In this document: piece after piece, positions 1-50,010 of the stretch | Numbering within the stretch: the first letter of the stretch is position 1 | Layout: each line of letters starts with the position of its first letter | IMG/VR virus record: IMGVR_UViG_3300048913_000097 | Origin: a virus | DNA length: 50,010 bases | Strand: one strand, 5' to 3' | The notes under the pieces: model-generated | What the model saw: only the letters and a program-made list of their open reading frames with translations | What the model was told of the DNA's origin: nothing | Databases searched by the model: none | Position numbers and translations under genes: made by a program

Positions 1-127
1 GTGCACCATGAACGCTCAAACATTAGCAGTGGACTTCACCAACATCGCACGCAAAGCCAAAGGCGTGGAAAGCGCCGCAAACGGGATGTTCTCGACCTTG
101 AAGGCTGAGGACGTTGCCGACCTGGGT
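1..127. repeat. Exact terminal duplication, copy 1 (identical to 49884..50010)
   Basis: Hand alignment: bases 1-127 recur base-for-base as the last 127 nt of the window. The non-redundant unit is 49,883 bp. Confidence 0.95.
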
Positions 128-574
128 CACTTCAACGAGGTGGTTCGGGACGCCTTCAAAATCAACGGGTGGAGTCAGACAGCGGGTCGCCCCGTGGCAG
201 GCTCGAAAGAGAAGCCAGCACCCGACGCAGTGAAACTCTACGTGTCAACCTTCCGAGCCGCTTACCGCCTGGGTCTTGACGTACTCAGCTTTGAGACGGT
301 CGGGGCGATGCGTACGACCATCCGTGAGATACGCGCAGCCTCGCACCAGCGCAAGCTTGCCGAGCCGCCAGCGCCGTCGCGCCCTGAGATGGAAGGTGTG
401 GACGTCAAAGGTCCCGACAGCCTCATAGGCGCCTTGTGGCATGATGCGATGCTACTCGCTGAGAAGATCCCCACCGATCATCAGCAAGAGATGGAACGCG
501 AAGTACGCATGGTTATGCAGCGGTTCCTTCGATTCGCACCACCTGAGCTCACACTGGTCCCTGCGGCGGCGTGA
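8..574 (+). CDS. Hypothetical protein, 188 aa (largest gene of plus-strand island I)
   Basis: Long ORF. GAGG lies 9 nt upstream of the ATG, visible in the duplicated copy (49878-49881, ATG 49891). No motif I recognise. Confidence 0.75.
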   Translation: MNAQTLAVDFTNIARKAKGVESAANGMFSTLKAEDVADLGHFNEVVRDAFKINGWSQTAGRPVAGSKEKPAPDAVKLYVSTFRAAYRLGLDVLSFETVGAMRTTIREIRAASHQRKLAEPPAPSRPEMEGVDVKGPDSLIGALWHDAMLLAEKIPTDHQQEMEREVRMVMQRFLRFAPPELTLVPAAA

Positions 575-585
575 TAATAATTATA

Positions 586-614
586 TTGACAGGCTCGTCA
601 TTATGATCCACAGT
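586..614 (+). promoter_or_regulatory. Sigma70-like promoter with variant dyad (TTGACA-N17-CACAGT)
   Basis: TTGACA 586-591, 17-nt spacer, CACAGT 609-614. TGACA-ggct-CGTCA (587-600) is a one-base variant of the TGACG-N4-CGTCA family. Confidence 0.45.
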
Positions 615-645
615 GACTCCATCGAACCCCAACCGATGGAGTCAC
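613..645 (+). promoter_or_regulatory. Perfect 12-bp stem / 9-nt loop hairpin covering the RBS of 650..862
   Basis: GTGACTCCATCG (613-624), loop aaccccaac, CGATGGAGTCAC (634-645). The 3' arm contains GGAG 638-641, 8 nt before ATG 650. Confidence 0.6.
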
Positions 646-649
646 AACC

Positions 650-862
650 ATGAAATACTTCCTGTCTGACATCGCTGGCACTGTTTACGAGATCGTCACC
701 GGTCAAAGTTTCACGCAGCGTCTGATCCGTCGCAAAGTCGGCAACGTGTTCCGTCGGTTGAAGGGTGAAGCGCCACGCCGGAGCTGGGAAGACGGTCGCG
801 TCAACAAACCAAGCGTCGAAGAATGTCAGCGACTGAAAGACGAAGCGGGGCGGTCGGTATGA
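650..862 (+). CDS. Hypothetical protein, 70 aa
   Basis: GGAG 8 nt upstream. The stop overlaps the next ATG (ATGA at 859-862). Confidence 0.65.
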   Translation: MKYFLSDIAGTVYEIVTGQSFTQRLIRRKVGNVFRRLKGEAPRRSWEDGRVNKPSVEECQRLKDEAGRSV

Positions 863-993
863 TCGCGCTACTGGCACTAAGGTTCTTCGTCCTGCGCGAG
901 AACAAGTCGACCAAACCCAAGCCTGTGTATCACCAGACGTGGCCTGACGAAGTCCCAGGTTATCCAGCATCCGCATACGTGAGGGGTTTATGA
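859..993 (+). CDS. Hypothetical small protein, 44 aa, hydrophobic N-terminus (MIALLALRFFVL...)
   Basis: Below the ORF-track cutoff. ATG 859 overlaps the upstream stop, and its own TGA (991-993) overlaps the next ATG 990. ATGA coupling on both sides. Confidence 0.5.
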   Translation: MIALLALRFFVLRENKSTKPKPVYHQTWPDEVPGYPASAYVRGL

Positions 994-1181
994 CTAACGC
1001 GACCATAACGTTCAAGGGTGCCAGTCGTGCGACGCTGTCAAAGATCGCACGTGACGCGCTCCAGGCTGCCGGGTTCGTGTGCAGCGACATGTTCTACAAC
1101 GACGCACATCAGAACGAGAGTTTCGTTGTGCAGAACCCACGTCGTACGATTAAGGACGCAGCGGCTGTTAAACCGCAATAG
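990..1181 (+). CDS. Hypothetical protein, 63 aa
   Basis: ATGA coupling to the upstream ORF. GAGGGG lies 5 nt upstream. The gene ends 14 nt inside the convergent gene 1168..1590. Confidence 0.6.
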
Positions 1182-1590
1182 CGCCCATGCCAGCGCGACG
1201 ACGCAGGCGATAGAACTGCTGACCGTACACTGTGAAGGTCAACCAGTCGTCGCCCACGTCCATCATCTTAGGTACCCGATACGCGATAGCCTCATCACCT
1301 ACTGACTTGCTGGCGACGTTCAACCGCGCCTCAGAGTTGGGATCAGCGGTCACACCGGTTGTGCCGTAGTTCGTCGCGAGCCAGTGCGCAGCGAAGTAGA
1401 ACATTCCACGCCGCTTGAAGTTGTGGCACTCGTCCTCGTACGCACCCCAGCGACTCGAACCCGTCTCGGCGTCAGCCTCGCACAATGCACAACTGATCAG
1501 CGCGTCGGGCCATTTGGTAACGTCGGAGAACGCGAAGAATTCAGCCCGGAAGCTGTCGATCATTGCCTGGGTGATGACCACGGTGGCCAC
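1168..1590 (-). CDS. Head-tail connector/adaptor, DUF4054-like
   Basis: The segment ...[11 protein letters not shown]...[13 protein letters not shown] resembles DUF4054 phage proteins (from memory). It sits at the end of the head module. The start is GTG 1590. An alternative GTG at 1581 has AGGAG 8 nt upstream. Confidence 0.7.
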
Positions 1591-1631
1591 TCCTATGTGT
1601 CGTTGCGCTACAGAATAGCATGACAGACGGT

Positions 1632-1666
1632 AAAAACCCCAGTCGCACCGGTTAAAGTGGCTGGGG
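1632..1666 (-). terminator. Candidate intrinsic terminator (minus strand)
   Basis: Minus strand reads CCCCAG-18 nt-CTGGGG followed by TTTTT. The loop is large, so the call is weak. Confidence 0.4.
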
Positions 1667-1815
1667 TAGGGGTTACGGTTTACTCAAACATCTCAGGCGC
1701 TTTGATCCACGTTGGCGCGATGATCTGGTCGCGAAGAAGGACGACCGCTAAACCTGTGATGCATTCCGAGCCGTAACGGCATTGCTGGCGCTGGTTGATG
1801 CAATTGACATTACCG

Positions 1816-2127
1816 TCACACGTTGACTTTGTCAATCTCGGTGCGGATCTTGTCGGCGTTCCAGGTTTTCTTGACGTCGATACCGAGCAGCAGCGCTTCG
1901 TTACGCAGCGCTTCGAGATTATCGTCGCCGTCGGTATCAGCCGGGGTCATGCGGGTCAGGTCGCCAGTATTGAGCAGGTTTTTCACGAAGTCGGATTTGC
2001 ACAGCTCATCCGGTACTTCGACCGCTGGGTTTTCACCGGGCTTGATGTCGAAGAATGTGGTGTAACCACCGTCGGTCATCGGGGCGTTGATGGTGATCAG
2101 TCGGCTCGAATTGTTTCGCAGCAGCAT
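1816..2127 (-). CDS. Hypothetical protein, 103 aa, with C-terminal HeH/SAP-like motif
   Basis: GAGG 9 nt upstream. The C-terminus LEALRNEALLLGIDVKKTWNADKIRTEI looks like a Rho-N/HeH helix-extension-helix motif. Confidence 0.7.
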   Translation of the reverse strand: MLLRNNSSRLITINAPMTDGGYTTFFDIKPGENPAVEVPDELCKSDFVKNLLNTGDLTRMTPADTDGDDNLEALRNEALLLGIDVKKTWNADKIRTEIDKVNV

Positions 2128-2155
2128 GTGGTGTTACCTCGTTTCAGGTTGGGAA

Positions 2156-2737
2156 TTATTGTACATCAGTTTTGCGGTAACCGGCGTCGTAGAGTGCTTG
2201 GCAGCCATCCTTGACGTGGCCTTCATAGTTCGACTTGTAGACCGCTGCCATTTCGTCGATTGCTTTCAGGCGCTCTTCCGCCGCGATCTGCTCAGGCGTT
2301 CGGATTGGGCGGAAAGAACAGTTTCGCGGATGATGAACGTGTTCACATTTATCACCACCGATGATTACAGTGCAGTCGCTAACGTAGCGAATATCACCAA
2401 CCGCCCATTGTCCTTCCGGTGACGGCGGTGAACTGTGTTTCATAAACTCACACACCGTCCCAACCGGCGGCAGTTCTTCGCCGTTCCATTCGGTAACCTT
2501 CGGCTCATTCACCGCATCAACTGCGACCTGCCATTCGGCGCGGGTGACGACCGGGTACGGGTCACGCTCAGAGTGATGAGTTTCAAGGTCAACTTTTGGC
2601 GCAAGCGAATGCGCCCCCATCGGATGATCTTCAGGAAAGCTTTGGTACAGCTCGTTATCAACCTGCGATTGAGTCAGCTGCTCAACACCTTCCGGCCACT
2701 CCTTCAGCTCTCGCGCCAAAATATCAATCAGTTTCAT
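2156..2737 (-). CDS. Hypothetical protein, 193 aa
   Basis: GGGAGGG 8 nt upstream of the ATG. It is the first gene after promoter 2773..2801. Confidence 0.8.
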   Translation of the reverse strand: MKLIDILARELKEWPEGVEQLTQSQVDNELYQSFPEDHPMGAHSLAPKVDLETHHSERDPYPVVTRAEWQVAVDAVNEPKVTEWNGEELPPVGTVCEFMKHSSPPSPEGQWAVGDIRYVSDCTVIIGGDKCEHVHHPRNCSFRPIRTPEQIAAEERLKAIDEMAAVYKSNYEGHVKDGCQALYDAGYRKTDVQ

Positions 2738-2772
2738 ATCCGCAACCCTCCCAAACTGTTATGTGTCGGGTA

Positions 2773-2801
2773 ATCCTGCACCACTGTGACGAGTCCGTCA
2801 A
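2773..2801 (-). promoter_or_regulatory. Operator-promoter: TTGACG-N17-CAGGAT with TGACG-N4-CGTCA dyad (2787-2800)
   Basis: Minus strand reads TTGACGgactcgtcacagtggtgCAGGAT. It lies directly after the capsid-gene terminator. Confidence 0.5.
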
Positions 2802-2813
2802 TACCCGAGCATG

Positions 2814-2833
2814 AAAAACCCGCCGAAGCGGGT
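2814..2833 (-). terminator. Intrinsic terminator after the major capsid gene
   Basis: Minus strand reads ACCCGC-ttcg-GCGGGT followed by TTTTT, 14 nt after the capsid stop. Confidence 0.75.
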
Positions 2834-2846
2834 CAATCATTACACC

Positions 2847-3878
2847 TTAGATCGAGTCACGGTAAGCCGCGCTGAACGGGTAGCGGAACTCCACGCCGGA
2901 CAGCTTGTACTCGGCAGGGATGAACACGTTCAGGCCGCGCATTTGTGGAGCCAGTGCGCGCCATGGGATCGGGTTCACCATGCCCAGGTTTTCGTCGTTC
3001 AGTTCGTACGCCAGCATACGATCCTTCGAGCCGTTCGACACGCCACCGATGGCGAGTTGAGCGGCGGACAGTTGCAGGCGTGGAACCACGCGCAGCGCCT
3101 GACCGGTGAGGTTGGTGTACAGGTTGTTGCGCAGGAAGAACTCCAGCACGGTGGTGTCAGTACCGGTTTCCATACGTTTGGTGGAGATGAACGAGTAACG
3201 CGCCGAGTCCATGACCAGAACGTTCGGAACGTGCACGTTGGCCGAGTTGATCCATACCTTAGTCAGCAGGGTGTTCATGTCCTGAACGATCTGGTTACCA
3301 GTGGTGGCGGCGTTGTACCAGTCGACAGTCGACGAATCGAGTGCCAAGTTGGCGTTATTGAACAGACCGGTCATCTGGCGAGAGGCGTCACCGAAGTAAG
3401 CCACGCGCTGGGTGTGTTCCTGCGAACCACGGAATGCCGCCTGAGCCTTGGTGGTGTCCAGCGGGATACGCAGTTGCTGGGACTTACGCAGCTCGTCCAG
3501 GCTGTAATCGTAGCTGTTACCAGCGTAGCCGATTGGCACCGAGGACTTGTTTGCAGCGATGGCAACGTTCGGCAGGTCATCGGCGCTAGAACCGATGAAT
3601 TTACCAATGGTGACCGCGTCGTACGAGATGTAATCCCACGAATCGGCCCATTCAGGAACGTTCGTGTTGATTGGTACCAGTTCAGCAAAGCTGATCGCGG
3701 TGTATTTCGACTGATAAATCTTAGCTTCAAGATTCGCCAGTTGCGAAATGTAGAACGCCAGACCATCGTCCACGGTCGGGAGACCGTCAGTGAACGTAAT
3801 CTGGTGACCTTTTGGCAGACCGTTGCGCTCAGCGTATGCGTCAGCTACGGCTACAGAAATCTTAGTGCGCTGAGTCAT
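2847..3878 (-). CDS. Major capsid protein (DUF2184-type)
   Basis: 343 aa. LAFYISQLANLEAKIYQSKY...ELVPI...DDLPNV matches my recollection of the DUF2184 capsid family. It follows the scaffold and decoration genes and is followed by a strong terminator. Confidence 0.88.
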   Translation of the reverse strand: MTQRTKISVAVADAYAERNGLPKGHQITFTDGLPTVDDGLAFYISQLANLEAKIYQSKYTAISFAELVPINTNVPEWADSWDYISYDAVTIGKFIGSSADDLPNVAIAANKSSVPIGYAGNSYDYSLDELRKSQQLRIPLDTTKAQAAFRGSQEHTQRVAYFGDASRQMTGLFNNANLALDSSTVDWYNAATTGNQIVQDMNTLLTKVWINSANVHVPNVLVMDSARYSFISTKRMETGTDTTVLEFFLRNNLYTNLTGQALRVVPRLQLSAAQLAIGGVSNGSKDRMLAYELNDENLGMVNPIPWRALAPQMRGLNVFIPAEYKLSGVEFRYPFSAAYRDSI

Positions 3879-3880
3879 GA

Positions 3881-4378
3881 TCAGCCCCCAATGTTCAGAG
3901 TGATTTTAGCCAGCGCACCGGCACCTGCCGAACTGGTCCATTTGGCGTCCGGCACTTGAACGGCCAGGGTCGCAGCAGCGCCGACAACGTTCGAGAACTG
4001 ACCCTGGTTAGTACCAGTACCATCGCCGATGACCACCCATACCGGGTCGTCTTTGGTTACGGCCACACGGGCAGTTACCCATATCTCGCCGCTGGTAACA
4101 ACGGTCATGTCGCGCTTAGCGGTGGCGCCTACCACATCGGTAGCTGTGTAAGCGCGATTCAGTTCACGCTTGATCACGCCGATGAAGTTCGCAGCGGTCG
4201 AGGTCGATACGGGTAATTTCGCACCGTCATCACCATCGGTCACTACGCCTAGGCCGAACGCAAGGTTCACCGTACCCTTGTTGAGCTTCGATACGCTGTT
4301 CAGCAGTTGGAACCCGGTGGAGACCATGCCCGCATACGCGACGCCGTGGTTAATCGCATTGCCGCCTTGTACGCTCAT
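3881..4378 (-). CDS. Head decoration/cement-like protein
   Basis: 165 aa, Gly/Ala/Thr/Val-rich, lying between the scaffold and capsid genes. The stop of the upstream gene overlaps its start. The family assignment is tentative. Confidence 0.6.
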   Translation of the reverse strand: MSVQGGNAINHGVAYAGMVSTGFQLLNSVSKLNKGTVNLAFGLGVVTDGDDGAKLPVSTSTAANFIGVIKRELNRAYTATDVVGATAKRDMTVVTSGEIWVTARVAVTKDDPVWVVIGDGTGTNQGQFSNVVGAAATLAVQVPDAKWTSSAGAGALAKITLNIGG

Positions 4379-5517
4379 TGCTGCGCTCCTTTCCAGGCGT
4401 TGGCCTGAGATTCTTTGTAGGTGGTGTACGCGTCGGCGACCGGTACGCTGTCAGCGGTAGACTTGCCCGACGCGTCCTTGGCCAGAGCCAACAACTGACT
4501 CAGCACGGTCGCGGTGTCACCGGTAACAGTTGTCGTGACATCAGTTCCGGTCGGCTCGGCTTCAGCAGCCATGTCGAACGATGCCTGAATGTACGCCGGG
4601 GACTTCGCAGCCCAGTCAACGGATGGACGCTTGACCAGCAGAGCGGCGCGCATCACTTCGGTCGGGTCGACGCTGTCGCAGGTGAACGCATCGCCAGCCA
4701 CTTTACGAGCGGTGGTGTTCAGCGCACCCAGGGCGGCCACACGGGACTTGATCGCGTCGTCGCTGCCCAGCGCCAGAGCGGCGGACAATTTCTCGGCGTT
4801 ACCGTCGGCAGTCGCTTGAGCTTTCTCGGCGGCAGCTTCAGCAGTGGTTGCGCGCAGGGTGAGTCGGTCGAACGCGTCGGCGACTACCTGAGCATTTGCA
4901 GGATCAGCAACATCAACGCTGCGCCCGCTATCAGTGGTAATGAGTACAGGCATTGTGTTGCCTCCAGAGTGGGTATGGTCGAACACACGGGCTTGAGAGC
5001 CCGCTCTAGCATTATACACAGCCGCGACATGGTTGATCTTAATGTCGGTTTGAGTGTAATCGTAGGGCTCACCCTCGGGTGTGATACCCGGAGTGTCATC
5101 GTAAACGGCGGTATAGCCAGATGATAGTTCGCACTTGCCCGCGTTGATCGCGTTGATCGCGTCAGCATCCTGAAAAATCAGATCGCATTTAACGAAATCG
5201 CCATCCTGCACACCGACACCACGGACGACGCCGACGGCGACCTTCTTGTAATTGGTGCTATTAACAAGGCCCGCAGGGTGGTCAATGGTGATTACCGCAC
5301 CGTCAAACGACGATAGGGATTCGCTTTTAAACACCTCGGAAGGTGGGCGATACACACGGACAACCCGATTCGGGTCACCGGGCAAACCCAGTTCGCGTGC
5401 GAGATATTCTTGAATACCGGTGCGGGCGACACGGCCTGGAACGCGCAAGAAACCCTCGTCAGTATACTCACGATGGGTGATTTTATGGCTTGCGCGATCA
5501 TTGATGGTCAGTAGCAC
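4375..5517 (-). CDS. Scaffold / prohead core protein (DUF2213-type)
   Basis: The N-terminus YTDEGFLRVPGRVARTGIQEY...VRVYRPPSEVF...ITIDHP is characteristic of DUF2213. The Ala-rich C-terminal half is predicted helical. GTG start. Confidence 0.8.
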   Translation of the reverse strand: MLLTINDRASHKITHREYTDEGFLRVPGRVARTGIQEYLARELGLPGDPNRVVRVYRPPSEVFKSESLSSFDGAVITIDHPAGLVNSTNYKKVAVGVVRGVGVQDGDFVKCDLIFQDADAINAINAGKCELSSGYTAVYDDTPGITPEGEPYDYTQTDIKINHVAAVYNARAGSQARVFDHTHSGGNTMPVLITTDSGRSVDVADPANAQVVADAFDRLTLRATTAEAAAEKAQATADGNAEKLSAALALGSDDAIKSRVAALGALNTTARKVAGDAFTCDSVDPTEVMRAALLVKRPSVDWAAKSPAYIQASFDMAAEAEPTGTDVTTTVTGDTATVLSQLLALAKDASGKSTADSVPVADAYTTYKESQANAWKGAQQ

Positions 5518-5546
5518 GGTGTCAGCCTATGAATGTGACTGCACGC

Positions 5547-5574
5547 ATACTATCACGACGTTACGGATTATCAA
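5547..5574 (-). promoter_or_regulatory. Possible sigma70 promoter re-starting transcription into the scaffold gene
   Basis: Minus strand reads TTGATA-N16-TAGTAT, inside the last codons and 3' flank of the HNH gene. Confidence 0.3.
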
Positions 5575-6385
5575 ACTTGTTGCGTTTCGCAAAATTGTCT
5601 TCAGCCCATAACGGTTGAAGGTTGGATAATGCGTTCACGATGGCTGGATCGGTGACACCTTCAGCAACAAAAAGCGATACGGGTCGGATGTGGTCGATGT
5701 GCCAATCACCGTAGTTCGACCAACTCATCCCGCCGGTGAAAAGGGATGTCATGTAATCCATTAATTCGATACCGGTGTAGCCGAGTAGTGTGCTTGATCG
5801 ACCAACCTTCCGATTCTGACCCGCCGCCAGTACTCGTTTGAGCATATTGCGAGCTGCTGTCGCGGCTTTGTATCCCGGGTCAGTTGCGTAACGCCGACGT
5901 TGGTTTTCAACATTCTTCGCGATCATGTGAGAACGATTCGTCTGGTGGTAATCGGCCTTCATCGCTTTGTAATCTGGGCATAACCGCTTCAATGTCATGC
6001 AGTCGAGGCACTGGTTATTCGCCGTAGATCGCTCACCCCTATGACCCCGCTTGCACAGCACACCTTCGTTGTAACGGGTTAGACTCTGGGCGAGTGCATC
6101 AACTCGCGAGACGAATAACTCACCCACCGCGATACGATTTTGTTCGGCTTTATCTTTACGCCTGTCGGCTCGTGCCTGGGCTTGTCTTGCACGTCCGGCT
6201 TTGTAGACTTCGCCTTTGCGATACTCGACACCCATTTGTTTTGTTTCGTTGAGTGCATCGTACTCGCGCTTGATCTGGTTTTTACACGACTTACAGCGAT
6301 TATCAACCCCGCGTCCACACTTCTTGTTTCTGTGGAATTCCGTCAACGGTTTTTCGATACCGCATTTCACGCACGTCTTTGTCAT
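5561..6385 (-). CDS. HNH homing-endonuclease-like protein
   Basis: The C-terminus HIDHIRPVSLF...NLQPLWAEDNFAKRNK is an HNH motif. The N-terminal half carries CxxC...CxxC zinc-ribbon repeats. The start is set at ATG 6385, which has GAGGGCGGG upstream. The longer track ORF (to 6616) would cover the plus-strand promoter and gene. Confidence 0.85.
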   Translation of the reverse strand: MTKTCVKCGIEKPLTEFHRNKKCGRGVDNRCKSCKNQIKREYDALNETKQMGVEYRKGEVYKAGRARQAQARADRRKDKAEQNRIAVGELFVSRVDALAQSLTRYNEGVLCKRGHRGERSTANNQCLDCMTLKRLCPDYKAMKADYHQTNRSHMIAKNVENQRRRYATDPGYKAATAARNMLKRVLAAGQNRKVGRSSTLLGYTGIELMDYMTSLFTGGMSWSNYGDWHIDHIRPVSLFVAEGVTDPAIVNALSNLQPLWAEDNFAKRNKFDNP

Positions 6386-6432
6386 TGATCCCGCCCTCGC
6401 AATATTTACCAAACAATAACGTGTGCGAAGGG

Positions 6433-6461
6433 TTGACGCAACTTGTATCGACTGACAATAT
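6433..6461 (+). promoter_or_regulatory. Sigma70-like promoter TTGACG-N17-CAATAT
   Basis: TTGACG 6433-6438, CAATAT 6456-6461. It points into 6492..6791. Confidence 0.5.
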
Positions 6462-6474
6462 GACGAAAACGTCA
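6461..6474. promoter_or_regulatory. TGACG-aaaa-CGTCA dyad placed at the -10/+1 of promoter 6433
   Basis: Exact palindrome. This is the only copy not fused to its own -35. Confidence 0.55.
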
Positions 6475-6491
6475 ATGAGGTGACATCAACG

Positions 6492-6791
6492 ATGGAAGGT
6501 ATGAAATTTGATAGCGGGAAACCGCTGATGAGCCTCATCCCGGCGAGAGCAGAAACGGCAATGGCTGAGGTTTTGACGTTTGGTGCGACGAAGTATGGTC
6601 CCGACAACTGGCGCAAAGTTGCGAATGGTGACCAACGTTACTTGGACGCGCTCATGCGCCACGTGAACTCACATCGACGGGGCGAGCTTCTGGACAGTGA
6701 GACCGGTCTCCCTCACCTTGCGCACGCGATGTGCTGTGTGGCGTTCCTGTTGGAGCTGCAACTCAACCCTTACCCTCCTGAAACGCCTTAA
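6492..6791 (+). CDS. dATP/dGTP pyrophosphohydrolase-like protein (DUF5664-type)
   Basis: KFDSGKPLMSLIP...VLTFGATKYGPDNWRK...RHVNSHRRGELLDSETGLPHLAHA matches the DUF5664 phage family as I recall it. The start is ambiguous (GTG 6480, ATG 6492, ATG 6501). Confidence 0.7.
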   Translation: MEGMKFDSGKPLMSLIPARAETAMAEVLTFGATKYGPDNWRKVANGDQRYLDALMRHVNSHRRGELLDSETGLPHLAHAMCCVAFLLELQLNPYPPETP

Positions 6792-7542
6792 CCTTCGAGT
6801 CCGGGACAGCGATTGCGATGCACCTGCATTGATAATCGCTACCCGGCTGAATTGGTTCACCCTTGTCGCTGAGCGGCAAATCGCTCCAGGCGTATACGCC
6901 CTTGCCGAATTCCGTCACCTTGTCCGCGATTTCACGGTGGCGATGGCGCACGCGTTGGTCATGACTGTCGACCCAGCGGAAGTACGAAAATCCTGCAGCG
7001 GTCTGTTTACGCTTATTCAACTCGCCTTGCACTTTGGCATGTTGATCGCGTGCAATCATTTTCGCCCGACGCGCCGTAACGCCGAATTGCTCGCTCAACG
7101 CCTTCTCGATGAACGACGGTCGCATACCGGCGCGCATATTCGCCATGACGATGTTCGACACTTGTTCCAGGTACTGCGCAGGAATCGACGTGATGAGCGT
7201 GGCGTTCTGATAGGTCGCTGCGTCGAGATAGTTGCGCGCCTGTTGCGAGTTGCTAAACACGTCGATACCGAACGACTGTCGCCCACGTGAATTCACACGC
7301 ATCTGTGACTTTACGAACTCCGACGCGATTGATTCGGCTGCTTGACGTGCGGGAGGGGAGAGCCACTTACCGAGCAGGAATTGTAACGCCCTGGCGATGG
7401 TGTCGGCCCAGCCGTCCAGTGTCGGCGTCGAGTCCTGAACGTATTCAGGCGCGTACTGTTTCACGAGCGGAACGATCACCTCGTCGATGTCTTTCCTCAC
7501 CGCCCGGGCGATTCGCTGAAGTGCTGCGTTATATCGAACCAT
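6763..7542 (-). CDS. Head morphogenesis protein (SPP1 gp7 / Mu F-like)
   Basis: 259 aa lying between the portal and scaffold genes. ...YFRWVDSHDQRVRHRHREIADKV... is typical of this family. No SD is visible upstream. Confidence 0.82.
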   Translation of the reverse strand: MVRYNAALQRIARAVRKDIDEVIVPLVKQYAPEYVQDSTPTLDGWADTIARALQFLLGKWLSPPARQAAESIASEFVKSQMRVNSRGRQSFGIDVFSNSQQARNYLDAATYQNATLITSIPAQYLEQVSNIVMANMRAGMRPSFIEKALSEQFGVTARRAKMIARDQHAKVQGELNKRKQTAAGFSYFRWVDSHDQRVRHRHREIADKVTEFGKGVYAWSDLPLSDKGEPIQPGSDYQCRCIAIAVPDSKVKAFQEGKG

Positions 7543-7545
7543 GTG

Positions 7546-7574
7546 TTGACGAGTCCGTCAGAAGGGGTTACAGT
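7546..7574 (+). promoter_or_regulatory. Operator-promoter: TTGACG-N17-TACAGT, dyad 7547-7560
   Basis: TTGACGagtccgtcagaaggggtTACAGT. It points into 7607..8193. Confidence 0.55.
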
Positions 7575-7606
7575 TCGGTTCACATTAACACAACGGAGCG
7601 ACACCC

Positions 7607-7831
7607 ATGCATCACAACGAACTGGTAATCGGCGACAAAGTCAAAGTTGTTTGTGTAAACACGCGTCATCCCCATGAACTCGCATATCGCATCGGTGAGA
7701 TCGGCATTGTCGTAAAAATCGAGGATGACGATACGTGCCAGAACGTGAAATTGGCAATGGACGATGGTGAGGATCTGTACATCTCGACGTTCGAACTTGT
7801 CGCCCGGGCCAAATGGGAGCACGTGCAATGA
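7607..7831 (+). CDS. Hypothetical protein, 74 aa
   Basis: GGAG 8 nt upstream. The gene is antisense to the surrounding late genes. Confidence 0.7.
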   Translation: MHHNELVIGDKVKVVCVNTRHPHELAYRIGEIGIVVKIEDDDTCQNVKLAMDDGEDLYISTFELVARAKWEHVQ

Positions 7832-8193
7832 CCCCAACACTCGAAACGATGCTGGCTGAGTGGCGCGACCTTGAAGCACGTGCCAAGGCGGCACAGGCTG
7901 AAGCCGACGCACTGTTTGAACACGCCGGTCAATGTCACGGTGAGATCGTTGTGCGACTCGCTGAACTCGGTTGGGGTGCGCCACGTGGTGAGCCGGTTGT
8001 GACGCTGGATGACAGCGACGGGTGGATCGAGTGGAACGGTGGTAAACGACCTGTACACCCTCTTCAAATCGTCGATGTCCGTTTACGTGACGGTGACGAG
8101 AAATTCGGATATAGCGCCAATAACTGGGGGTGGGGTCACGAGCGGGACGATTATATCGTCGCCTACCGTCTCACCCCATCAACACAGCCATAG
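7828..8193 (+). CDS. Hypothetical protein, 121 aa
   Basis: ATG 7828 overlaps the upstream stop (ATGA). The gene ends 23 nt inside the convergent portal gene. Confidence 0.7.
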   Translation: MTPTLETMLAEWRDLEARAKAAQAEADALFEHAGQCHGEIVVRLAELGWGAPRGEPVVTLDDSDGWIEWNGGKRPVHPLQIVDVRLRDGDEKFGYSANNWGWGHERDDYIVAYRLTPSTQP

Positions 8194-9559
8194 CCGAATC
8201 GTGTGATACACCGTCGCGGGTCAGGGCGGTGTACGCACTCATGAACGCGTCAGTCGATAACGCTGGCGCTTTCTCTTCAACAACCGGTTCAGCAGGCATG
8301 TTCGGTTCCTCCAACCCTTCAAGTTCCTCGATGTCCTCGTCGTTGAACTGATACGCCTCTTCAGCCTGGAGACGGCGCTGAATCTGACTCACTTGAACCA
8401 CACTCGCGTCGAGATACGCGATATCCGTATCAGCACGCAGCTTCGCGGCTGTCGCCATCGCCACAGTGTCGGGCTGATCGAGTGGGTTCCAGACGTAGTT
8501 GTAATCCTCCGGCCAGTACCCCAGCGCTGAACGTACCAACACCTGATCGAGTGAGCGTAGGCCCGGGTCGAGCTGCGTCAGTTGTTTCGAGCGGATCGAA
8601 TTCTTGTAGTTGGTGTTGTCACCCTCACCGGTGGCGTTGAGCCCTTTGGCAGACGTACCGAACAGTCGAGTGACAGGAATGTCGGCGGCACCACTGATCC
8701 ACGTCATCAACGTTTCAAGCACCGGGGCAACCCCGGCGAGGTCCAGGGTCTTACGGTCGTACGTCTCTTCACCGTCGAGCAACGCCATCTGCACGAGCGA
8801 CTTCATCTGACTGAACAGGGTGTAACGGTCGATGATCGCCGAGTCCTGATCACTCGCCAATTCGTCGCTCAACCCCACACGGGTGATCACATCGACGTTC
8901 GCTTCCTGCATCAGCTCAGCGATACCGTCCTTACTCGCGACGATGTCCATAATGTCTTCGAGACACTTGCGCAGTTCCGAGTCGCCCCAACCTTGCGTCT
9001 GTGCACGTTGACGACGTGGCAGCTTAGCGCCCATGAACCGCGCAAAGTGTGACCAATGAACCTGTTGTCCACCACCGTTGATGGTGTAGAACTCCGGTTC
9101 GAGGTAATTCGCTGCCAGGACGTTCCAGGTGTTGAGCGTCATCGCTTGCATATCGAAGCGGTCGAACACGATCACACGTTGCAAGTCACCCTTGCGCACC
9201 GCGTTCAGGTTGAGCGGTTTGGTCAAATCTTGACCGGTAATCATGAGAATGCCGCCACCACCGTACAGACGTGCCCAGCTCAGCGCCTCGTTGCAGTCCA
9301 TCGGGATGTGGAGGCGATCCTCTTCGGCGCGGATCTCGTCAGCACCGTCACACTTGATCGTACGCCACTCACGCGTCATGTCCTCAGCGGGAATATCGAC
9401 GATCTGGCGGGCTAGCCAACTGGTAGTATAGGCCGCGTCCCAGCTCGCCCAGTTGTTAAGGACTGAGTAGCAGAACTGGTTGTGAGACCGCTTAGCCTTC
9501 GAGGTGCCGAGACCGGAAGCGACGTTAACAAGTCCGTCGGTAGTGGCTGGTAAAGTCAT
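8171..9559 (-). CDS. Portal protein (DUF1073-type)
   Basis: 462 aa, lying next to the terminase genes. The N-terminus ...DGLVNVASGLGTSKAKRSHNQF... and the overall size fit DUF1073 portals. Confidence 0.88.
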   Translation of the reverse strand: MTLPATTDGLVNVASGLGTSKAKRSHNQFCYSVLNNWASWDAAYTTSWLARQIVDIPAEDMTREWRTIKCDGADEIRAEEDRLHIPMDCNEALSWARLYGGGGILMITGQDLTKPLNLNAVRKGDLQRVIVFDRFDMQAMTLNTWNVLAANYLEPEFYTINGGGQQVHWSHFARFMGAKLPRRQRAQTQGWGDSELRKCLEDIMDIVASKDGIAELMQEANVDVITRVGLSDELASDQDSAIIDRYTLFSQMKSLVQMALLDGEETYDRKTLDLAGVAPVLETLMTWISGAADIPVTRLFGTSAKGLNATGEGDNTNYKNSIRSKQLTQLDPGLRSLDQVLVRSALGYWPEDYNYVWNPLDQPDTVAMATAAKLRADTDIAYLDASVVQVSQIQRRLQAEEAYQFNDEDIEELEGLEEPNMPAEPVVEEKAPALSTDAFMSAYTALTRDGVSHDSAMAVLMG

Positions 9560-9560
9560 G

Positions 9561-9589
9561 TTGACGAACCCGTCATAGTGTCATATGCT
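9561..9589 (+). promoter_or_regulatory. Operator-promoter: TTGACG-N17-TATGCT, dyad 9562-9575
   Basis: TTGACGaacccgtcatagtgtcaTATGCT. The -35 begins 2 nt from the portal ATG on the other strand. Confidence 0.6.
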
Positions 9590-9626
9590 CCAGTGTATCT
9601 TAAACGTGGCACAGAGGGGAAACATC

Positions 9627-9986
9627 ATGGGTGACAACAACGTAACACTTGACAAGCGTGATCTGTTCGATGCGGTGCGATCAGCTATCAAAGACGCAAT
9701 GCTTGAACAGGGTAGCCGTGAAGACGGTGTCGAACTGTTCGAGGATGCTACGGATCGGACCAACAAGTGTTTATCGGAACTCTACGCTTCGTTACCTGAC
9801 GGGTTCACCGTCGGTCAGGTGTTGAAATGTGTAGCGATTCCTGATCGTCACGACGGGTATTTCACTATTGGTCGGGAATACATCGTTGTGAGCGTAGATC
9901 TAGACGATGACGAATTACCGCTTAAAATGACCTGTGATACAGCCATCACGCTGTGGTGTGAGGCCGAAGCATTCGTAGCGTCATAA
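9627..9986 (+). CDS. Hypothetical acidic protein, 119 aa
   Basis: GAGGGG 7 nt upstream of ATG 9627. The track ORF starts earlier, at 9585, without an RBS. The gene ends 6 nt inside the convergent TerL gene. Confidence 0.7.
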   Translation: MGDNNVTLDKRDLFDAVRSAIKDAMLEQGSREDGVELFEDATDRTNKCLSELYASLPDGFTVGQVLKCVAIPDRHDGYFTIGREYIVVSVDLDDDELPLKMTCDTAITLWCEAEAFVAS

Positions 9987-11384
9987 CATCGACCCAATCG
10001 GCACTTTCGCCAACATCCCCCGGCACGCAGCGATGATGAACGAGTCTGCGATGTTGGGGGATACGATCTCGCGCTTAGCCAGATCCTTCTTGCTCTCCAC
10101 CTTGACCTTCCCCGCGTTGTCGAAGTCACGCATGGGCGTCGACAGCTCATCAATCAGCTTGTTCAACAACTTCGCGTCACACTCACTCGACAGGCTGATC
10201 ATCTGATCAGCGGGGAACTGTCGACCCTTTGTCACGGCCAGATACGTGTTACGGAAGCGATCCGCTGCGAGCCACCATGCTTGGGCTTTCAGATTTGCGA
10301 AAAAGTCCTCGTTGGTGATCTTGGTGTCGCCGTAGTGACGTTTCGGGTCGCTCACCTTGCCGCCAGCGTTGAAACGGTAGTGACGGCGCCACAGCAACGA
10401 GTTCAGGTGAGACCCTGTACCAGCGCCTACCCCGATGCTGTCGTAACCGATCTGCGACGCCTGGAGACGTTCGGCGGTCATTTTCACACGGGCTGCCGAC
10501 TCTCGTAACTCATCCTGTCCGCCTTTCCACTCGTCGAGGTCGATGCAGACCATCCCATCCATTGTAGTGGTGGCGTTCTTGTCGTCCCCATCGTCCGCCA
10601 CGTCGTAACCAACGGTCTTGCCCCCGGTCCATGTACCCGACAGCGGTTTAACGATCTTGTGCGCGTCTACAGCGGCTTGGAGCCACGCACGTTTGATAAC
10701 GACACTGTCGTCGCTGTCGAACGGAACGCCTTTGTACGTGTGGATCGCGAGGTCGTAGTCTTCCTCAAACGCCGACTCGATATCAGCCAAGGCGGAAGGG
10801 GAGAGGAACGGGTTTTCGTCGTAATTGATTTGACGGATCAGCGTACCGCGTGGCGGCGAGATAACGAGACGCTTCCAGGCGAAGTCGGTAGCGAATCGGG
10901 CGTTGAACGAGAACCACATCTCGGCGCCATCGTTACGCATGACCGTCGGGCGCACCGTGTTGAACGCTGATTCAGTCATCAGGTGGGCTTCCTCCCACCA
11001 TGACACCGTTGCACCTTCAAACGATTTGATCTCGTCGACGTTGCGCGCCACACCGTAGAACCGGAACAGCGACCCGTTGGTCTTGTGCTCAATGGCGTCG
11101 GCGTAAATCTTGAAATTCTTGTCCAGCTCGAAATAGCTGATCTTGTCCTTCAACAACGTGTACACCGAGTCGGCGATACGGTTCTGGAACATCCGCAGGC
11201 ACAGGAAGCGTTCGGTGCTGAAGTTTGCCCGGGCTATGGCCACACCGGCCATGTCGTGGGACTTGGAGGACATCCGGCCACCGTGTAACACCCTGAACCG
11301 CACCGGGTCGCCTTCAGGCGTCTCACGGGTTGTCCAGAAATCACGGAGTGCGGGATTAAGAGTTGGACCCATAGAAATCGTCAA
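9981..11384 (-). CDS. terL: Terminase large subunit (PBSX/Terminase_3-like)
   Basis: 467 aa. Walker-A-like HGGRMSSKSH. The C-terminal nuclease half carries conserved acidic residues. The start overlaps TerS. Confidence 0.9.
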   Translation of the reverse strand: MTISMGPTLNPALRDFWTTRETPEGDPVRFRVLHGGRMSSKSHDMAGVAIARANFSTERFLCLRMFQNRIADSVYTLLKDKISYFELDKNFKIYADAIEHKTNGSLFRFYGVARNVDEIKSFEGATVSWWEEAHLMTESAFNTVRPTVMRNDGAEMWFSFNARFATDFAWKRLVISPPRGTLIRQINYDENPFLSPSALADIESAFEEDYDLAIHTYKGVPFDSDDSVVIKRAWLQAAVDAHKIVKPLSGTWTGGKTVGYDVADDGDDKNATTTMDGMVCIDLDEWKGGQDELRESAARVKMTAERLQASQIGYDSIGVGAGTGSHLNSLLWRRHYRFNAGGKVSDPKRHYGDTKITNEDFFANLKAQAWWLAADRFRNTYLAVTKGRQFPADQMISLSSECDAKLLNKLIDELSTPMRDFDNAGKVKVESKKDLAKREIVSPNIADSFIIAACRGMLAKVPIGSML

Positions 11385-11928
11385 GCCTTGCGCGGGTAGT
11401 TACTTCACCGGAAAGTTTAATCTCGGTTGGTTTGTTATAACCCATAAGTTCGGCAAGTTGTTTCATCGCTGCTCGACGGTCTGCCGGACTTGTAAGTTTG
11501 TATCTAACGCCGCCTTCCGGATCAATAATAACTTCCGCAACATCGGCAAGTTTGTCGGGGTTATTTAAGTCTGCGACTGTAACTTTCGTTAACGCCATAT
11601 CATTTAACAACAGCGCCATATCGTCACGGGACATAATCGCGTCGGCAAGCCGATTAGTTTGATTGGACTTTAACGAACTGACGAACTCGGCAACCTTTTG
11701 ATTTCCCATGATCTGACTGGCGCTCATGTCGGCACCAGCATCCGTCTTCGCCTTACCACCGGCACGACGATACGCAGCACGTTGAGTCAACCCTTCGAGT
11801 GTCCCGATCACCACGCCTTGCTGCAAACGAGTCAGGGCGTGGAATGCCGAGACCTGTTCGTCGCTCAGTTCGATGGTGCGATTGTCGATGGTGATCAGCA
11901 TTGCGGAAAGCCTTGCGGTTGAGGTCAC
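11356..11928 (-). CDS. terS: Terminase small subunit
   Basis: 190 aa immediately upstream of TerL. An HTH-like N-terminal region ...GLTQRAAYRRAGGKAKTDAGADMSASQIMGNQKVAEFV is typical of Terminase_2-type small subunits. Start is GTG 11928 or ATG 11901. Confidence 0.78.
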   Translation of the reverse strand: MTSTARLSAMLITIDNRTIELSDEQVSAFHALTRLQQGVVIGTLEGLTQRAAYRRAGGKAKTDAGADMSASQIMGNQKVAEFVSSLKSNQTNRLADAIMSRDDMALLLNDMALTKVTVADLNNPDKLADVAEVIIDPEGGVRYKLTSPADRRAAMKQLAELMGYNKPTEIKLSGEVTTRARLDDFYGSNS

Positions 11929-11973
11929 ACGATTGTCGCCGTCGCTGACAGGCGAGTCAATCCCGACAGGTCC

Positions 11974-12000
11974 ATACCCCGTAAAACTGATTCGGGGTAT
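11974..12000 (-). promoter_or_regulatory. Leader inverted repeat ATACCCCG-11 nt-CGGGGTAT upstream of terS
   Basis: 8-bp arms and an 11-nt loop. It is the counterpart of 49160..49184. Confidence 0.55.
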
Positions 12001-12048
12001 TTATCGGGGTATGTCGTAAGTCCTTGTATTTACTACTAATATATATTT

Positions 12049-12260
12049 TATACCCCGATACCCCGAATAAATAATATTAGTAGTAGAGTAGTAATGTATA
12101 TGAGAATACATATCATTATATATTATATCGTATGGCTGGAGAGTGAGAGCGATACGGGGTATTCGGGTAAACCCGCTACAAGCCACGTAATCCGTGGCTT
12201 CCAGGCTACCCCGGATAGTTTGCGAGTTCCGGGGTACGGGGTATACCGGGGTACGGTTTT
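12049..12260. repeat. Dispersed repeat A (homologous to 49235..49432), ATACCCCG-box rich
   Basis: Three conserved blocks are shared with copy B. They are TATACCCCGATACCC..AATAAATAATATTAG, GAGAGTGAGA.CGAT.CGGGGTATTCGG.TAA and TACCCCGGATAGTTTGCGAGTT.CGGGGTACGGGGTAT. Confidence 0.9.
12122..12170 (-). promoter_or_regulatory. Candidate activator-dependent late promoter A (drives terS operon)
   Basis: Minus strand reads CCGAATACCCCGTATCGCTCTCAC-15 nt-TATAAT. There is no TTGACA-like -35. Copy B has identical geometry. Confidence 0.45.
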
Positions 12261-12261
12261 G

Positions 12262-12450
12262 AGCGAAAATAAATTATCTCGACACCAGTTAAATTAAAAA
12301 TGATTATTTTCTGGTCAAAAAGTAACCAAATTAAATTAAAAATAAATTACTGAAAATTAACTAACGTCGAGATAATTATAAATCGATCAATTTTTAACCA
12401 GATGTCAACCAAAAATGATCAAAAGTCGACAGCGATAAATTACTGAAATT
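12262..12450. other. AT-rich, repeat-dense non-coding island
   Basis: Hand count gives 48 G/C in 12261-12450 (about 25 percent). A 12-bp inverted repeat AATTATCTCGAC / GTCGAGATAATT lies at about 12272 and 12367. Direct repeats are TTAAATTAAAAAT (12289, 12330) and ATAAATTACTGAAA (12342, 12435). Confidence 0.8.
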
Positions 12451-12471
12451 AAAAAACCCGCCTAAGCGGGT
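12451..12471 (-). terminator. Intrinsic terminator ending the early minus-strand block
   Basis: Minus strand reads ACCCGC-ttag-GCGGGT followed by TTTTTT. The stem overlaps the stop codon of 12462..12953. Confidence 0.75.
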
Positions 12472-12953
12472 CGTTGCATCACGTAAACCTGTTCCCAGGT
12501 CGGCCATCCTTTGGTCACATTTGGACCCCTGTCGACCTTTTTGCGCTTCACCTTGACGGGTGGAACCCATTCGAATTTGATGTCGATTCCACGTACTTTC
12601 ATGGCGTATCGGATGCCCGAGTTCTGACTGGCGCCACAGAATCCAATCGCCCTGTTCACCTGATTCAAGCTATAGCCCTCTCGCTGCATTCTCAACAGAG
12701 CGTCTCTGAACGGCTCACCTGTATCGCGTACATAGTTGGCGACCACATTGGAACTACCCCACGGGTTGTTGTCTTGGTTAGCTCTCAGTAACGCTGTAAA
12801 GGCATTACGTTCCATACCGATAATTCGGGACGCATCAGCGCGTGTGAACCCCTGATGGTGTATATCGTGTACGAGTCGCCAGAATGGAATACCCCAGCGT
12901 TCAGCAACTCGTACACGTGTCCAACTTCGCTTGGTTTCAGTGGCGTTTAACAT
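12462..12953 (-). CDS. HTH DNA-binding protein, 163 aa (candidate late regulator)
   Basis: HTH-like segments (FTRADASRIIGMERNAFTALLR and YSLNQVNRAIG). It is the last gene before the terminator and late repeat A. Confidence 0.65.
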   Translation of the reverse strand: MLNATETKRSWTRVRVAERWGIPFWRLVHDIHHQGFTRADASRIIGMERNAFTALLRANQDNNPWGSSNVVANYVRDTGEPFRDALLRMQREGYSLNQVNRAIGFCGASQNSGIRYAMKVRGIDIKFEWVPPVKVKRKKVDRGPNVTKGWPTWEQVYVMQRPA

Positions 12954-13230
12954 AGCGTTCCAACTTCCTGAAGTCGATACCGGTTATACGACCCAACTCT
13001 TTCCAAGTTGCACCAGCGGCTTTAAGTCGTTTCATGCGTGCAAGTTCATACGACGTCAACAACCCCGTGGACTTACGCAATGGTGACTGATAACGCTTGT
13101 CGCGTTTGTAACCGGCTGCTGCAAGTGCGCGACGTACAAGATGCACCGTACTTCCGCAACGAGTCGCCACAGTGTGCCAGGGGAGCCCAGAGTTGCGTAA
13201 ATCGATAGCCCGGTCGGTGTCTATGCTCAT
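12937..13230 (-). CDS. Double-HTH DNA-binding protein, 97 aa
   Basis: Two HTH-like units: LPWHTVATRCGSTVHLVRRAL and ATWKELGRITGIDFRKLERYV. Confidence 0.65.
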   Translation of the reverse strand: MSIDTDRAIDLRNSGLPWHTVATRCGSTVHLVRRALAAAGYKRDKRYQSPLRKSTGLLTSYELARMKRLKAAGATWKELGRITGIDFRKLERYVKRH

Positions 13231-13892
13231 GGTGCCGCTCCAATCATCGCCGCGTAAACGTCACGGTAGTCCTGATGCTCGTCATCGCCACATAGCGTAT
13301 TGATTCCAGCCTCTACCATCGCTGGGGTCGGCCTGAGTGGTACAAGCTTGTAGCCCTCCGACACCGGCGCGGGCTGCGAGGTGTACAGCTTCGTGCCGAT
13401 ATGCAACGCTCCACTGTCGTGAATCACGATATCGAAAGCGGAGATTCTACGCTCGATAACTCCGCGCACTGTTGCCACCGGATCACCCTGCCCACCCCTC
13501 AGTCGCTCGATTTCCTTTCCGCGCTCTTCTGACGCATAGCTGACCTTGTTGTAGTTCGTGCAGACCTGCTCATGCGCCTCTTTCAGCCGCTCATTCTCCG
13601 CCGTCAGCCGTGCGATGGTGGCTTGCAGTTCGGCGAGTTCGGGCGGGGCGTCGAATACCGTTCTTGTGTGGTAGTCCTTGCGGGACTTGAGCGGGTCTAG
13701 CTCGTCTTTTTCAACATCCGACCAGCCTGCACCACCATCGCCCAAATAACGGACTTGATAAATCGGCATAGGCTGGCGCTCGACGACAGGGGCGGCGAGT
13801 AGGGTGCGCAGCTCTTCAGCCTCTTTGGGCCACATGCCAGCGCGCAGGATGCGCTCCAGCAACTCCCGCGATACTTCAATTTTACTGCTCAT
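13227..13892 (-). CDS. Hypothetical coiled-coil protein, 221 aa
   Basis: Long ORF with ATGA overlap to the next gene. The central segment ELAELQATIARLTAENERLKEAHE is a predicted coiled coil. Confidence 0.75.
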   Translation of the reverse strand: MSSKIEVSRELLERILRAGMWPKEAEELRTLLAAPVVERQPMPIYQVRYLGDGGAGWSDVEKDELDPLKSRKDYHTRTVFDAPPELAELQATIARLTAENERLKEAHEQVCTNYNKVSYASEERGKEIERLRGGQGDPVATVRGVIERRISAFDIVIHDSGALHIGTKLYTSQPAPVSEGYKLVPLRPTPAMVEAGINTLCGDDEHQDYRDVYAAMIGAAP

Positions 13893-14064
13893 TCTTAACC
13901 ACCCTCAAAGTTGGCTTCGTTTCTGCTGGCGGCATTTCCAAAGCCTCGTTAACCTGGCAGCCTTTGCCGAGTTTGTAAGCACAGACCAGGAACCATGCGG
14001 CGTTCTTTGGATCGTCTTCGATACGGTCTGCGAGCGCTTTGATGATCAACAGGTCATTGCTCAT
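13882..14064 (-). CDS. Hypothetical protein, 60 aa
   Basis: The start is set at ATG 14064, which overlaps the upstream stop (ATGA) and follows GGGAGCAACAAGCGA. Confidence 0.55.
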   Translation of the reverse strand: MSNDLLIIKALADRIEDDPKNAAWFLVCAYKLGKGCQVNEALEMPPAETKPTLRVVKNEQ

Positions 14065-14369
14065 TCGCTTGTTGCTCCCGCCAGCGGTACAAAATTTGGG
14101 CACGGTAGGCTTCCGCCACCTGCGTGGTAATCACCGCAGGCCAAGCACTTGAAGCGTGCCGGAGTGGTGCGCTGATTCTCCGTTTTCAGCGATTCCCGAG
14201 CCGCGTCTATTTTCTGTGATAGGCCAGTTATTGCAGACAGTGCAGCATCTAGGTTGGTAACAGCTTTGTGGCGCGTGAGGCATGTAACTTTGACGACCGT
14301 GATGCTTGACCTGCCGCTAGCGGTCCATGAGCCATCCGGATTTTGCTGAACTTCGATGATGTTGCTCAT
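14061..14369 (-). CDS. Hypothetical protein, 102 aa
   Basis: AAGGA 8 nt upstream. A C-terminal CxxC...C motif is present. Confidence 0.7.
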   Translation of the reverse strand: MSNIIEVQQNPDGSWTASGRSSITVVKVTCLTRHKAVTNLDAALSAITGLSQKIDAARESLKTENQRTTPARFKCLACGDYHAGGGSLPCPNFVPLAGATSE

Positions 14370-14380
14370 TCGCTTGATCC

Positions 14381-14542
14381 TTAATCCCAGTAGCTCATGT
14401 CTTCGTCAACGCCATTTTGTGGCGACATCTCCCACTCGATTGCGTAGGTTTCATACAGCGACTCGCACATATCCCAGCGGGCCCATCCGGCACGTTTATG
14501 CATGTAAAAATAGGCGCGGAGTATCCAGAAGAACTTTTTCAT
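14381..14542 (-). CDS. Hypothetical small protein, 53 aa
   Basis: Below the track cutoff. ATG 14542 overlaps the upstream stop (ATGA). It fills an otherwise empty 170-nt gap. Confidence 0.5.
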   Translation of the reverse strand: MKKFFWILRAYFYMHKRAGWARWDMCESLYETYAIEWEMSPQNGVDEDMSYWD

Positions 14543-14997
14543 TCGCTTGCTCCCAGTTCGGTGAGTTTGAGGGCGGCGCCACTGTTCTGGTACAGGTGAA
14601 CGATCAGATCGCTAAGGTATTTGCGCTTCATGCCAGGGCTTGCGTCCCTGACTTTTTCCGCCATCGTTAGCCCCTGGTTCAGGTGTTGTCGATAGACCGA
14701 GCAGTTGTCAGCACGGCTTTCTGCCAATTCCTTAAGCGACAACTTCGCTCGATTCAGTCGTTCGACTTCGGCCTCCAGCTCCGCATTCCGCTGCTCGGCG
14801 GCTGTCAGGCGCTGTTGCAGTTCGTAATTCTTTCCCTCGTTAAACCTCAAGGTAGCCTTATATCCATCCGACTCTTCCCGCAGCGCAGCCAGTTCGGATT
14901 TGGCGACGTCGAATTCGGAGGCAAGAATAAAATCAGCATTCCGGCCTTCTTGACCCAAGCCGCCAATAAAGAAGTTGAATCGCTTCACATCATCCAT
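14539..14997 (-). CDS. Hypothetical coiled-coil protein, 152 aa
   Basis: The start is set at ATG 14997 (GGAG 10 nt upstream). The track ORF extends to 15117 and would overlap the upstream gene. Confidence 0.65.
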   Translation of the reverse strand: MDDVKRFNFFIGGLGQEGRNADFILASEFDVAKSELAALREESDGYKATLRFNEGKNYELQQRLTAAEQRNAELEAEVERLNRAKLSLKELAESRADNCSVYRQHLNQGLTMAEKVRDASPGMKRKYLSDLIVHLYQNSGAALKLTELGASE

Positions 14998-15073
14998 CTG
15001 CAAATCTCCAAAATCATGTCGGGCAGGCCCGTGTTTAGTAGGATCGCCAGGAGGGCGATGTAATATTCGGGGT

Positions 15074-15295
15074 TCATGACCGACACCCGTCTTCCACTGC
15101 CACATAGCTGACCTCAAACGTCAGGAACGAACCATCCTCGAAGTAGTACACGTGGTGTTTCGACCCATGAGGGACGTCACGACGCGAGAACGATGTCACG
15201 GCTGCCCGGTGTGGGTCGCGTGACCGACGGATCGATTGTGCGATAGTCAGGTGAGCCGGGTCGTTGACTGAACAGGTATTCTGACGGCGGTCCAT
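15074..15295 (-). CDS. Hypothetical protein, 73 aa
   Basis: The track ATG at 15334 lies inside the spacer of promoter 15323..15351. The in-frame ATG at 15295 has GGAG 7 nt upstream and lies downstream of the predicted TSS. Confidence 0.6.
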   Translation of the reverse strand: MDRRQNTCSVNDPAHLTIAQSIRRSRDPHRAAVTSFSRRDVPHGSKHHVYYFEDGSFLTFEVSYVAVEDGCRS

Positions 15296-15322
15296 GGTGT
15301 CGCTCCAATGGTTGACGTGATA

Positions 15323-15351
15323 ATTATTATCCATAATGACGAGACCGTCAA
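15323..15351 (-). promoter_or_regulatory. Operator-promoter: TTGACG-N17-AATAAT, dyad 15337-15350
   Basis: Minus strand reads TTGACGgtctcgtcattatggatAATAAT, directly after terminator 15365..15392. Confidence 0.55.
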
Positions 15352-15364
15352 TACGCGGGCAAAT

Positions 15365-15392
15365 AAAAACCGCCGTTAGCGACGGGCGGTTT
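15365..15392 (-). terminator. Intrinsic terminator
   Basis: Minus strand reads ACCGCC...GGCGGT followed by TTTTTATTT. The stem overlaps the stop of 15376..15810. Confidence 0.65.
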
Positions 15393-15810
15393 CAAACTGT
15401 ATCGCCAGCTCACCCAGGCGACGAACGTCAGCCTTACTCGGGCCGTTGTAATAGGTCGTACACCCGGCACCAGCCATACGCTGCACCTCGGCGTTCTGGA
15501 GTAACGACGTGTCACGTGCCGCCTGACACTCGACAGTCTGTCCACCGACGTTCATACCGACCTGTTGCACCGTCACGAGACACACCTCAGCAATCGCCAC
15601 AGTTTGCCGTGTGAGTTCCCCGACGCGAGTACCGTCACAGTCCGTGGCACCAGCAGCACCTGTCACACAGAGAGCCAGTGCGAACACCACACCGCGTACT
15701 GCATTACCTGTCTTACACATTGGTCGATCCTCGTCGTCTACATCCCATTGATAGCCACACGCGTGGCAGTGGTACTGATCGCCATACCGGCGCGCCTTAC
15801 ACATGGTCAT
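15376..15810 (-). CDS. Hypothetical protein with N-terminal zinc ribbon and one TM-like segment
   Basis: CKARRYGDQYHCHACGYQW is followed by VVFALALCVTGAAGA. Start options are GTG 15813, ATG 15810 and ATG 15804. Confidence 0.68.
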   Translation of the reverse strand: MTMCKARRYGDQYHCHACGYQWDVDDEDRPMCKTGNAVRGVVFALALCVTGAAGATDCDGTRVGELTRQTVAIAEVCLVTVQQVGMNVGGQTVECQAARDTSLLQNAEVQRMAGAGCTTYYNGPSKADVRRLGELAIQFETARR

Positions 15811-15827
15811 CACCCTCGGTAGTTGGT

Positions 15828-15862
15828 ACTGACTCAGCCCCAGTTAAGGGGCTTGATGTGGG
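15828..15862 (-). promoter_or_regulatory. Conserved 35-nt hairpin element, copy 1 (sense on minus strand)
   Basis: The reverse complement cccacAtcaAGCCCCttaactGGGGCTGagtcagt matches 49781..49815 at 33/35 positions. It has a 6-bp stem, a 6-nt loop and no U-tract. Confidence 0.8.
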
Positions 15863-15871
15863 AGTGGTTGG

Positions 15872-16006
15872 TTAGGCTTCGCCTGCAATGATCCATGCTG
15901 CCCAGCGGCGCGCAGCCTTCAGGCAATACGCTTGTTCTTCAGTGTCGTTGCAGCCTTCGTTCAGGCACATAACAAAGTAGGCTAGGGTTCGGGCGTTATC
16001 ACTCAT
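15872..16006 (-). CDS. Hypothetical small protein, 44 aa
   Basis: Below the track cutoff. GGAG 9 nt upstream of ATG 16006. It is the first ORF after promoter 16041..16069. Confidence 0.45.
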   Translation of the reverse strand: MSDNARTLAYFVMCLNEGCNDTEEQAYCLKAARRWAAWIIAGEA

Positions 16007-16037
16007 CTCGTCTTACTCCGTTGTTCGTTTCGATGGG

Positions 16038-16235
16038 TTAATCATCTCGCGAAATGACGGACTCGTCAATATTTAATTTACGGTCCTGACGATTCGACCC
16101 GACCAACGGTAATTGCCCGTCCGATAAATGCCAGGGGATCTCGGTTTTACAGTCGGGACATTGCTTCATATTCAGCGAGCTATACCGTATCAGATCGGTA
16201 CACCCGCACTGCGGACACGACGTGTGAGCGTTCAC
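16038..16235 (-). CDS. Zinc-ribbon protein, 65 aa
   Basis: CPQCG...CPDC. GTG 16235 overlaps the upstream stop (GTGA), with GGAGG 5 nt upstream. Confidence 0.6.
   Translation of the reverse strand: MNAHTSCPQCGCTDLIRYSSLNMKQCPDCKTEIPWHLSDGQLPLVGSNRQDRKLNIDESVISRDD
16041..16069 (-). promoter_or_regulatory. Operator-promoter: TTGACG-N17-GATGAT, dyad 16055-16068
   Basis: Minus strand reads TTGACGagtccgtcatttcgcgaGATGAT. It lies within the last codons of 16038..16235. Confidence 0.5.
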
Positions 16236-16438
16236 TGACGCCTCCACATGCCGCCGATGAAATCGAGAGTCCCGGCGTAAACCTCGTCCTGTTCCTGCTC
16301 GGTCATTGTGCGACCCGGACACACAGTGGGTAACGAACCCTCACCACCTTTACATGTGGTACACGACGCAAGGCCACCCTCACAAAACTGACATCCGTTG
16401 CAGCCATCGGGGCATTTGTACAGAGTATGATTATTCAT
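16232..16438 (-). CDS. Cys-rich protein, 68 aa (CxxCxGxG-like)
   Basis: CPDGCNGCQFCEGG...CTTCKGGEG. ATG 16438 overlaps the upstream stop. Confidence 0.6.
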   Translation of the reverse strand: MNNHTLYKCPDGCNGCQFCEGGLASCTTCKGGEGSLPTVCPGRTMTEQEQDEVYAGTLDFIGGMWRRQ

Positions 16439-16649
16439 TATCGCGCCAATCCTTCCTGTTGGGGTTGTAGTTACATTGTCCCGAGCCCTGACGGTGGATG
16501 AACCAGTAACCATCACAGTGACAGGCCACACGTGAGTTCATCCATGCATCGAGTCGATACTCGCCGCCACATTTGCAACGACGAGACGTCGGCCACCGCG
16601 CCAGGGCTTTACGGGCGTCACACTTGCGACATCCGGTGTGGGTGCTCAT
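16431..16649 (-). CDS. Cys-rich protein, 72 aa
   Basis: CRKCD...CKCGG...CHCDG. ATGA overlap with the upstream gene. Confidence 0.62.
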   Translation of the reverse strand: MSTHTGCRKCDARKALARWPTSRRCKCGGEYRLDAWMNSRVACHCDGYWFIHRQGSGQCNYNPNRKDWRDNE

Positions 16650-16834
16650 GCCGGCGGTGGAATAATCGGCGGCGGTGACATTATTTCAAGTGCTTCGCTA
16701 ATCGCAACCAGAAAATCGTACTGACTCATCTCGTTAATCAGACGCTCGGCGTATCGATCAGGATCGCCCAATTCGTGCTTACGAGCCTGAAATTTCATCC
16801 AGTCGGTTACGGTTTCAAGCAGTGTGGTAGTCAT
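16646..16834 (-). CDS. Hypothetical protein, 62 aa
   Basis: Translationally coupled chain (ATGA overlaps on both sides). Confidence 0.6.
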   Translation of the reverse strand: MTTTLLETVTDWMKFQARKHELGDPDRYAERLINEMSQYDFLVAISEALEIMSPPPIIPPPA

Positions 16835-17106
16835 CGCCCCTGCCTCAAGTCAGCCAGTTTACGAGTGAGATCCATGCTCGCCCGGGTAGCAGCGGCGTGC
16901 TCACGTTGGGCGCCCGACATCTCGTACAGTGGGTCATTGCATTCAGAGCATTTACGCCGGTCATGCTCTACGCGGATAAACAGCATCGCACACGAGCCAC
17001 GCAGGCACTGTACCGGCCCTTTACGGGCCGCCCGCAACGCCTTGAGCGCTTTCATCGTGCGAGCCAGTTCGATAAGTGTTTGATCGATTGTATGGTCTTG
17101 GATCAT
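16831..17106 (-). CDS. Hypothetical protein, 91 aa
   Basis: Coupled chain. Contains C...CxxC. Confidence 0.62.
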   Translation of the reverse strand: MIQDHTIDQTLIELARTMKALKALRAARKGPVQCLRGSCAMLFIRVEHDRRKCSECNDPLYEMSGAQREHAAATRASMDLTRKLADLRQGR

Positions 17107-17357
17107 TTGAGTAGCTCCCGTATACGTGCAGTCATTTGTTTTCTGAGTTCTTGATTTGTCAAATATCCATCTTCACCGACCGTCTCAAATGCATGTCTCC
17201 ACACCTCTTCTGCCAACGCCTCGACCTCATCCTCTCGCACGAGTCCCACGCGCTTAACGTCGATCCAACCGTGACCGAATGGTGGCGGTTGGTGATTCCA
17301 CAGCAGCGCCACCTGACCCGGGTTGCAACACGTGTAAATAAACGCTACGGGTTTCAT
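17103..17357 (-). CDS. Hypothetical protein, 84 aa
   Basis: GGGAGTG upstream of the ATG. Coupled chain. Confidence 0.62.
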   Translation of the reverse strand: MKPVAFIYTCCNPGQVALLWNHQPPPFGHGWIDVKRVGLVREDEVEALAEEVWRHAFETVGEDGYLTNQELRKQMTARIRELLK

Positions 17358-17360
17358 CTG

Positions 17361-17504
17361 TCACACTCCCATCAGTACGAGAACGAACCCAACCCATCCG
17401 ACGAGCGCAACGCCGCGCATCACGTTGAGTCGAGCCTGGAGGATGTCCACGGTGGTCTCAGCCGCCCGTGCCCGGTTGTACCAAATCGCTGTGAGCTGTT
17501 TCAT
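17361..17504 (-). CDS. Hypothetical small membrane protein, 47 aa
   Basis: Below the track cutoff. ATG 17504 overlaps the upstream stop (ATGA). The C-terminus VALVGWVGFVLVLMGV is hydrophobic. Confidence 0.45.
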   Translation of the reverse strand: MKQLTAIWYNRARAAETTVDILQARLNVMRGVALVGWVGFVLVLMGV

Positions 17505-17695
17505 GGTGCAGATACCTCGTACGTGAACTGGCGAGCGGTGTCACCCATTACCCAACGTTCGGTCGCAACGTGTTTGCCGTCGGAGTAATAGCACGCGATC
17601 CCGTGGGTCCGACCAACGTCACGTCCCACAACCAAATCGTCTTCCGAGATTGCCCGGATAAACGCGTCGAACTCATCTTGTTTTACCTGTCGCAT
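17501..17695 (-). CDS. Hypothetical protein, 64 aa
   Basis: ATG 17695 has GGGAGCGGGG upstream. It is the first gene after promoter 17734..17762. Confidence 0.6.
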   Translation of the reverse strand: MRQVKQDEFDAFIRAISEDDLVVGRDVGRTHGIACYYSDGKHVATERWVMGDTARQFTYEVSAP

Positions 17696-17733
17696 CAGCC
17701 CCGCTCCCACGTGTGTTAATTGATGTCATGACC

Positions 17734-17762
17734 AGTATTAGCCATCCTGACGAGTCCGTCAA
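17734..17762 (-). promoter_or_regulatory. Operator-promoter: TTGACG-N17-AATACT, dyad 17748-17761
   Basis: Minus strand reads TTGACGgactcgtcaggatggctAATACT, directly after terminator 17775..17830. Confidence 0.55.
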
Positions 17763-17774
17763 TACCTCAGGAAT

Positions 17775-17830
17775 AAAAAGCCCCGTATCTGTCGCTCGGC
17801 CTCTGAGGCTGCCTGACATCAATGGGGCTT
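17775..17830 (-). terminator. Candidate terminator after the primase-helicase gene
   Basis: Minus strand reads AGCCCC...(39 nt with an internal GCCTC/GAGGC stem)...GGGGCT followed by TTTTTATT. Confidence 0.45.
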
Positions 17831-17952
17831 TGGTGTGTGACCGGTGCTGATCTCCGGTTTATTCAACTCTAGCCGCTCGGTCATTTCGATTGCTCGATTG
17901 CCGACCACTTTGAACTATGGCGTCGCGTATCAACCTACGCATTCACACCGCG

Positions 17953-20274
17953 CTATCCTACCACCGCCTGACTCAACGCCGCAATCGCCACGGGGTCACC
18001 CTGCGCCGCCTCGTAATGGCGTACCACCTCAGCACCCCCGACCAGATTGGCGTGGATATGACCCTGGCGGATGTACAGGCGCGGTTTACCGTTATCCATG
18101 AGGATGTGGTTATTTACGCGACCATCCTTCAACGCCGGATGCCAGTCGTAGCCGATGGATTTCATCAGGTCGCGACGTTTGCGTGGGGCTATGGCGCGAC
18201 CCATACGCAGCCGTTCAATCAGTGCATCAAGTGCCATGCTCGAGACCCAACCGCCCGCGAACCCTTGACGACCTTCCTCGATGCACTCGAGCACCTCTTG
18301 TTCCACCGCGCCCAGGCTCGCCTCGACTGCTTCACCGGTGGTACTGGTGTACGGGGCACGCTGACAACCTAACGTGGGGTTGAACTCTACGGGGATCGCG
18401 TAGGTGCTGAGAAAATGCGCCACGTGGGCATAACCGTCGCCACGCAGCCAGTCGTACAGGTCCGGGAAGTAGTTACCACTCATTCCGTCTCGGGCGATGT
18501 CCTCGACCTGCTGTTGTGCGGTGAAGAACACGCAAAACCGTCGGTCGTTGAGAGTCTTCTTGATGGCGTTGCGATGGTTACTGTTAAATATGAAGTTTGC
18601 GCAGTTCGCCATCATGACCTGATCTTGCTGCATGGCGCGCTTCGCCAACCGGTCCCCCGTGATCATGGGCTTCAGGATTTCCAACACTTCAGCTTTACTA
18701 TCCGGTACGTGAATATCCTCAACCCCCACGAATATCGTATTAAACAGCCACGAGTTGAATTTTTCACTGATTTCACTTGCTGGCGGCATATGGGTATAAC
18801 GCTGACCGACAGCGTATGCCACACAGCGGGTAATGAGAGTTTTACCATTGCCCTCACAACCCTGAAACAGTGGTGCCCATTGAAACTTATGCCCTGGATA
18901 CTGAACGATGGCAGCAGCGTAACTCAGAGCGATTTGTCGATCACGCTCGTTCGGTAGTAATTTAGCAAGGTGAGTCATAAACCGCGTCACGTCCCCCGGA
19001 ACCTTGCGCACATTCACCGGTACATACGTGTTTACCATCCTGCGACCTTCTTCTTCGATGATTGCTCCGGACGGATGTCGCGGGTCAAACACAGAGCCGT
19101 CAACTTTCGGGAATGTTACACCCTGGTTCTCAGTGAATGCCTCGAATGCCTTCTTTGTCGTTTTCTCCCCTGTATCATCCAGACTAAAAGTGAACCCCCC
19201 CATCAAGGCGTTGAATTGCTCCGATTTCAGCATTGTACCGTTTGGCATGAATACACGGTGCGCATCCGCCACGTACACGCACCCACGAAAGTGATCAACG
19301 ACTTGGGTGATTGGTAAGAATTGGAACCCGGCGCGAATGACCGGATCGACCACCGACGCCACGGGGGTCATTTCGATAGGTTTACCGACGCTATACCACG
19401 ATGTTTGGCGTGCAACGGCACCGCAGATAGTGCGATGCATGTAAGACTTATGCTTGTCCCACTTCGGGCGAACCATCGCGCTCATACGCATTAGACGATC
19501 AATGCGGTCACATTGGCCGCCCGTCCAGAATGCCAAACGCTGTGCCAAGCTGGCATCGGCTGACGATCCATCGTACCCACCGTCTTCGGCAGGCCATGAT
19601 TCGGTCAGTGCTTCGACGTTCTTTTCCCACAAATCCCGAAATGACGCTTTACCGCCTCCGAAGATGGACGCGATTGATTCACTTGCCAGGGCCTTTTCAA
19701 TGAGTCGCGCATCGTCCTGGATTGGACAGCTGTCGGGATGGGGTACAGTCGTCCATGTGGTCGGATTGACAGCGATTTCAGCGGGGAAGTATTGCGCCAC
19801 GGTCTGGTTAAAGGGGGTGTCACTCGGGTGCATCATATCGCCAGATGCACCCGTTCCCAGGCAGATGAAACGATCGTCGGTATAACACTCGATGTTGAGC
19901 GGGATATTTTTGCACCCGTGGTCAGGCATGTCACCAACCACCACGCCGAAGATGTGGAGACCTGTGCCACTGTTGGACGTTTCGGTCATGCATCCGGCGA
20001 ATCGAGTACATAACTCAATCGCAAGAGGGGACCAAGTTTGATCAGGTAGAAGGCACGCATCCAAGTCAATGCAGAACCTACCGTCACCATTGAGAATCGT
20101 GGCGGGGCGATATTCGGCGCCCAGTAGTGCGGCGCGATCAATCGCGTCAGCGTGCGACATACGGTCGGCGACGTGAAGGCTGACAACTTTACCTGATAGG
20201 TCGCACGGCATTTTTTCAGTTTTACCCGGACGATTGGTCGACGGGATAGTTTTGCAGATGATGAAATTATTCAT
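17953..20274 (-). CDS. Primase-polymerase / D5-P4-type helicase fusion
   Basis: The N-terminal region is prim-pol-like (...CIDLDAC...GTGLHIFG). The C-terminal part has Walker A GCEGNGKT and Walker B FVGVEDIH. The start is set at ATG 20274, which overlaps the upstream stop. Confidence 0.88.
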   Translation of the reverse strand: MNNFIICKTIPSTNRPGKTEKMPCDLSGKVVSLHVADRMSHADAIDRAALLGAEYRPATILNGDGRFCIDLDACLLPDQTWSPLAIELCTRFAGCMTETSNSGTGLHIFGVVVGDMPDHGCKNIPLNIECYTDDRFICLGTGASGDMMHPSDTPFNQTVAQYFPAEIAVNPTTWTTVPHPDSCPIQDDARLIEKALASESIASIFGGGKASFRDLWEKNVEALTESWPAEDGGYDGSSADASLAQRLAFWTGGQCDRIDRLMRMSAMVRPKWDKHKSYMHRTICGAVARQTSWYSVGKPIEMTPVASVVDPVIRAGFQFLPITQVVDHFRGCVYVADAHRVFMPNGTMLKSEQFNALMGGFTFSLDDTGEKTTKKAFEAFTENQGVTFPKVDGSVFDPRHPSGAIIEEEGRRMVNTYVPVNVRKVPGDVTRFMTHLAKLLPNERDRQIALSYAAAIVQYPGHKFQWAPLFQGCEGNGKTLITRCVAYAVGQRYTHMPPASEISEKFNSWLFNTIFVGVEDIHVPDSKAEVLEILKPMITGDRLAKRAMQQDQVMMANCANFIFNSNHRNAIKKTLNDRRFCVFFTAQQQVEDIARDGMSGNYFPDLYDWLRGDGYAHVAHFLSTYAIPVEFNPTLGCQRAPYTSTTGEAVEASLGAVEQEVLECIEEGRQGFAGGWVSSMALDALIERLRMGRAIAPRKRRDLMKSIGYDWHPALKDGRVNNHILMDNGKPRLYIRQGHIHANLVGGAEVVRHYEAAQGDPVAIAALSQAVVG

Positions 20275-21188
20275 GCCAGAAGTTCCAACCATGTGGTGAT
20301 ATCAGGATTCATTTGCCGCCACTCCGTTGCACCGTCGAAACCCTTCAGCCCGGCGGATGGGAATTGCGAATGAAATAGTTTTTCTAATGACGGAGGGATC
20401 GACCCATCATCACAGTGAATTTCACGGTGGACTGAGAATTTAAATGGGGTATTTCGCCTAAGTGTCATTTGGCGTTTGGTGGGGCTATTGCTGATCCCAA
20501 TCTTAATCATTTTCTCGTCATGGGAAATCAACGCATACAATGTCCCCGGATTCGATGGGTTATATCCGCTGGTTGCGCAACTTGGACACCTGTTACTTTC
20601 ACGAACGAAACCGCATATACCTACTTGCCACTCACCATGTATGTCGCAGCTCATGATCGCTCGACTGCGGGAATCAACATATTCACCGATCCACCCGATA
20701 AATTTGTAACCGTCGAGTAACGCAATGGTAGTTAATTGTGCCTCCCGTTCGTCACGGGATAATTTTTTATCACCGCAGTCTGGGCACCGTCGACCCTTAT
20801 TGATGAAGTTGTTCGGCGTGGTTAGCCAGTCACCATGTCTCGAACACCTGATAGTCATTTTACTGAACATGCCAGAATATTCGCCGCCCCAACCTATAAA
20901 AATAAGGTTGGTTTGCGACATCAATGCTGTAATTTTTGATTCGCAAACATCACGAGGCATCCGAGTCTGAACACCCCTCACCTCGCAGGCGCACGAACGG
21001 CAACGAGCTCCCTTGTGGTAGAAGCCGCCGACCGACGACGTCCAGTCACCATGTTTCACGCAGTTAAATATTGCGCGACTTTTACTATTCTTGTATTCGT
21101 CGACAAAACCTACAAACTTGTACCCATCAGCTAAAGCAGCGGCAGACAACTGCACCGCCCGATCCGATGTCGAGATTTTCTTAACCAT
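20271..21188 (-). CDS. T5orf172 / GIY-YIG-like homing-endonuclease-type protein with three zinc-ribbon repeats
   Basis: It has three tandem modules of about 55 aa with the pattern GYKF(V/I)G..EY..S.S....C..HG.W......F.....RC..C. The C-terminus GTLYALISHDEKMIKIGISNSPTKRQMTL...GATEW resembles the T5orf172 domain. Confidence 0.78.
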   Translation of the reverse strand: MVKKISTSDRAVQLSAAALADGYKFVGFVDEYKNSKSRAIFNCVKHGDWTSSVGGFYHKGARCRSCACEVRGVQTRMPRDVCESKITALMSQTNLIFIGWGGEYSGMFSKMTIRCSRHGDWLTTPNNFINKGRRCPDCGDKKLSRDEREAQLTTIALLDGYKFIGWIGEYVDSRSRAIMSCDIHGEWQVGICGFVRESNRCPSCATSGYNPSNPGTLYALISHDEKMIKIGISNSPTKRQMTLRRNTPFKFSVHREIHCDDGSIPPSLEKLFHSQFPSAGLKGFDGATEWRQMNPDITTWLELLA

Positions 21189-21220
21189 GCTATTTAGCCC
21201 CTGCTAAGCGTGGCGATACA

Positions 21221-21505
21221 TCAAAGCAAGGTTTGCAATGCTCGAACCCTGAGAGCTTTCGGGGCTTTCATCGCCGTCGAATCACCTTCGGCCATTCCCG
21301 CCGCCAAGATGTCAAGCTGTTCCGATTCAATGGCGCGTTTCATGATTGCGGTCTTGAGATCATCCATCTTTCCATAGTGGAGGTTCACAGTACCACCCGC
21401 CACACCCGCACGCTCTGCAATCGCATCCCGTCTGATACCGCGATACCCACACTCGCACGCCAGGGTGAACGCTGCGTCGAGGATCTTGTCTTTCAAATGA
21501 CTCAT
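21221..21505 (-). CDS. Mini TetR-family HTH protein (94 aa, DNA-binding domain only)
   Basis: ILDAAFTLACECGYRGIRRDAIAERAGVAGGTVNLHYGKMDDLKTAIM matches the TetR N-terminal HTH pattern. There is no room for a ligand-binding domain. Confidence 0.7.
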   Translation of the reverse strand: MSHLKDKILDAAFTLACECGYRGIRRDAIAERAGVAGGTVNLHYGKMDDLKTAIMKRAIESEQLDILAAGMAEGDSTAMKAPKALRVRALQTLL

Positions 21506-21522
21506 ATGTGTGTCCCACTCTT

Positions 21523-21552
21523 AATATATTGGCATTGGTGCCAGTGTGTCAC
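21523..21552 (-). promoter_or_regulatory. Candidate promoter with TGGCA-N4-TGCCA dyad in the spacer, upstream of the TetR-like gene
   Basis: Minus strand reads GTGACA-N18-TATATT. A perfect dyad TGGCAttggTGCCA lies at 21530-21543. Confidence 0.4.
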
Positions 21553-22298
21553 CCGCTGACAGGCGCGTCAATGTACGCCGCTATAAACTCTTTTGCCGCC
21601 GGGGCACAGATGGCATTCCCGTAGGCGCGGATTGCCCCCACTCGCCCGGGAGACCCATCAGCCAACGGGAGTGTTCCGGGTTCAATTGGCCTCCGGCTGC
21701 CGTCCCGTCCCCGTATAACCACACAGTCCGACCAAGCAGTGAGTTTATCGGTACGTTTGCCGACGCTGATTTCCCATCCTTCCAGTCTCTCGTCGTCGGC
21801 GTCGGCCACCCAGAACAATCGGTCTCGGATGTGCGGCGCACCGACGCCCGCAGACGGGAACGCGACTGCCCCGAAGGCGTAACCCATAGCTTCCACGTCA
21901 GCGTGTACAAGGTCGATCCAAGGTCCGACAGCCTTACTCGCAACCTGCTCTCCAAAGATGACTGGAGGGCGGCGCTGGAGGATGAGCCATTCGAAGGAGG
22001 GCCAGAGGTGCCGCTCGTCAGCAAACCCCACTCCCTCGCCTGCCTGGCTGAAAGGTTGGCAGGGGCAAGAGCCTGTCCATACTGGTCTATCGTCAGGCCA
22101 CCCAGCTTGTCGTAGTGCGTATGACCACACGCCAATTCCGGCGAAGAAATGGCACTGAGTGAATTCTCGCAAGTCGTCGGGTCTGACATCTTCGATACTA
22201 CGTTCATCTACTTCCCCTGGTGTGATGTGTCCGGCGGCGATCAGATTCCGTAACCATTGGGCCGAGAACGGATCGATTTCATTGTAATAAGCAGCCAT
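21549..22298 (-). CDS. DNA (cytosine-5) methyltransferase
   Basis: Motifs: FFAGIGVWS (I), PCQPFSQAG (IV), GEQV (VI), HIRDRLFWV (VIII-like), GNAICAPAA (X). Start is ATG 22298 or GTG 22307. Confidence 0.88.
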
Positions 22299-22328
22299 GA
22301 ATGTCACTCGTGATTGGTGCGTGACGCC

Positions 22329-22357
22329 ATTGTGACGACGTATGACGACATCGTCAA
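22329..22357 (-). promoter_or_regulatory. Operator-promoter: TTGACG-N17-CACAAT, dyad 22343-22356
   Basis: Minus strand reads TTGACGatgtcgtcatacgtcgtCACAAT. The TGA stop of the VRR-NUC gene lies inside TTGACG. Confidence 0.5.
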
Positions 22358-22839
22358 TCGAATGACCCCGGTCCGGTTACAAATTTAAAGTCGCCACCGA
22401 GCATCGTGACGATCTGCCCGAACCGAAGCTGTGCAACTTCCCGTTCCGTTCCCGAGTAAACCCACCCCTCGGGCTTGCACTCACGGGCGGCGAATTGTGC
22501 AATGGTAGTACCAACCATCTCAGGCGTGATGAGGCGCGGCAGTGGTCCGATGAGATCGCTCGACTTGACCTTCTTGTTCATCGCCGCCGAGTCGTTACAC
22601 AGCCCCCAGCGCGTACCGGGCGACGGTGGATGTTTGGCATCGTAAGCCCCGTTGTTATTGCGCCACCCACGCCCGCCGAGTTCCGACCATTCCTGTCGCA
22701 CGGCATTCTGTACCGCCGCCTCAGACTTCGGTTTAGCCGATGTGGATTCATGCGACTCACCGACCCCCCACATATCGTACAGCTCGGCGAGCGCTGCATG
22801 AGAGACACCGTTACGGATGGCCCATTGGATAAGTGTCAT
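22354..22839 (-). CDS. VRR-NUC domain nuclease
   Basis: EAAVQNAVRQEW...GWRNNNG...SSDLIG...ARECKPEGW...AQLRFG follows the D...E.K pattern of VRR-NUC. Confidence 0.78.
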   Translation of the reverse strand: MTLIQWAIRNGVSHAALAELYDMWGVGESHESTSAKPKSEAAVQNAVRQEWSELGGRGWRNNNGAYDAKHPPSPGTRWGLCNDSAAMNKKVKSSDLIGPLPRLITPEMVGTTIAQFAARECKPEGWVYSGTEREVAQLRFGQIVTMLGGDFKFVTGPGSFD

Positions 22840-23123
22840 GAGCGAACCGCCGTTGCGCCAGCCGATTCTACTGCATCACTGCACTCGCGTAGTGTTTCAC
22901 CACGTGTTGGGGCAGCTCGCGGGAATGCGCGCAACGGGAATTCCGGAGGTAATGTGACTACCACACCTCGTAATTGATTCCACGCTGACAAGTCCCCGTC
23001 ATCCCCCGGAGTCGGCCCAAATGCTCCACAACCGTTACATTCGATCCATTGCGTTACATCGAGATCCTTACTGCCGCAGAAAGGACAAGGATTCAGTTCG
23101 TGCTTGTTCTTGTGGTTGATCAT
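22836..23123 (-). CDS. Lar-like zinc-finger protein (possible restriction alleviation)
   Basis: LNPCPFCGSKDL...ECNGCGAFGP...WNQLR resembles Lar-family proteins from memory. Confidence 0.55.
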   Translation of the reverse strand: MINHKNKHELNPCPFCGSKDLDVTQWIECNGCGAFGPTPGDDGDLSAWNQLRGVVVTLPPEFPLRAFPRAAPTRGETLRECSDAVESAGATAVRS

Positions 23124-24865
23124 CGTCTAATACTCCCGTTGATTCGTTCGATTAATGCTTCCATCTCGCTCACCTTTAAAGTTTGCGCCGACCAAAGGTC
23201 TACGGAAAACATCCCAAAAAACTTGCGCATGATCTCCCGGTCACTGAGTCCGGCTGCGCGCTCGTAACCCGCCCACACCGCCTCAGCCTCACGCAACTGC
23301 GCCACGACTTCCTGTGTCGCCACGAGGCGTTTCACGTTACCCAGTACCCCCAGTTGTGGACACCCTTGCGCGACCAACTGGTTACGGTAATCCTCGGGTG
23401 CCGTATCCACACGGGCGATTGCTGCGCGCATCGTCGCGAGTGTGGCTGCGTCCAGTTCGTACAGGTCACCGTCGACCCACTCGACAGACGACCGTTGCGC
23501 AGGTGCCGGGATCGGCTCACCACAGTAAGGACACGCGTCGAGGAAGCGGGGGAACGTACCGGTGCAAGTGTTACACGTTCGGGTGTCGCTCACTTCCGAC
23601 TTGCCCGCGCTGCGACGTTCCCGACGGTCGAGCGATGGTTCGCCATGAGCGATCTCGACCCGCGAACCGTCCGGGTAATGCACGACGGTGGCGTGGCGGG
23701 CGATGTTCCCCACGTGATCGACGTAAATACCCCACTTCTTACCGGGGAGCGGGCGCAGCATCCGACCGGCGCGCTGCACGAACGCCTGCGACGACTCCGT
23801 GGCAGCCGCGTCCTGTACGGCCTCAATGGCGGGCAAGTCGAAGCCTTCCCCGAAAAGTCCCACGTTTACCAGTACGAGATAACCCCGGGCACGAAACTTG
23901 CGCAACGCCTGATAACGTTCCTCGTCACCCGACCCACCATGTACCATTTTCGCCGGGATGCCAGCCGCGTTGTATTCGGTCTCGAACTGGGTCGCCGTTA
24001 CGATGTCCGGGGCGAAAGTGATCGTCAGCAGACCATCTAGCAATTTCCGATAGGTGCGTACGAGGTCACCAGTTAGTTGACCCTTCTCGACGTGGGCGAC
24101 CAACGACGACGTGGCGACTGCTTGGGCCGATGCGTGCGCCGAGATTTCACCCGTGGTCTTACTGACAGCTTTCGTGAGGCTAGACCGGTCGAAGTCTGAC
24201 TTTGGCGCGAACAGTTTGTAATCGGTCAGGTGACCCATGTTGATGAGTTCACGCTGAGTCGGACCAACCGCCAGTGCATCCATCACCCCATCAGCGTGAC
24301 GCCCGAGACCCATACCGTCGGCGCGGTGTGTCCAGGCAGTCACGCCCAGGCCGCGAGCGTTCGGGAACATCGACGTACCCTTACCCCATTTATTGTCCTT
24401 CAGGACATGGTGAGCCTCGTCCATCACCCACAGCTTGACAGTCGGCAGCCACGACGCAAGCTGATCACCACGACGCACCAACGTATCGATCCCTGCGACT
24501 GCGCATTTGCTAGACGGGTCGTAATAGGACGCGCCGACCTCTTCCATGTGCAGGCGTACGATCATCTTGACGACTGACTGTGGTCCGATGATCCGGTGAC
24601 GCACACGGTTGCGGGCGAGCGCTAAACTGATCTGACTGACCAGTTCCTGACGGTGAGCGACGGCACAGGATGCGTGGGTTTCGTCCGCCATGATCGTGGA
24701 GAACAGAGCAGTCTTACCGCCACCCGTAGGCAACACAGCGAGAACGTTTTGGGCACCCATCGCCCACGCTGATTCCACATCGTCGCGTAGTTTCTGCTGA
24801 TACGGGCGCAGCGTGATCCGTGCAACCGCATCAGCCAGTAACGTTCGGTGGAGGGCGACGGTCAT
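23120..24865 (-). CDS. SF2 (DEAH-type) DNA helicase with C-terminal zinc ribbon
   Basis: LPTGGGKT (I), DEAH (II), QRAGRMLRP (VI), and CNTC...CPYCG. Confidence 0.88.
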   Translation of the reverse strand: MTVALHRTLLADAVARITLRPYQQKLRDDVESAWAMGAQNVLAVLPTGGGKTALFSTIMADETHASCAVAHRQELVSQISLALARNRVRHRIIGPQSVVKMIVRLHMEEVGASYYDPSSKCAVAGIDTLVRRGDQLASWLPTVKLWVMDEAHHVLKDNKWGKGTSMFPNARGLGVTAWTHRADGMGLGRHADGVMDALAVGPTQRELINMGHLTDYKLFAPKSDFDRSSLTKAVSKTTGEISAHASAQAVATSSLVAHVEKGQLTGDLVRTYRKLLDGLLTITFAPDIVTATQFETEYNAAGIPAKMVHGGSGDEERYQALRKFRARGYLVLVNVGLFGEGFDLPAIEAVQDAAATESSQAFVQRAGRMLRPLPGKKWGIYVDHVGNIARHATVVHYPDGSRVEIAHGEPSLDRRERRSAGKSEVSDTRTCNTCTGTFPRFLDACPYCGEPIPAPAQRSSVEWVDGDLYELDAATLATMRAAIARVDTAPEDYRNQLVAQGCPQLGVLGNVKRLVATQEVVAQLREAEAVWAGYERAAGLSDREIMRKFFGMFSVDLWSAQTLKVSEMEALIERINGSIRR

Positions 24866-24996
24866 TTAGCCACCCGGATCGTGTTGAATCGCTCGATAGC
24901 TACGATGTCGAATAGCACGGGGAGGACAAGCAACCAACCAGACCAATCGTCACTGAATGCGAATCGCAGAATGAAATACGCCGCCAATGTGATCAT
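24862..24996 (-). CDS. Hypothetical small membrane protein, 44 aa
   Basis: Below the track cutoff. ATGA overlaps at both ends (24993-24996 and 24862-24865). Confidence 0.45.
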   Translation of the reverse strand: MITLAAYFILRFAFSDDWSGWLLVLPVLFDIVAIERFNTIRVAK

Positions 24997-25160
24997 GACT
25001 CACCCCGCTTAACCGCATCGACTGTGACCGTAATCGACTCATCCGAGCGAGAAACGACACGTGGCGTCCCGAAGTTATACCCGCCAGACAGTTCACCCAT
25101 CAGGCGTTCCAGTACGGTCGTCCAGGGTGTGGCGCGTGGGCCGGTGTATTGGATGATCAC
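24993..25160 (-). CDS. Hypothetical small protein, 55 aa
   Basis: Below the track cutoff. GTG 25160 overlaps the upstream stop (GTGA), with GGGAG 10 nt upstream. Confidence 0.42.
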   Translation of the reverse strand: MIIQYTGPRATPWTTVLERLMGELSGGYNFGTPRVVSRSDESITVTVDAVKRGES

Positions 25161-25456
25161 GATGGGTCGCTCCCGTTAATGGTGGTCGTGTTAATAGTTT
25201 TGAGGGTGACACCACCATCAGTCAGCTCGGCGGTTATATAGTCGAGCAAATCCCTTGGGTCGTCCGACTCGGTGTAGTAGTCGCGAGGTGGTAGTTCAAT
25301 CACCAGTGCAGCGCGGGACGCTTGCCATGCTAGCCAACGGTCGTTGATTCGATAATCAGAGTATGTACCGTCGCTATTTTGATTCAACCCAGCGCCGTGA
25401 CGTGTCACAACCTTGCGACTCACCACCCACGCTTCAAACTCTTCACGCATTCCCAT
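25157..25456 (-). CDS. Hypothetical protein, 99 aa (first gene of the leftward early block)
   Basis: AGGGGAA 7 nt upstream of the ATG. Confidence 0.7.
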   Translation of the reverse strand: MGMREEFEAWVVSRKVVTRHGAGLNQNSDGTYSDYRINDRWLAWQASRAALVIELPPRDYYTESDDPRDLLDYITAELTDGGVTLKTINTTTINGSDPS

Positions 25457-25474
25457 TTTTATTCCCCTGATGTG

Positions 25475-25503
25475 TTGACGACGTCGTCATGTTCGCATAG
25501 GAT
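25475..25503 (+). promoter_or_regulatory. Operator-promoter: TTGACG-N17-TAGGAT, dyad 25476-25489 (replication operon)
   Basis: TTGACGacgtcgtcatgttcgcaTAGGAT in the 80-bp divergent region. Confidence 0.6.
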
Positions 25504-25536
25504 TGCCCCACATTCAACCAACGCAGAGAAATAAAC

Positions 25537-26496
25537 ATGCACATCAGTATCGACAACGAAACCAACCCGATGGAAATGCACCACATCGCCGTAGCGCTTC
25601 AACGTATCGCCGCCGAGCGTGGTTATGAAGCCCCAGCCGAAGCCTGTCGTAGCACGGCATCTCGCACAGAGACCGTCGGTGAACTGTCGGTAAAGCTTGA
25701 CATCGACACGACCGACGCCACGTCGGCTGTTGAAGCGCTCGCCGATCTGATCGACCGTACCGGCGTGAAGGTTGAAGACGTACCTCCGATGACTGTAACG
25801 GTGGACGAACCCGTACGTGCCCCGGCTGATATGACCGATGCGGAACATTTCCAATCGTGCATCGATGCGGGAACCGTAATCATCACCCCATCACCATCCG
25901 CCGACACGAACCTCGACGTCAACGGTCTACCATGGGACGCACGTATCCACGCTGGCAGCCGTGAGCGCAACACCGACGGGTCGTGGCGTGTGCGTCGTCG
26001 CCCTAAAGGTGTCGAGGAAGCCGACTGGGACGCCACACTGGCCCGTGTGACCGCTGAGCTGACCGATTTGATGGCGATTCCTGTAGCTGACGCGGCGGCT
26101 GAGGAAGCGCAGGTGTTGACTGACGCTGAAGTCGATGCGTTTGTGGATATAGTCCATGGCGTTACGGGTGAGATCGATCAACACGGTGAACTGGTAAGCG
26201 CCGAGACGGTGTTTGTAGCACCCCCAGTAACCATCGCACCACCTGTAGTCGTCCCACCGGTTACCGCTGTGGCGCCGCCGATCACTGTCGACAAACCAGC
26301 AATCGAGACCTTCGCCCAACTCATGTCCTGGCTCACCAGTCGCACCCCGAAAGACGAAGCGGCGAAACCAGCGATGGTGGTCAAGGTTAACGAGATCCTG
26401 GCGGCGAACGGCCTGACCACTCTGCAACAACTGGGTCAACGTGTGGATCTGATCCCACAGGTTCTGGTGCAATTCCAAGCCGCGTTTGGGGAGTAA
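25537..26496 (+). CDS. Hypothetical protein, 319 aa, with PWDARIH motif and Pro/Val-rich linker
   Basis: First gene of the replication operon. It contains DVNGLPWDARIHAGSRERNTDGSWRVRRR and APPVTIAPPVVVPPVTAVAPP. Confidence 0.78.
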   Translation: MHISIDNETNPMEMHHIAVALQRIAAERGYEAPAEACRSTASRTETVGELSVKLDIDTTDATSAVEALADLIDRTGVKVEDVPPMTVTVDEPVRAPADMTDAEHFQSCIDAGTVIITPSPSADTNLDVNGLPWDARIHAGSRERNTDGSWRVRRRPKGVEEADWDATLARVTAELTDLMAIPVADAAAEEAQVLTDAEVDAFVDIVHGVTGEIDQHGELVSAETVFVAPPVTIAPPVVVPPVTAVAPPITVDKPAIETFAQLMSWLTSRTPKDEAAKPAMVVKVNEILAANGLTTLQQLGQRVDLIPQVLVQFQAAFGE

Positions 26497-26501
26497 GGGT
26501 T

Positions 26502-26777
26502 ATGGGTCAGTACACACCGGGGCCGTGGGACAATTCCAAACGCGTCGTGATATGTAATCAAGATGACGCAGGTATTCAGATTAGTTACCTCAGAACTTCA
26601 GATCCGAATCGTCGTGCTGAGGGTCGTGCAAATGCTTTTTTGATTGCTGCCGCACCTGACTTGCTTGAGGCTTTATCAGAGTTTCTTGAGCTTTACGAGA
26701 GCGACGAAGGATGTATTGAGTTACCTCAGTATTGTGCGGCAGCTGCTGCAATCGCTAAAGCCCGAGGTGACCAATGA
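26502..26777 (+). CDS. Hypothetical protein, 91 aa
   Basis: GPW...ANAFLIAAAPDLLEAL is a recurrent small phage protein signature of unknown function. Confidence 0.72.
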   Translation: MGQYTPGPWDNSKRVVICNQDDAGIQISYLRTSDPNRRAEGRANAFLIAAAPDLLEALSEFLELYESDEGCIELPQYCAAAAAIAKARGDQ

Positions 26778-27940
26778 TCCTCCCACTCGTACACGACAGT
26801 AACGACTGGATGCGCTGCCTGGGGGCGGCGCAAGCCCGAGCCGCCTACCCGGGCGTACCGTCTGAACCATCCGAGTCGAAGCTTGAGGGTCGCGCCTGTC
26901 ACGAGGCCAGTCAGCAACTGCTCGAACGCTGGCGCAAGGGTGGCGTGCTGGACTTTTCCGGCATCGTCGGGAGCCTCAGCAAAGACGGCATCGTGATCAC
27001 GCAAGAATTGTTCGACGCGGCGTATGAGTACGTCAACGACGTAGCGAAATTTTGCGACTTCAACTTCCTCACCAAAGAGGTGCGCGTTGAACAACGTGTC
27101 GACCTGAGCCGCTGGCTTCCAGGCTGGTACTGCATCCCCGACGCCTACGTGTACGACGTGTCGAGTAACGTACTCACCGTGTGGGATGCGAAGTTCGGTC
27201 ACAGCATCGTTGATGTTTTCGAAAACTGGCAATTGCTCATCGGTGCGTTCGGGATCATTCAGGCGCTCGACATCACCGAACCGGTGCGTCAGGCGGTCAA
27301 GCTGGACTTACGCGTTGTGCAACCTCGCGGGTTCACCAGTCAGGGTACGATTCGCAAATGGTTTGTTACCGCCGGTGGCGACGGGGTTGGTAAATACTGG
27401 GCGCAGTTACACGCAGCGTTACCAGTCGTAACCGGTGAATCACCGCCGACCAAGTTCGGGACGCAGTGTAAAAACTGTTCCGCCCGTGCCAACTGCGACA
27501 CGCTGAGTCGGGTTGCTTACGAGGGTATAGACTTCGCCGGATCGCTCCAAACCCACACGTTGACGGGCCACAACCTCGGTGTGGACTTGAAGCTGTTACG
27601 TCGTGCACAGAAAGCTATCGAGTACCGTCTCAGCGGCCTGGAGGAACAGGCGATTCATGAGCTAAGCAATGGAGGGCTGGTGTCGTATTTCAGCACCGAG
27701 CGCGGTAAGGGTCGTGAGCGTTGGAAGAAAGACGTACCACACGCCGAAGTGATCATGATGGGTGACTTGCTGGGTGTGGATATTCGCAAACCTGTCGAGA
27801 TGGATACACCTGCACAAGTTCGTAAAAAAGGCATTGACGAATCCGTCATAGCTGAATACAGTGAGACACCAATGACCGCACTGAAGCTGGTCGAGGTTGA
27901 CGGTGCCAAGATCCGTCAGATATTCAACACACAAGGGTAA
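26774..27940 (+). CDS. PD-(D/E)XK (Cas4/RecB-like, DUF2800-type) nuclease
   Basis: VWDAKFGHSIVDVFENWQL has the DxK core. A Cys cluster CKNCSARANC is also present. Confidence 0.82.
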   Translation: MILPLVHDSNDWMRCLGAAQARAAYPGVPSEPSESKLEGRACHEASQQLLERWRKGGVLDFSGIVGSLSKDGIVITQELFDAAYEYVNDVAKFCDFNFLTKEVRVEQRVDLSRWLPGWYCIPDAYVYDVSSNVLTVWDAKFGHSIVDVFENWQLLIGAFGIIQALDITEPVRQAVKLDLRVVQPRGFTSQGTIRKWFVTAGGDGVGKYWAQLHAALPVVTGESPPTKFGTQCKNCSARANCDTLSRVAYEGIDFAGSLQTHTLTGHNLGVDLKLLRRAQKAIEYRLSGLEEQAIHELSNGGLVSYFSTERGKGRERWKKDVPHAEVIMMGDLLGVDIRKPVEMDTPAQVRKKGIDESVIAEYSETPMTALKLVEVDGAKIRQIFNTQG

Positions 27941-28782
27941 TGAGCATGGCTACCAAGTACACCCCGTTTAAAGCACGTCTGGTTATGGGCTCCCCGTTCG
28001 AACTGAAGACCACCGACCACGAGGGTAAGCCTCAACCTGACGAATCGAAACACAACTGGTTTATGGCGTTTGCCGTACCGAAAGGTCCTGAGTGGGACAA
28101 GCTGTGGGCGACCATGTACAACGACGCTGCTGCTGATCCAGCGTGCACCGCTGCACTGTGCGGCCAACCCGGTTTCAACTGGAAAACTGAAGACTGTGAC
28201 GCACCTGAAAACCCAAAGAACCTGGGTACCGATTCGCGTCCAGCCGGTCACATGCTCATCAAGTTCACTCGTTACAAGAACATGGGTCCGGTCACGTTGA
28301 TCGACGGTAACAAACAACCGATCACGAACAAAAACGCCATCAGAAAGGGCGATTACTTCTGGATCGGTGCGTCGACCAAATTCAACGGTGCGGCCACCGT
28401 CAAGACCAACGCCGGGATGTATCAGAACATCGAAGGTATGATGTTCGCTGAGCGTGGTCCCGAGATCGTCAGCGAGGGCGCGTTCAACGCCGACGTCGAG
28501 TTTGCCGGTATCCAAGGTGGGTTGGTCGAAAACGGTGGTACCAGCCAGGAAGGTGCACCGGTCGCAGCGAAGCCACCAGTGGTGCACACCCCGCCACCTG
28601 TAGTCGCCGCCGCTGTTACACCGCCGCCACCGGCTCACGATCTGGTAACCCCACCACCTGTAGTGGTCCCGGTCGTCGAGAAGTACGAGTACAACGGCAA
28701 CGTGTTGACCAAAGCTGAATGGCTCGCAATGCCGGGTTGGGACGAAGCGCTGGTCGCCTCACACTGCAAACTCGTCGCGTAA
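27940..28782 (+). CDS. ssDNA-binding protein, gp2.5/DUF2815-like
   Basis: It lies directly after the DUF2800-type gene. KGDYFWIGASTKF...NAGMYQNIEGMMFAERG resembles the gp2.5-family OB fold. The tail is Pro-rich. Confidence 0.68.
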   Translation: MSMATKYTPFKARLVMGSPFELKTTDHEGKPQPDESKHNWFMAFAVPKGPEWDKLWATMYNDAAADPACTAALCGQPGFNWKTEDCDAPENPKNLGTDSRPAGHMLIKFTRYKNMGPVTLIDGNKQPITNKNAIRKGDYFWIGASTKFNGAATVKTNAGMYQNIEGMMFAERGPEIVSEGAFNADVEFAGIQGGLVENGGTSQEGAPVAAKPPVVHTPPPVVAAAVTPPPPAHDLVTPPPVVVPVVEKYEYNGNVLTKAEWLAMPGWDEALVASHCKLVA

Positions 28783-28792
28783 CCATCCGATT

Positions 28793-28813
28793 GGCCCGGT
28801 GACACGGGCCTTT
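28793..28813 (+). terminator. Weak terminator/attenuator-like hairpin
   Basis: GGCCCG-gtgaca-CGGGCC followed by only TTT. Confidence 0.3.
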
Positions 28814-28835
28814 CAACCACGATCAGGGAATTCAC

Positions 28836-29360
28836 ATGCAGGTCATGCTCGACATCGAGACAATGGGTAACGGTTCGCAAGCGGCAATCATCGCCATCGG
28901 CGCCGTGGCTTTCGATCTTAATGGCGTACACGCCAAGTTTTACGCGCAATGCAGTCTCGAATCATCCGTGAAAGCCGGGCTCGTGATGGACACCTCGACC
29001 ATCCTGTGGTGGTTGCAACAGTCCGAACAAGCCCGTGCAGCGTTCAAGGGTAACGAGTCAGCCGACCCGCTGGAGGAAGCATTGCGACTGTTCTCGTGGT
29101 TCTGCATGGAAAACCAAGTGTCCGGCATGTGGGGCAATGGCGCGACCTTCGACAACGTGATCATGTCGAACGCCTATCGCCTCACCGGCATTGATCAACC
29201 CTGGAAGTTCTGGCACGACCGCTGCTATCGCACGATCAAATCGATGTACCCGTCGGTCAAGCTCGTCCGGACCGGTACACACCACAACGCGGTCGATGAC
29301 GCCGAGAGTCAGGCGGTGCATCTGATCGACATCTGTAAAACTTACGGGGTGACACTGTAA
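28836..29360 (+). CDS. DnaQ-like 3'-5' exonuclease
   Basis: MLDIETMG (Exo I), ...WGNGATFDN (Exo II), [10 protein letters not shown] (Exo III). Confidence 0.82.
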
Positions 29361-29698
29361 TGGATAATCAGCATCGTCAAATTGTTGGATACCGCGAACT
29401 GACTCAGGAAGATATCGACCTGATGAATCGTATCAAAATGGCAGGAAACGCCTTACTTGAACTACAACGAGAGGTTGCCGCCAAACTTGGCGAGACTGAC
29501 GGATCAACTCATGCCCGACGTGCGGCAGCGCATAACGCGATGGGTGGTTCGTATATGATACCTCGCGACCCGGTCGACCCTGAAATCACCGCTCGTTTCG
29601 CGATTGCAGAACCACATCGTTGGGCAGCTATCGCGAAAACCGATATCCAGACTGGCGTCATGGCGCTTGTTCGAGCCGTCGCTCAACCTGTAGACTGA
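29360..29698 (+). CDS. Hypothetical protein, 112 aa
   Basis: The ATG overlaps the upstream stop (TAATG). No assignable motif. Confidence 0.72.
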
Positions 29699-29718
29699 CC
29701 AATCTGTCACACTACGCG

Positions 29719-29744
29719 AAGCCCGGCACAGACCGGGCTTTTTC
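29719..29744 (+). terminator. Intrinsic terminator immediately upstream of the polymerase gene
   Basis: AAGCCCGG-cacaga-CCGGGCTT followed by TTT(C). Confidence 0.7.
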
Positions 29745-29760
29745 ACACAGGGAGAACGAT

Positions 29761-31905
29761 ATGCGCCTTTTATCCCGCTGCGAACCTATCAACGGTTGCG
29801 GCAAGACATACCCCGCCGACCTCGACAAATGCCCCCACTGTGGCACCCCTGAAGCGTTCAGCGTTGCTGCGCCGCTCGACCCACGGGATTGGGGGTGGGA
29901 TTTGGAAACTTACCCCAATGTGATCACAGCGTCGTTTATTCACGCAGCGACCGGGCTTGAGGTTGTGTTCGAGATTTCCGACCGTCGCAATCAAGTTGTC
30001 GAGCTGATCGAGTTCGTACTGGGCCTGGGTCGCAGCAAAGCACGTGGTATCGGTTACAACAACCTGGGATTCGACTATCCGATCATTCATTGGCTCGTCG
30101 CGAACCCTAACGCCACGGCGGCGCAGATCTACGTCCATGCGATGAAAATCCTCAAGGCGAGTGACGCCGACCGGTTCGGTATGACTATCTGGGAGAGCGA
30201 CCACGTATTCGAACAACTCGACCCAATGAAAATCTGTCACTTCGATAACAACAACAAGCGCACCAGCCTCAAGGCGCTTGAGATCGTCATGCGCTCGCGT
30301 AACGTGATCGACCTCCCATTCCCCGTCGGTATCCCGCTGCGCGATGATCAGATCGACGAATTGATCGCGTACAACAAACACGACGTCCGAGAAACTCTGA
30401 AGTTCTACGTTCGGATTCTCCCCGAGGTGCATCTGCGCGAGGCGCTGTCGAAGCGTTACGAAACTCGCATGATGAACATGAGTAACACCAAAATCGGCGC
30501 AACGATTCTCGTCAAAGAGATGGAAGCGTCCGGCATTGTGTGTTTTGACCGAGGACCAGGGGGTAAGCATCCCCGCCAAACGTACCGCGATAGTATCAAC
30601 CTCGGGGACGTGATCTTTCCATATGTCAAGTTCGAACGTCCCGAATTCATTCAAGTCGTTGAGCAGTTCAAAGCGAAAACGCTACGTCGAACCGACATGG
30701 GTGAAGAGGTCAAGACGAAAGGTGCATTCGCCAACATCGAGGCGACCATCGACGGGTTTGACTATGTGTTCGGTCTTGGGGGAATCCACGGGTCTGTCGT
30801 TTCGCAGATCGTGAGGTCCGATGACGAATACATGATCATCGATGCCGATGTGACGTCGTTCTATCCGAAAATGGCTATCGTCAATCGACTGTACCCAGCG
30901 CACCTGGGGGAAGCGTATTGCGACAGTTACAACGGCGTATTCCTTCAGCGTGCAACCTTCGCGAAGGGAACACCCGAAAACGCTGCACTCAAGGAATCGC
31001 TAAACGCGTCATACGGCAACTCAAACAACAAATTCAGCTGTCTGTTCGATCCGTATTACACGATGGCGACCACTATCAATGGTCAACTGTCGCTGTGCAT
31101 GCTCGCTGAACAACTCGTCAAAATCCCCGACATGACGATGATTCAGTGCAACACCGACGGCCTCACAGTGCGTATTCCACGGTCGTTTGAGGCGCATTTC
31201 TACAGCGTGTGCAAGTGGTGGGAGAGTGTGACGCAACTGAACCTCGAATACGCGCTCTATTCGCGAATGATTATCAGAGACGTCAATTCGTACATCGCGG
31301 AGTACGAGGGTGGTAAGCTCAAGCGCAAAGGCGCGTACGAATACAACACCCTGTGGCATCAAGACCCGTCGGCACAGGTGGTCGCCCGGGCGGCTGAAGC
31401 GGCGTTGGTGCGCGGCGAATCGGTACGTGCGTTCATCACCAATCACCGTGACCCGTTCGACTTCATGTGCCGCGCCAAGGTGCCAAGATCGAACTCGCTA
31501 CACTTGCGTTTCAAGGATTGGGGCATCGATCAACAGTTGCAGGGGACAACCCGTTACTTCGTCAGTCGCAACGGTGGAACGCTCGTGAAGGTCGCACCGC
31601 CGACGGGCGAGCCTGGGACGTGGAAGCGTAAAGCGAAGCTGACCGACTCGAACTTCAACGCCGTGATGCGTGAGATCGCGGGTCAACCCGGTGACCTCGA
31701 CAGCGCTGGTACGCCGTGGGACGCACGAATCCACACGGGCAATCGCAGCAAGCATGACACCCGCGAAACTGGTATATGCAGCGGCTGGCGCGTCACAGAG
31801 TGCGCCGATGCGCGTCACTTCGACTGGAGCGATGTCGACTATCGTTGGTATATACAAGAAACAGAGAAACTGGTGAATCCGTTGTTGACGAGTTCGTCAT
31901 GCTAG
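29761..31905 (+). CDS. Family-B-type DNA polymerase with N-terminal zinc ribbon
   Basis: Exo motifs: WDLET, GYNNLGFDYPI, YNKHDV. Pol motifs: DADVTSFYP (A, DxxSLYP-like), KESLNASYG (B, KxxxNSxYG-like), NTDG (C). CGKTYPADLDKCPHCG lies at the N-terminus. GGGAGA 6 nt upstream of ATG 29761. Confidence 0.88.
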   Translation: MRLLSRCEPINGCGKTYPADLDKCPHCGTPEAFSVAAPLDPRDWGWDLETYPNVITASFIHAATGLEVVFEISDRRNQVVELIEFVLGLGRSKARGIGYNNLGFDYPIIHWLVANPNATAAQIYVHAMKILKASDADRFGMTIWESDHVFEQLDPMKICHFDNNNKRTSLKALEIVMRSRNVIDLPFPVGIPLRDDQIDELIAYNKHDVRETLKFYVRILPEVHLREALSKRYETRMMNMSNTKIGATILVKEMEASGIVCFDRGPGGKHPRQTYRDSINLGDVIFPYVKFERPEFIQVVEQFKAKTLRRTDMGEEVKTKGAFANIEATIDGFDYVFGLGGIHGSVVSQIVRSDDEYMIIDADVTSFYPKMAIVNRLYPAHLGEAYCDSYNGVFLQRATFAKGTPENAALKESLNASYGNSNNKFSCLFDPYYTMATTINGQLSLCMLAEQLVKIPDMTMIQCNTDGLTVRIPRSFEAHFYSVCKWWESVTQLNLEYALYSRMIIRDVNSYIAEYEGGKLKRKGAYEYNTLWHQDPSAQVVARAAEAALVRGESVRAFITNHRDPFDFMCRAKVPRSNSLHLRFKDWGIDQQLQGTTRYFVSRNGGTLVKVAPPTGEPGTWKRKAKLTDSNFNAVMREIAGQPGDLDSAGTPWDARIHTGNRSKHDTRETGICSGWRVTECADARHFDWSDVDYRWYIQETEKLVNPLLTSSSC

Positions 31906-31913
31906 GTGATACT
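31885..31913 (+). promoter_or_regulatory. Operator-promoter: TTGACG-N17-GATACT, dyad 31886-31899
   Basis: It lies in the last codons of the polymerase gene and points into 31932..32273. Confidence 0.5.
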
Positions 31914-31931
31914 GGTCGCACACAACAGGGG

Positions 31932-32273
31932 ATGAATCAAATGACCGAAATACTGATAACTGGTCGTGATGAGATATGCGGTGACCACGGGTTTGTAATC
32001 GAGTGGGAGGCAATGGATTATCGTTTGTCTTTCAAAGTTCATCAAATCGAAGGTCGATACGTTGACAGTAACGAGATCGTCGGACTGGAAGAGGTGATTC
32101 ACGGAGATATCAAATGGGACGGGTGTGCAAATATCCTGTACGACAGTGGAAACTATGCACACTACTGTTCACCTCAAGGCCTGATCGATCAGGCGACCGC
32201 TCTGCGCTGGGTATACGAAAAAGCCCGTGAAGTTATTCCAAACAATATTATCGACGCTTGGCCTGACGCTTAA
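31932..32273 (+). CDS. Hypothetical protein, 113 aa
   Basis: CAGGGG upstream of ATG 31932. The track ORF begins inside the polymerase gene. Confidence 0.68.
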   Translation: MNQMTEILITGRDEICGDHGFVIEWEAMDYRLSFKVHQIEGRYVDSNEIVGLEEVIHGDIKWDGCANILYDSGNYAHYCSPQGLIDQATALRWVYEKAREVIPNNIIDAWPDA

Positions 32274-32545
32274 CCCACGCTGCGCAACGTAGCCTCGGCA
32301 CTGTTCGAGGCTTTTTCACGTCTGAGTTGTTCACGCAGAATCTCTTCACGTAATGCAGACTCTCGCGCTTCCTGGCGCATTTTGCGTACATGCATGACGA
32401 TGAGGGTGATCGACAGGATGATACCGACGACGGTGGCGAGTTTACCGATCTCACTCGGGATCAGATTTAACCACGTCGATAGACCTGTCACTGTCGTGCT
32501 TGCCGATACCACGTAGCTTGGGCCGTGAGAGTCGAGAATATTCAT
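32270..32545 (-). CDS. Membrane protein, 91 aa (one TM plus charged C-terminal helix)
   Basis: LATVVGIILSITLIVMHV is followed by RKMRQEARESALREEILREQLRREK. Confidence 0.62.
   Translation of the reverse strand: MNILDSHGPSYVVSASTTVTGLSTWLNLIPSEIGKLATVVGIILSITLIVMHVRKMRQEARESALREEILREQLRREKASNSAEATLRSVG
32291..32316 (+). terminator. Intrinsic terminator ending the replication operon
   Basis: AGCCTCG-8 nt-CGAGGCT followed by TTTT. It lies inside the 3' end of the convergent gene 32270..32545. Confidence 0.65.
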
Positions 32546-32639
32546 ACTTTCGGATCGCTCTGATGACTAATACGAAGGCTTGCACCAGCATCGCGAACAT
32601 GCCCAGGACGTAACCTGCCAGCTCTACGTATTCCCACAT
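32451..32639 (-). CDS. Membrane protein, 62 aa
   Basis: ATG 32639 with AGGAA 8 nt upstream. MWEYVELAGYVLGMFAMLVQAFVLVI. It overlaps about 97 nt of 32542..33012 in another frame. Confidence 0.45.
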   Translation of the reverse strand: MWEYVELAGYVLGMFAMLVQAFVLVIRAIRKYEYSRLSRPKLRGIGKHDSDRSIDVVKSDPE

Positions 32640-33012
32640 TTGAGCATTCCTGATCCGCAAGTGCGATGACTACCCCGATGTACAGGGCGATGAACAGCGC
32701 GTCGTAAATTGTCGAGGGTTGATGCATCTCGTACATCGCCAACCCGACAACATTGAGGGACAGAGATACAGCGCTGAGGATCATCAACCGTACTGCCAGT
32801 TTATCGATAGTAACGAAAAATGATAGCAGTATGATGGTAAGCGAATCAGTTAGTGCGGCACCTATGTAATACCATTGGTCGCTGAGCAACCCGGATACAA
32901 GGGTGAACAAAATGGTGGGTGTGGCAAACATGAACGCGGTTCTACGCCGTGCTGCCGACGGTTGACACCATGCAAAGATGCCGATCACGCACAGCAGCAC
33001 GGATATAATCAT
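32542..33012 (-). CDS. Polytopic membrane protein, 156 aa
   Basis: It has four or more hydrophobic segments. The last ~35 aa look non-membrane and overlap the next ORF. Confidence 0.6.
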   Translation of the reverse strand: MIISVLLCVIGIFAWCQPSAARRRTAFMFATPTILFTLVSGLLSDQWYYIGAALTDSLTIILLSFFVTIDKLAVRLMILSAVSLSLNVVGLAMYEMHQPSTIYDALFIALYIGVVIALADQECSNVGIRRAGRLRPGHVRDAGASLRISHQSDPKV

Positions 33013-33113
33013 TTCTTGACCGGTTTCTTGTCGCCGGTTGACGCTGCTGGTTTGCTGCGTCCCATACCGCCTGCGTCTTTGGATGGCTTCTTGTCGGCTA
33101 CTTTAGGTTTCAT
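33009..33113 (-). CDS. Possible Lys-rich peptide, 34 aa
   Basis: GGAAG 7 nt upstream. The stop overlaps the next ATG (ATGA). The ORF is very short. Confidence 0.3.
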   Translation of the reverse strand: MKPKVADKKPSKDAGGMGRSKPAASTGDKKPVKK

Positions 33114-33166
33114 GAATAACTTCCAGTATGATGAGGGTGTTGACATTCTACACGAGGTAACAGCAC

Positions 33167-33388
33167 ATGCAATTAATCCCACAGTGGCGCGCTTGCTGGC
33201 GCCGATACAGTACCTGGCTTCTGGCTGCCGTCGGCACGCTGAGCTTGAACGACTTGATCGGATTCATGCCGTCGATTCAGGAATATATCGATCCGCAGAC
33301 TTACAAACTCGTGATGCTCGGCCTATCCGTGGCAACGTTTGTTGCGCTTCAAATTCATCAACCATCTGTATCAGGGCCGAAGGTATGA
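33167..33388 (+). CDS. Holin candidate, 73 aa, two TM segments
   Basis: GAGG 9 nt upstream. WLLAAVGTLSL and LVMLGLSVATFVALQI. The stop overlaps the endolysin ATG. Confidence 0.62.
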   Translation: MQLIPQWRACWRRYSTWLLAAVGTLSLNDLIGFMPSIQEYIDPQTYKLVMLGLSVATFVALQIHQPSVSGPKV

Positions 33389-33804
33389 ACCGCACGCGGC
33401 TGGCCGCACAGCTCGCAGTCGATGAGGGTCGTAAACGTCGACTATACCGCGACACAGTGGGGAAGCTCACGATTGGCGTGGGTCGCAATATCGATGACCG
33501 TGGGTTACGTGATGATGAGATTGACCTGATGCTATCCAACGACATCAATGAGGCTGTCGGTATCGCTCGTGCACTGGTATCGAATTTCGATAAACTCGAC
33601 GATGTACGTCAGGAAGTTGTCGTCAACATGGCGTTCAACATGGGTATCGTGCGACTCGGCGGTTTCAAACGTTTCATCGCGGCGCTGGCGCGCCTGGACT
33701 TTCAGAATGCCGCCGATGAGATGAAGAATTCATCATGGTATACGCAAACAGGTGACCGTGCTGTACGACTTGTCTACGCGATGCGGGAGGGGCGACTCCA
33801 ATGA
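33385..33804 (+). CDS. Endolysin, T4-lysozyme-like (GH24)
   Basis: DEGRKRRLYRDTVGKLTIGVGRN carries the E-D-T catalytic pattern. Only the last 139 codons of track ORF 32875..33804 are used. Confidence 0.88.
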   Translation: MNRTRLAAQLAVDEGRKRRLYRDTVGKLTIGVGRNIDDRGLRDDEIDLMLSNDINEAVGIARALVSNFDKLDDVRQEVVVNMAFNMGIVRLGGFKRFIAALARLDFQNAADEMKNSSWYTQTGDRAVRLVYAMREGRLQ

Positions 33805-34055
33805 GTCTGACAGCGATTATCGGTATTATCATCGGCGTCGTGGGCGCAATTCTCGGGGCACTTGCCGGTCACCGCATCGGTAAATCGAGTGGTATCACCC
33901 AGGGCGTCGAACAGGCGTCACAAACCCAACAAGTCGAACAGGCTAAAGCGACGGTACAGGCCGTCAAGGAACGTGCACATGTTGAAGTCACAGTGGTTGC
34001 TGATTCTGATGCTGAGCTTGACGCAAGGCTGTCAAAGCACGACCGTCCCGATTGA
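33801..34055 (+). CDS. i-spanin candidate
   Basis: N-terminal TM IIGIIIGVVGAILGALAG, then a charged helical region. ATGA overlap with the endolysin gene. Confidence 0.7.
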   Translation: MSLTAIIGIIIGVVGAILGALAGHRIGKSSGITQGVEQASQTQQVEQAKATVQAVKERAHVEVTVVADSDAELDARLSKHDRPD

Positions 34056-34179
34056 TACGGCATGTAGCTGGGTGAAGCCGATCACCACGTCGGCGGGGGA
34101 TCGAAAAGTTATGAGCCGCCAGCTCAAGGAACAAGTGGCGGCTCATAACGATTTATACGATCTCAGGTGCAGCGGCTGA
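33979..34179 (+). CDS. o-spanin candidate (overlapping the i-spanin in another frame)
   Basis: MLKSQWLLILMLSLTQGC signal-like N-terminus with Cys. AAGGAA 10 nt upstream. The lipobox is non-canonical (TQGC). Confidence 0.55.
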   Translation: MLKSQWLLILMLSLTQGCQSTTVPIDTACSWVKPITTSAGDRKVMSRQLKEQVAAHNDLYDLRCSG

Positions 34180-34671
34180 CACCGTCAAATCCATCCCGGT
34201 TGACGGTTGTACTGGCCATTCCACCTCGGGTGGCCATCCGCTTTGACTGGTGATACGTCCCAGCAAAACCGCGTAAGTCTTCCAAGCTTTGAGCTGAAGT
34301 GTGCGAACCGGTAATTCCGCTTCCTCAGCAGGGGTTACCATTTCAAGTTCGATAGCATCGTTAATCGTGCCGATTCGATTCGTCAGTGCAACCTTCTGCG
34401 CCGCTGCAAGCTGCGTAAATCCCTGGAGCTTGATGCTCTGACTTGTCAAAATCTCAGCAGGTGTTGGTGGAATCACAATTGGTGGTCCAAAAACACCGTC
34501 CACATATGAATCACCCTGGTTGACAGTGATACCTTCCGGTATAACCGCGCACATGGTCACGAATTCGGGTGTGTATCTGTCCTCTATTGGGACATCGACA
34601 CCATCCGGATTTATATATGGGGGTATGATCTCAAAAACTTTATCATCTACAATCAGTGCGTAAGTTTTCAT
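34153..34671 (-). CDS. Tail fibre assembly chaperone
   Basis: It follows the fibre gene. The C-terminal part ...LKAWKTYAVLLGRITSQSGWPPEVEWPVQP is typical of Tfa/gpG-like chaperones. Confidence 0.72.
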   Translation of the reverse strand: MKTYALIVDDKVFEIIPPYINPDGVDVPIEDRYTPEFVTMCAVIPEGITVNQGDSYVDGVFGPPIVIPPTPAEILTSQSIKLQGFTQLAAAQKVALTNRIGTINDAIELEMVTPAEEAELPVRTLQLKAWKTYAVLLGRITSQSGWPPEVEWPVQPSTGMDLTVSAAAPEIV

Positions 34672-35565
34672 TTATGCATATTCCCAAATGATTACGACAC
34701 CAGGCGCGCCTGCGCCACCTGTGAGAGCGGACGAGCTTGGAATATTGCCGGTAGCCCCACCACCAGCACCAAAAGATGTAGATGCTGTGCCATTCGATCC
34801 GGAGCTAAGGTACTGACCGCCCGGACCAAATATTGTACTGCCCGCATTACCTGCCACAATAGTTATCGAGGTGAGTGAGATTATTCTAGTGCTACCACTG
34901 CCTACGTTGGATGATATATTGCCGCCTGTTGGGGCTGAGCTATTTAGCGTTCCAATCTCAAATGCTGCTCCAGAGCCTGCAGTTGTAACCGCTCCTCCTC
35001 GACCACCAGGGCAACTAATGACTGCGCCAAATGATGATGTGCCTCCGTTGTTACCTGCTGCGCCAGATACGCCAGCGCCACCAAGGCCAACCACAACAGA
35101 CGCACCTGAGAAGCCTGATGTCAGAAGGCTCTTTGCGTACGAGCCGCCACCACCGGGCGCACCAAGCGAACTCTGACCCGCGCCTGTTGCTACTGCACCG
35201 CCACCAGCACCGCCAGGCGCCTGAACCTCAACGATTACGAATTTCGTACCTGCTGTTGGCGCATACGTGAAAGTCCCCGGAGTACTGAATATCCGAGGTG
35301 CACCGAGTAACCGTCCAGGCACGGCAGCCTGCAACGCCGTGAAATATTGAGACGATGTCGCTGTGTCCACGATACCGTTTGGGGTAATGCTTGCTGCGCC
35401 CAGCAACGCAGCGAAAAATCCATCCCAGTCGTTCGCCCAATCCTGTTCAATATATGAACCGTCAAGCGCACCGGGGGCGGAGCGGTTTTTAAACGCACCT
35501 TGGGGGTGCGCCGAGTTACCGGTCGTCCAGCGACCCGGATACCGCGTGTCACGTTGTAAAGCCAT
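34672..35565 (-). CDS. Tail fibre protein, glycine-rich
   Basis: The N-terminus is ...DGSYIEQDWANDWDGFF. The C-terminal two-thirds is Gly-rich (GGAGGG, GGGGS, GGRGG). Confidence 0.78.
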   Translation of the reverse strand: MALQRDTRYPGRWTTGNSAHPQGAFKNRSAPGALDGSYIEQDWANDWDGFFAALLGAASITPNGIVDTATSSQYFTALQAAVPGRLLGAPRIFSTPGTFTYAPTAGTKFVIVEVQAPGGAGGGAVATGAGQSSLGAPGGGGSYAKSLLTSGFSGASVVVGLGGAGVSGAAGNNGGTSSFGAVISCPGGRGGAVTTAGSGAAFEIGTLNSSAPTGGNISSNVGSGSTRIISLTSITIVAGNAGSTIFGPGGQYLSSGSNGTASTSFGAGGGATGNIPSSSALTGGAGAPGVVIIWEYA

Positions 35566-35568
35566 GCG

Positions 35569-36210
35569 TCAAACTCCTACATAACCGTGGAATTGTGCGT
35601 CGAGGTCACCAAATTCAGCGTCAGTGTCACCAAATTCCGAAGGGATGTAACTATCAAGGAACCCATTGAAATGGACACCTTGCGGTTTTGGTATTAATTT
35701 TGCGTTCAGTAACGCCCATCGCTGGAGGTCAGTAAGATTACCATTGAACTCGATACCGAACGACATATCCTCACCGTCGATAACACGGATGACATTCGCA
35801 CCGGGGATGAGGAACGTAACCCCGTCAAGGATCGATTCGATTGTGGCGTCACTGTTGTTCTTGATGATTTTTGCACGAATGACCAGTCGAAAGAACTCAT
35901 CCGACATTTCCGAATCCGTGCTGATACTCAGAGCGCTGAACACCGCGTCAAGATCGCCGAATTCGGCATCGACATCGCCGAACTGGGTCACGACCAACGG
36001 GGTATTGGCAAGAAAGTTACGATCAGCAACGACGATTCGACCGATAACGTCAAGCTGTGCGCCGACGTTGTTATCGATGTCATACGATCCTCGCACCGCC
36101 TGCGCAGCCGTGTCGATCTCAGCGGCAAGTTCACGCGTGATCGCGTACCACGCTACGGCCTTGGGTTTGTTCCGGTACTGGGCGTAGATCCGGTCAGGGA
36201 TATTCATCAC
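35569..36210 (-). CDS. Baseplate/tail protein, DUF2612-like
   Basis: IYAQYRNKPKAVAWY...QLDVIGRIV. It follows the baseplate-J gene. Start is GTG 36210 or ATG 36207. Confidence 0.65.
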   Translation of the reverse strand: MMNIPDRIYAQYRNKPKAVAWYAITRELAAEIDTAAQAVRGSYDIDNNVGAQLDVIGRIVVADRNFLANTPLVVTQFGDVDAEFGDLDAVFSALSISTDSEMSDEFFRLVIRAKIIKNNSDATIESILDGVTFLIPGANVIRVIDGEDMSFGIEFNGNLTDLQRWALLNAKLIPKPQGVHFNGFLDSYIPSEFGDTDAEFGDLDAQFHGYVGV

Positions 36211-37421
36211 ACCACCGTCGTACTGATGTTGACAGCCGTCCAGCGTGAGAGCTGGTTAAACGCTATCGCCACATTGGATGTACCGCCATTGACGGTGAAC
36301 GATTGGATATAACTGTTACCGAATTCACCGAGTACCTTGTTGATGGGTGTGGTCAGTGTCAGATATGGAACGCTCTCACCGATGTCAAAACCTGTCTGCT
36401 TGAACCCATCACCCGCAGGTACGAGCGTACCCACTGTGAACTCGAGGAACGCCTCGTCGATGAGATCCGCAATGTTCGTCGGCAGCGTCCCGTCATTCTT
36501 CACGGTGACCGCAACGATCATGTCCAGATACAATGGTGTGGCCCATCGCACCAACTTGGAATTAGTTGGGTACTTTGGCGATATGACCGTGGTACTGACA
36601 GGGGTGCCCGACTGGTTCAGCAGTACGCCAGGGTTTTTCTTGACGTAGATCGCCATACCTACATCTGCAATTGCACCGCCGTCGACGATGATCGAGATCG
36701 AATGCGCTGGGAGACTGTACGGGTTATTCACTGCGTCAAATGCTGCGCTATTCGTATCGTTCTCGTAAATCTTGACATGACGTACACCACTCACCGCGTA
36801 CAGTTCGCCATACATCGAATCGATCTGGTTATTGCCTGGGCGTCCGACCGCCGTTGCCCGCTCGATTCGCAGTGATGAATCGAGTTGTTCATCGGTGCCG
36901 GGGGTGGCCACGCTGGGGTTGTTGACGCCCGTCCAGCCGCCTACCACGTCGACGATATTGGTGAGCGTGGCGATGTCCGCCTGAGTGGGGCCGGTAACGG
37001 TGCAGGTTGCCGTAGTGGTTGCCGTACCGGCTGTGAGCGTCACCGTCTCGTCGATTGTCCAGCGCGAACCGTTGGTGGACGACTCGATACGCTTACCGGC
37101 TGGCACGATTGTTCCGTCAGTACCCATGAGCGTCACGGCGACGTTCGACGGCGTACCCTCGGAGCGGGTGGTGCCAGTCAGCGCGCAGATCACATTAAGA
37201 TCGACACCCACGGCTTTGTTCGGGTCTTTGGAGTTGTACGCCTGTTGCAGCGTCTCATCCAACACACCGAATACTTCTGCATCGTGAGCGAGTTTCAGTC
37301 CGTCTGGTGTCGAGGGGTCCAGGTTCCACGCGGGGTCAATGTCGAGATAGAGCTGACGTTCCTCGTCGAACCAATCGTTTTGGGTCTTGAGGGCGTACCC
37401 CTGCGCCGTGACTTCAGCCAT
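36207..37421 (-). CDS. Baseplate J-like protein
   Basis: 404 aa in the position and size expected for the baseplate wedge J family. It overlaps both neighbouring genes. Confidence 0.78.
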   Translation of the reverse strand: MAEVTAQGYALKTQNDWFDEERQLYLDIDPAWNLDPSTPDGLKLAHDAEVFGVLDETLQQAYNSKDPNKAVGVDLNVICALTGTTRSEGTPSNVAVTLMGTDGTIVPAGKRIESSTNGSRWTIDETVTLTAGTATTTATCTVTGPTQADIATLTNIVDVVGGWTGVNNPSVATPGTDEQLDSSLRIERATAVGRPGNNQIDSMYGELYAVSGVRHVKIYENDTNSAAFDAVNNPYSLPAHSISIIVDGGAIADVGMAIYVKKNPGVLLNQSGTPVSTTVISPKYPTNSKLVRWATPLYLDMIVAVTVKNDGTLPTNIADLIDEAFLEFTVGTLVPAGDGFKQTGFDIGESVPYLTLTTPINKVLGEFGNSYIQSFTVNGGTSNVAIAFNQLSRWTAVNISTTVV

Positions 37422-37764
37422 TAAAAGTTACCTCGTCGACGCCGTAAATGGTAAGTATCCCGGCAGTCACGCTGTACTTGCGGGAATCAATATCGAAATC
37501 TGTGTCAAAACTGGTCAACCGGACAACGCCGGGGGTCGTGGCGATCCGCACACGCAGCACCGACTCGGCGACGTCCAAGCTCGTGAACTTGCCGAGGATC
37601 TGTTCGTACCACGGCGTACCGTCGGTAATGTTCCGGAAGTACTCACCCAGGAACAGCGCGAGACGAGTTTTCACCGTCTGCGCGATCTCTTCCCGGCCCG
37701 TCAGGAACTGTTGACCGCTGGTCACGATGTCGCCGGTTTCGTCGTCGAGGCGTCGAACTGTCAT
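37414..37764 (-). CDS. Small baseplate wedge protein (gp25/W- or XkdS-like)
   Basis: 116 aa directly upstream of the J-like gene. EIAQTVKTRLALFLGEYF. Confidence 0.6.
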   Translation of the reverse strand: MTVRRLDDETGDIVTSGQQFLTGREEIAQTVKTRLALFLGEYFRNITDGTPWYEQILGKFTSLDVAESVLRVRIATTPGVVRLTSFDTDFDIDSRKYSVTAGILTIYGVDEVTFNG

Positions 37765-38477
37765 GGTGTAGGCGTCCCGGATGTTGCCGTACCAGCGGTG
37801 ACACCAGTATGACGGTGAGTCTTAAGGAATATCGTACCAGCTTTCACGTCGTTCGGTGTGGTTACAAGGGACGCCGGATTGATAGTGACACCGTTGATGT
37901 TAACGATGCCGTCGGCACCGATACGAATGAACCCCGAGCCGTTTTGCATCGATGCGGAACCATCGGGCATCAGGTTGAAGTTCGCCACACCGTTGTCCAT
38001 GGTGATCGTATTGTCGTTCTTTAACCACGCGAACTGTGTACCGGCTTTGTTGCTGATCCTGATACCGTTGTTCTGGAACGCGGGTAGTTTATTCGGTAGC
38101 GAACGGAAGCCCGGGAGAAAGAATGCATCTTGTGGATCGTGGAAACGACCGATGGGGTTTGCAGCCACACCGCCCGTCTGTATCCACCCGTCAACGCAAC
38201 GCTGACTGAACAGGATGTCACCTTCACAGCCTGGGTCGATCTGGTATTCGATATGATAATCGCCGCCCGGGAAATACACGGGAGTTTCGATAATCGTCGG
38301 CGGCTCAAATGTCGCGCCGTTCAAGTCCACACGGGTTATACCGATCTGGACTTGGGCGAGCTGGGTCACGGGGTCGAACGCGAGGATGTGCCCGGGTGAC
38401 GATGTGGCAACACCTTTCATCATCTCCCGGAACGCTTCCCGTAGCATCTGTGGCTGTTGTGCCCGCGTATGCGCCAT
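37761..38477 (-). CDS. Baseplate central spike / gpV-like protein
   Basis: 238 aa upstream of the wedge genes. The C-terminus is ...FLKTHRHTGVTAGTATSGTPTP. Confidence 0.6.
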   Translation of the reverse strand: MAHTRAQQPQMLREAFREMMKGVATSSPGHILAFDPVTQLAQVQIGITRVDLNGATFEPPTIIETPVYFPGGDYHIEYQIDPGCEGDILFSQRCVDGWIQTGGVAANPIGRFHDPQDAFFLPGFRSLPNKLPAFQNNGIRISNKAGTQFAWLKNDNTITMDNGVANFNLMPDGSASMQNGSGFIRIGADGIVNINGVTINPASLVTTPNDVKAGTIFLKTHRHTGVTAGTATSGTPTP

Positions 38478-38512
38478 GTGTCAACCCCATTAAATATGGA
38501 CATGATAATACA

Positions 38513-38600
38513 TTGACGACGCTTGACAGTCACGTCATTAAATGCGACTGTACAACCTCCCTGCTTGTGTTGATGTGTTGCCCGGTTCGCCGGGCTTTTT
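38513..38600 (+). ncRNA. Candidate small RNA unit (orphan promoter-like sequence plus terminator, no ORF)
   Basis: Two promoter-like arrangements are present: TTGACG 38513-N17-CATTAA and TTGACA 38523-N17-GACTGT. They are followed by ...aaCCTCCCtgcttgtgttgatgtgtt and terminator 38580..38600. Confidence 0.25.
38580..38600 (+). terminator. Intrinsic terminator on the plus strand with no upstream plus-strand gene
   Basis: GCCCGG-ttcg-CCGGGC followed by TTTTT. Confidence 0.7.
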
Positions 38601-38612
38601 AACGGGTAGGGA

Positions 38613-38640
38613 TTGACGGATTCGTCACGGGTGATACAGT
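38613..38640 (+). promoter_or_regulatory. Operator-promoter: TTGACG-N16-TACAGT, dyad 38614-38627
   Basis: TTGACGgattcgtcacgggtgaTACAGT. It points into the 38672..39373 cassette. Confidence 0.55.
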
Positions 38641-38671
38641 GTCGGTACATCAGCACGGGAGTGATACGAGA

Positions 38672-38869
38672 ATGATCAGTAAGGGTAAGCGCAAACACAT
38701 CCAACGGTTAATATCACTCCGCCTATGGAATCAACTCCCGAAAGAAGAACAAACGCGTCGTATGGAAATCCATGTCCAGCGACTCATGCGTTCGGTTGCA
38801 TGTACCTATAATGTCCCAGTTCGTATGCTCTGCGGATTACCGATGTCAGAAGTGGAGGTGGTGCAATGA
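38672..38869 (+). CDS. Hypothetical basic protein, 65 aa
   Basis: GGGAG 10 nt upstream of ATG 38672. Confidence 0.55.
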   Translation: MISKGKRKHIQRLISLRLWNQLPKEEQTRRMEIHVQRLMRSVACTYNVPVRMLCGLPMSEVEVVQ

Positions 38870-39003
38870 CACCATTCGAGCAAGGTTACGCAGCATTCCT
38901 GGCTGGCAAGCCGAAGGACGCTAATCCATTCGGTGATGCAACCCCGTGGTCGGCGAACAATTGGATCAACGGATGGACTCGGGCACGGAGAGATCGCAAA
39001 TGA
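38866..39003 (+). CDS. Rmf/CrpP-like small protein, 45 aa
   Basis: Below the track cutoff. GGAGG 6 nt upstream, with ATGA overlaps at both ends. QGYAAFLAGKPKDANPF...WINGWTRA parallels the E. coli RMF segment RGYQAGIAGRSKEMCPY...WLGGWREA. Confidence 0.5.
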   Translation: MTPFEQGYAAFLAGKPKDANPFGDATPWSANNWINGWTRARRDRK

Positions 39004-39137
39004 AACGCACGTACGCTACGCGGATCTACACGTTTCAGGAACTGATGAACCGTCTCGACAGTGACTACTGGTACGTTCATCACCACGGCATGGGCTACTA
39101 TACGTTCGTGCCGGTGAATCAAGCGGGGAGGGGTTAG
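39000..39137 (+). CDS. Hypothetical small protein, 45 aa
   Basis: ATG 39000 overlaps the upstream stop. GGAGAG upstream. Confidence 0.48.
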   Translation: MKRTYATRIYTFQELMNRLDSDYWYVHHHGMGYYTFVPVNQAGRG

Positions 39138-39139
39138 GT

Positions 39140-39373
39140 GTGGACGCGGAAGAGATCAAACAAAAGTTACGCACCCGAGTTCGTACTACCTTTGACGGTG
39201 TTGGACTCCCACCGGTCGACTGCATTTGTATTTTGGATTCGCGGGAATATTGTTGCGACGTCCGAATTGTCGCTCACACGTTTGTCGCCGGTCGAGTCGC
39301 TGCCGTCTGGCAATTCGGTGATGAATTCGGTTACGGTCGTCCGGGCGATTTTAGTATCGACCCGGATCAGTAA
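39140..39373 (+). CDS. Hypothetical protein, 77 aa
   Basis: GTG start with GGGGAGGGG 6 nt upstream. The stop abuts the stop of the convergent gene 39374..40807. Confidence 0.58.
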   Translation: MDAEEIKQKLRTRVRTTFDGVGLPPVDCICILDSREYCCDVRIVAHTFVAGRVAAVWQFGDEFGYGRPGDFSIDPDQ

Positions 39374-40807
39374 TCACCGTGCAAACTGTTGCCCGCGCAT
39401 CAGCGATGTATTCACGCGGGCAACTGCTTCACCCCGTGTAATCTGGTCATCCCGGTTCACGTCCAATCCTGCGTTCGCAGCGTACTGAGCAGCATACGTA
39501 CCAACCTTCGTCCACATCACGTATGAGTCCGGACGACCCATCGCCACTGGCCACAGTACCGCCATATAGCAATCCCCTAGGTTCGTGATCCGACTCGCAT
39601 ACTGCGCAAAATACTTCTCGACGTAGTCCAACTGCTGAACGGCAGTCATGCGGCGCAGTGCAGTCGTCGTCGTCCCAAGCCCGCGCGCTGTGGTTTCGAG
39701 GAACTGGATCAGACCAGTCGCTGAACTGCCCGGATTACTGGTGGTCGGGTCGAACGTGTAACCCGTTTCGAACCCCATCACCGCCATCAACCAGTCGGGG
39801 TTAATATTCAGGTTATCACCCATCTGACGCACGCGTACACGGAAGTCCTGAGCTACCCGGGCACCCCATACCAGCACACCCGTGGCGTCGACAGAGTTCG
39901 GTATAGACCCCGGTGCAGGCGCTACCGCACCGGCACGAATCCCGTCGATCTCAGTCGTCCACAGGTTACCGTGACTGTCGCCACGTTGGCGCAGAGCGAA
40001 AATATTCCAGTCTCCGTTTGCTGTCGCGTCACCTGCGAGCTCAACAACATATAAGTTACCGGTGTTGTACGTCGCAAACTCACTTTGTAGAGTGATCCTA
40101 CCGTTAACCCTAAAATACGGATTCATCCTGACGCTTACGAACACACCCAGTCCGTTGGGACCTCCCGTAACTTCGGGAATACCTTGCATACCGGTGAATT
40201 GATTGACCAGTGTCGGGGTCACAGTGCGGGGGAAGTTACGGCGAGTGACGACCAGTCGACCACGTTCCTGCACCCAGTCGAAACCGTACGCGTACCCGAG
40301 GTCGAACAGGATCGTCGGGATGTCACCATTCGTGTTGTAACCGCTCACCAGCAGCGGTGAGTCGGCAAACTGCCCCTCGTCCACGTCGAGCTGGATGGGC
40401 CACGAGCGCGCCAGATCGCGCAGGACGTCGACGATCTTCGTACCCTTACCGTATGAACCCTGCGCAGACCCGCGATCCTTGACGGGGTCACCTGATTTGC
40501 ATATCAGGCGCGTCACGATCTCGGCAGATCCGGGGTCTCGCTCGCGCAGGACGTTGGTCACGTATCCGATGAATAGCGTATCGCTCGCGTCCTCAAACCC
40601 ACCACGGAACACAATCGACGAACCCTGTTGAATCGCCGTCGTCTTGAGCAGGTTATAAATTCGGATGTCGGCGAGTGATAACGCATCGCCCGGGCTGATC
40701 TGGATATCGAACACCACGCGGAACATCCGTAATCCGAACTGTGGTTCGATGTACGGTTCGCCGTTGATATCCATCGACCATGTACGACCGTTCATTCGGT
40801 CACCCAT
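39374..40807 (-). CDS. Tail hub protein with C-terminal lytic transglycosylase domain
   Basis: The C-terminus LMAVMGFETGYTFDP...SSATGLIQFLETTARGLG is SLT-like. The N-terminal ~300 aa are gpD/XkdQ-like in position. Confidence 0.8.
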   Translation of the reverse strand: MGDRMNGRTWSMDINGEPYIEPQFGLRMFRVVFDIQISPGDALSLADIRIYNLLKTTAIQQGSSIVFRGGFEDASDTLFIGYVTNVLRERDPGSAEIVTRLICKSGDPVKDRGSAQGSYGKGTKIVDVLRDLARSWPIQLDVDEGQFADSPLLVSGYNTNGDIPTILFDLGYAYGFDWVQERGRLVVTRRNFPRTVTPTLVNQFTGMQGIPEVTGGPNGLGVFVSVRMNPYFRVNGRITLQSEFATYNTGNLYVVELAGDATANGDWNIFALRQRGDSHGNLWTTEIDGIRAGAVAPAPGSIPNSVDATGVLVWGARVAQDFRVRVRQMGDNLNINPDWLMAVMGFETGYTFDPTTSNPGSSATGLIQFLETTARGLGTTTTALRRMTAVQQLDYVEKYFAQYASRITNLGDCYMAVLWPVAMGRPDSYVMWTKVGTYAAQYAANAGLDVNRDDQITRGEAVARVNTSLMRGQQFAR

Positions 40808-41088
40808 ACCAGATGGTTGGCGATACCGAGGTTATCTAGCGTCACTGGGTCACCAACGAAGACGAGTAGGCCGATCTTGGCGCGGTAATTCGCGATTACA
40901 TCGCACCCTGGCTCGAGCATCGCACCACGCACGAGCGGCGAGCCATCGCGAAACAGGTTCATCGACCATGCCGGGTTGTCGAGATACGATATGTAGTCGA
41001 TTTCGAAGTTGATCAAGTTCGAACCGAGTTGGACTGAGAAGCGCTGATGGGCATTCGTCGACCCGCTGAGAAGTGGAATTTCAACCAT
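40792..41088 (-). CDS. Small tail/baseplate assembly protein, 98 aa
   Basis: It lies in the tail module and overlaps both neighbours. Confidence 0.6.
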   Translation of the reverse strand: MVEIPLLSGSTNAHQRFSVQLGSNLINFEIDYISYLDNPAWSMNLFRDGSPLVRGAMLEPGCDVIANYRAKIGLLVFVGDPVTLDNLGIANHLVWVTE

Positions 41089-41744
41089 TAGAAAATACTC
41101 TCAAGGACCGAATCGACCTGTTTCGTAACAGCAGCCTTCGCATCAGCGACCATTTTCTGACCGCGATTGATCGCCCGGGTGGTCGCCGACTTCGATTGAT
41201 CGCCGTCACGCAGTTGATCGGGTGCAGGCGGACCGACGAACGAAATACGTTCCAGGGTGATCAGCTCTTGAAGATCCGCAACGAATATCAAACCGTTCTC
41301 GTTGCTTGGGTCTTTCGTGCGCGACAGACGAGTGATCACCATATTATTCAACGTGATGTCACCAGCATCAATGGTGAAGGGATCGCCCGATTGCATGAGA
41401 ACGATCAGAAACTGTAACGTGGTGCTGGCACGTGTCTCATCACTGCCCGCCAGGAAACCCGCTGACAAACCCGCAACAGTCGACACAAGTGGGTTATTCG
41501 TCAGGTTCGATAACGCACCGCCGAGGAAGTCGGTCAGTTGTACCTTGAGAGGATTATTGCTCACCGCTCCGACGAGCGACCATTTAAACGGTTGCAGGAT
41601 CCGATGATCCGCCACACGCACACCCGACTCAATCGGATAAGTCGTCACTTCCACCGTGGCTTCGAACGTGTCTTCCAGCACCGCGTCGAATGAGTAACCC
41701 GCGATGGTCGGCGCCTGTTTGGTGAAGAGTTGAACAATGCTCAC
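41088..41744 (-). CDS. Tail/baseplate protein, 218 aa
   Basis: It lies directly after the tape measure gene. No specific motif. Confidence 0.65.
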   Translation of the reverse strand: MSIVQLFTKQAPTIAGYSFDAVLEDTFEATVEVTTYPIESGVRVADHRILQPFKWSLVGAVSNNPLKVQLTDFLGGALSNLTNNPLVSTVAGLSAGFLAGSDETRASTTLQFLIVLMQSGDPFTIDAGDITLNNMVITRLSRTKDPSNENGLIFVADLQELITLERISFVGPPAPDQLRDGDQSKSATTRAINRGQKMVADAKAAVTKQVDSVLESIF

Positions 41745-41747
41745 GGG

Positions 41748-43091
41748 TTACCTCGACGTCGAAGAGCGGACGTCGTCGATTGTACTGTAATTGGCACGCT
41801 CTGTAACTTCGGTGATTTTGGCGTCGATGGCCTGACCATCAAGTGTGACGTTCAAGTTCACATTGTTGGAGACGTTCACCTTCGCCGCCTGGATCGCTTT
41901 CACCAATGCATCATTCGCTTCGTCAGACGCGGGTGTGACGTCTTTATACGGTGTCGGCATTGCATCGGGTGTGTAGTTCGACTGGTCGGGTAATTGCTGC
42001 TTGTCGTACCACGATGGGGTATTCGATGGTGACGTTTCGGTATTGAACAACCAATCGGAAAAATCGACGAGTTTACCGAGACCCATGTTACGGGCGCCTT
42101 GGTCCATATTTTGTTCAAATGATTTCAGACCTGGGAAATGTGTTTCGAGGGTATCGAATGTCACATCGGTAGCCAGTGTTGCACCTCCGACGATCATACC
42201 TGCTGTACCGACCTTGGACGCTGCACCCCCGAGGCTGGTCAGACCGAGCTTCGAGGTCAACGCGCCGAGCGCCGTCGCCAATGCACCACCGCCGAGCGCG
42301 ACTGTCGAACCTGGGTTCTCAGCGACTGTATCGATCACGCCCGAGATATCATCGCGATGTTTCTCAACAAACTGGTTCGCCCAAGTCGATAGGCTCACGA
42401 GTCCGGGGAGGGTTTTCTCAGTCAGCTCATTTGTAATACCGATCATGCGTAGGCCGAACTCGGCCATCTGGTCACTCAATTTTCGCGAATTATCGGTGAG
42501 CTGTGTGATCGTCCCTGTCAAGTCCTGAGAGCGCTGTACCAACGCTTCGAACTGCTGACTACCGTTGCTAATCGCCTTCATCGTGGCGTCGGACAGACCG
42601 AGTGACTTCTGAACGATTTGCCGCTGGTTATTATTCAGCTTGGGGAGTTGATCGGAAAGTTCTGACAGAAATCCTTCGGCGGTCGACTTGTTCGTCAAAT
42701 GGGTGATGTCCACCCCCGCATACGCAAGATCCGTAAACGGTCCCATTTCTTTTTTCAATTGCAGGTTTGTGAGTGCTTCCTCGATTCCACGTACTTCGGT
42801 CAGGGCAGCAGCCGCATCGCCGCCCATGAGCTTCATAGCGCCGCCCAGGTTCGATACGAACTGCTTATTTGTGTTCAGGTTCTGCGTGGCGAGGGAGAGC
42901 TGATCGACGCGTTGGGCGGTGTTGACAGCAGCACCCGCTACCCCAGCGAAAACCCCGAGGATAGCAGCGCTGATGCCGAGAGCGGACGTTTTAACCGATT
43001 GGAGACCTCGGTCAATATTTCTAGAACCTTTATCGAAGTCAGTGGTATCCCAGCCGATACCCACGAGGAAGCTGGTAAGAACGTTCGCCAT
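41748..43091 (-). CDS. Tape measure protein
   Basis: 447 aa, Ala/Gly/Leu-rich with hydrophobic patches, between the chaperone genes and the hub genes. Confidence 0.82.
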   Translation of the reverse strand: MANVLTSFLVGIGWDTTDFDKGSRNIDRGLQSVKTSALGISAAILGVFAGVAGAAVNTAQRVDQLSLATQNLNTNKQFVSNLGGAMKLMGGDAAAALTEVRGIEEALTNLQLKKEMGPFTDLAYAGVDITHLTNKSTAEGFLSELSDQLPKLNNNQRQIVQKSLGLSDATMKAISNGSQQFEALVQRSQDLTGTITQLTDNSRKLSDQMAEFGLRMIGITNELTEKTLPGLVSLSTWANQFVEKHRDDISGVIDTVAENPGSTVALGGGALATALGALTSKLGLTSLGGAASKVGTAGMIVGGATLATDVTFDTLETHFPGLKSFEQNMDQGARNMGLGKLVDFSDWLFNTETSPSNTPSWYDKQQLPDQSNYTPDAMPTPYKDVTPASDEANDALVKAIQAAKVNVSNNVNLNVTLDGQAIDAKITEVTERANYSTIDDVRSSTSR

Positions 43092-43328
43092 CTATTTCAC
43101 CGTGGTCATCTGCGCCACCCTGACGGCGACAAGTTCCTGAATTGTGACGTTGAAGCGTTCCACGTCAGCGAGGCTGTAAGTTCCGTCGTTCAACTGCGCC
43201 CAGGTGCACAGGGGAGGGCATACACCGTCCACCCCCGTGCATGGTCGCATCAGATACCAGTTGACTATGCTGTCGCGTTTACCGAGGCTGGGGGCTGCAT
43301 TGCGTCGTCGATGGCGCTTTGCAGCCAT
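43092..43328 (-). CDS. Tail assembly chaperone, possible -1 frameshift extension ORF
   Basis: It overlaps 43265..43672 by 64 nt and lies in the -1 frame relative to it, directly upstream of the tape measure gene. Confidence 0.4.
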   Translation of the reverse strand: MAAKRHRRRNAAPSLGKRDSIVNWYLMRPCTGVDGVCPPLCTWAQLNDGTYSLADVERFNVTIQELVAVRVAQMTTVK

Positions 43329-43672
43329 GAGGAAAAATCCCCGAGGTTGAACACCAACAGTTTCGCGAGTAGCTGATTGTATTCGACCATACGACCTGAG
43401 AAATCATCAACCGTCACGGGAATCGTGGTCCCGGCGATGAATACTTGGTTCATGATTATTTCGGCAATTTTCGTCTTGGTTGCATACTGCATGCCCATCA
43501 TCATGGTCGTGACAATGTGATCATCAATGGTCTTGCCGATTTTCGCGGCAACCATTGCACGACCGATCAGATCAGCGGTAAGCATGCTCAACAGTTCGTC
43601 CTGCTTCACCGCTGAGGCCATTGCCGCGTTGTACGTCTTGGCGCCGACGGTGAATGCTTTAACTTGGCTCAT
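43265..43672 (-). CDS. Tail assembly chaperone
   Basis: 135 aa between the tube and tape measure genes. Confidence 0.68.
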   Translation of the reverse strand: MSQVKAFTVGAKTYNAAMASAVKQDELLSMLTADLIGRAMVAAKIGKTIDDHIVTTMMMGMQYATKTKIAEIIMNQVFIAGTTIPVTVDDFSGRMVEYNQLLAKLLVFNLGDFSSWLQSAIDDAMQPPASVNATA

Positions 43673-43675
43673 CGA

Positions 43676-44083
43676 TTAACCCCGGGTCGCCGTCCAATTG
43701 TTGAACTCGAACATGAACTGATCGTCGTTGATGGTCATACCACCGCGACCACGCTCGCCGTCGTTCACCATCACACCTTCGACGCCGAGAGCAGTCTCGA
43801 GCGTTCCAATCTGAGTGTAAGTCAGCGTGATGTTGGCGTTCGACGTGTGGAGACCTTGCAAGTACGCCGAGTCGGGCGAACCTGGATTCAGGTACAGGCT
43901 CACCGCACGCCCCGGGTTGATCCGGTTGAGGCGAATGGCGTTACCGCCCTGGCCGCGCCGAAGCGCCGCCTTCGGATCGATTGGGGCGTCGGTGTACGGT
44001 GTGGCAGTCTCGCCCCAGTCTTTGATCTGACGACCGTTGACAGTGACGACACAGAGGTCCGTAGAGAAGTTCGATAGGCTCAC
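43676..44083 (-). CDS. Tail tube protein (DUF3277-like)
   Basis: 135 aa directly after the sheath gene. ...VVTVNGRQIKDWGE... Confidence 0.75.
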   Translation of the reverse strand: MSLSNFSTDLCVVTVNGRQIKDWGETATPYTDAPIDPKAALRRGQGGNAIRLNRINPGRAVSLYLNPGSPDSAYLQGLHTSNANITLTYTQIGTLETALGVEGVMVNDGERGRGGMTINDDQFMFEFNNWTATRG

Positions 44084-44094
44084 AGATGTTCCCC

Positions 44095-45234
44095 TTAGTA
44101 GACGTCGAGGTCGACGATGGCCGAATGGATTGCCCCGGCGCGGAACAGACGCATACGGATCGGCGCAGATTTACGGGCGTTACGATCAGCTTCCGACAGG
44201 TCGAGAATGTCCTCGGGTACGGTCAGGATTTCAAAGCCGAGGGTGTACGCTTCGAGACCATCGTCTGGGTTGATGTAGTTGCGCGGACCCAGGTAACCGT
44301 TCGAAATGAACTGTTGACCGATCTGACGAGCCGTACCCAGCAACACAGCTTGACCGACTGGCGTTTGTTGCAATTTGGTTGGTACGTTCGCCAGCGAGTT
44401 GTACAGTGCGGTGGTCAAGAAGTTGATGAACGCGTCGAGATTCACGACGTCATCGATAAACTCACCGTATGCACTGTGGGTTCTGGTATTGATCCAGCGT
44501 CCCGCATCGGTCGAACCCTGATTGTCCACGACCGTGTAGAACACAGCCTTGACGGTGTCGAGCATCATGTTCGAGTAAGCGGTATCAGTCAGATCCTCGG
44601 CGGTCACACTTGGGGATTTCTTGAACTCTCCAGTGATGGTCGACAGGTCCGCTGAATAGTTCACAGCGGCGAAGTGTTTCGCCAACGCGTTACCAGCGTA
44701 TGCATCGGTCGCATGCACAGGGGTGAACACGTGGCGGAACCCGGCAGTCGTGAAATCAATCGCGATGTTGCCCGCCGTGTTCGCACGGATCAGCCCAGCC
44801 GACGTACCGGTCTGGTTGTTGATGAACATCGAACCGTTATCTTCACACCATTGGGCGATCAGTGTAGCGGTCGCTTCAACTGCCAGAATCGGGGCGGTGA
44901 TGAGCGTCCAGTACCACCAGACGACGTTACGCGCTTTGTTCAGTGTAGCGGTGAAGGTCGCATCGGCAACGGCGGTTGCCCACACTTTGAGTTCACGTGT
45001 TGCCGGGGTACCACCAAGCCAACGCTGGGCAGCCTTGTACGTCTCGGTGGTGTCCGGGAAGTCAACCGCTAGAGCGGTCAGCGTGAAATAGGTACGGTAA
45101 GTGTCAGCGGTGAACCCGACAGGAAGCTCGCCATTCGGGGCGAACAACATCGCGCTTGCGAAGTTAGCTGTCCCGAGGCCCGCAGGTCGAATTCTCGTGT
45201 TGATCTGAATGACATTCGTTGCTGGGTAGCTCAT
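44095..45234 (-). CDS. Tail sheath protein (DUF3383-like)
   Basis: 379 aa upstream of the tube gene. GGAG 9 nt upstream. Confidence 0.8.
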   Translation of the reverse strand: MSYPATNVIQINTRIRPAGLGTANFASAMLFAPNGELPVGFTADTYRTYFTLTALAVDFPDTTETYKAAQRWLGGTPATRELKVWATAVADATFTATLNKARNVVWWYWTLITAPILAVEATATLIAQWCEDNGSMFINNQTGTSAGLIRANTAGNIAIDFTTAGFRHVFTPVHATDAYAGNALAKHFAAVNYSADLSTITGEFKKSPSVTAEDLTDTAYSNMMLDTVKAVFYTVVDNQGSTDAGRWINTRTHSAYGEFIDDVVNLDAFINFLTTALYNSLANVPTKLQQTPVGQAVLLGTARQIGQQFISNGYLGPRNYINPDDGLEAYTLGFEILTVPEDILDLSEADRNARKSAPIRMRLFRAGAIHSAIVDLDVY

Positions 45235-45257
45235 TTGCTAACTCCGAGAAGGTGTGT

Positions 45258-45284
45258 AATCCCGCGAGAGTCTATCACGGGATT
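45258..45284 (-). promoter_or_regulatory. Intergenic stem-loop between the tailspike and sheath genes
   Basis: AATCCCG-13 nt-CGGGATT, with no U-tract. Confidence 0.3.
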
Positions 45285-45298
45285 CGATGGTGTGACTA

Positions 45299-47518
45299 TC
45301 AACCCTGCATCAACCCATCTTTCTGCGATTCGATGAGGGTGGCAAGCACATTCGAAACATCCGTCAGGGTGGCTGTACCGGTAGCCGGTAGAGCGGTCAA
45401 TGTGGTATGCGTACCGGTCGTGATGCGTGCGGCGCTGGAAATGCCGAACTTAGTACTGCCGCTGTTCGTCATGACGTTACCGGTGGCTTGGTTTGATTTA
45501 TTTGCAAACTGGTAGACGTTCGTTACATCGTTGCCGATTACATAGGCGTTAGTGGTCCAACCGTTACCCACCACATCCATAAAGTTGGTGTTGAGAAACA
45601 GATTGGCGATGGCACCAAACCCAAACCCGGTACCCCCGCTTGAGCCTCGCATGTCGTTACTATTGACGCAGTTATTACCTGCTATCCGGACCGTTCGAAC
45701 GTTCCCTATGTTGATATCCCTGCCGCCATTGCTGTCGAACTCAAGACCTACGGCAATGAACTCCCCTGCCGCATTGTTATATGTAGAGTTCGATACGTTG
45801 AGCGCCGTCAGGTTTTGCCCACCGATCAACGTGCGACCGTTGCGGAACAGTTTGGTACCGGGTGCAACCCCGCCACGATATATACCTTGGATATTGATGC
45901 CGCTACCCGCGTTGTCGCCATATTCTCCCGCGCAGTTCCACGTGGGTTGCAGTCCTGACGCACCGAGGAAGGAAACACCGTGTCGAGCGTTGAACTGATG
46001 TTTCCCAAGCACCGTTACTTGATCCGCGCCAGAAACGCAGACTCCGCACATCTGCAATCCGCTTACATCGTTTGCAAGTCCAAGAACACCGTTTCCGAAA
46101 GAGGTGCATGCAGCATTAACCAGAACTCCTGGCGTGTTGATATAGTATCCATTGATACCGTTGTTGTTGGCGTGGCAGTCGTCAAATAGCCCGTCTGCGT
46201 ATTTGATCGAGAACGCCCCGGATGGCATCTCATAGCTGAATCCACTCCCGGAGCCGCCAGAGCCATTGTTTAATCCGTTGTTGTGCGCAATGCACCGCCG
46301 GAACGTGCCGCCGCAGCAATGGTAGTAGGTCATCCCCATGGACGAGTTGTTATAGGCCAAACAGTCTTCGACAACACCGTGACTATAGGTGCTGTAATCG
46401 CCGCGCACGTACGTAGCCCAGTTGGTCGTAATATTCAGGCCGTTGGCCAGATACTGCGTGGCGTCGCGAAAGATGCAGTTGGTGATTTTGTGGTTTCGGC
46501 ACTGACGCAGATTCAGACTGTCATAAACGCCATTGGCAAAATCAGTCTCGTGGATATTCAGATTATCGATGTAGTTGAACATCGGCGCTGGGAAAGTTGA
46601 AGGTAACACACCGGGACCAAGTCCCATACCTGCCAAGATGGCAGCACCGTTACCATCCCACTTATGACCGTTGCCGATGATCGTTACGTTGAGCAGTGCT
46701 GCGGTTGGCTGGGCATTCAGATCGTGAGCGAAAATTAATGGGGTTGCATAGGTCGTCGAGGTATTCACCACATCTGCCTGGAACTCATAGACAATCTGGC
46801 TGCAATTGAACAGAACCTGACTGGCAACCGTGTATTGACCACCAGTCACCGCTGAGAATATCACACGTGAGATTGCGCCATTACTGGCCACAACGGCGGC
46901 CACAACGGCGGCGAATACCGCAGAACAATCAATTCCAGCCGCCGCACCGGCCTGCTTAACGTCAATCGTTCCGTTATGGATCAGTGACCAGTAACCAGTC
47001 CCATCAGTAGATCGAAAAATAGTGACGCTGTTATTGGCTGGTGGGCTACCGGACACAGTAAACAAGTACGTACCACCACCCCCTGATCCGGCGGAATACT
47101 CGAAGGTACTAACACGTTGCCCGGTAGTCATCCCGGTCAGACCAATCATATTTGCAACGGTACTCACGGCTATGGCGCCATTACCTACCGATCCGGCACC
47201 CTTGCTCAAATCAGATATATTCGCTAAATCCGCAACATTAACCTTAGTCGCCAACGCATTATCGACCGTCGTGTGGTACGCCGGGTCGTTGTTGATCGCC
47301 GCTGCAATCTCAACCAGTCGATTCAAGTCGGTAGGCGCGCCACCATTCAATGCATCAACACGTGCCTGGGCGTCCAGCGCTGAAGCCGTTGTGGCGATGG
47401 TAGCGACCTGCTGGGCTGTGATCGTGACACTCGCACCGCCCACAACTGTCTCAAGCACCTCAGAACCTGCAAGGACGCCTGGGGATGGCGCTAAATCCAG
47501 TAGTGTTGCGGTTTCCAT
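45299..47518 (-). CDS. Tailspike / depolymerase with right-handed beta-helix (pectate-lyase-like)
   Basis: About 740 aa. Asn/Gly-rich periodic segments (NNSSMG, HNNGLNNGSGGSG, ANNNGINGYY, CVNSNDMRG) are typical of parallel beta-helix spikes. ATG 47518 has GAGGA 8 nt upstream; the track start is GTG 47524. Confidence 0.8.
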   Translation of the reverse strand: METATLLDLAPSPGVLAGSEVLETVVGGASVTITAQQVATIATTASALDAQARVDALNGGAPTDLNRLVEIAAAINNDPAYHTTVDNALATKVNVADLANISDLSKGAGSVGNGAIAVSTVANMIGLTGMTTGQRVSTFEYSAGSGGGGTYLFTVSGSPPANNSVTIFRSTDGTGYWSLIHNGTIDVKQAGAAAGIDCSAVFAAVVAAVVASNGAISRVIFSAVTGGQYTVASQVLFNCSQIVYEFQADVVNTSTTYATPLIFAHDLNAQPTAALLNVTIIGNGHKWDGNGAAILAGMGLGPGVLPSTFPAPMFNYIDNLNIHETDFANGVYDSLNLRQCRNHKITNCIFRDATQYLANGLNITTNWATYVRGDYSTYSHGVVEDCLAYNNSSMGMTYYHCCGGTFRRCIAHNNGLNNGSGGSGSGFSYEMPSGAFSIKYADGLFDDCHANNNGINGYYINTPGVLVNAACTSFGNGVLGLANDVSGLQMCGVCVSGADQVTVLGKHQFNARHGVSFLGASGLQPTWNCAGEYGDNAGSGINIQGIYRGGVAPGTKLFRNGRTLIGGQNLTALNVSNSTYNNAAGEFIAVGLEFDSNGGRDINIGNVRTVRIAGNNCVNSNDMRGSSGGTGFGFGAIANLFLNTNFMDVVGNGWTTNAYVIGNDVTNVYQFANKSNQATGNVMTNSGSTKFGISSAARITTGTHTTLTALPATGTATLTDVSNVLATLIESQKDGLMQG

Positions 47519-47528
47519 AGTCACATCC

Positions 47529-47684
47529 TCATTTGATTGAACGGGACGCGCCGCTCATAGTGGTACGAATCTTATCACCCATCGTTGACCGAATCACGGG
47601 GTCAGGTTCTTCCGGGATCGGCGCGACCCTCGACCCCCGTGTGAAAGTATTAATTCGTATGAAATTGGTCACCGGATAACTCAT
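47529..47684 (-). CDS. Small ORF, 51 aa, duplicating the C-terminal peptide of 47681..48286
   Basis: Below the track cutoff. ATG 47684 overlaps the upstream stop (ATGA). ...VAPIPEEPDPVIRSTMGDKIRTTMSGASRSIK. Confidence 0.45.
   Translation of the reverse strand: MSYPVTNFIRINTFTRGSRVAPIPEEPDPVIRSTMGDKIRTTMSGASRSIK
47546..47600. repeat. Direct repeat copy 1 (about 80 percent identical to 47704..47758)
   Basis: acgcgccgctcatagtggtacgaatcttatcacccatcgttgaccgaa... versus acgcgccacccatagtggtgcgaatactctcgctcatcgtcgaccgaa... Confidence 0.8.
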
Positions 47685-48286
47685 ACCATCACCCCGATTC
47701 GAAACGCGCCACCCATAGTGGTGCGAATACTCTCGCTCATCGTCGACCGAAATACCGGCTGAATCGGGGCCACATCGATCGTCTGCAACACATCACCGTC
47801 TTCGTTCTCGACGATCACGCTGGCGCTGAGGATATTGTTCACGTCGTTGATATTCGACACCTCGTAACCGAGACGAATCGAGATCTGCGCACGCTGCTCC
47901 CAATTGACCGACTGTAACGCTGTGAGGTTGTTGGCGGCTGACGTACCCAACCACCGTACCTTGGCGCGAAATAGATCCATCGACACGTCTGGGCGCTTGT
48001 TGCACTCCTTGAGGCGTTCAACCCGTGCCATTGCGTCACCCCGGTAGAAATTCACACTTGCTGTGGCGATAACCTGGGCGCGCACGTCAACGGTTACGAG
48101 GTCGCCGATCTTGTCGAGCGAGTAGATGTGAGCTTGTCCACGCTGGTCGATGCTCTGACGTGGTCGAATCGATGCGTATTCACCTGTGGGCGACTTGGCG
48201 TTCTGGTCTGCAAGGATGCACTCAGGAACGCCCGTCACGCGCATGATGATCGGTCGTAGGATGGCGAAAAGCTGTTCGTTGGTCAC
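47681..48286 (-). CDS. Neck / tail terminator-like protein
   Basis: About 200 aa. GTG 48286 overlaps the upstream stop (GTGA), with GAGGA upstream; the track start is GTG 48313. The position fits a neck protein. Confidence 0.65.
   Translation of the reverse strand: MTNEQLFAILRPIIMRVTGVPECILADQNAKSPTGEYASIRPRQSIDQRGQAHIYSLDKIGDLVTVDVRAQVIATASVNFYRGDAMARVERLKECNKRPDVSMDLFRAKVRWLGTSAANNLTALQSVNWEQRAQISIRLGYEVSNINDVNNILSASVIVENEDGDVLQTIDVAPIQPVFRSTMSESIRTTMGGAFRIGVMV
47704..47758. repeat. Direct repeat copy 2
   Basis: See copy 1. This copy encodes the C-terminus of the neck protein. Confidence 0.8.
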
Positions 48287-48639
48287 TGGTCGTCGATCCT
48301 CGATACGATGCACTTGCAGTAGTCACGCCAGTATCGATTATCGCACCGATGCGCCTTCCATGTCTGACCGAGGAACGTCCACGTACCGGTCTGGTCGATC
48401 AGTTGCATGTTGCCGTCGTTGATGTAGATCCGGCGTGGGTCGACGATACGCTCCCCGCCTTGTGACAAGAAGTCGAGTTCGCGCTCACTCACCGGCTGGA
48501 TATTCACGATGTAATCGGATGTGGTCGTCGAGCCGGGTACGAATATCCCGTCGACGTAGCCGCCGCCAGTCATCGCGGTACGGGTTGCAGGGACCGAGAC
48601 GAATACCGCGTCGATATGTCCGGTCATCAGCAAACTCAT
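48283..48639 (-). CDS. Head closure / head-tail joining protein
   Basis: 118 aa between the gp10-like and neck genes. ATGA overlap with the upstream gene. Confidence 0.62.
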   Translation of the reverse strand: MSLLMTGHIDAVFVSVPATRTAMTGGGYVDGIFVPGSTTTSDYIVNIQPVSERELDFLSQGGERIVDPRRIYINDGNMQLIDQTGTWTFLGQTWKAHRCDNRYWRDYCKCIVSRIDDQ

Positions 48640-49121
48640 ACAAGGCCCTCTGTCGGTTTTTCGTCGGTGACTGTGGATGTGACAGAGGCGCGCATGCGCC
48701 CCGTGTCGATAAGGGGGTTATCCGATCCCTTCTTGGCGATTGTATACGGTGCGTTGGGTGGTGTCTTCAGGTCCGTGATGTACTGCTGAGTCGCCCCAGC
48801 CGCCAAGATGCCGACACCCTCGATGACCGTGTCAAGGTTTGCACCTTTGCCGATCTGGTCGCGAACGTAATCGATCACATCAACCGTACCTGACTGCACG
48901 CCGACGTCGAGCCAGGGGCGTGCTGGAATCTTAGGGGGTCCATCAGTACCGAAGTGCTGAAGCGCGCCGAGTTCAGCCTCGGTCATCTGCTCACCTTCGA
49001 CTTTTCCGGCATCCTCATGAATTCCGACGAGCGCGTACTTGCCCCCGCGAAACGTTTTCAGTTCCGTTTTCAGTTTGTCGACGGCCCGTTGGAAGTCAAC
49101 GGTTTTCAGGGAGATAGCCAT
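48636..49121 (-). CDS. HK97 gp10-like head-tail attachment protein
   Basis: ...PNAPYTIAKKGSDNPLIDTGRMRASV is typical of the gp10 family. No SD upstream of the ATG. Confidence 0.72.
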   Translation of the reverse strand: MAISLKTVDFQRAVDKLKTELKTFRGGKYALVGIHEDAGKVEGEQMTEAELGALQHFGTDGPPKIPARPWLDVGVQSGTVDVIDYVRDQIGKGANLDTVIEGVGILAAGATQQYITDLKTPPNAPYTIAKKGSDNPLIDTGRMRASVTSTVTDEKPTEGLV

Positions 49122-49159
49122 GGGTCGAATAATACCACAATGGTTGTCGTGACAATCCT

Positions 49160-49184
49160 TACCCCGGTAATTCTATACGGGGTA
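49160..49184 (-). promoter_or_regulatory. Leader inverted repeat TACCCCG-11 nt-CGGGGTA upstream of 48636..49121
   Basis: 7-bp arms and an 11-nt loop. It is the counterpart of 11974..12000. Confidence 0.55.
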
Positions 49185-49234
49185 GACATTCGGGGTATCG
49201 CTGAGAGTACCGGGATAGACACCTCCTTTTATTC

Positions 49235-49432
49235 TATACCCCGATACCCTTAATAAATAATATTAGAATAGGGATGGTATGTATGTAATACAGTAACGTA
49301 TATAGCCAGCGGCGTGAGAGTGAGATCGATGCGGGGTATTCGGTTAACACCCCTCAAACCCGCGTGCTAGAGCGCTAGAATCGTACCCCGGATAGTTTGC
49401 GAGTTTCGGGGTACGGGGTATGGTTTCAGCAC
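49235..49432. repeat. Dispersed repeat B (homologous to 12049..12260)
   Basis: It has the same three conserved blocks in the same order and orientation as copy A. Confidence 0.9.
49299..49347 (-). promoter_or_regulatory. Candidate activator-dependent late promoter B (drives neck/tail operon)
   Basis: Minus strand reads CCGAATACCCCGCATCGATCTCAC-15 nt-TATATA. The geometry is the same as in copy A. Confidence 0.45.
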
Positions 49433-49434
49433 CG

Positions 49435-49565
49435 GTGACCCTAGAAAAGACATTTCATGACTAGATAGTCGTTACTGGTCACTCTGTGACTACTGGGTCG
49501 TCTTCATTTCCGTGACTGGAAAATTACAGTGGACGTTCTGTGACTATTTGACATGATCTGGTCAC
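49435..49565. promoter_or_regulatory. Cluster of GTGAC/GTCAC boxes upstream of promoter 49586
   Basis: GTGAC at 49435, 49486, 49512 and 49540. GTCAC at 49478 and 49561. The extended context is YGTGACTR. Confidence 0.45.
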
Positions 49566-49585
49566 TGAGTACCTGACCAACGGTA

Positions 49586-49614
49586 TTGACGAACCCGTCA
49601 TTCTGGATAATACT
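49586..49614 (+). promoter_or_regulatory. Operator-promoter: TTGACG-N17-AATACT, dyad 49587-49600 (island I)
   Basis: TTGACGaacccgtcattctggatAATACT. The dyad is identical to the one at 9562. Confidence 0.55.
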
Positions 49615-49648
49615 GACCCTACTGAAACGAACAACGGAGCAAGATGAG

Positions 49649-49771
49649 ATGAAATACGTAATCGGTGTAAACGACCCAAGACCTTCTAAACGCCCAGCAA
49701 GAGGTATGCAGTGGGTTCGAATGAAGGGTGGGCCCCTGGACGGTCAATGGGTACAGCGCCCCCGGACCTGA
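49649..49771 (+). CDS. Hypothetical small basic protein, 40 aa
   Basis: GGAG 8 nt upstream of the in-frame ATG 49649. The track ORF start at 49586 lies inside the promoter. Confidence 0.42.
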   Translation: MKYVIGVNDPRPSKRPARGMQWVRMKGGPLDGQWVQRPRT

Positions 49772-49780
49772 TCAGCCCTA

Positions 49781-49815
49781 CCCACCTCAAGCCCCTTAAC
49801 TGGGGCTAAGTCAGT
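49781..49815 (+). promoter_or_regulatory. Conserved 35-nt hairpin element, copy 2 (sense on plus strand)
   Basis: cccacCtcaAGCCCCttaactGGGGCTAagtcagt matches the reverse complement of 15828..15862 at 33/35 positions. Confidence 0.8.
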
Positions 49816-49883
49816 GCCGCACAGACATGACAACGACGGTGCTACACATGCACGGACGCTACCCAACCTAAACACTTGAGGTA

Positions 49884-50010
49884 GTGCACCATGAACGCTC
49901 AAACATTAGCAGTGGACTTCACCAACATCGCACGCAAAGCCAAAGGCGTGGAAAGCGCCGCAAACGGGATGTTCTCGACCTTGAAGGCTGAGGACGTTGC
50001 CGACCTGGGT
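49884..50010. repeat. Exact terminal duplication, copy 2 (identical to 1..127)
   Basis: See copy 1. Confidence 0.95.

Follow-up and report, generated by a model that had tools for sequence, protein, structure and literature searches.

Probable exchangeable early-gene cassettes behind a palindromic promoter between the late genes of a Jedunavirus/Yokohamavirus-like myophage

The window, a stretch of 50,010 nucleotides (IMG/VR record IMGVR_UViG_3300048913_000097), holds the 49,883-bp genome of a myophage with a distant relationship to Klebsiella Jedunavirus and Edwardsiella Yokohamavirus. Positions 49884-50010 are identical to 1-127; the genome is therefore circular or terminally redundant, and an Island I that wraps around its ends is legitimate. 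The late genes and their putative control features lie as follows.

1168-1581, minus: gp10-like (DUF4054) gene, last of the head late unit; start probably GTG 1581
2847-3878, minus: MCP
3881-4378, minus: virion protein (deco)
4375-5517, minus: prohead protease
6763-7542, minus: MuF-like late gene; ATG 3 nt from a palindrome, no SD
8171-9559, minus: portal; ATG 1 nt from a palindrome, no SD
9981-11372, minus: TerL
11356-11901, minus: TerS
11975-12250: regulatory repeat copy A, 10 CGGGGTA boxes, upstream of TerS
37761-38477, minus: spike, flanking Island VI
38523-38537: imperfect palindrome TTGACAGTCACGTCA, conserved in all close relatives
39374-40807, minus: baseplate hub, flanking Island VI
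48636-49121, minus: neck gene
49160-49420: regulatory repeat copy B, 8 CGGGGTA boxes, upstream of the neck gene

Gene calls confirmed six islands between these genes, with the coordinates and convergent overlaps proposed by a first-pass annotation.

49586-49614, plus: Island I promoter, TTGACGAACCCGTCA, then -10 TAATAC/AATACT
49649-49771, plus: I-1, 40-aa ORF with GGAG SD
8-574 (also present as 49891-50010...), plus: I-2, 188 aa, all-helical
650-862, 859-993 and 990-1181, plus: I-3, I-4 and I-5, small ORFs coupled by ATGA overlaps
2773-2835, minus: terminator-promoter cassette after MCP, hairpin and T-run, then TTGACGGACTCGTCA (2787-2801)
2156-2737, minus: II-1, 193 aa, phrog_3483, accessory gene
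1816-2127, minus: II-2, 103 aa, phrog_10035, sense strand, before the gp10-like gene
1632-1665, minus: weak terminator-like hairpin and T-run after II-2
6461-6475, minus: palindromic promoter core of the HNH gene, TTGACGTTTTCGTCA, poor -10
5561-6385, minus: HNH/endonuclease VII-like gene, Island III, same strand as the late genes
6501-6791, plus: dATP/dGTP diphosphohydrolase N-terminal domain gene (dGTP_diPhyd_N, formerly DUF5664), Island III
7546-7574, plus: Island IV promoter, TTGACGAGTCCGTCA, 17-nt -35/-10 spacer, TACAGT
7607-7831 and 7828-8193, plus: IV-1 and IV-2
9561-9589, plus: Island V promoter, TTGACGAACCCGTCA, 17-nt -35/-10 spacer, TATGCT
9627-9986, plus: V-1, 119 aa, ORFan
38580-38640, plus: Island VI terminator-promoter cassette, GCCCGGTTCGCCGGGC and T5, then TTGACGGATTCGTCA, 16-nt -35/-10 spacer, TACAGT
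38672-38869, 38866-39003, 39000-39137 and 39140-39373, plus: VI-1, VI-2 (RMF-like), VI-3 and VI-4

The island genes have positive codon-usage scores, SDs and ATGA start/stop coupling; six match PHROGs and two match Pfam families (dGTP_diPhyd_N, 7.9e-34; RMF, 1e-10). A distant homologue of I-2 is located in the helicase/SSB/exonuclease module of another phage type, in keeping with an early role of the island genes. Between the window and the relative L006, which lacks I-1, substitutions are enriched at third codon positions in I-2 to I-5 (6/5/37 in I-2). A minus-strand ORF at 581-1090, considered as a competitor of the Island I genes, was rejected, its substitutions (16/23/22) following no third-position pattern. 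Island II had been described as two island genes, which holds for the accessory gene II-1; II-2 is instead a conserved core gene, because it is conserved on the sense strand before the gp10-like gene in all three genera. With this exception, the islands do not form part of a conserved structural core.

The promoters, initially described as TTGACG-type, do share this hexamer but are more specific: their consensus is TTGACG-N4-CGTCA, a palindrome (TGACG-N4-CGTCA) lying across the -35 box, with TTGACG containing its left arm. Thirteen exact copies occur in the genome against about 0.02 expected, and no copies exist with the arms at spacings of 0-3 or 5-8. Among all 5-4-5 palindromes TGACG is an outlier, no other exceeding 3 copies. 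Six of the sites lie at islands (49586, 2801 minus, 6475 minus, 7546, 9561 and 38613) and seven in the replication and early arms.

15337-31899: the other seven exact palindromic promoters, TTGACG starting at 15351 (minus), 16069 (minus), 17762 (minus), 22357 (minus), 25475 (plus), 27834 (plus) and 31885 (plus)

Every site faces a start codon 3' of it (13/13), at 56-67 nt in 11 cases and at 90 and 106 nt in the others; for the six island promoters the range is 59-90 nt. The common layout is a -35 TTGACG, a -10 hexamer after 16-17 nt, and an SD and start codon about 56-67 nt from the -35 box, and the palindrome is present in all TTGACG/-10 combinations that we judged plausible promoters. Poor -10 elements mark both same-strand promoters, 2801 and 6475. 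Not every island gene follows the scheme of one promoter per island: the dGTP_diPhyd_N gene on the plus strand lacks a palindromic promoter, and the TTGACG at 6573 falls within the gene itself. The same promoter heads units encoding primase, helicase, polymerase and other non-structural proteins, and the 5'UTR of I-1 is nearly identical to that of early promoter 16069. Since the promoter also heads seven early/replication units, the islands read as outposts of the early regulon and not as a separate class.

At their far ends, the plus-strand island genes run tightly into late genes. The last 14 nt of I-5 (1168-1181) lie within the 3' end of the DUF4054 gene, so that Island I faces this gene and not the connector gene, as had been supposed; the dGTP_diPhyd_N gene overlaps MuF by 29 nt (6763-6791), IV-2 the portal gene by 23 nt (8171-8193) and V-1 TerL by 6 nt (9981-9986), while VI-4 abuts the hub gene stop (39373/39374). 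The claim that these ends carry no terminator was upheld for islands I, V and VI, where no plus-strand terminator was found, but one weak candidate lies 54 nt past Island IV (8247-8269). Island II is bracketed by terminators as described, with a hairpin and T-run upstream of P2801 and a weak one after the island; a hairpin and T-run also precede P38613, and the terminator-promoter composite occurs at four sites. Overall, terminator-like matches equal the shuffled expectation. Downstream of each island end, C exceeds G on the plus strand (ratios 1.17-1.46), which we offer for Rho.

The gaps between late genes (421, 628, 896 and 1930 nt) have the sizes first reported, but the longest need not be transcribed. 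A CGGGGTA-box repeat of about 290 bp occurs in only two copies, one ahead of the neck gene and one ahead of TerS, the latter a putative late control region. This places Island I between two late units, and its gap need not be read through. Likewise, TTGACAGTCACGTCA overlaps a minus-strand CTGTCA-16-TATCAT site about 50 nt ahead of the spike gene; with this conserved promoter-like site, some downstream late blocks may have promoters of their own. The neck and tail genes are controlled from upstream regions of their own and the baseplate genes probably are as well, so the morphogenesis region is not the single operon initially assumed. Only for V, IV and III is a position inside a late unit clear.

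Alignment of relatives, a check proposed at the outset, showed the late genes and the promoter with its 5'UTR conserved in close relatives and the island ORFs replaced or absent. Replacement boundaries are exact, with blastn blocks ending at the island start codon and at the stop codon of the adjacent late gene; on the left, the arm consists of the conserved promoter and 5'UTR, on the right, of the 3' end of the late gene. In alignments of close relatives, the first ORF behind an identical promoter and 5'UTR is one of at least six unrelated ORFs in slot V and one of four in slot IV. Slots measure between 17 and about 3200 nt, no relative encodes a homologue of 7/16 island proteins, and Island VI varies in content within the window clade and is absent from more distant relatives. 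In 20 relatives, members of the II-1 family occupy the portal|MuF slot in antisense orientation, but in this genome the family is found in sense orientation in the MCP|gp10-like slot; HNH homologues occupy two slots in both orientations.

Nor is the arrangement peculiar to this genome. Across 33 relatives compared for palindrome position (31 IMG/VR loci and the reference genomes JustaPhage and PEi21), the palindrome lies antisense 2-3 nt ahead of a MuF start codon that has no Shine-Dalgarno, and in sub-clades it also precedes the portal or protease gene. JustaPhage has 12 exact sites, some ahead of its antisense blocks; PEi21 has 13 TGAC-N6-GTCA sites against 0.66 expected; and tight convergent junctions are general throughout. 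The interleaving of late genes with small cassettes is shared by the entire Jedunavirus/Yokohamavirus-like clade, and we did not find it described for this group in the literature. Overall, the view of late genes interleaved with self-promoted, mostly antisense units of one promoter type was borne out, as was the remark that this is not the single-moron pattern. We consider it reasonably likely that the six islands are exchangeable early accessory-gene cassettes in fixed slots between late genes.

For the scheme that follows, we infer from the sequence when and how strongly the promoters fire, how far antisense RNA extends and that late transcription reads through, and regard early antisense run-on and late read-through as reasonable. 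In the early phase, host RNA polymerase would fire all 13 palindromic promoters. Cassettes opposed to the late genes would keep early transcription from entering structural genes in sense, and the two same-strand units would rely instead on terminators, weak -10 boxes or both. With no intrinsic terminators in the antisense cassettes, early RNA would run on into the 3' ends of the TerL, portal, MuF, DUF4054 and hub genes until halted by Rho or oncoming polymerase.

The palindrome would act as an operator, whose binding shuts the early promoters off and leaves late read-through unopposed. The palindrome would also be kept if it were a structural (hairpin) requirement: since the left arm is already constrained as a -35 box, such a requirement would conserve the right arm equally well. 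For the operator, the binder could be a host factor rather than a phage protein; the best candidate is nonetheless encoded by the phage.

21221-21505, minus: 94-aa protein with a TetR_N HTH as sole domain, candidate palindrome-binding regulator

This protein, whose gene lies behind palindromic promoter 22357, is conserved (JustaPhage gp71, PEi21 ORF63), has the only HTH recognised by Pfam scan among 30 non-island proteins (32.5 bits against TetR_N, cut-off 24) and matches solved TetR repressors; its TetR-like assignment combines one domain match and a three-sequence comparison. The box of the TetR-family protein RutR, TTGACCAnnTGGTCAA, has the same TTGAC-N6-GTCAA frame as the phage palindrome (PMC2475637).

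Late transcription would start at the two regions with CGGGGTA boxes, ahead of TerS and of the neck gene, and read through islands V, IV and III. Read-through would be needed because the portal and MuF starts, 1-3 nt from the palindrome, leave no room for a promoter or SD, and none fits ahead of either gene; the virion protein and MCP genes, unlike these two, have normal SDs. Late promoters of a non-sigma-70 type may nonetheless lie within islands V and IV. Lacking an SD and preceded by hundreds of nucleotides without translation, the portal and MuF genes would be liable to Rho polarity, and late read-through may for this reason need an antitermination step, though no such step was identified.

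Recombination in the promoter/5'UTR and late-gene arms would shuffle accessory genes between co-infecting relatives, even between slots. One promoter type serves both the island cassettes and the replication genes; what the cassettes carry is exchanged between close relatives. Early antisense RNAs over structural genes are known from PAK_P3 (PMC4933390), a precedent for the antisense RNA predicted here. The PeSLs of T4-type phages (PMC2839356, PMC4122927) are promoter cassettes comparable to the islands, and shuffle accessory genes in the way proposed here.

Six small gene units (islands I–VI) lie between the minus-strand late (morphogenesis) genes of the window, and the first-pass annotation had read them as self-promoted and mostly antisense. 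The observation was confirmed by our analysis and its interpretation partly supported. All island coordinates hold, and the units comprise the following genes:

49649-49771, plus strand: I-1, island I
8-574, plus strand: I-2, island I
650-862, plus strand: I-3, island I
859-993, plus strand: I-4, island I
990-1181, plus strand: I-5, island I
2737-2156, minus strand: II-1, island II
2127-1816, minus strand: II-2, island II, 103 aa
6385-5561, minus strand: HNH-like gene, island III, phrog_1035 endonuclease VII/HNH (4.5e-29)
6501-6791, plus strand: dGTP_diPhyd_N (former DUF5664) gene, island III
7607-7831, plus strand: IV-1, island IV
7828-8193, plus strand: IV-2, island IV
9627-9986, plus strand: V-1, island V
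38672-38869, plus strand: VI-1, island VI
38866-39003, plus strand: VI-2, RMF-like, island VI, 45 aa (PF04957)
39000-39137, plus strand: VI-3, island VI
39140-39373, plus strand: VI-4, island VI

The convergent overlaps with late genes (14, 29, 23 and 6 nt, plus one exact abutment) were found as described, and the late-strand gaps, which had been put at about 420, 630, 900 and 1900 nt, measured 421, 628, 896 and 1930 nt. Plus-strand islands had been said to end without a terminator, which is correct for islands I, V and VI but not quite for island IV, where a weak candidate is located at 8247-8269. Island II does lie between terminators, a strong one upstream (~2815-2835) and a weak one downstream (~1632-1665), and a terminator-like site (38580-38600) precedes the island VI promoter. 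Of the two genes assigned to island II, II-1 is a cassette but II-2 is conserved on the sense strand beside the DUF4054 gene in all three genera, and is therefore a core gene and no part of the island.

Several lines of evidence indicate that the island ORFs are real genes rather than shadows of the opposite strand. Their codon-usage scores are positive, SD sequences and ATGA coupling are present, and Pfam and PHROG matches exist among their products. Moreover, substitutions between the window and the related locus L006 fell on the three codon positions of I-2 at counts of 6/5/37, favoring the third position in the plus-strand frames, while the competing minus-strand ORF of 169 aa (581-1090) showed no such bias (16/23/22); this substitution phase ruled it out as a gp20-like structural gene. 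Where testable, island ORFs are under purifying selection. Island GC content ranges from 0.49 to 0.57, compared with 0.555 for the late genes. No Rfam family at gathering score and no tRNA or tmRNA was found.

I-2, the largest protein of island I, had no Pfam or PHROG match; its family comprises 46 unnamed homologues (clusters). The AlphaFold2 model is all-helical (pLDDT 82) and had no PDB fold match, the sole match being an uncharacterised protein of Pseudomonas phage PPpW-3. A 35% identical homologue in another phage type (L050, 5001-5558) is located between a helicase and an exonuclease/SSB module. The HNH-like gene (5561-6385), for which we obtained no Pfam match at E<0.01, is the only one of the 16 island genes to encode an endonuclease. 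The sole promoter-like site for the adjacent plus-strand dGTP_diPhyd_N gene, TTGTCA-16-AATATT (6379-6406, plus strand), overlaps the HNH start codon (6385, minus strand), so that the two genes would have overlapping divergent 5' ends; alternatively, the original island promoter may have been displaced by the HNH insertion.

The final 127 bases of the window are an exact copy of its initial 127, indicating a single genome of 49,883 bp, circular or terminally redundant, and making the wrap-around of island I legitimate. Megablast matches (72-76%) were confined to the portal and TerL genes and came from Klebsiella Jedunavirus (JustaPhage, Geezett, IME346) and Edwardsiella Yokohamavirus (PEi21, MSW-3, PVN06) phages. 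The closest relatives are thus Jedunavirus and Yokohamavirus myophages of 43-50 kb, not T4-type phages, and synteny at the protein level with both JustaPhage and PEi21 extends over primase, helicase, polymerase and the entire head/tail module. Jedunavirus, Yokohamavirus, Peatvirus and Pantoea phage AAM22 have been grouped in one terminase clade (review, PMC8472413). The phage appears to be virulent, which leaves no prophage expression context for the island genes.

Further features of the genome and its relatives emerged along the way. The packaging module is mosaic: TerL of L008 (726-3242) is split by a ~1.1-kb insertion, possibly an intron, intein or endonuclease; beside a 91-97% identical portal, L009, L010 and L012 carry a TerL without detectable similarity to that of the window; and TerS identity across the clade is only 48-61%. 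A 741-aa ORF between the tail-completion and sheath genes (45299-47524, minus strand) had no Pfam match and no homologue in JustaPhage or PEi21, and hence represents an extra large late-strand gene specific to the window's lineage. Among the early genes, we noted a C-5 cytosine DNA methylase domain protein (21549-22298, minus strand), an Rv2179c-like 3'-5' exoribonuclease domain protein (28836-29360, plus strand) and, in the early arm, a 112-aa protein with an Acb2/Tad1 hairpin domain (29360-29698, plus strand; PF24729, 3.9e-16), likely an anti-CBASS/anti-Thoeris nucleotide sponge.

One highly specific promoter, built on a palindromic core (dyad), is used for replication units and islands alike. 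The first-pass annotation had assigned a TTGACG-type promoter to each island; the motif is present there, but is more specific, namely TTGACG-N4-CGTCA, and also heads replication genes. Exact copies occur 13 times in the genome, compared with ~0.02 expected (11 specified bases). The TGACG/CGTCA arms were found 13 times at a spacing of 4 and never at spacings of 0-3 or 5-8, and the runner-up among 5-4-5 palindromes reaches 3 copies. All 13 dyads point at a gene. At 11 of the 13 sites, the -35 is followed after 16-17 nt by a -10-like hexamer (TACAGT, TAATAC, TAGGAT and others); likewise, SD and start codon are located 56-67 nt from the -35 at 11 sites, and 90 and 106 nt from it at the remaining two. 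The copies, named by the start of TTGACG and its strand, are:

49586+, 2801-, 6475-, 7546+, 9561+, 38613+: dyad promoters heading islands (n=6)
15351-, 16069-, 17762-, 22357-, 25475+, 27834+, 31885+: dyad promoters heading non-structural arms (n=7)

The arms headed by the latter seven encode primase, helicase, methylase, exonuclease, polymerase and others, and the shared dyad assigns the islands to one temporal class with the replication genes. We noticed no further repeated promoter-like motif suited to a separate immediate-early class. At four of the 13 sites (2801, 15351, 17762 and 38613), a G+C hairpin with a T-run is found immediately upstream, forming a repeated terminator-promoter unit (family D3), and the 5'UTRs of 49586 and 16069, as well as those of 7546 and 15351, are near-duplicates. 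As an RNA hairpin the dyad is weak (-5.3 to -5.5 kcal/mol), with shuffled sequences performing equally well.

This architecture is conserved across the clade, with exact cassette replacement boundaries. We compared 31 IMG/VR loci around portal homologues, 11 of them close (portal 91-98% identical at the amino acid level) and 20 at ~70%, and searched for homologues of the island proteins in 33 genomes, that is these loci plus JustaPhage and PEi21. The annotation of JustaPhage shows opposite-strand blocks in the order portal, HNH, MuF, eight small genes, protease, and that of PEi21 in the order TerL, endonuclease, portal, ORF5, MuF, ORF7-10, protease; both genomes carry such blocks in the neck and tail regions, too. 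JustaPhage has 12 exact dyads, sited before opposite-strand blocks, and PEi21 has 13 TGAC-N6-GTCA dyads versus 0.66 expected. Directly before MuF, an antisense dyad is present in nearly all 31 loci, and it stays 2-3 nt from that gene even where MuF is only ~50% identical. It is also found before the portal in the window clade and before the protease in Jedunavirus-like genomes. Convergent junctions are tight throughout (overlaps of +4 to +29 nt or gaps below 30 nt), and the 6-nt TerL overlap is kept though the overlapping ORF differs.

Aligning relatives to see which islands are insertions, a check put forward in the first-pass annotation, revealed that island ORFs are replaced or absent while the late genes are kept, the conserved II-2 being the exception. 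The blastn blocks of close relatives span late genes and promoter/5'UTR alike, and end at the island start codon and at the stop of the neighboring late gene. Accordingly, promoter and 5'UTR belong to the conserved backbone, outside the variable insert. In slot V, an identical promoter, 5'UTR and SD precede a first ORF of at least six unrelated kinds; slot IV holds four types of first ORF. For seven of the island proteins (I-1, the dGTP_diPhyd_N protein, IV-1, V-1, VI-1, VI-3 and VI-4), no homologue was found in the 33 related genomes, and I-2 to I-5 were found in close relatives only. Slot-content homology was based on tblastn and blastn rather than automatic ORF clustering; single-linkage clustering had yielded a family ('F0') that proved a fused-ORF artefact, IV-2, II-1 and JustaPhage gp4 not being homologous.

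Genes also differ in location between relatives. In 20 relatives, the portal–MuF slot has as its first antisense gene a member of the II-1 family, which starts with MKLI(D/E)(I/L)LARELKEWP. In the window, II-1 is sense-oriented and lies under promoter 2801 in the MCP–gp10-like slot, indicating that a cassette moved between slots. HNH homologues occupy two slots and occur in both orientations. A homologue of the RMF-like VI-2 is located in the early region upstream of TerS in L032 (1942-2061), making it another gene at differing places in the clade. Slot size varies as well: the TerL–portal slot spans 17 to ~1200 nt (17-32 nt in Jedunavirus-like genomes and in L013, L016, L019, L021, L027 and L030, compared with 421 nt in the window), and the MuF–protease slot 760 to ~2800 nt. 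Island VI is present with variable content in all close relatives and absent in more distant ones, whose hub and spike genes are separated by 20-160 nt (~20 nt in L045 versus 896 nt in the window). Tail-region islands are found at different junctions in the three genera.

A repeat of ~290 bp occurs twice, one copy lying upstream of TerS (11975-12250) and the other preceding the neck gene (49160-49420). Around an AT-rich center it carries CGGGGTA/TACCCCG boxes in either orientation, the two copies holding 10 and 8 CGGGGTA boxes and the rest of the genome 5, and a sigma-70-like core follows each copy. The repeat is probably a late control region, though it could be a pac or origin element. Two such regions would define two late units with island I between them, so that its 1930-nt gap need not be crossed. 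Additionally, an imperfect dyad, TTGACAGTCACGTCA (38523-38537), is kept in all close relatives and overlaps a minus-strand CTGTCA-16-TATCAT site (38502-38533), which precedes the spike gene by ~50 nt; the baseplate block may accordingly be served by its own promoter.

The portal and MuF ATGs are located 1 and 3 nt from a dyad and lack an SD. For MuF, this arrangement was found in 33 of 33 genomes, PEi21 included; the protease of Jedunavirus-like genomes and ORF38 of PEi21 share the geometry, and the decoration and MCP genes have ordinary SDs. As this leaves no room for a promoter before portal or MuF, the most likely course for late RNA is to continue across islands V and IV and beyond the HNH gene. 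The earlier claim that late mRNA must carry untranslated antisense gaps is thus most likely right for islands V and IV, but avoidable for island I. Other ways of starting these genes were considered. An RNA hairpin before the portal and MuF AUGs, acting as a special initiation structure, is not supported: folds gave z = +0.95, -1.52, -0.35 and -0.10 relative to shuffles, and the counts of G·U versus A·C at arm position 5 (10 versus 2 across loci) were too low and not restricted to late regions. Leaderless mRNAs beginning at the ATG of portal or MuF were rejected, as no -10-like hexamer is suitably spaced. For islands IV and V, internal late promoters are likewise unsupported, with one chance-level 9/12 late-strand match (7757-7728), although promoters of a non-sigma-70 kind may exist there.

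Seven close relatives (L005-L007, L010-L012 and L032) carry a complete palindromic promoter, TTGACGAGGCCGTCA (17-nt spacer between -35 and -10, TACAGT), inside the protease gene. It runs antisense at a distance of ~236 nt from the start of the protease and precedes the first island ORF by ~285 nt (for example, L006 6278-6292), a position from which its leader would be complementary to the region of protease initiation. The equivalent site in the window (5292-5306) is degenerate, with 2 mismatches.

From sequence, we infer how such an arrangement could be regulated through an operator, antisense run-on and read-through. Host sigma-70 polymerase would fire the dyad promoters early, a timing supported by the distant I-2 homologue residing in a helicase/SSB/exonuclease module. 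Antisense placement would keep early transcription out of the late genes in sense, and the two same-strand units would rely instead on terminators and/or weak -10 boxes. Early RNA would enter the 3' ends of late genes and probably be ended by Rho; downstream of each island, the plus strand is C-rich over G (ratios 1.17-1.46). The dyad itself may be an operator. The sole recognisable DNA-binding regulator among 30 non-island proteins scanned is a 94-aa protein (21221-21505), which is encoded downstream of dyad promoter 22357 and conserved as JustaPhage gp71 and PEi21 ORF63. It matches TetR_N only (PF00440; 32.5 bits versus a cut-off of 24), over residues 8-50, and its best matches among solved TetR-family repressors reach E ~1e-4. 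Dyad and protein co-vary weakly, in a comparison of three genomes only.

In its full form, the proposed mechanism is a genome-wide switch, which we put forward as a tentative and rather doubtful model. A truncated, ligand-less TetR-type protein, itself expressed from one of the 13 promoters, would bind all 13 dyads and turn the early regulon off, ending head-on transcription at islands V, IV and III and allowing late read-through to the SD-less portal and MuF genes and to protease–MCP; the promoter/5'UTR arms would serve as recombination handles for swapping early accessory genes between slots. The traded accessory genes would probably act in host takeover or anti-defence.

Alternatively, the antisense promoters could act at the RNA level, producing anti-late RNA that silences early, leaky expression of portal, TerL, MuF, protease and hub, with the ORFs as mere passengers. 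Antisense units without intrinsic terminators indeed end inside late genes, the leader of the protease-internal palindromic promoter of close relatives would cover the protease initiation region, and early antisense RNAs over structural genes are known from PAK_P3 (PMC4933390). However, the island ORFs, under purifying selection where testable, have SDs, coupling and recognisable families; their overlaps with late genes amount to just 0-29 nt at the 3' ends; Rho likely cuts untranslated run-on RNA short; and tail-region slots differ between genera, leaving no conserved specific late target there. We thus regard this explanation as unlikely.

A similarly improbable explanation is that the islands are unrelated selfish insertions (free-standing homing endonucleases or morons) in tolerated intergenic sites, the promoter reflecting host-polymerase preference without any operator or coordinated regulatory design. 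Host sigma-70 needs neither TTGACG over TTGACA nor CGTCA 4 nt further on, yet both are present at 13 of 13 sites, and the arms occur at no other spacing. The fixed 2-3 nt between dyad and a MuF gene of ~50% identity, the location of promoter and 5'UTR in the backbone and the share of endonucleases (1/16 island genes) also argue against it. Consistent with selfish insertion, in turn, are the HNH/endonuclease VII-like gene in slot III, the annotated endonuclease genes in the TerL–portal slot of PEi21 and the portal–MuF slot of JustaPhage, the ORFan nature of most island genes and the absence of island VI and the TerL–portal island from some relatives.

Could the palindromic promoters instead be middle or delayed, requiring a phage activator on the dyad, so that islands are co-expressed with replication and partly late genes? 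The dyad is equally suited to an activator or a repressor, the -10 hexamers are only moderate, and the imperfect dyad overlaps the -35 of the promoter-like site facing the spike/baseplate genes. Nonetheless, TTGACG, a 16-17-nt spacer and TAnnnT come near the sigma-70 consensus at 11 of 13 sites, no separate immediate-early motif was noticed and a site centered on -35/spacer is the classical repressor position, rendering this option very unlikely. Finally, that the plus-strand ORFs are shadow ORFs of a GC-rich genome and the gaps long untranslated spacers is hardly credible, despite many spurious ORFs of at least 100 aa on both strands and several island ORFs without homologue, given the third-position bias, SDs, ATGA coupling, Pfam/PHROG matches, 46 I-2 homologues and constant promoter-to-start distances, and is effectively refuted for I-2 to I-5, II-1, HNH, dGTP_diPhyd_N, IV-1, IV-2 and VI-2.

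For the clade, which includes Klebsiella Jedunavirus phages now under development for therapy, these results provide a testable transcription map with one early promoter/operator motif, two late control regions and defined slots. The ORF between promoter/5'UTR and neighboring stop can be replaced wholesale in the slots that separate TerL, portal, MuF and protease, which makes these slots natural landing pads for payload genes, as well as places to seek host-takeover or anti-defence functions. Start codons abutting the dyad pose the question of SD-less translation and head-on transcription. If the switch model were true, a convergent-transcription gate would couple early shut-off to late-gene dosage in a Klebsiella-therapy phage group.

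Our literature search on Jedunavirus, Yokohamavirus and Peatvirus found no description of promoters or antisense blocks. The islands were compared with systems known from other phages. A moron, as found in lambdoid and other phages, is an extra gene placed between late genes and equipped with a promoter and terminator of its own. The islands resemble morons in being extra, variable, non-structural genes between genes adjacent in relatives, each unit having its own promoter. As the first-pass annotation had remarked, however, the usual moron pattern does not apply: six units share one promoter that also runs the replication genes, five are antisense and without terminators (none intrinsic after I, V and VI, a weak candidate after IV), only same-strand island II is bracketed, and the promoter belongs to the conserved backbone, not the insert. 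The free-standing homing endonuclease class is represented by one gene alone (5561-6385), 1 of 16.

In T4, 'anti-late RNA' is early RNA antisense to late genes, with a proposed role in suppressing leaky late expression. For Pseudomonas phage PAK_P3, early antisense transcripts over structural genes have been measured (PMC4933390). Both share with the window early-class transcription directed against late structural genes, which is predicted here and was measured there, but the present units are primarily protein-coding operons, of which the run-on alone would be antisense. The candidate regulator invites comparison with TetR-family repressors, which have a C-terminal ligand-binding/dimerisation domain and ~190-210 aa in total. 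The phage likewise encodes a conserved TetR_N-type HTH protein, but one of 94 aa without the ligand-binding domain. The TetR-family operator of E. coli, the RutR box TTGACCAnnTGGTCAA (PMC2475637), is a 16-bp dyad sharing the outer frame TTGAC-N6-GTCAA, a lead rather than a test; its inner positions are CCA/TGG, compared with G/C here.

The closest parallel is provided by the PeSLs of T4-type phages (PMC2839356, Arbiol et al. 2010; PMC4122927, Comeau et al. 2014). These are sigma-70 early promoters present in many copies and paired with a stem-loop, which may overlap the -35 or sit directly upstream and act as a terminator. Located before ORFans, with a few copies inside virion modules, they coincide with indel/replacement breakpoints between close relatives; recombination between them yields encapsidated mini-circles, and a role proposed for them is to keep early transcription from spilling into virion genes. 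Here, too, a near-identical sigma-70-like promoter is present in many copies (13 exact sites, -10 at 16-17 nt in 11), and cassettes stand in front of ORFans where the genome is plastic, the breakpoints of replacement among close relatives falling at the cassette. As to the stem-loop, the dyad overlaps the -35 at 13 of 13 sites and a hairpin with T-run lies upstream at 4 of 13, while the 5-bp RNA hairpin is weak and no better than shuffles. In contrast to PeSLs, whose stem-loops vary in position and sequence, the dyad is short (5-bp arms), invariant in sequence and spacing and operator-looking; the cassettes are systematically antisense in the late operon, with the -35 abutting the start codon of the next late gene; and the phages, at ~50 kb, are Jedunavirus/Yokohamavirus-like and unrelated to T4-type phages. 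By analogy, the present cassettes are PeSL-like in their apparent working but outside the described PeSL set, and a PeSL-like principle beyond T4-type phages suggests that promoter-cassette shuffling contributes to phage genome plasticity more generally.

Follow-up and report, generated by a model that had tools for sequence, protein, structure and literature searches.

A palindrome embedded in promoters recurs across a phage genome and points to a phage-encoded mini-TetR protein as its candidate regulator

We observed that a complete ~50-kb phage genome (IMG/VR record IMGVR_UViG_3300048913_000097; the window, 50,010 nucleotides, scanned on both strands) carries 17 copies of the dyad TGACG-N4-CGTCA, of which 13 are exact and four are degenerate copies in promoters (587, 21557, 38524 and 11946). 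The arrangement of the copies supports their being promoter-shaped units, and the same dyad-in-promoter arrangement, which seems not to have been described before, recurs in a broad group of small myoviruses. In the model that we favour, and to which we give a somewhat better than even chance, a dimer of a 94-aa TetR-type protein of the phage (mini-TetR) would sit on the -35-embedded dyad, occlude the -35 and spacer, and repress an early and accessory regulon. If this is true, one phage repressor would control all early and accessory genes together.

Results

The dyad is strongly over-represented and lies between genes or near their ends

The 13 exact copies compare with 0.16 expected from dinucleotide shuffles (at most three in any shuffle) and 0.06 expected from base composition. 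In an unbiased scan of all 5-Nx-5 palindromes, TGACG-N4-CGTCA ranked first, and the runner-up had three copies. The original prediction, which proposed an exhaustive 14-mer scan against shuffled controls, had listed 12 exact copies; all 12 are present, and its total was one short, the copy at 27835 having been missed. Its one-mismatch copy at 587 is among eight such dyads. Three of these (587, 21557 and 38524) have promoter architecture, and the other five lie inside coding sequence, matching the ~4 expected by chance. A two-mismatch dyad (11946..11959) lies within a promoter ahead of terS.

Using a homology-supported gene list in which 92.5% of the genome is coding, we found 10 of the 13 exact dyads to be wholly intergenic. 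The dyad at 22343 overlaps a stop codon, that at 31886 lies within the final 20 nt of the DNA polymerase gene, and that at 27835 lies 92-105 nt before the stop, among the final ~35 codons of the exonuclease gene (26774..27940). This agrees with the predicted placement between genes or at gene ends.

Dyad copies have the architecture of sigma70-type promoters

Each of the 13 exact copies has a T directly 5' of the dyad on exactly one side, and 12 form a TTGACG-N17(16)-NAnnnT promoter that points at an ORF preceded by a Shine-Dalgarno sequence (SD) (Table 1). The T-flank with NAnnnT at 16-18 nt was found at 12/13 exact dyads, versus 6.9% of random positions, and with NAnnnT at exactly 17 nt at 11/13, versus 2.4% (binomial P ~1e-13 for the enrichment). 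In 13 of 15 units, an SD-preceded ORF starts 27-38 nt past the -10. The -10 itself is weak, only A-11 and T-7 being constant. On re-check, the 11 hexamers originally assigned to the -10, the 16-nt spacer at 38614 and the orientation into the next gene were all correct. Transcription probably starts at these units, as judged from their architecture; our literature search turned up no data on transcription starts, protein binding or expression in this phage or its relatives. Downstream of the dyad promoter at 2787 is a virion gene (1168..1590), and the class therefore cannot be regarded as purely early.

Table 1. Dyad promoters and the candidate regulator gene
Feature	Position	Strand	Remarks
Promoter-operator, one-mismatch dyad TTGACAGGCTCGTCA-N8-CACAGT	586..614	+	Towards ORF 650..862
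Promoter-operator, exact dyad 2787-2800, -10 CAGGAT	2773..2801	-	Drives accessory gene 2737..2156; directly past the terminator that follows the major head gene
Dyad-less promoter TTGACG (6433-6438)-N17-CAATAT (6456-6461) with exact dyad 6461-6474 over -10/+1	6433..6474	+	Drives dGTP/dATP diphosphohydrolase-like ORF 6492..6791
Promoter-operator, dyad 7547-7560, -10 TACAGT	7546..7574	+	For antisense cassette 7607..8193; head-morphogenesis ATG at 7542 (minus strand)
Promoter-operator, dyad 9562-9575, -10 TATGCT	9561..9589	+	For antisense ORF 9627..9986; portal ATG at 9559 (minus strand)
Degenerate two-mismatch dyad promoter TTGACTCGCCTGTCAG-N7-GACAAT	11932..11960	-	Ahead of terS; identical in relative L011
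Promoter-operator, dyad 15337-15350, -10 AATAAT	15323..15351	-	Terminator 15369-15385 ahead of promoter
Promoter-operator, dyad 16055-16068, -10 GATGAT	16041..16069	-	
Promoter-operator, dyad 17748-17761, -10 AATACT	17734..17762	-	Downstream of primase terminator
Candidate regulator mini-TetR, 94 aa, TetR DNA-binding domain only	21221..21505	-	Pfam TetR_N, fold, phylogenetic profile
Promoter of the mini-TetR gene, imperfect dyad TTGACGCGCCTGTCA, -10 CACACT	21543..21571	-	
Promoter-operator, dyad 22343-22356, -10 CACAAT	22329..22357	-	Methyltransferase - mini-TetR - endonuclease - primase block
Promoter-operator, fully palindromic dyad TGACGACGTCGTCA 25476-25489, -10 TAGGAT	25475..25503	+	Rightward replication operon; in an 80-nt divergent region
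Promoter-operator, dyad 27835-27848, TTGACG-N17-TACAGT	27834..27862	+	Upstream of ssDNA-annealing gene at 27940; embedded in exonuclease 3' end; orthologous position in PEi21, Vibrio phage 138, L010 and L012
Promoter-operator, dyad 31886-31899, -10 GATACT	31885..31913	+	Last codons of DNA polymerase gene
One-mismatch promoter-operator TTGACAGTCACGTCA, -10 GACTGT	38523..38551	+	Terminator ~45 nt further on
Promoter-operator, dyad 38614-38627, 16-nt spacer, -10 TACAGT	38613..38640	+	For antisense cassette 38672..39373
Promoter-operator, dyad 49587-49600, -10 AATACT	49586..49614	+	Plus-strand cassette crossing the contig junction

Sequence evidence supports an operator distinct from the promoter

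Conservation of the distal half-site equals that of the -35 and greatly exceeds that of the -10. In close relatives both half-sites are invariant and the central 4 nt vary (e.g. GACT to AGTC). Among 53 sites from six genomes, positions outside site selection are symmetric (G-30/C-25, R-29/Y-26 and R-28/Y-27), and the outer flank is asymmetric. Acinetobacter phage Scuro has five TTGACA-N4-TGTCA promoters, which indicates that the two half-sites changed together. These data uphold the original argument from the CGTCA half-site, which sigma70 does not need, and support selection on the distal half-site that sigma70 would not explain. At 6461 the -35, spacer, -10 and dyad start are all as first described, and the dyad there covers the -10/+1 of a promoter that lacks a dyad at its -35, which makes it an operator-only copy; operator and -35 are thus separable. 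The central RRYY is self-complementary in only 3/12 dyads, which argues for protein or shape readout over a hairpin.

The dyad was the top de novo palindrome here, in Jedunavirus ZCEC13 and in Pantoea phage AAM22, each of the latter two having 10 exact copies. Relaxed TTGAC-N6-GTCA sites with a -10 number ~12 in Edwardsiella PEi21 and ~7 in Vibrio 138, and Iodobacter PhiPLPE has at least four of a variant, TTGACG-N4-CGGCA(A/T). The genome-wide network that had been proposed is therefore borne out, and its conservation in related phages, suggested as a check, extends family-wide: exact in the first two relatives, and relaxed or covarying in PEi21, Vibrio 138, Scuro and PhiPLPE.

Comparative evidence points to mini-TetR as the probable binding protein

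Mini-TetR scores 32.5 bits against Pfam TetR_N (cut-off 24). Its AF2 model has a pLDDT of 93.5, and the best 50 fold matches listed are TetR regulators; its sequence matches in the PDB are TetR-family regulators, except two weak ones to BurrH. It is the one regulator candidate, out of the genes with an annotation or an HTH, that all dyad genomes keep, and no other early ORF is conserved across all of them. It is also the only regulator-like gene that tracks dyad presence across modules. Scuro has only the replication module and mini-TetR in common with this phage, PhiPLPE only the structural module and mini-TetR, and both have dyad promoters; PY100 and Aeromonas phage 56 have structural genes in common, lack mini-TetR and have zero exact dyads. 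The compared genomes are phylogenetically related, so this co-occurrence rests on few independent events.

The recognition-helix motif G-T/S-V/I-N-x-H pairs with TGACG/CGTCA, and other motifs pair with relaxed or different dyads. Scuro, SppYZU01 and P0020 have tandem two-HTH versions of the protein (163-166 aa), as would be predicted from the use of two HTH units per dyad. At the mini-TetR gene's own promoter, the distal half-site is imperfect (TGTCA or GGTCA) in all four close genomes. Two observations count against mini-TetR as the dimeric binder. SppYZU01 and BcepB1A have a homologue and no TGAC/GTCA dyad, and the protein lacks the C-terminal ligand-binding/dimerisation domain through which canonical TetR proteins dimerise. 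Among the three HTH proteins first put forward, comparative evidence favours mini-TetR, which probably binds the dyad and may do so as a dimer. The HTH proteins at 12462..12953 and 12937..13230 are disfavoured, with no homologue in any other dyad-bearing genome.

Proposed mechanism and alternatives

Starting from the architecture, statistics, conservation and covariation of the sites and the TetR fold of the candidate, we infer that mini-TetR binding would repress. Each copy would be a promoter of the host sigma70 type, in which the -35 hexamer TTGACG doubles as the promoter-proximal half of the palindrome. The 16-bp palindrome T-TGACG-RRYY-CGTCA would cover about -35 to -20 and serve as operator for a mini-TetR dimer. 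Dyad promoters would drive the two divergent replication operons, a small-gene early block and accessory cassettes that sit, mostly antisense, within the minus-strand structural operons; the dyad at 25476-25489 would, in addition, overlie the probable start of the leftward operon. Expressed from one of the dyad-controlled operons, mini-TetR would accumulate, occupy -34..-21, exclude sigma region 4 and turn down the whole set jointly, as negative feedback or early shut-off. Such repression would also remove head-on transcription against late read-through. The mini-TetR and terS promoters, with their weakened operators, would be the last to be repressed or the least affected. Complete repression of every early promoter would leave unexplained where late transcription originates.

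It is unlikely, in our view, that another phage protein binds the dyad, or that mini-TetR acts as an activator or sigma-appropriating cofactor marking phage promoters for RNA polymerase. Many small early ORFs lack annotation, weak -10 elements could imply a need for help, and the missing dimerisation domain would fit either idea. Against a different binder stands the conservation of mini-TetR alone among early ORFs. A near-consensus -35 with an optimal 17-nt spacer needs no activator, and the dyad is centred near -27.5, within the sigma region 4/spacer footprint. Repressors typically have operators centred there; those of class II activators are centred at -41.5, and MerR-type regulators require spacers of 19-20 nt.

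A host factor, TetR-family like RutR or another dimeric HTH protein, might instead bind the dyad, with the phage promoters adapted to being read or gated through host physiology and mini-TetR being unrelated, a competitor or a decoy; we consider this quite improbable. E. coli RutR, a TetR-family protein, binds the box TTGACCAnnTGGTCAA (PMC2475637), whose frame TTGAC-N6-GTCAA is that of the operator core, and several PEi21 sites are RutR-like, e.g. TTGACCGGTCGGTCAT. Mini-TetR identity drops to 31-34% in PEi21 and Vibrio 138 while the operator is nearly unchanged, which would also be expected from a host factor or from sigma70 constraint on TTGAC. However, the dyad departs from RutR's CCA/TGG at its inner G/C positions, PY100 infects an enterobacterium and lacks the motif, and the motif's variants track phage lineage (Scuro, PhiPLPE) and not anything known of host factors, across hosts that range over Enterobacterales, Vibrio, Acinetobacter and Iodobacter.

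We give equally little credence to an origin without a dedicated binder, in which conservation reflects copying of a portable promoter or terminator-promoter cassette (T4-type PeSL- or moron-like), or the dyad is a relic of back-to-back -35 hexamers of bidirectional promoters. The content and place of dyad-bounded cassettes do differ between relatives: the gene at 2156..2737 is homologous to a ZCEC13 gene in a different cassette and orientation, and AAM22 has no cassette between its portal and head-morphogenesis genes. A terminator precedes four of the 13 dyad promoters, and several ZCEC13 sites read TTGACG...CGTCAA on both strands. However, flanks and central 4 nt diverge around fixed half-sites within and between genomes (down to ~31% protein identity), a second-orientation T-flank or -10 occurs in 0/13 copies here, and copying would explain neither the symmetric change of both half-sites in Scuro nor the displaced, operator-only dyad at 6461.

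A hairpin, either an RNA stem-loop immediately upstream of late start codons (for translation or stability) or a DNA cruciform or pause site, is very improbable: although each copy folds as RNA to a 5-6 bp stem of about -5.3 kcal/mol, the portal and head-morphogenesis starts lie 2 and 4 nt after a dyad on the opposite strand without a clear SD (likewise in ZCEC13, PEi21 and Vibrio 138) and the Scuro change preserves pairing, the stem is short, most copies are not beside a late start codon, the dyads lie upstream of the start in their own transcription units and are not transcribed, and the RRYY rule and fixed 17-nt distance to the -10 would be meaningless.

Comparison with known systems

Dispersed phage operator networks are an already known type of system. 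In the enterobacterial phage P1, the single repressor C1 acts through over a dozen operators dispersed around the genome, many of which overlap promoters, and the arrangement here is alike in placing many separate transcription units under the putative joint control of one phage-encoded repressor. The P1 sites are 17-mers without symmetry, to which a repressor of the monomer type binds; here, by contrast, a perfect dyad is fused to the -35 and the candidate is a TetR-domain mini-protein. P1 is temperate, C1 being its immunity repressor with antirepressor circuitry, unlike this genome, in which we saw no lysogeny genes. The stoperators of mycobacteriophage L5 and cluster A (bound by gp71) are likewise tens of short repressor sites, mostly in short intergenic gaps, conserved in the cluster and covarying with the repressor. 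They are asymmetric 13-mers oriented with transcription that mainly block elongation in lysogens, whereas the present sites are symmetric and in fixed register within promoters (-35 to -20).

T4-type promoter-early stem-loops (PeSLs) join a stem-loop to a promoter and are thought to act as recombination substrates. As with these and lambdoid morons, repeated near-identical early-promoter modules, sometimes preceded by a terminator, flank small variable genes between conserved genes, and cassette content is shuffled among relatives; PeSLs differ in that they are not known to involve a cognate repressor or a dyad within the -35/spacer.

Parallels in protein and site are TetR-tetO and RutR, with a TetR_N HTH and a 14-16 bp palindromic operator of two 6-bp half-sites in successive major grooves. 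The frame common to the RutR box and the phage dyad is a precedent for this geometry. The TetR family also resembles this phage in having operators that overlap promoter elements and a site at the promoter of the regulator itself. Mini-TetR differs in its size (94 aa vs ~200 aa), and since the ligand-binding domain is missing, no small-molecule inducer would be expected. Its putative regulon, moreover, would span a whole virus genome, in contrast to the one neighbouring operon of TetR-family regulators.

A dispersed dyad within predicted phage promoters

We scanned the whole window for TGACG-N4-CGTCA and found 13 exact copies, compared to 0.16 expected from dinucleotide shuffles. When all 5-Nx-5 palindromes were ranked, this dyad came first and the runner-up reached 3 copies; the shuffles and the de novo ranking rule out chance or composition as its source. 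The original prediction had already placed the count far above chance, and all 12 of its exact copies are real, but it missed the one at 27835. Eight further copies have one mismatch, against ~4 expected, and promoter architecture is found at three of these: 21557, 38524 and the previously reported 587. A two-mismatch dyad is present in the promoter ahead of terS. Together, 13 exact and 4 degenerate operator-like copies are dispersed across the full 49.9 kb. As predicted, exact copies are intergenic or gene-terminal, with 10 of 13 wholly intergenic and the other 3 within a gene's final 1-35 codons.

A 5' T flanks each exact dyad on exactly one side (13/13). Read in the direction set by this T, 12 of the 13 have a NAnnnT hexamer after 17 nt (16 nt at 38614). 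The same combination of T and NAnnnT occurs at 6.9% of random positions when 16-18 nt are allowed and at 2.4% for exactly 17 nt. A sigma70-type -35, a spacer of 17+/-1 nt and a -10 were found in 12 of the 13 exact and in the 4 degenerate copies, with a spacer of 17 nt in 15 of these 16 promoters and 16 nt in one. The -10 hexamers and the 16-nt spacer at 38614 had all been called correctly. The claim that the promoters point toward the next gene also held, since an ORF with a Shine-Dalgarno sequence starts 27-38 nt past the -10 hexamer in 13 of 15 units. By sequence and placement, the dyad units qualify as predicted sigma70-type promoters.

The leaders after 7574, 16041, 49614 and 15323 have CAACGGAG in common, directly 5' of the start codon, and the leaders of relatives are similar (ACAACAGAG/ACAACGGAG). 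These shared leaders suggest a conserved A/C-rich translation-initiation context. At 38523..38601, a one-mismatch dyad promoter (TTGACA...GACTGT) is followed by ~45 nt, a + strand terminator (gcccggttcgccgggcttttt) and then the exact-dyad promoter 38614. The short transcript from 38523 would include CCUCC; no Rfam match was found for the 38523..38601 transcript, and the unit could represent either a small RNA or a tandem promoter with attenuation.

Selection on the distal half-site

Five observations show that the distal half-site is selected for itself. First, orthologous promoters in three close relatives retain both half-sites, and the central 4 bases and the flanks vary; at the orthologue of 17748 the centre GACT has become AGTC with the half-sites retained. 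These relatives encode versions 43-84% identical (tblastn) to mini-TetR, the 94-aa candidate regulator discussed below. Second, we pooled 53 sites from six genomes, chosen only on TTGAC, GTCA, A-11 and T-7, and the unselected positions proved mirror-symmetric, with G-30 in 38 and C-25 in 44 of the 53, and purines at -29 and -28 mirrored by pyrimidines at -26 and -27. The base beyond the distal half is no mirror of the -35 T in these sites. TGACGRR|YYCGTCA is the symmetric unit, and the extra T belongs to sigma70. Third, Acinetobacter phage Scuro has five TTGACA-N4-TGTCA promoters, in which both halves are altered together. Fourth, just as originally described, the exact dyad at 6461 covers the -10/+1 of a TTGACG promoter lacking its own distal half-site. 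Finally, the 27835 promoter lies within the exonuclease coding sequence, and PEi21, Vibrio phage 138 and two close relatives have it at the orthologous codons. Self-complementarity is rare in the central RRYY, and the stem formed by the RNA reaches only ~-5 kcal/mol, so a hairpin was rejected as the main explanation.

Spread of the dyad among phages

The dyad is conserved in related phages. It is the top palindrome in Jedunavirus ZCEC13 (E. coli) and Pantoea phage AAM22, with 10 exact copies each, and variants are found elsewhere. Relaxed, promoter-shaped TTGAC-N6-GTCA sites number ~12 in PEi21 and ~7 in Vibrio phage 138, Iodobacter phage PhiPLPE has at least 4 TTGACG-N4-CGGCA(A/T) promoters, and a 63% G+C metagenomic relative has five. 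In an IMG/VR scan with a 14-base promoter pattern, many of the matches listed were on 43-50 kb contigs, several of which matched repeatedly (raw matches). Yersinia phage PY100 and Aeromonas phage 56, which have the structural module in common with the window, distantly, contain 0 exact and 1-2 relaxed copies, about chance level. No description of the motif was found in the searchable literature, which did not extend to the genome papers of VP16T/VP16C, PhiPLPE and BcepB1A; the sole mention in Comeau et al. 2012 (PMC3391216) is of tetR-like genes in PhiPLPE, CP-T1 and 138.

A TetR_N-only candidate regulator

The original prediction named three HTH proteins as candidate binders. One of them, mini-TetR (21221..21505, minus strand), matches Pfam TetR_N (PF00440) at 32.5 bits against a curated cut-off of 24, and its sequence matches among solved structures are the DNA-binding domains of TetR-family proteins, bar two weak BurrH matches. 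The predicted fold (pLDDT 93.5) comprises the TetR four-helix DNA-binding unit and three short helices, and the best 50 fold matches listed are TetR regulators, with a low-rmsd overlap over the N-terminal ~60-70 residues. The C-terminal ligand-binding/dimerisation domain (helices 4-9; ~200 aa in total is usual) is absent. The other two candidates, 12462..12953 and 12937..13230, have no Pfam match above cut-off and no homologue in other dyad genomes, so they cannot explain a family-wide motif.

Homologues of mini-TetR occur in 105 phage records, including every dyad-bearing genome examined, and PY100 and phage 56 have neither the gene nor the dyad. Scuro has only the replication module and mini-TetR in common with the window, and PhiPLPE only the structural module and mini-TetR, and both have dyad promoters; a tail-fibre fragment aside, mini-TetR is the only window gene found in both. 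The recognition-helix motif also tracks the operator type. It reads G-T/S-V/I-N-x-H in the window, ZCEC13 and AAM22 (operator TGACG/CGTCA), GIVSYYY in PEi21 and GTVSFAF in Vibrio 138 (relaxed inner base), GTVLRYY in Scuro (TGACA/TGTCA), GLISKPF in PhiPLPE (CGGCA distal half) and GLV... in BcepB1A and SppYZU01, which are without a TGAC/GTCA dyad. This co-occurrence and covariation support mini-TetR as the predicted dyad binder.

Tandem two-HTH versions of 163-166 aa are encoded by Scuro, SppYZU01 and a metagenomic relative. In these, a second, degenerate TetR-like HTH precedes the conserved one, forming a covalent pseudo-dimer, which would fit two HTH units per dyad. Homologue entries P0017/P0018 have a 44-aa insertion in place of the second HTH. 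A suitable palindrome is found at 17 promoters, including that of mini-TetR itself, whose distal half (TGTCA or GGTCA) is imperfect throughout the four close genomes. In Scuro, PhiPLPE and the 63% G+C relative, too, a dyad immediately precedes the homologue.

BcepB1A encodes a mini-TetR homologue and has no TGAC/GTCA dyad. About ten intergenic GATA(A/T)TATC palindromes overlap -10 regions in this genome, and they may be a different operator for its diverged homologue. A search of the SppYZU01 genome for an operator of its own gave nothing clear.

Genes behind the predicted promoters

The last 127 nt of the window (49884..50010) duplicate the first (1..127), which makes the contig either a complete, closed genome of 49,883 bp or one with a 127-bp terminal redundancy. 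PHROG, Pfam and BLAST annotation identify it as a small myovirus. Its G+C is 54.8%, 92.5% of the genome is coding by the homology-supported gene list, and neither tRNA genes nor known RNA families were found in the window. Among named phages, the closest are Edwardsiella PEi21/MSW-3 (Yokohamavirus), with a polymerase identity of 61%, and Jedunavirus (55%); much closer relatives are encoded on metagenomic contigs of 49-50 kb. Among the HNH or homing-type endonuclease genes, one sits between mini-TetR and the primase and another within the head-gene block. In this second gene, the longest ORF runs to 6616 and is overextended, and the likely start is ATG 6385 (MTKTCVKCG...).

Coordinates of genes, predicted dyad promoters and related features (window unless a relative's sequence, L001-L013, is given; L004 is BcepB1A; P0019/P0020 are homologue protein entries)
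Feature	Coordinates	Strand	Remarks
Structural genes (all)		-	
terS/terL	11.9-10.0 kb	-	
Portal	9559-8171	-	
Head morphogenesis	7542-6763	-	
Protease		-	within structural genes
Major head	3878-2847	-	
Neck, tail, baseplate	49121-34153	-	
Early block	25456-12462	-	helicase, nuclease, methyltransferase, TetR-like gene, endonuclease, primase, many small ORFs
Replication operon, divergent	25537-32273	+	exonuclease, Gp2.5-like annealing protein, second exonuclease, DNA polymerase
HNH or homing-type endonuclease genes	5561..6385, 20271..21188, 12937..13230		
Predicted dyad promoter	25476		both replication operons; 80-nt divergent region; only fully palindromic copy
Predicted internal boosters	27835, 31886		replication operon
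Predicted dyad promoters	22343, 21557		methyltransferase - TetR - endonuclease - primase block
Predicted dyad promoters	17748, 16055, 15337		three units of the small-ORF early region
Predicted dyad promoters	6461/6433, 7547, 9562, 38524/38614, 49587/587, 2787		every accessory cassette in the structural operons
Accessory cassettes with own dyad promoters	6492..6791, 7607..8193, 9627..9986, 38672..39373, 49649..(junction)..1181, 2156..2737	mostly antisense	
Late starts adjoining a dyad	9557..9575, 7540..7560; L002:4660-4679; L001:4735-4754, 19894-19913; L006:21407-21427, 30085-30104		
Tandem regulator forms	L008:21424-21924; L007:38065-38565; P0019/P0020 (L013:3824-4315)		
GATA(A/T)TATC copies	L004: 23197, 26422, 26472, 27697, 28203, 36856, 37239, 41085, 46400		BcepB1A

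No exact dyad was found ahead of structural genes. In the window as in its relatives, the structural operons are interrupted by short opposite-strand cassettes of small genes, one of which encodes a protein with a dATP/dGTP diphosphohydrolase N-terminal domain (Pfam 2.3e-34); the plus-strand cassette begun at 49587 spans the contig junction. Which antisense cassettes are present, and what they contain, differs among the window, PEi21, ZCEC13, AAM22 and Vibrio 138. The ZCEC13 homologue of 2156..2737 occupies another cassette in the other orientation, and AAM22 is without a cassette at a site occupied in the window, PEi21 and ZCEC13. For these two reasons, the promoter-plus-gene units behave like morons, in cassettes that shuffle between relatives. 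A repeated promoter module, variable small genes set between conserved ones and shuffling among relatives, as expected of PeSL-like elements or morons, are all present.

Opposite-strand late genes, among them those for the portal and head morphogenesis, have their start codons 1-4 nt from a dyad and no canonical Shine-Dalgarno sequence, and on their strand the central dyad bases are G-rich (GGG/GGA/GAGG). This adjacency may reflect a hairpin or loop that aids translation initiation, or simply how closely the inserted cassettes are packed.

Two non-coding regions of ~450-500 bp, 11960..12460 and 49122..49586, lie upstream of late blocks (terS and the neck/tail genes, respectively, both on the minus strand). 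They hold 18 of the 23 window copies of CGGGGTA, in both orientations, with 5 expected window-wide, and also have longer similar stretches, such as 49380-49420 with 12200-12250. These regions could be late-promoter/activator arrays or origins. Comeau et al. (PMC3391216) mention 'extended GC-rich repeats' in PhiPLPE, CP-T1 and 138, which may be their counterparts.

Discussion

When the -10 is placed at -12..-7 behind a 17-nt spacer, the dyad spans -34..-21 and is centred at ~-27.5. A dimer bound there would overlap both the upstream part of the spacer and the site contacted by sigma region 4, the classical repressor position, and because the dyad has this register we propose repressor feedback. 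Beyond the sequence pattern and its conservation, we infer each step. Produced from an early operon, mini-TetR would feed back on all early and accessory promoters simultaneously, and the weaker operators at the mini-TetR and terS promoters would let these escape longest. Silencing of the antisense cassettes would remove head-on transcription against late read-through.

The E. coli TetR-family protein RutR binds TTGACCAnnTGGTCAA (PMC2475637), so a TetR-type dimer is able to read the exact TTGAC-N6-GTCAA frame. The same frame could be taken to favor a host factor, for example a RutR-like TetR-family protein, as the dyad binder, an alternative we consider unlikely. A similarly improbable reading, in our view, is that of a switch that silences the entire genome in phages regarded as strictly lytic. 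In it, the ligand-less mini-TetR and graded operators, strong at early and accessory promoters and weak at the mini-TetR and terS promoters, could hold a quiescent carrier or pseudolysogenic state with superinfection immunity, without integrase or partition genes. Among 60 ORFs compared with PHROGs, many of the small ones lacking annotation, there was no integrase, partition or CI/Cro-type match. CP-T1 shows unexplained temperate behaviour, for which such a switch might account, and phage 138 and PhiPLPE are described as lytic (Comeau et al., PMC3391216). If the switch exists, dwarf myoviruses would have a third, TetR-based dispersed-operator immunity beside those of P1 and the cluster A mycobacteriophages.

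Other readings of the dyad were rejected. A phage methyltransferase target for restriction or methylation was considered and deemed unnecessary, because the dyad has a fixed register to the -10 and is oriented toward genes. A class II FNR/CRP activator site, centred near -41.5, would be in the wrong register and the dyad contains a near-consensus -35; a MerR-type operator has a 19-20 nt spacer; and a bidirectional promoter is ruled out in the window, where no second T-flank or -10 is found.

If repressor feedback by mini-TetR is correct, one 16-bp sequence and a 94-aa protein would define the early/accessory regulon in ~43-50 kb myoviruses that form a widespread group, covering Jedunavirus, Yokohamavirus and Pantoea, Vibrio and Acinetobacter phages. 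Jedunavirus members are Klebsiella therapy candidates. Dozens of poorly annotated genomes would gain a ready promoter and operon map, and the system would be a testable case of a virulent phage coordinating the shut-off of scattered promoters, including those head-on into late operons. It would also provide a minimal, naturally occurring DNA-binding module of the TetR type, together with a candidate operator and natural specificity variants (CGTCA, TGTCA, CGGCA), useful for studies of TetR recognition and for synthetic circuits. The phages themselves could be engineered by tuning their native promoters or by knocking out the global repression.

Because repressor-operator control is well known, as is the dispersal of operators, the system offers no new principle and is not conceptually surprising. 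The dispersed operators of P1 C1 and the stoperators of cluster A mycobacteriophages are asymmetric sites in temperate phages. Like the P1 C1 and L5 networks, with >10 dispersed operators, the window has 13 exact and 4 degenerate copies, but its dyad is symmetric even at unselected positions. Ordinary TetR/operator pairs are full-length, ligand-controlled and local, whereas mini-TetR is without the ligand-binding domain. T4-type PeSL/moron-like cassettes carry portable promoters and have no cognate repressor; the window cassettes are likewise repeated and shuffled. In conclusion, the window system mixes features of all these families and is a strict member of none.

Follow-up and report, generated by a model that had tools for sequence, protein, structure and literature searches.

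A box array duplicated at the late-operon heads of a Jedunavirus-related myovirus, with a predicted late promoter and a possible replication origin

Each of the two late operons of the myovirus genome analysed here is headed by a copy of one repeat cassette of ~300 bp, in which 9–11 short boxes are arranged around a usually AT-rich spacer and a predicted σ70 promoter follows on the gene side. Our best, still tentative, explanation is that a late-operon promoter has been fused to an iteron array that may also be an origin of replication. The cassette yields testable candidates for the late promoters, for the origin or origins and for the DNA target of an NrS-1/SaPI-like primase–helicase.

The window, that is, the whole stretch of 50,010 nt (IMG/VR virus record IMGVR_UViG_3300048913_000097), is a complete closed circular genome of 49,883 bp, its bases 1–127 being identical to 49884–50010; the relatives of this myovirus are Jedunavirus and Peatvirus. 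Therapeutic phages against Klebsiella, Pectobacterium, Edwardsiella and Acinetobacter are widely isolated from among the Jedunavirus-type and related 'dwarf' myoviruses. Literature searches on the motif, on Jedunavirus promoters and on AAM22 found no earlier description. In the literature searched on this phage group we found no reports of transcription start sites (TSSs), footprints, transcriptomes or replication, and no description of Jedunavirus-type origins or late-gene control. The cassette is the sole repeated non-coding element of the genome besides an early-promoter palindrome (TTGACGAACCCGTCA). The GC/AT skew switches at ~12 kb without a change in transcription direction and separates early from late genes; because it tracks this gene boundary, GC skew is uninformative on the origin.

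Architecture of the two copies

The initial annotation had described two homologous elements of ~200 bp upstream of the two late operons. Both are real, exactly two copies being present, each on the minus strand. The homology was borne out, whereas the length was not, as the D2 boxes and the promoter (P2) listed below extend each cassette to ~300 bp. Copies A and B are direct repeats with 74.5% identity over 263 ungapped columns, separated around the circle by 12.7 kb and 37.2 kb. In gene sense, each copy reads U2 (a box inverted repeat), U3 (a double box), AT-rich filler, D1 (a double box in inverted orientation), D2 (three boxes) and P2, followed by terS (copy A) or the Neck1 gene (copy B); U2, U3 and D1 correspond to blocks 3, 2 and 1 of the annotation, which are present with their 15-nt spacings as described. 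The features referred to below are as follows.

11356–11928, minus strand: terS, first gene of the head/packaging late block; likely start ATG 11901
11932–12254, minus strand: whole cassette of copy A, from P2 to the outermost U2 box, upstream of terS; nhmmer match of the D1–D2 model at 12066–11973, E = 1.7e-17
11932–11960, minus strand: predicted P2 of copy A, σ70-type TTGACT-17-GACAAT; predicted TSS ~11925, with a ~24-nt leader to ATG 11901
11974–12012, minus strand: D2 of copy A, TACCCCG-N5-TACCCCG-N11-CGGGGTA in gene sense
12050–12065, minus strand: D1 of copy A, tandem double box CGGGGTAT-CGGGGTAT in gene sense
12066–12151, no strand: filler of copy A, 72–75% AT, dyad centre near 12110
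12152–12169, minus strand: U3 of copy A, TTACCCGA-ATACCCCG in gene sense, an inverted D1
12207–12254, minus strand: U2 of copy A, three TACCCCG, N14 and one CCGGGGTA in gene sense
17953–20292, minus strand: PrimPol (with an NrS-1-like HBD), SF3 helicase and conserved C-terminal domain; leading candidate for box binder and initiator
21221–21505, minus strand: TetR_N-like protein of 94 aa, always adjoining the primase gene
48636–49121, minus strand: tail-completion/Neck1 gene, first gene of the tail late block
49129–49421, minus strand: whole cassette of copy B, upstream of the tail-completion/Neck1 gene; nhmmer match at 49252–49158, E = 1.1e-13
49129–49139, minus strand: predicted P2 of copy B, extended −10 TGTGG-TATTAT, 25 nt past the last box and 7 nt before ATG 49121
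49160–49198, minus strand: D2 of copy B
49236–49250, minus strand: D1 of copy B, GGGTAT-CGGGGTAT in gene sense
49251–49328, no strand: filler of copy B, 65–71% AT
49329–49346, minus strand: U3 of copy B
49384–49421, minus strand: U2 of copy B, TACCCCG TACCCCG-N16-CGGGGTA in gene sense
49586–49614, plus strand: divergent early σ70 promoter of the TTGACG-N4-CGTCA palindrome type, on the far side of copy B

The box is strongly over-represented. The window contains its octamer ATACCCCG 13 times where 1.26 occurrences are expected (seven in region A, four in region B), and the heptamer TACCCCG 23 times where 5.1 are expected (ten and eight), so that an earlier count of roughly ten octamers per region holds for the heptamer and not for the octamer. 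With a 5–7-nt core as the unit, copy A comprises 11 boxes and copy B nine. U3 is an inverted copy of D1 across the filler; in copy A this pair (12051–12068 and 12152–12169) is 83% complementary over 18 nt, and three nested inverted box pairs share a common centre near 12110. A 12-bp inverted repeat also flanks D1 of copy A (12031–12042 and 12074–12085); such a repeat around D1 is significant in only 5 of 21 elements. The fillers are 72% (A) and 65% (B) AT, with 80-nt peaks of 75% and 71%, and rank among the most AT-rich stretches of the genome. A degenerate GGGGTAGGGGTTACGG pair that had been annotated upstream of the connector gene does exist (1663–1678), as an isolated occurrence with no counterpart in the relatives.

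A predicted late promoter

The gene-proximal end of the cassette is, with good confidence, the σ70 promoter of a long late operon, an assignment based on conservation, phasing and gene layout. In copy B, P2 is the extended −10 element TGTGGTATTAT, in which TG-G-TATTAT supplies the TGn, the A at −11 and the T at −7 of such promoters; 16 of 19 scored elements are of this type, and the motif itself recurs in MSW-3 copy A, L283, L287 and L302. P2 of copy A is instead a −35/−10 promoter (TTGACT-17-GACAAT) that is kept in the close relatives L007–L009, L011 and L016. Most elements have no −35 hexamer at P2; with its good one, copy A of the window's clade might fire without any factor. The distance from the last box to the −10 is 25–28 nt in 16 of the 19 scored elements and 35–37 nt in the others (that of L016_A was read by eye), while the sequence between diverges. 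In most elements the last of the 9–11 boxes would fall between about −38 and −44 of P2.

No other late-block promoter is visible in the window, and the other late genes abut antisense early promoters, which leave them no space for a promoter each. The Neck1 ATG lacks a Shine–Dalgarno sequence and stands 7 nt past the −10, which fits a leaderless P2 transcript and not a 170-nt leader; P2 of copy B is accordingly predicted, from the sequence, to give a leaderless Neck1 mRNA. MSW-3 copy B has no room for a P2 beyond its last box. A σ54 reading of the P2 region, judged by eye, was dropped, as it fails the GG-N10-GC spacing.

The promoter originally annotated, a TATAAT (A) or TATATA (B) hexamer 15 nt past block 2, is rejected because its offset from the U3 box is not kept outside the window's clade and because −10-like hexamers abound in the filler, which holds 6–18 of them, at no conserved offset, in every relative. 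The TATATA of copy B also has no T at −7 of a −10 hexamer. The associated leaders of ~170–185 nt are not retained either, given a conserved promoter that is gene-proximal and a Neck1 ATG 7 nt after the −10, and for terS we prefer the start ATG 11901 to GTG 11928.

Conservation across relatives

Megablast of both regions against phage records gave no match, and sensitive blastn gave one weak match, which was the route to the relatives. The cassette proved to be kept across several genera. Five complete genomes are each matched exactly twice by a D1–D2 sequence model, ahead of terS and of Neck1 and always in their sense, and in every relative examined the element heads a late block, in its sense, in four unrelated downstream-gene contexts in all. 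IMG/VR holds 374 relatives with the primase C-terminal domain; among the 80 IMG/VR loci with this domain that were surveyed, the element lies downstream in 43, and the next gene, within ~60–250 nt, is terS/TerL (35) or an unrelated minor-tail/Neck1-like gene, phrog_4688 (5). Acinetobacter phage Scuro has only the replication module in common with the window and carries one element, which has no D2, before the one late block that it possesses, which is unrelated.

Across genera the boxes keep their sequence, orientation and spacing while the filler diverges, which points to selection on the sites themselves. D2 spans 35–41 nt in 19 of 20 elements and lies at a constant 36–40 nt from D1, and its internal boxes switch orientation between clades with the span unchanged. 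The spacer between the opposed double boxes measures 81–129 bp and is usually AT-rich. The exceptions, MSW-3 copy B (48% AT) and L032, whose filler looks GC-rich, weaken a role as an unwinding element for at least some B copies. Three or four box pairs are mirrored on one centre in window copy A, L025, L287 and L298 (p = 0.004–0.034); strict dyad symmetry is not significant in Jedunavirus and KsaM-type elements, in which the left-arm boxes are degenerate.

The same data bear on whether the boxes act in RNA, as an element in a long late leader that controls antitermination or attenuation by GGGGUA–UACCCC pairing. A hypothetical 187-nt leader does fold better than its shuffles (z = −3.1), with D1 paired to D2, and late transcripts must cross antisense cassettes and annotated terminators. 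The fold excess, however, follows automatically from inverted boxes, and no conserved promoter lies upstream of D1. The boxes are invariant, with no covariation; the changing orientation of the internal D2 boxes within a fixed span fits protein sites on duplex DNA rather than a helix; the Scuro element does without D2; and no Rfam family reaches its gathering score anywhere in the window. We therefore give this reading very little credence.

Two neighbouring features were also considered. A divergent early promoter adjoins U2 in window copy B and in both KpV52 copies. A divergent gene for a Cys-rich protein of 193 aa, found beside copy A in KpV52, PEAT2, KsaM-C1 and MSW-3, was set aside, as neither the window nor Scuro has it. 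The boxes clustered in L297 belong to a tandem repeat in coding sequence and not to an element.

Candidate box-binding proteins

The boxes are likely to form a multi-site platform for one sequence-specific phage protein of the replication or early module. The PrimPol–SF3 helicase, acting through a selectively conserved C-terminal domain, is the leading candidate for this protein, an identification that we hold to be evenly balanced. The protein has an NrS-1-like PrimPol and HBD and a weak match to SaPI5 PriRep (E = 2.4e-4). Identity in its C-terminal core stays at 65–72% throughout the box-bearing phages, including those in which identity of the helicase domain is down to 35–36%, and falls to 35% in phage Milano, which has no boxes and a different iteron cluster; no other candidate binder is specially conserved in this way. 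SaPI-type initiators bind their iterons through a C-terminal winged-helix domain. A confident AF2 model of the domain of the phage protein (residues ~640–779; pLDDT 87.7) gave no significant Foldseek match, only weak winged-helix-like ones (E at least 0.37), and PDB sequence searches with this domain and with the gp59-like and gp65-like proteins gave no match.

The only conserved helix–turn–helix (HTH) protein, the TetR_N-like protein encoded beside the primase gene, was set aside as box binder: it has a variable recognition helix (NLHY, NHHW, SYYY, LRYY), in contrast to the invariant box, and it tracks the early-promoter palindrome, which it more probably binds. The two open reading frames put forward as regulators in the initial annotation, 12462–12953 and 12937–13230, are not conserved in box-bearing relatives. 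A Mor/C-type activator, also proposed there, found no backing, as a scan of ~45 of the open reading frames against Pfam and PHROG yielded no Mor/C or sigma-like product.

These searches weigh on a rival explanation, in which the 300-bp array only turns on P2, and perhaps silences the divergent early promoter, the boxes being sites for a dedicated activator or early-to-late switch, phage-encoded or of the host, with no origin involved. Such a control region would explain why the element always stands in sense orientation at late-block heads in four gene contexts, why its copy number equals the number of late blocks, why the D1–D2–(−10) geometry is rigid, with alternatives one helical turn apart, and why P2 of most elements has no −35 hexamer. 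The dispensability of AT-rich filler in MSW-3 copy B and L032 and the early promoter next to U2 in three copies fit it as well. Late promoters of the Mu Mor/C, P2 Ogr/P4 delta and P1 Lpa kind each have a single dyad site, which in the Mu Mor/C type overlaps about −30 to −55, and are served by a small activator dedicated to them; extended −10 promoters need no activator. The cassette resembles such late promoters in having a −10, usually no −35 and an upstream site at a constant position, which here ends ~25 nt before the −10, but differs in its 9–11 boxes over 270 bp, its extended −10 and the failure to find a Mor/C/Ogr-like protein. Against an activator array, then, stand the want of a candidate (the sole conserved HTH protein has a variable recognition helix and tracks the palindrome, and no Mor/C or sigma-like frame was found), a box number, in a dyad around an AT-rich centre, far above that of known late activators, and a promoter type that works unaided. 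We regard it as a serious contender that is nonetheless rather unlikely.

Likeness to replication origins

The anatomy of the array best fits a replication origin, a reading absent from the initial annotation. Origins of Staphylococcus aureus pathogenicity islands (SaPIs), which are used by self-loading Rep or PriRep helicases, comprise 6–12 short iterons and a central AT-rich region with at least two opposed iterons on each side, and their initiator is a helicase or primase–helicase with a DNA-binding C-terminal domain (PMC9371898). The cassette is alike in iteron number (11 and 9), in its AT-rich centre with iterons on both sides, in at least two opposed iterons per side (U3 facing D1), in its candidate initiator, a primase–helicase with a C-terminal domain that may bind DNA, and in lying downstream of a replication gene and ahead of the packaging genes. 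It differs in its core of 7–8 bp rather than 5–6 bp, in its two copies per genome, in the conserved promoter in fixed register, and in that the helicase here is part of a PrimPol–SF3 protein with an NrS-1-like HBD and a weak PriRep5 match. Nor does it lie immediately downstream of the initiator gene as in SaPIs: it stands some 0.8–5 kb from the primase–helicase gene, the distance to the primase stop being ~5.7 kb for copy A of the window and 0.8 kb in L274, with copy B far away.

Other systems share parts of this design. In P4 (ori/crr with alpha) and SPP1 (oriL/oriR with G38P), two cis elements with boxes in both orientations serve an initiator of the phage's own, which in P4 is a primase–helicase with a C-terminal origin-binding domain. 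Here too there are two separated cis elements with one short box repeated in both orientations, but the copies are full duplicates, each with an AT-rich centre and both at late-operon heads. T4 oriF and oriG consist of a middle promoter and an unwinding element, and the T7 primary origin of promoters and an AT-rich region. The cassette likewise unites promoter and AT-rich region in one cis element of a lytic phage; it differs in having iterons and in the direction of its promoters, since those of T4 and T7 fire into the AT-rich region to prime, whereas P2 and the early promoter fire away from it. In the polyomavirus NCCR and the papillomavirus LCR, binding of an SF3-helicase initiator starts replication and switches transcription. 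These regions are alike in their short boxes of both orientations beside an AT-rich tract, between divergent early and late promoters; they belong to eukaryotic viruses and are unrelated in sequence, so that the resemblance is purely architectural and the coupling in our phage inferred.

The likeness could mean that the elements are replication origins and nothing more, two per genome as in SPP1 oriL/oriR or P4 ori/crr, with a late promoter that merely adjoins because the origin lies at the junction of replication and structural modules. Besides the SaPI-like anatomy, several observations agree with this: the element travels with the replication and not the structural module, the C-terminal domain of the primase–helicase is selectively conserved, and the primase operon precedes the element, in L274 with only ~0.8 kb between it and the primase stop. 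NrS-1-type PrimPols, moreover, can need an 8-nt template recognition sequence, which has been proposed to mark the origin (PMC7102993, PMC8718748). A pure origin nevertheless fails to account for a conserved −10 motif that accompanies the element, in helical register with the last box, into four gene contexts, for the place of the second copy exactly at the head of the tail block, and for the loss of AT-richness in some B copies; we consider it unlikely.

We prefer, tentatively, a promoter fused to an iteron array that may also be an origin. The 9–11 (A)TACCCCG boxes form an opposed double box on either side of the spacer, with further boxes outside; if the PrimPol–SF3 helicase binds them, the array would be a SaPI-type origin for a self-loading helicase, and two helicase rings would load on both sides of the AT-rich centre. 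Gene conversion, in this explanation, keeps the two copies of one genome alike. No DnaA boxes were found near the elements. Since the promoter-proximal boxes are in fixed helical register with the −10, the state of the array would set promoter activity; occupancy or firing of the array might in this way couple late transcription to replication, a step that we put forward as doubtful. Equally speculative is a phage analogue of the polyomavirus control region, in which the self-loading helicase would bind the dyad array, melt the AT-rich centre to initiate replication and, through the promoter-proximal boxes, license the phased late promoter. Expression of the structural genes would then be confined to genomes with occupied or fired origins, and each late block would have its own origin–promoter cassette, which would follow the replication module in exchanges of structural modules. 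A double role of the array as origin and late switch would, if it holds, provide a simple means of replication-coupled late transcription in a phage with no RNA polymerase or sigma factor of its own. The composite hypothesis is flexible, and this flexibility flatters its fit.

Packaging, recombination and assembly breaks

The initial annotation had named two further alternatives. In the first, the elements are pac sites of the SPP1/P22 type, recognized by the terminase through TerS, at which packaging series start. Copy A lies just upstream of terS, the usual location of pac, and SPP1 pacL and pacR consist of repeated boxes around bendable AT-rich DNA, which the cassette resembles; many database contigs, and the KpV52 record, also start inside the element. 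Contig ends fall there, however, because the element is a repeat, and IMG/VR contigs of 13–15 kb and 33–35 kb match the arcs between the copies. The window itself assembles as a circle whose 127-bp overlap lies away from both copies. That the genome has a second copy, placed at the tail block, does not suit a pac site, and the boxes do not co-vary with the DNA-binding domain of TerS: they are invariant, although the TerS proteins of the window and KpV52 have only their last 29 residues in common, with unrelated N-terminal parts, and the TerS-equivalent protein of Scuro is unrelated. With the DNA-binding part of TerS thus not conserved, the packaging reading is disfavoured to the point of being scarcely credible.

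In the second, the repeats are module-boundary recombination sequences with no function of their own. Copies within a genome are indeed homogenized, with A and B 99.3% identical in one relative and 92.5% in KpV52, against 77.7% between window A and KpV52 A, a comparison that covers only 148 nt. The element also stands at module-exchange junctions, as in Scuro and in one contig (L011 and L029) whose TerL is 98% and whose Neck1 is 50% identical to that of the window. Retention of the boxes across genera while the filler diverges speaks instead for selection on the sites, and recombination is more readily understood as following from the presence of a repeat; we hold this alternative to be very unlikely. 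The cassette is nonetheless a hotspot for module exchange, and metagenomic assemblies break at it, which leaves arcs of ~13 kb and ~35 kb. Matches listed for the pattern TACCCCG-N4–8-TACCCCG in viral contigs came mostly from unrelated contigs.

Two related cassettes precede the late blocks

The first and last 127 bases of the window (1-127 and 49884-50010) are identical, so the window is a complete genome, assembled as a closed circle of 49,883 bp. No close nucleotide match was found among phage records. At the protein level, TerL, portal, sheath and primase, among others, share 45-77% identity with their counterparts in Jedunavirus (KpV52), Peatvirus (PEAT2), Yokohamavirus (MSW-3) and Kosakonia phage KsaM-C1. 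The two direct repeats described in the initial annotation were confirmed: copies A and B align with 74.5% identity over 263 ungapped columns and are separated by 12.7 kb and 37.2 kb on the circle. Within the window, ATACCCCG has 13 matches (1.26 expected), 11 of them inside the two repeat regions, as are 18 of the 23 matches to TACCCCG (5.1 expected).

11932..12254 (-): copy A, followed by terS-terL-portal and head genes, all on the minus strand
49129..49421 (-): copy B, followed by a tail-completion/Neck1 gene and tail genes, all on the minus strand
17953..20292 (-): primase-helicase, 779 aa
21221..21505 (-): TetR_N-like protein, 94 aa

Anatomy of the cassette, in gene sense (box, (A)TACCCCG or CGGGGTA(T); U and D, box groups)
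U2: inverted repeat of the box, block 3 of the initial annotation
U2-U3 spacer: about 40 nt
U3: TTACCCGA-ATACCCCG
Filler: 81-129 nt, usually 65-81% AT
D1: CGGGGTAT-CGGGGTAT, preceded by a conserved CTAATATTATTTATT
D1-D2 spacer: 36-40 nt
D2: box TACCCCG first and box CGGGGTA last, spanning 35-41 nt
P2 (gene-proximal promoter): -10 element 25-28 nt, or 35-37 nt, past the last D2 box
Gene after P2: first gene of the late block

A model of D1-D2 returned exactly two matches each in the window, KpV52, PEAT2, KsaM-C1 and MSW-3, always in sense orientation upstream of terS and Neck1, which bears out the earlier siting of the repeats at the heads of late operons. Among IMG/VR relatives, almost every one sharing at least 46% protein identity has boxes upstream of Neck1; in all but a few weaker relatives the boxes are missing. 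The terS start proposed earlier, GTG 11928, probably moves to ATG 11901, which has AAGG upstream; in a relative (L011), an insertion and a deletion that compensate each other fall between the two codons.

No part of the genome is more AT-rich than 12260-12460 (82% AT), between a terminator (12455-12472) and copy A. This stretch is rich in direct and inverted repeats, such as ATAAATTACTGAAA(A)TTAA at 12342 and 12435, and is clade-specific, since KpV52 carries a gene at the equivalent position. A conserved Cys-rich protein of ~193 aa is encoded divergently from copy A in KpV52 (46646-47224), PEAT2 (21441-22022), KsaM-C1 (24519-25100) and MSW-3 (41695-42339), and is absent in the window and in Acinetobacter phage Scuro. 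An isolated pair, GGGGTAGGGGTTACGG, at 1663-1678, ~70 nt upstream of gene 1168..1590 (-), has no array around it and no counterpart seen in relatives.

Early and late promoters

The palindrome TGACGNNNNCGTCA occurs in 13 exact copies in the window (2787, 6461, 7547, 9562, 15337, 16055, 17748, 22343, 25476, 27835, 31886, 38614 and 49587) and in 21 when one mismatch is allowed, against about 4 expected. It marks promoters of the form TTGACG-N4-CGTCA-N7-TAnnnT, forming the -35/spacer part of predicted early sigma70 promoters, several of which point antisense within late blocks. Such promoters directly abut the start codons of the portal and head-morphogenesis genes, as well as KpV52 gp07, gp16 and gp33, so that the late blocks must be read from the two cassettes. 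An operator-like repeat, TGGTCACTCTGTGACTA, is present in three copies at 49476-49575, adjoining a divergent early promoter (49586-49614).

The TetR_N-like protein is conserved (Pfam E=7.5e-8) with a variable recognition helix, alongside which the palindrome varies: TGACG-N4-CGTCA in enterobacterial phages, TGACA-N4-TGTCA in Scuro and TACAA-N5-TTGTA in Milano. This protein thus more probably pairs with the palindrome than with the boxes, and TGACGNNNNCGTCA may be its operator.

The late promoter first proposed, TATAAT in copy A or TATATA in copy B at 15 nt after a conserved block, was not supported, because the filler holds 6-18 hexamers of -10 type at no conserved offset and the copy B TATATA lacks the T at -7. 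Downstream of D2, a motif TGTG(G/T)nA(T/C)(T/A)AT recurs (TGTGGTATTAT in copy B, MSW-3 copy A and loci L283 and L287; TGTGTGATAAT in KpV52 copy B; TGTGGCATTAT in locus L014), spaced from the last box by a constant interval or by one helical turn more, while the intervening sequence diverges. In copy A, P2 reads TTGACT-17-GACAAT and is conserved within its clade. Copy B has its ATG 7 nt past the -10 and no Shine-Dalgarno, predicting a leaderless mRNA; MSW-3 copy B, as an exception, leaves no room for P2.

Position, orientation, copy number and the conserved, phased -10 argue for a late-operon promoter region. The likeness of the promoter half to activator-dependent late promoters is only loose, and scans of about 45 ORFs found no Mor/C or sigma-like protein. 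That the boxes are an activator array and nothing else, which would account for these promoter features, seems to us unlikely.

An iteron array inherited with the replication module

U3 is D1 copied in inverted orientation, and copy A contains three nested inverted box pairs, all centred near 12110. Such mirrored pairs reach significance in copy A of the window and in loci L025, L287 and L298 (p=0.004-0.034), and not in Jedunavirus and KsaM types, where left-arm boxes are degenerate. The filler is not AT-rich in some B copies, and the Scuro element lacks D2.

Scuro and the window have in common the primase-helicase, DEAD helicase, a 161-aa protein, exonuclease, SSB, a weak DNA polymerase match and the TetR-like protein; beyond these, only an 82-aa piece of a tail-fibre-like protein matches, and none of the core structural proteins (TerL, portal, capsid, sheath, Neck1) is common to both. 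Scuro carries one U2-U3-filler-D1 element directly before its single late block, which is unrelated to those of the window. In loci L283, L287, L298 and L302 the gene after the element is a minor-tail/Neck1-like one from another family, phrog_4688. Eighty loci with the primase C-terminal domain were examined; 43 show a co-oriented element downstream, with terS/TerL next in 35 and the phrog_4688 gene next in 5. Judged from gene content, the element moves together with the replication module. Because it does so into unrelated late blocks, TerS was ruled out as a conserved box binder; the TerS proteins of the window and KpV52 have only the C-terminal 29 residues in common, and the Scuro protein is unrelated.

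SaPI origins consist of 6-12 short iterons with a central AT-rich region and at least two oppositely directed iterons per side. A self-loading helicase, fused to a primase in SaPI5, binds them through its C-terminal winged-helix domain; two hexamers are thought to load, one on either side (PMC9371898). In the window, the box array agrees in iteron number, AT-rich centre and iteron orientation, except that it sits away from the initiator gene. In the 779-aa protein, an NrS-1-like PrimPol and HBD are joined to an SF3 helicase, with a weak match to SaPI5 PriRep; NrS-1 polymerase can need an 8-nt template sequence, a proposed origin mark (PMC7102993, PMC8718748). The C-terminal core of the 779-aa protein keeps 65-72% identity across all box-bearing phages, including those whose helicase domain falls to 35-36%; the core is 35% identical in Agrobacterium phage Milano, which lacks GGGGTA boxes. 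These conservation patterns point to the C-terminal domain as a candidate box binder; its structure model is confident, and its structural matches are non-significant and weakly winged-helix-like. In an intergenic region of Milano (36990-37310), five AAGACTCAAT iterons, one of which is inverted, cluster about an AT-rich tract. Next come TTGTGGCATTTGC and gene Milano_102; the cluster may correspond to the cassette, with a different box.

Three features argue for an origin: iterons placed as a dyad about an AT-rich centre, passage of the element along with the replication module, and conservation of the C-terminal domain of the helicase. GC skew was uninformative in the window. An origin with no promoter role would leave the phased -10 aside and appears improbable. 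We tentatively prefer a promoter fused to an iteron origin, the reading that covers both sets of evidence.

Concerted evolution and module exchange

Copies within one genome resemble each other more than orthologous copies across genomes: copy A and copy B are 99.3% identical over 276 nt in IMGVR_UViG_3300046474_000094 and 92.5% over 333 nt in KpV52, whereas copies A of the window and KpV52 are 77.7% identical over only 148 nt. The cassette thus evolves in concert, which explains why many 13-15-kb and 33-35-kb database contigs end inside it. The first of these relatives is a mosaic, with a TerL 98% identical to that of the window and a Neck1 only 50% identical; together with its near-identical cassettes, this suggests module exchange at these sites. 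That the cassette is solely a passive recombination sequence, which such exchange would fit, is very improbable, and we give as little credence to a pac site or an RNA leader.

The long ORF 2811-3959 (+) was rejected as a gene: it mirrors the major capsid gene 2847..3878 (-) on the opposite strand. Two HNH/endonuclease VII-type ORFs, 20271-21188 (-) inserted between the TetR-like and primase genes and 5561-6616 (-) inserted within the head block, look like homing endonucleases.

Follow-up and report, generated by a model that had tools for sequence, protein, structure and literature searches.

A repeated hairpin as the probable right-hand end of an exchangeable small-gene cassette in Pseudomonas phages

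Why does a phage genome carry the same short hairpin twice, on opposite strands and each time behind the first small open reading frame (ORF) of a transcription unit? The question is raised by positions 15828-15862 of the window, i.e. the whole stretch of 50,010 nt that was analysed (IMGVR_UViG_3300048913_000097). A preliminary description had noted a 35-nt element there with a second copy at 49781-49815, and had considered an antitermination site, an RNA processing or protein-binding site and a pair of inverted recombination sites. From comparison with related loci we consider it probable that the hairpin is the right-hand end of a swappable small-gene cassette, which has apparently been exchanged by recombination among unrelated Pseudomonas phages.

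Two cassettes in one circular genome

The window represents a complete circular myovirus genome of 49,883 bp. Its last 127 nt repeat the first 127 nt; hence positions 49891 and 8 denote one and the same base. The reverse complement of 15828-15862 and the plus strand at 49781-49815 are identical at 33 of 35 positions, exactly as first read. A 21-nt core (TCAAGCCCCTTAACTGGGGCT) occurs exactly twice in the window, at 15836-15856 on the minus strand and at 49787-49807 on the plus strand, and no match to it was obtained in 100 dinucleotide-preserving shuffles with up to three mismatches permitted. The conserved block is longer than the reported 35 nt and comprises about 58 nt (~55 nt), arranged as UAA-CCAACCCCGCCCACCUCA-AGCCCC-UUAACU-GGGGCU-UUGCCAGUACCA, with the tail also seen as (U)UUGCCAGUACCA. 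A covariance model of this 3' module, built from 71 related copies, matches the window at 15820-15877 (minus strand, 66.3 bits, E=1e-16) and at 49766-49823 (plus strand, 59.2 bits, E=1e-14). With filters off the model found no third copy in the window, the next-best score being 10 bits. A second conserved element, the leader (CAUCG)AAACGAACAACGGAGCAAGACGAGAUG, is located about 160-600 nt upstream of the 3' module. In its full conserved length of about 30 nt it reads (CAUCG)AAACGAACAACGGAGCAAGACGAG-AUG, and leader and 3' module together bracket one small ORF.

Unit 1 is encoded on the minus strand. Its sigma70-like promoter (16041-16069, TTGACG-17 nt-GATGAT), the -35 of which falls within the palindrome TGACGAGTCCGTCA, is part of the phage backbone and is situated outside the conserved cassette. 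The leader or translation-initiation region follows at 16007-16036 (CCAUCGAAACGAACAACGGAGUAAGACGAG, with the AUG directly after). It is, as judged by comparison, the 5' boundary of the mobile unit, and it is the point where identity with the unrelated backbone of locus L118 starts. The cargo is ORF44 (15872-16006), an ORFan with the protein sequence MSDNARTLAYFVMCLNEGCNDTEEQAYCLKAARRWAAWIIAGEA. The 3' module (15820-15877), which contains 15828-15862, is composed of the UAA stop codon (15874-15872), a C-rich spacer, the hairpin and the tail GAGUCAGUACCAAC. The hairpin itself (AGCCCC-UUAACU-GGGGCU) spans 15836-15853 and is followed by GAGU, a U tract being absent. The second cistron (15376-15804) encodes 142 aa from the ATG at 15804, including an N-terminal CxxC zinc-ribbon-like motif; it is linked to the backbone and identical in locus L035. 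The unit ends with a canonical intrinsic terminator at 15370-15385 (CCGTCGCTAACGGCGG + UUUUUAUUUG), and the next promoter (15351-15323) lies directly behind it.

Unit 2 on the plus strand repeats this arrangement. Its sigma70-like promoter (49586-49614, TTGACG-17 nt-AATACT, palindrome TGACGAACCCGTCA) is again a property of the phage backbone, and the promoter class TTGACG-N4-CGTCA has 13 exact sites throughout the genome of the window phage. The leader at 49619-49648 (CUACUGAAACGAACAACGGAGCAAGAUGAG) is directly followed by the AUG; the leader sequence common to both cassettes, GAAACGAACAACGGAG, is located at 49624-49639 here and at 16016-16031 on the minus strand in cassette 1. The leader also bears an inexact resemblance to the CsrA/RsmA and Hfq/Crc motifs. 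ORF40 (49649-49771), likewise an ORFan, has the protein sequence MKYVIGVNDPRPSKRPARGMQWVRMKGGPLDGQWVQRPRT. That it is coding is less certain than for ORF44, and it may be no real gene; it is absent among the called genes recorded in the public collection. The 3' module at 49766-49823, supported by the alignment with locus L024, contains 49781-49815 and consists of the UGA stop codon (49769-49771), the C-rich spacer, the hairpin (49790-49807, AGCCCC-UUAACU-GGGGCU, then AAGU and again no U tract) and the tail AAGUCAGUGCC. The second cistron of 188 aa starts with the ATG at 49891, which is position 8, and runs to 574. Since the window is circular, unit 2 ends at 574, where it is convergent against the head-gene module.

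The order noticed earlier is indeed the same at both copies: a TTGACG promoter, the leader, an ORF of 44 or 40 aa, the hairpin in sense orientation and a further gene. From the -10 to the start of the hairpin the distance is 179 nt in copy 1 and 167 nt in copy 2, a little below the 180-190 nt given initially. As regards the "early operons" of the preliminary description, there are two sense-oriented units, but not long operons, as each unit is made up of the small ORF and one more gene.

Spread of the bracket and apparent exchange of its cargo

The bracket of leader, ORF and hairpin was found in about 100 viral contigs as well as in cultured Pseudomonas phages, covering all three tail morphotypes. 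The two blocks retrieve each other. In 58 of 68 contigs retrieved by the hairpin alone, a 12-mer of the leader (at most one mismatch) lies no more than 1.1 kb upstream (median 224 nt), and most contigs retrieved by the leader alone have the hairpin 21 nt past the first stop codon. In front of the leader the carriers have promoters of unrelated sequence, and the start of the leader does not always coincide with the predicted transcription start (e.g. L118 and L013).

The cultured carriers include PfAn1, phiPto-bp6g, DDSR119, Psp6, vB_PseuGesM_254, PPSC2 and PHB09. They infect members of the Pseudomonas fluorescens/putida/syringae group, with the exception of the 'Streptomyces' phage SF3 and of weak, partial matches in two phages, one of Serratia and one of Klebsiella. 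Judged by its annotated genes (internal virion proteins, neither tape measure nor sheath), PfAn1 is podovirus-like; Psp6 is a siphovirus and the window phage a myovirus. PfAn1 and Psp6 have one copy of the element each, and the cassette of PfAn1 provides the first gene of an operon diverging from a cro/C1-type gene. At E<1e-4 the two phages have no protein in common, and comparison of the three complete carrier genomes (window, PfAn1, Psp6) gave no protein family present in all of them. Carrier loci vary in G+C content between 40 and 63%.

In host genomes the element is nearly absent. A 20-mer of the hairpin matched only three contigs, all from metagenome-assembled genomes (MAGs), in 185,579 species genomes; two of these matches resemble ordinary terminators, and the third belongs to a complete cassette, on a contig that is probably from a phage. 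An origin from the host, i.e. from a host terminator, a REP element or a prophage, was rejected on this basis.

The bracketed cargo is highly diverse. The 89 distinct first ORFs fall into 71 clusters or families of 25-130 aa, all of them ORFans and devoid of functional annotation. Neither ORF44 nor ORF40 has a match in Pfam, in PHROG or in a tblastn search against phages. The G+C content of the window cargo (54-55%) is not atypical for the genome. Probably the cargo proteins are candidates for host takeover or anti-defence, and their expression is predicted to be early.

Two kinds of apparent exchange are seen. In the first the backbone is retained and the cargo differs. Copy 1 of the window and L035 are 95.5% identical up to the ATG and 92% identical downstream, with 32% identity (unalignable) within the ORF, and copy 2 compared with L024 shows the same pattern of conserved surroundings and a divergent ORF. 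In the second kind the cargo is retained and the backbone differs. L024 and L038 share 243 nt, comprising leader, ORF and 3' module, with 98% identity between unrelated flanks, beginning at CGAACAACGGAG and stopping at GAGTCAGTG. The ORF44 cassette is also present in L118, in an unrelated backbone beside a cro-like HTH gene and a DnaB gene; here identity with the window begins at CCATCGAAACG and stops at CAGTACCAA, the protein is the same and all four nucleotide differences within ORF44 are synonymous. An all-against-all comparison of loci, in which some flank comparisons are limited by truncated loci, yielded 25 pairs with a similar downstream flank and different cargo and 33 pairs with similar cargo and unrelated flanks. 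In both types of swap the breakpoints, as read from the alignments, fall within the two conserved blocks, leader and 3' module.

The hairpin, its U tract and a proposed mechanism

The RNA hairpin AGCCCC/GGGGCU with the loop UUAACU has a predicted dG of about -12.6 to -13.4 kcal/mol (z = -2.4) in the window copies. The 6-bp GC stem, the UUAACU loop and the missing U tract were described correctly for both. Like an intrinsic terminator, the element is a GC-rich stem-loop at the 3' end of a gene: its stem of 6-7 bp includes five G-C pairs and is located 21 nt past the stop codon. A U tract (at least 5 U in 8 nt), however, is missing from the window copies, where the stem is followed by GAGUCAGU and AAGUCAGU. 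Because of this absence neither copy is flagged by a terminator scan, and the earlier statement that the element is not a classical terminator holds for the window phage.

For the family as a whole the situation is different. Among 97 distinct copies, the 8 nt past the stem contain at least 5 U in 21, 3-4 U in 50 and at most 2 U in 26, the last group including both window copies. A gene starts within 45 nt in only 2 of the 21 copies with at least 5 U, compared with 38 of the 50 copies with 3-4 U. By sequence comparison, a full U tract is predicted to mark the end of the transcription unit, and copies with UUUG or without a U tract usually soon precede another gene. The hairpin looks terminator-derived.

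Across 71 copies the loop follows the consensus UUAAYU, and of the 3' module the hairpin varies least. Stem-preserving covariation, proposed earlier as a check, was not statistically significant: 92.6% of the cells were paired compared with 92.4% in shuffles, a weak test since the alignment was gathered by stem similarity and its stem shows hardly any variation. Qualitative support for the stem comes from one compensatory CG-to-GC change, from G-U wobbles and from replacement hairpins in L085, L092, L097 and L099, in which a different hairpin occupies the same position between the same flanks. Rfam 15 gave no match at the gathering threshold for the whole window, and permissive local scans yielded a single chance match (E=0.87, 16.8 bits with 38 required). 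Two further sets of candidate functions were rejected. The CACCUC tract does not appear to hide a downstream ribosome-binding site as an anti-Shine-Dalgarno mimic for translational coupling, the predicted pairing being 0.63 compared with 0.81 in shuffled upstream sequence (p=0.003). Complementarity between leader and hairpin, a sigma54 or IHF site and a promoter inside the tail were judged by eye, and spacing or sequence did not fit.

We propose the following mechanism, in which transcription, termination and the recombination pathway are predictions. Host RNA polymerase would initiate at the phage's own sigma70-type promoter, and translation of the cargo would be driven by the A/C-rich, unstructured leader, in which GGAG precedes the AUG by 9 nt. 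The 3' end would be provided by a terminator-type stem-loop, the strength of which would be dictated by the sequence right after the stem. A full U tract would end the unit and make the cassette a stand-alone moron, whereas UUUG would probably result in leaky termination. With GAGU or AAGU, as in the two window copies, the polymerase would read through into one more gene, and the hairpin would be at most a pause site or a structure protecting the 3' end. The two conserved blocks would serve as portable homology arms, at which co-infecting phages would exchange the cargo by homologous recombination. The expression signals would be retained, and the arms would at the same time be kept near-identical across lineages. 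The exonuclease and the Gp2.5-like single-strand annealing protein of the window phage could perform this exchange. Homologous recombination alone, however, does not explain the first arrival of unrelated ORFs between identical arms.

If the element is such a cassette end, two short sequences mark a shared, recombination-ready slot for single small genes in myo-, sipho- and podovirus-like phages over the whole G+C range of 40-63%. This would provide a concrete mechanism and a testable substrate for the spread of ORFan accessory genes among lineages that otherwise share almost no sequence. A search by flanks (leader plus 3' module, "guilt by flank") pulls out the cargo directly, i.e. 71 families of small, probably early-expressed proteins. 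The leader, hairpin and U-tract variants could also become ready-made, host-validated expression parts for the engineering of Pseudomonas phages.

Morons and the PeSL cassettes of T4-type phages appear to be the closest known analogues. Morons, as reportedly described by Juhala and co-workers in 2000 and by Hendrix, are small additional genes that lie between backbone genes, vary between relatives and bring a sigma70 promoter and a factor-independent terminator of their own. The cassettes likewise add a variable small gene to the backbone. A promoter-like site and an ORF are present in the window, and in phages with a U tract the cassette would form a stand-alone unit. Morons, however, are defined individually and are not known to share conserved flanks, whereas leader and 3' module are near-identical in about 100 contigs; moreover, without a U tract at the window hairpin the unit extends to a second gene, and the cargo is not atypical in G+C.

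PeSLs (promoter-early stem-loop) are mobile regulatory cassettes of T4-type phages (Arbiol et al. 2010, PMC2839356; Comeau et al. 2014, PMC4122927). Each is a single composite motif, a stem-loop followed by a sigma70 early promoter, and they occur in many repeats in hyperplastic regions and are lineage-specific; mini-circles have also been described for them (PMC2839356; PMC4122927). As with PeSLs, short expression signals and a terminator-type stem-loop flank small ORFans and mark the breakpoints of whole-ORF replacement in related phages, as sites at which homologous exchange would take place. Unlike PeSLs, the cassettes have two different blocks (translation-initiation leader and 3' hairpin module) with the promoter outside the unit, are present in one or two copies per genome and have a sequence common to unrelated myo-, sipho- and podovirus-like phages that infect a single host genus. 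The window phage, at 49.9 kb, is not T4-like. In the literature searched, neither sequence string occurred and keywords led to no prior description of the element, the PeSL papers being the sole analogue found.

Other readings of the hairpin

It is possible, though on the whole unlikely, that the 3' module serves chiefly as an RNA signal for a conserved host factor of Pseudomonas, that this function preserves its sequence and that cassette exchange is a by-product. Candidates would be an RNase E/RNase III processing or 3'-stabilising site, Rho loading at the C-rich, G-poor spacer combined with a pause hairpin, and a binding site for an RNA-binding protein, e.g. Hfq or ProQ. The UUAAYU loop, the C-rich spacer and the GCCAGUACCA tail are conserved roughly as strongly as the stem and are near-invariant across unrelated lineages of 40-63% G+C. 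Such conservation has no obvious need in a plain terminator or a passive homology arm and could mean sequence-specific recognition by a host factor. Since the carriers share no phage protein, the recognising factor would be that of the host, and the cultured carriers are nearly all on the Pseudomonas fluorescens/putida/syringae group. On the other hand, the spacer is dispensable, as L005, L072 and L113 have lost it by deletion, and six loci (L085, L092, L097, L099, L109 and L112) have a replaced or truncated hairpin. The lack of a matching Rfam family and the failed Shine-Dalgarno-hiding test also speak against an RNA signal. The swap breakpoints coincide exactly with the conserved blocks, which recombination explains more directly.

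We think it improbable that these phages possess a dedicated Pseudomonas-wide "expression slot", in which loop, spacer and tail are recognised by host or phage machinery (site-specific or RNA-templated) that captures single ORFs and transfers them from one phage family to another, unrelated one. If so, the slot would be a phage counterpart of integron cassettes, a source of the pool of early ORFans with probable roles in host takeover or anti-defence, and possibly a cradle of new genes. The capture step itself, by site-specific recombination at a folded hairpin as at integron attC sites or by RNA-templated insertion, is very unlikely on present evidence. It would account for 71 unrelated cargo families between identical arms, with start and stop codons embedded in the arms, which is hard to achieve by homologous recombination alone, and it would agree with the hairpin as the most invariant part of the module. 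The likeness to an integron cassette (ORF plus attC) extends to one variable ORF, a conserved hairpin-forming 3' site and highly diverse ORFan cargo. The stem, however, is short, perfect (6-7 bp, devoid of attC-type bulges) and conserved in sequence, whereas attC sites are conserved in structure, with imperfect inverted repeats and extrahelical bases. The cassettes furthermore carry their own ribosome-binding leader and do not form arrays. Neither an integrase nor a reverse transcriptase was found among the 20 largest ORFs of the window that were scanned, and no protein is common to all carriers compared (three complete genomes). A leader start off the predicted transcription start, as in L118 and L013, argues against a unit defined by a transcript.

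Equally poor are the prospects of an antitermination site, either nut-like (boxB and an N-type protein) or put-like (RNA acting on RNA polymerase), and a lambda-style site is probably not present. The suggestion of the preliminary description that the layout recalls nutL/nutR boxB sites has some points in its favour: as in lambda nutL/nutR and HK022 putL/putR, an RNA hairpin is transcribed in sense at two promoter-proximal positions, shortly after sigma70-type promoters in both window units. In unit 1 a canonical terminator follows downstream (15385-15370), the cassette of PfAn1 occupies the position of lambda nutL-N, and the loop sequence is conserved. The analogy does not extend to the details. 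Lambda boxB has a stem of 5 bp and a GNRA-like pentaloop and is bound by the arginine-rich motif of N, in contrast to AGCCCC/GGGGCU with its UUAACU hexaloop. A boxA (CGCUCUUA-like) is absent from the 22 nt upstream (CCAACCACUCCCACAUCA and CAGCCCUACCCACCUCA; family consensus CCAACCCCGCCCACCUCA), an N-like protein is not shared, no protein family is common to the three complete carriers, and the upstream ORF differs nearly everywhere. HK022 put is an RNA of ~65-70 nt with two conserved stem-loops, whereas the element has one short conserved hairpin with flanks predicted to be unpaired. Unlike nut and put sites, many members of the hairpin family are themselves predicted terminators: the 21 of 97 copies with a full U tract would end their own unit, the opposite of the expected effect. 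Finally, the window units have a single downstream gene, a new promoter lies directly past the unit 1 terminator, and read-through from unit 2 would proceed antisense into the head genes.

A recombination site at the DNA level had been proposed as well, and this direction looks right in the form of a homology arm for cassette swaps between phages. That the inverted copies are a pair of sites flipping the intervening genome segment is, by contrast, extremely unlikely: they lie on opposite strands and share ~58 nt plus ~30 nt of similar sequence, but PfAn1 and Psp6 have a single copy each, a flip would part the head and tail modules from their promoters, and the related contigs L010 and L119 are collinear with the window over the compared stretches.

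The cassette in the window and in other phages

Direct reading confirmed the sequences reported for both hairpins, at 15828-15862 (-; copy 1) and 49781-49815 (+; copy 2). Their 21-nt core, TCAAGCCCCTTAACTGGGGCT, occurs at two sites in the window, 15836-15856 (-) and 49787-49807 (+), and was not found in 100 dinucleotide-preserving shuffles with up to three mismatches allowed. As RNA, each copy folds into AGCCCC-UUAACU-GGGGCU (ΔG of -12.6 to -13.4 kcal/mol, z about -2.4). The lack of a U tract 3' of either hairpin, described previously, also holds, and neither copy was flagged by the terminator scan. No Rfam family matches the element. A second motif, GAAACGAACAACGGAG, is shared by both units between promoter and small ORF.

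The units are not long operons but pairs of genes. In unit 1 the promoter (16069-16041, -) is followed by the leader, a conserved ribosome-binding block, then by ORF44 (16006-15872, -), the hairpin and a 142-aa gene (15804-15376, -). A canonical terminator is located at 15385-15370 (-), with the next promoter directly after it. Unit 2 comprises a promoter (49586-49614, +), the leader, ORF40 (49649-49771, +), the hairpin and a 188-aa gene that starts at 49891 and runs across the circle join to 574 (+). Both promoters belong to TTGACG-N4-CGTCA, which looks like a phage-specific promoter/operator class and is perhaps bound by a phage regulator. Its -35 hexamer lies within a 14-bp palindrome. There are 13 exact sites genome-wide (2787, 6461, 7546, 9561, 15337, 16055, 17748, 22343, 25475, 27834, 31885, 38613 and 49586), on both strands and in every module, and 34 hits with up to one mismatch against 2.25 expected. 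Directly 5' of the unit 2 promoter (49476-49575), TGGTCAC / GTGACTA repeats look like operators; the related contig L024 conserves them. Cassette 1 is flanked by a run of small ORFs with many zinc-ribbon-like CxxC pairs, at 16038-16649 (-) and 15376-15804 (-); one such ORF has a weak Pfam match to Zn_ribbon_IS1595, below the cut-off.

When the copy 1 locus (window 15400-16400) was compared with cultured phages by blastn, Pseudomonas phage phiPto-bp6g and 'Streptomyces' phage SF3 were unexpected matches. An exact 20-mer scan of IMG/VR yielded 68 contigs with a consensus of about 55 nt, TAA-CCAACCCCGCCCACCTCA-AGCCCC-TTAAYT-GGGGCT-TTGCCAGTACCA. This element includes the stop codon of the ORF 5' of it, and a ribosome-binding site and start codon usually lie 20-45 nt 3' of it. 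Upstream, 58 of the 68 contigs carry the leader 12-mer CGAACAACGGAG (up to one mismatch), with a median spacing of 224 nt. The conserved leader, (CATCG)AAACGAACAACGGAGCAAGACGAG-ATG, stands directly 3' of sigma70-like promoters whose sequences are mutually unrelated. A reciprocal scan with the leader alone gave 68 loci, 40 of them new, and in most of the latter the hairpin is found 21 nt past the first stop codon.

Cultured carriers include PfAn1, DDSR119, Psp6, vB_PseuGesM_254, PPSC2, PHB09, MR14 and Torfinnsbu, and all eight infect members of the P. fluorescens/putida/syringae/tolaasii group. PfAn1 is podovirus-like, judged from its annotated genes (internal virion proteins, RecT, an Arc-like repressor and a cro/C1-type gene), Psp6 is a siphovirus and the window phage a myovirus; no protein is common to PfAn1 and Psp6, or to all three genomes. 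The carrier loci range from 40 to 63% in G+C. Genomes contain one or two copies of the element, and several IMG/VR contigs contributed two loci each. Since a search of 185,579 species genomes found the 20-mer in only 3 MAG contigs, the element is phage-borne and not host sequence. A complete Pseudomonas-phage cassette is also present in SF3 (KT221034, about 58,050-58,120; loci L002 / L058), with the leader at L002 2607, two ORFs and the hairpin at 3018 with one G-G stem mismatch. The recorded host of SF3 is Streptomyces flavovirens; either this assignment is in doubt or the cassette moves between very distant hosts.

Exchange of the cargo

The first ORFs past the leader (the cargo) encode 89 distinct proteins of 25-130 aa in 71 clusters, mostly singletons, and none of the 89 has a functional annotation. 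Copy 1 and locus L035 share 95.5% identity as far as the ATG and 92% farther downstream; from ATG to stop they are unalignable (32%), with ORFs of 44 and 61 aa. Copy 2 and L024 show the same swap pattern, with ORFs of 40 and 58 aa. L024 and L038 share a 243-nt block of 98% identity between unrelated flanks, which begins exactly at CGAACAACGGAG and ends at GAGTCAGTG. The ORF44 cassette occurs again in L118, where its neighbours are a cro-like HTH gene and a DnaB gene; identity with the window begins at CCATCGAAACG and ends at CAGTACCAA. Within ORF44 the two differ at 4 nt, and all four differences are synonymous; hence, ORF44 encodes a genuine protein that is subject to purifying selection. For ORF40, a sequence with many Arg, Pro and Gly residues, no homologue was found, and the public protein collection lists no called gene; it may occupy the slot as a decayed or non-coding filler.

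In the all-against-all comparison, 25 pairs combined a similar downstream flank with different cargo; in another 33 the cargo was similar and the flanks were unrelated. From these swaps it follows that the mobile unit consists of leader, ORF and 3' module (stop codon, C-rich spacer, hairpin and tail), and that the reported hairpin is its 3' boundary. We consider this cassette architecture and its exchange highly probable. The initial observation is thus confirmed and extended, and its interpretation as a nut-like RNA site gives way to that of a mobile leader-ORF-hairpin cassette bounded 3' by the hairpin, an overall explanation that we regard as probable.

Since the breakpoints of the swaps lie within leader and 3' module, homologous recombination between co-infecting phages would be the simplest mechanism. 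The two blocks would serve as arms, and repeated exchange would homogenise them. Recombination genes are present: an exonuclease and a Gp2.5-like annealing protein in the window phage, RecT in PfAn1. Homologous recombination leaves unexplained the first entry of unrelated ORFs into the slot, and it accounts for only part of the conservation, as loop, C-rich spacer and tail are as conserved as the stem. Therefore, two further readings were kept. The main rival takes the 3' module as an RNA signal read by a host factor. The equal conservation of loop, spacer and tail would suit such a signal, but L005, L072 and L113 show the spacer to be dispensable, and we judge this reading unlikely. A dedicated capture mechanism would cover the entry of unrelated ORFs that recombination leaves aside; it appears more improbable still. 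An anti-Shine-Dalgarno role of the element was tested and failed.

Among described systems, PeSL cassettes of T4-type phages (PMC2839356, PMC4122927) and morons come closest. As in PeSL, a regulatory sequence doubles as recombination linker around ORFans. In contrast to PeSL, the present element consists of two different blocks, excludes the promoter, occurs in 1-2 copies per genome and has a sequence common to unrelated phage families of one host genus. Hence, despite its PeSL-like working, it is outside the PeSL family. Both conserved strings are absent from the searchable literature, and keyword searches returned no description.

Role of the hairpin

Distinct copies were sorted by how many U occur in the 8 nt past the stem. 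With at least 5 U, a gene start lies within 45 nt in 2 of 21 copies; with 3-4 U (consensus CUUUGCCA) in 38 of 50; with at most 2 U, the class of both window copies, in 12 of 26. In some phages the hairpin is replaced at the same position between the same flanks, by AAGCCCGC-CATG-TGCGGGCTT in L085 and by longer stems with full U tracts in L097 and L099. In L092 the copy is degenerate and a new terminator comes after it, and L109 and L112 have truncated copies. The same contigs also contain ordinary terminators, AAAGCCCC...GGGGCTTTT, at other places. Most economically, the element can be read as a stem-loop derived from a terminator, with the U tract determining how efficiently it terminates; the window hairpin would have become non-terminating between two cistrons. 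For this role, terminator-derived with read-through, the balance is modestly favourable. The covariation check suggested earlier did not reach significance because the aligned copies, collected by sequence, show hardly any variation in the stem; therefore, the reading draws on the correlation with the U tract and on the replacement hairpins.

The findings do not support the proposed analogy to nutL/nutR boxB: boxA is absent, the stem carries a hexaloop, the three genomes compared (PfAn1, Psp6, window) have no conserved N-like protein to go with the site, many family members are themselves terminators, and the window units are only two genes long. In PfAn1 (29875-30452) the cassette is the first gene of an operon diverging from a cro/C1-type HTH gene, which resembles the nutL-N position in lambda in position only.

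Members of the subfamily with tail GAGTCAGTGCAAG have a further small hairpin with a U-rich loop, 20-45 nt 3' of the first (L021, L029, L037, L038, L059, L066, L098, L111). Its stems covary (GATCA/TGATC, TAGGA/TCCTA, GCAG/CTGC, GACA/TGTC), and the gene 3' of it is homologous, beginning M(T/R)SPTK, in 5 of 8 loci (L021, L033, L037, L066, L098). This hairpin is probably a leader structure of its downstream gene.

The window genome

Positions 1-127 are identical to 49884-50010; therefore, the window represents a complete phage genome in circularised form, with 49,883 bp and 54.8% G+C. PHROG matches place head and packaging genes at 581-11,928 (-), small genes, primase and helicase at about 12,000-24,865 (-), exonuclease, Gp2.5-like annealing protein, DNA polymerase and lysin at 25,537-33,804 (+), and a sheathed-tail module at 34,153-49,121 (-). 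The nearest cultured relatives, Edwardsiella PEi21/MSW-3 and Klebsiella phages, reach only about 73-75% nucleotide identity (terminase, portal).

Two HNH / endonuclease VII-type genes, at 5561-6616 (-) in the head module and 20271-21188 (-) in the replication module, may be homing endonucleases. Where tail module and cassette 2 diverge, the intergenic region (49160-49430) contains at least 10 copies of CGGGGTA / TACCCCG in both orientations, an iteron-like array that may be an origin or a regulator-binding array. In Psp6 a csrA (carbon storage regulator) homologue (4508-4753) lies two genes 3' of the cassette, and in the cassette leader the Shine-Dalgarno sequence is overlapped by a CsrA-like ACAnnGGA motif, which is inexact.
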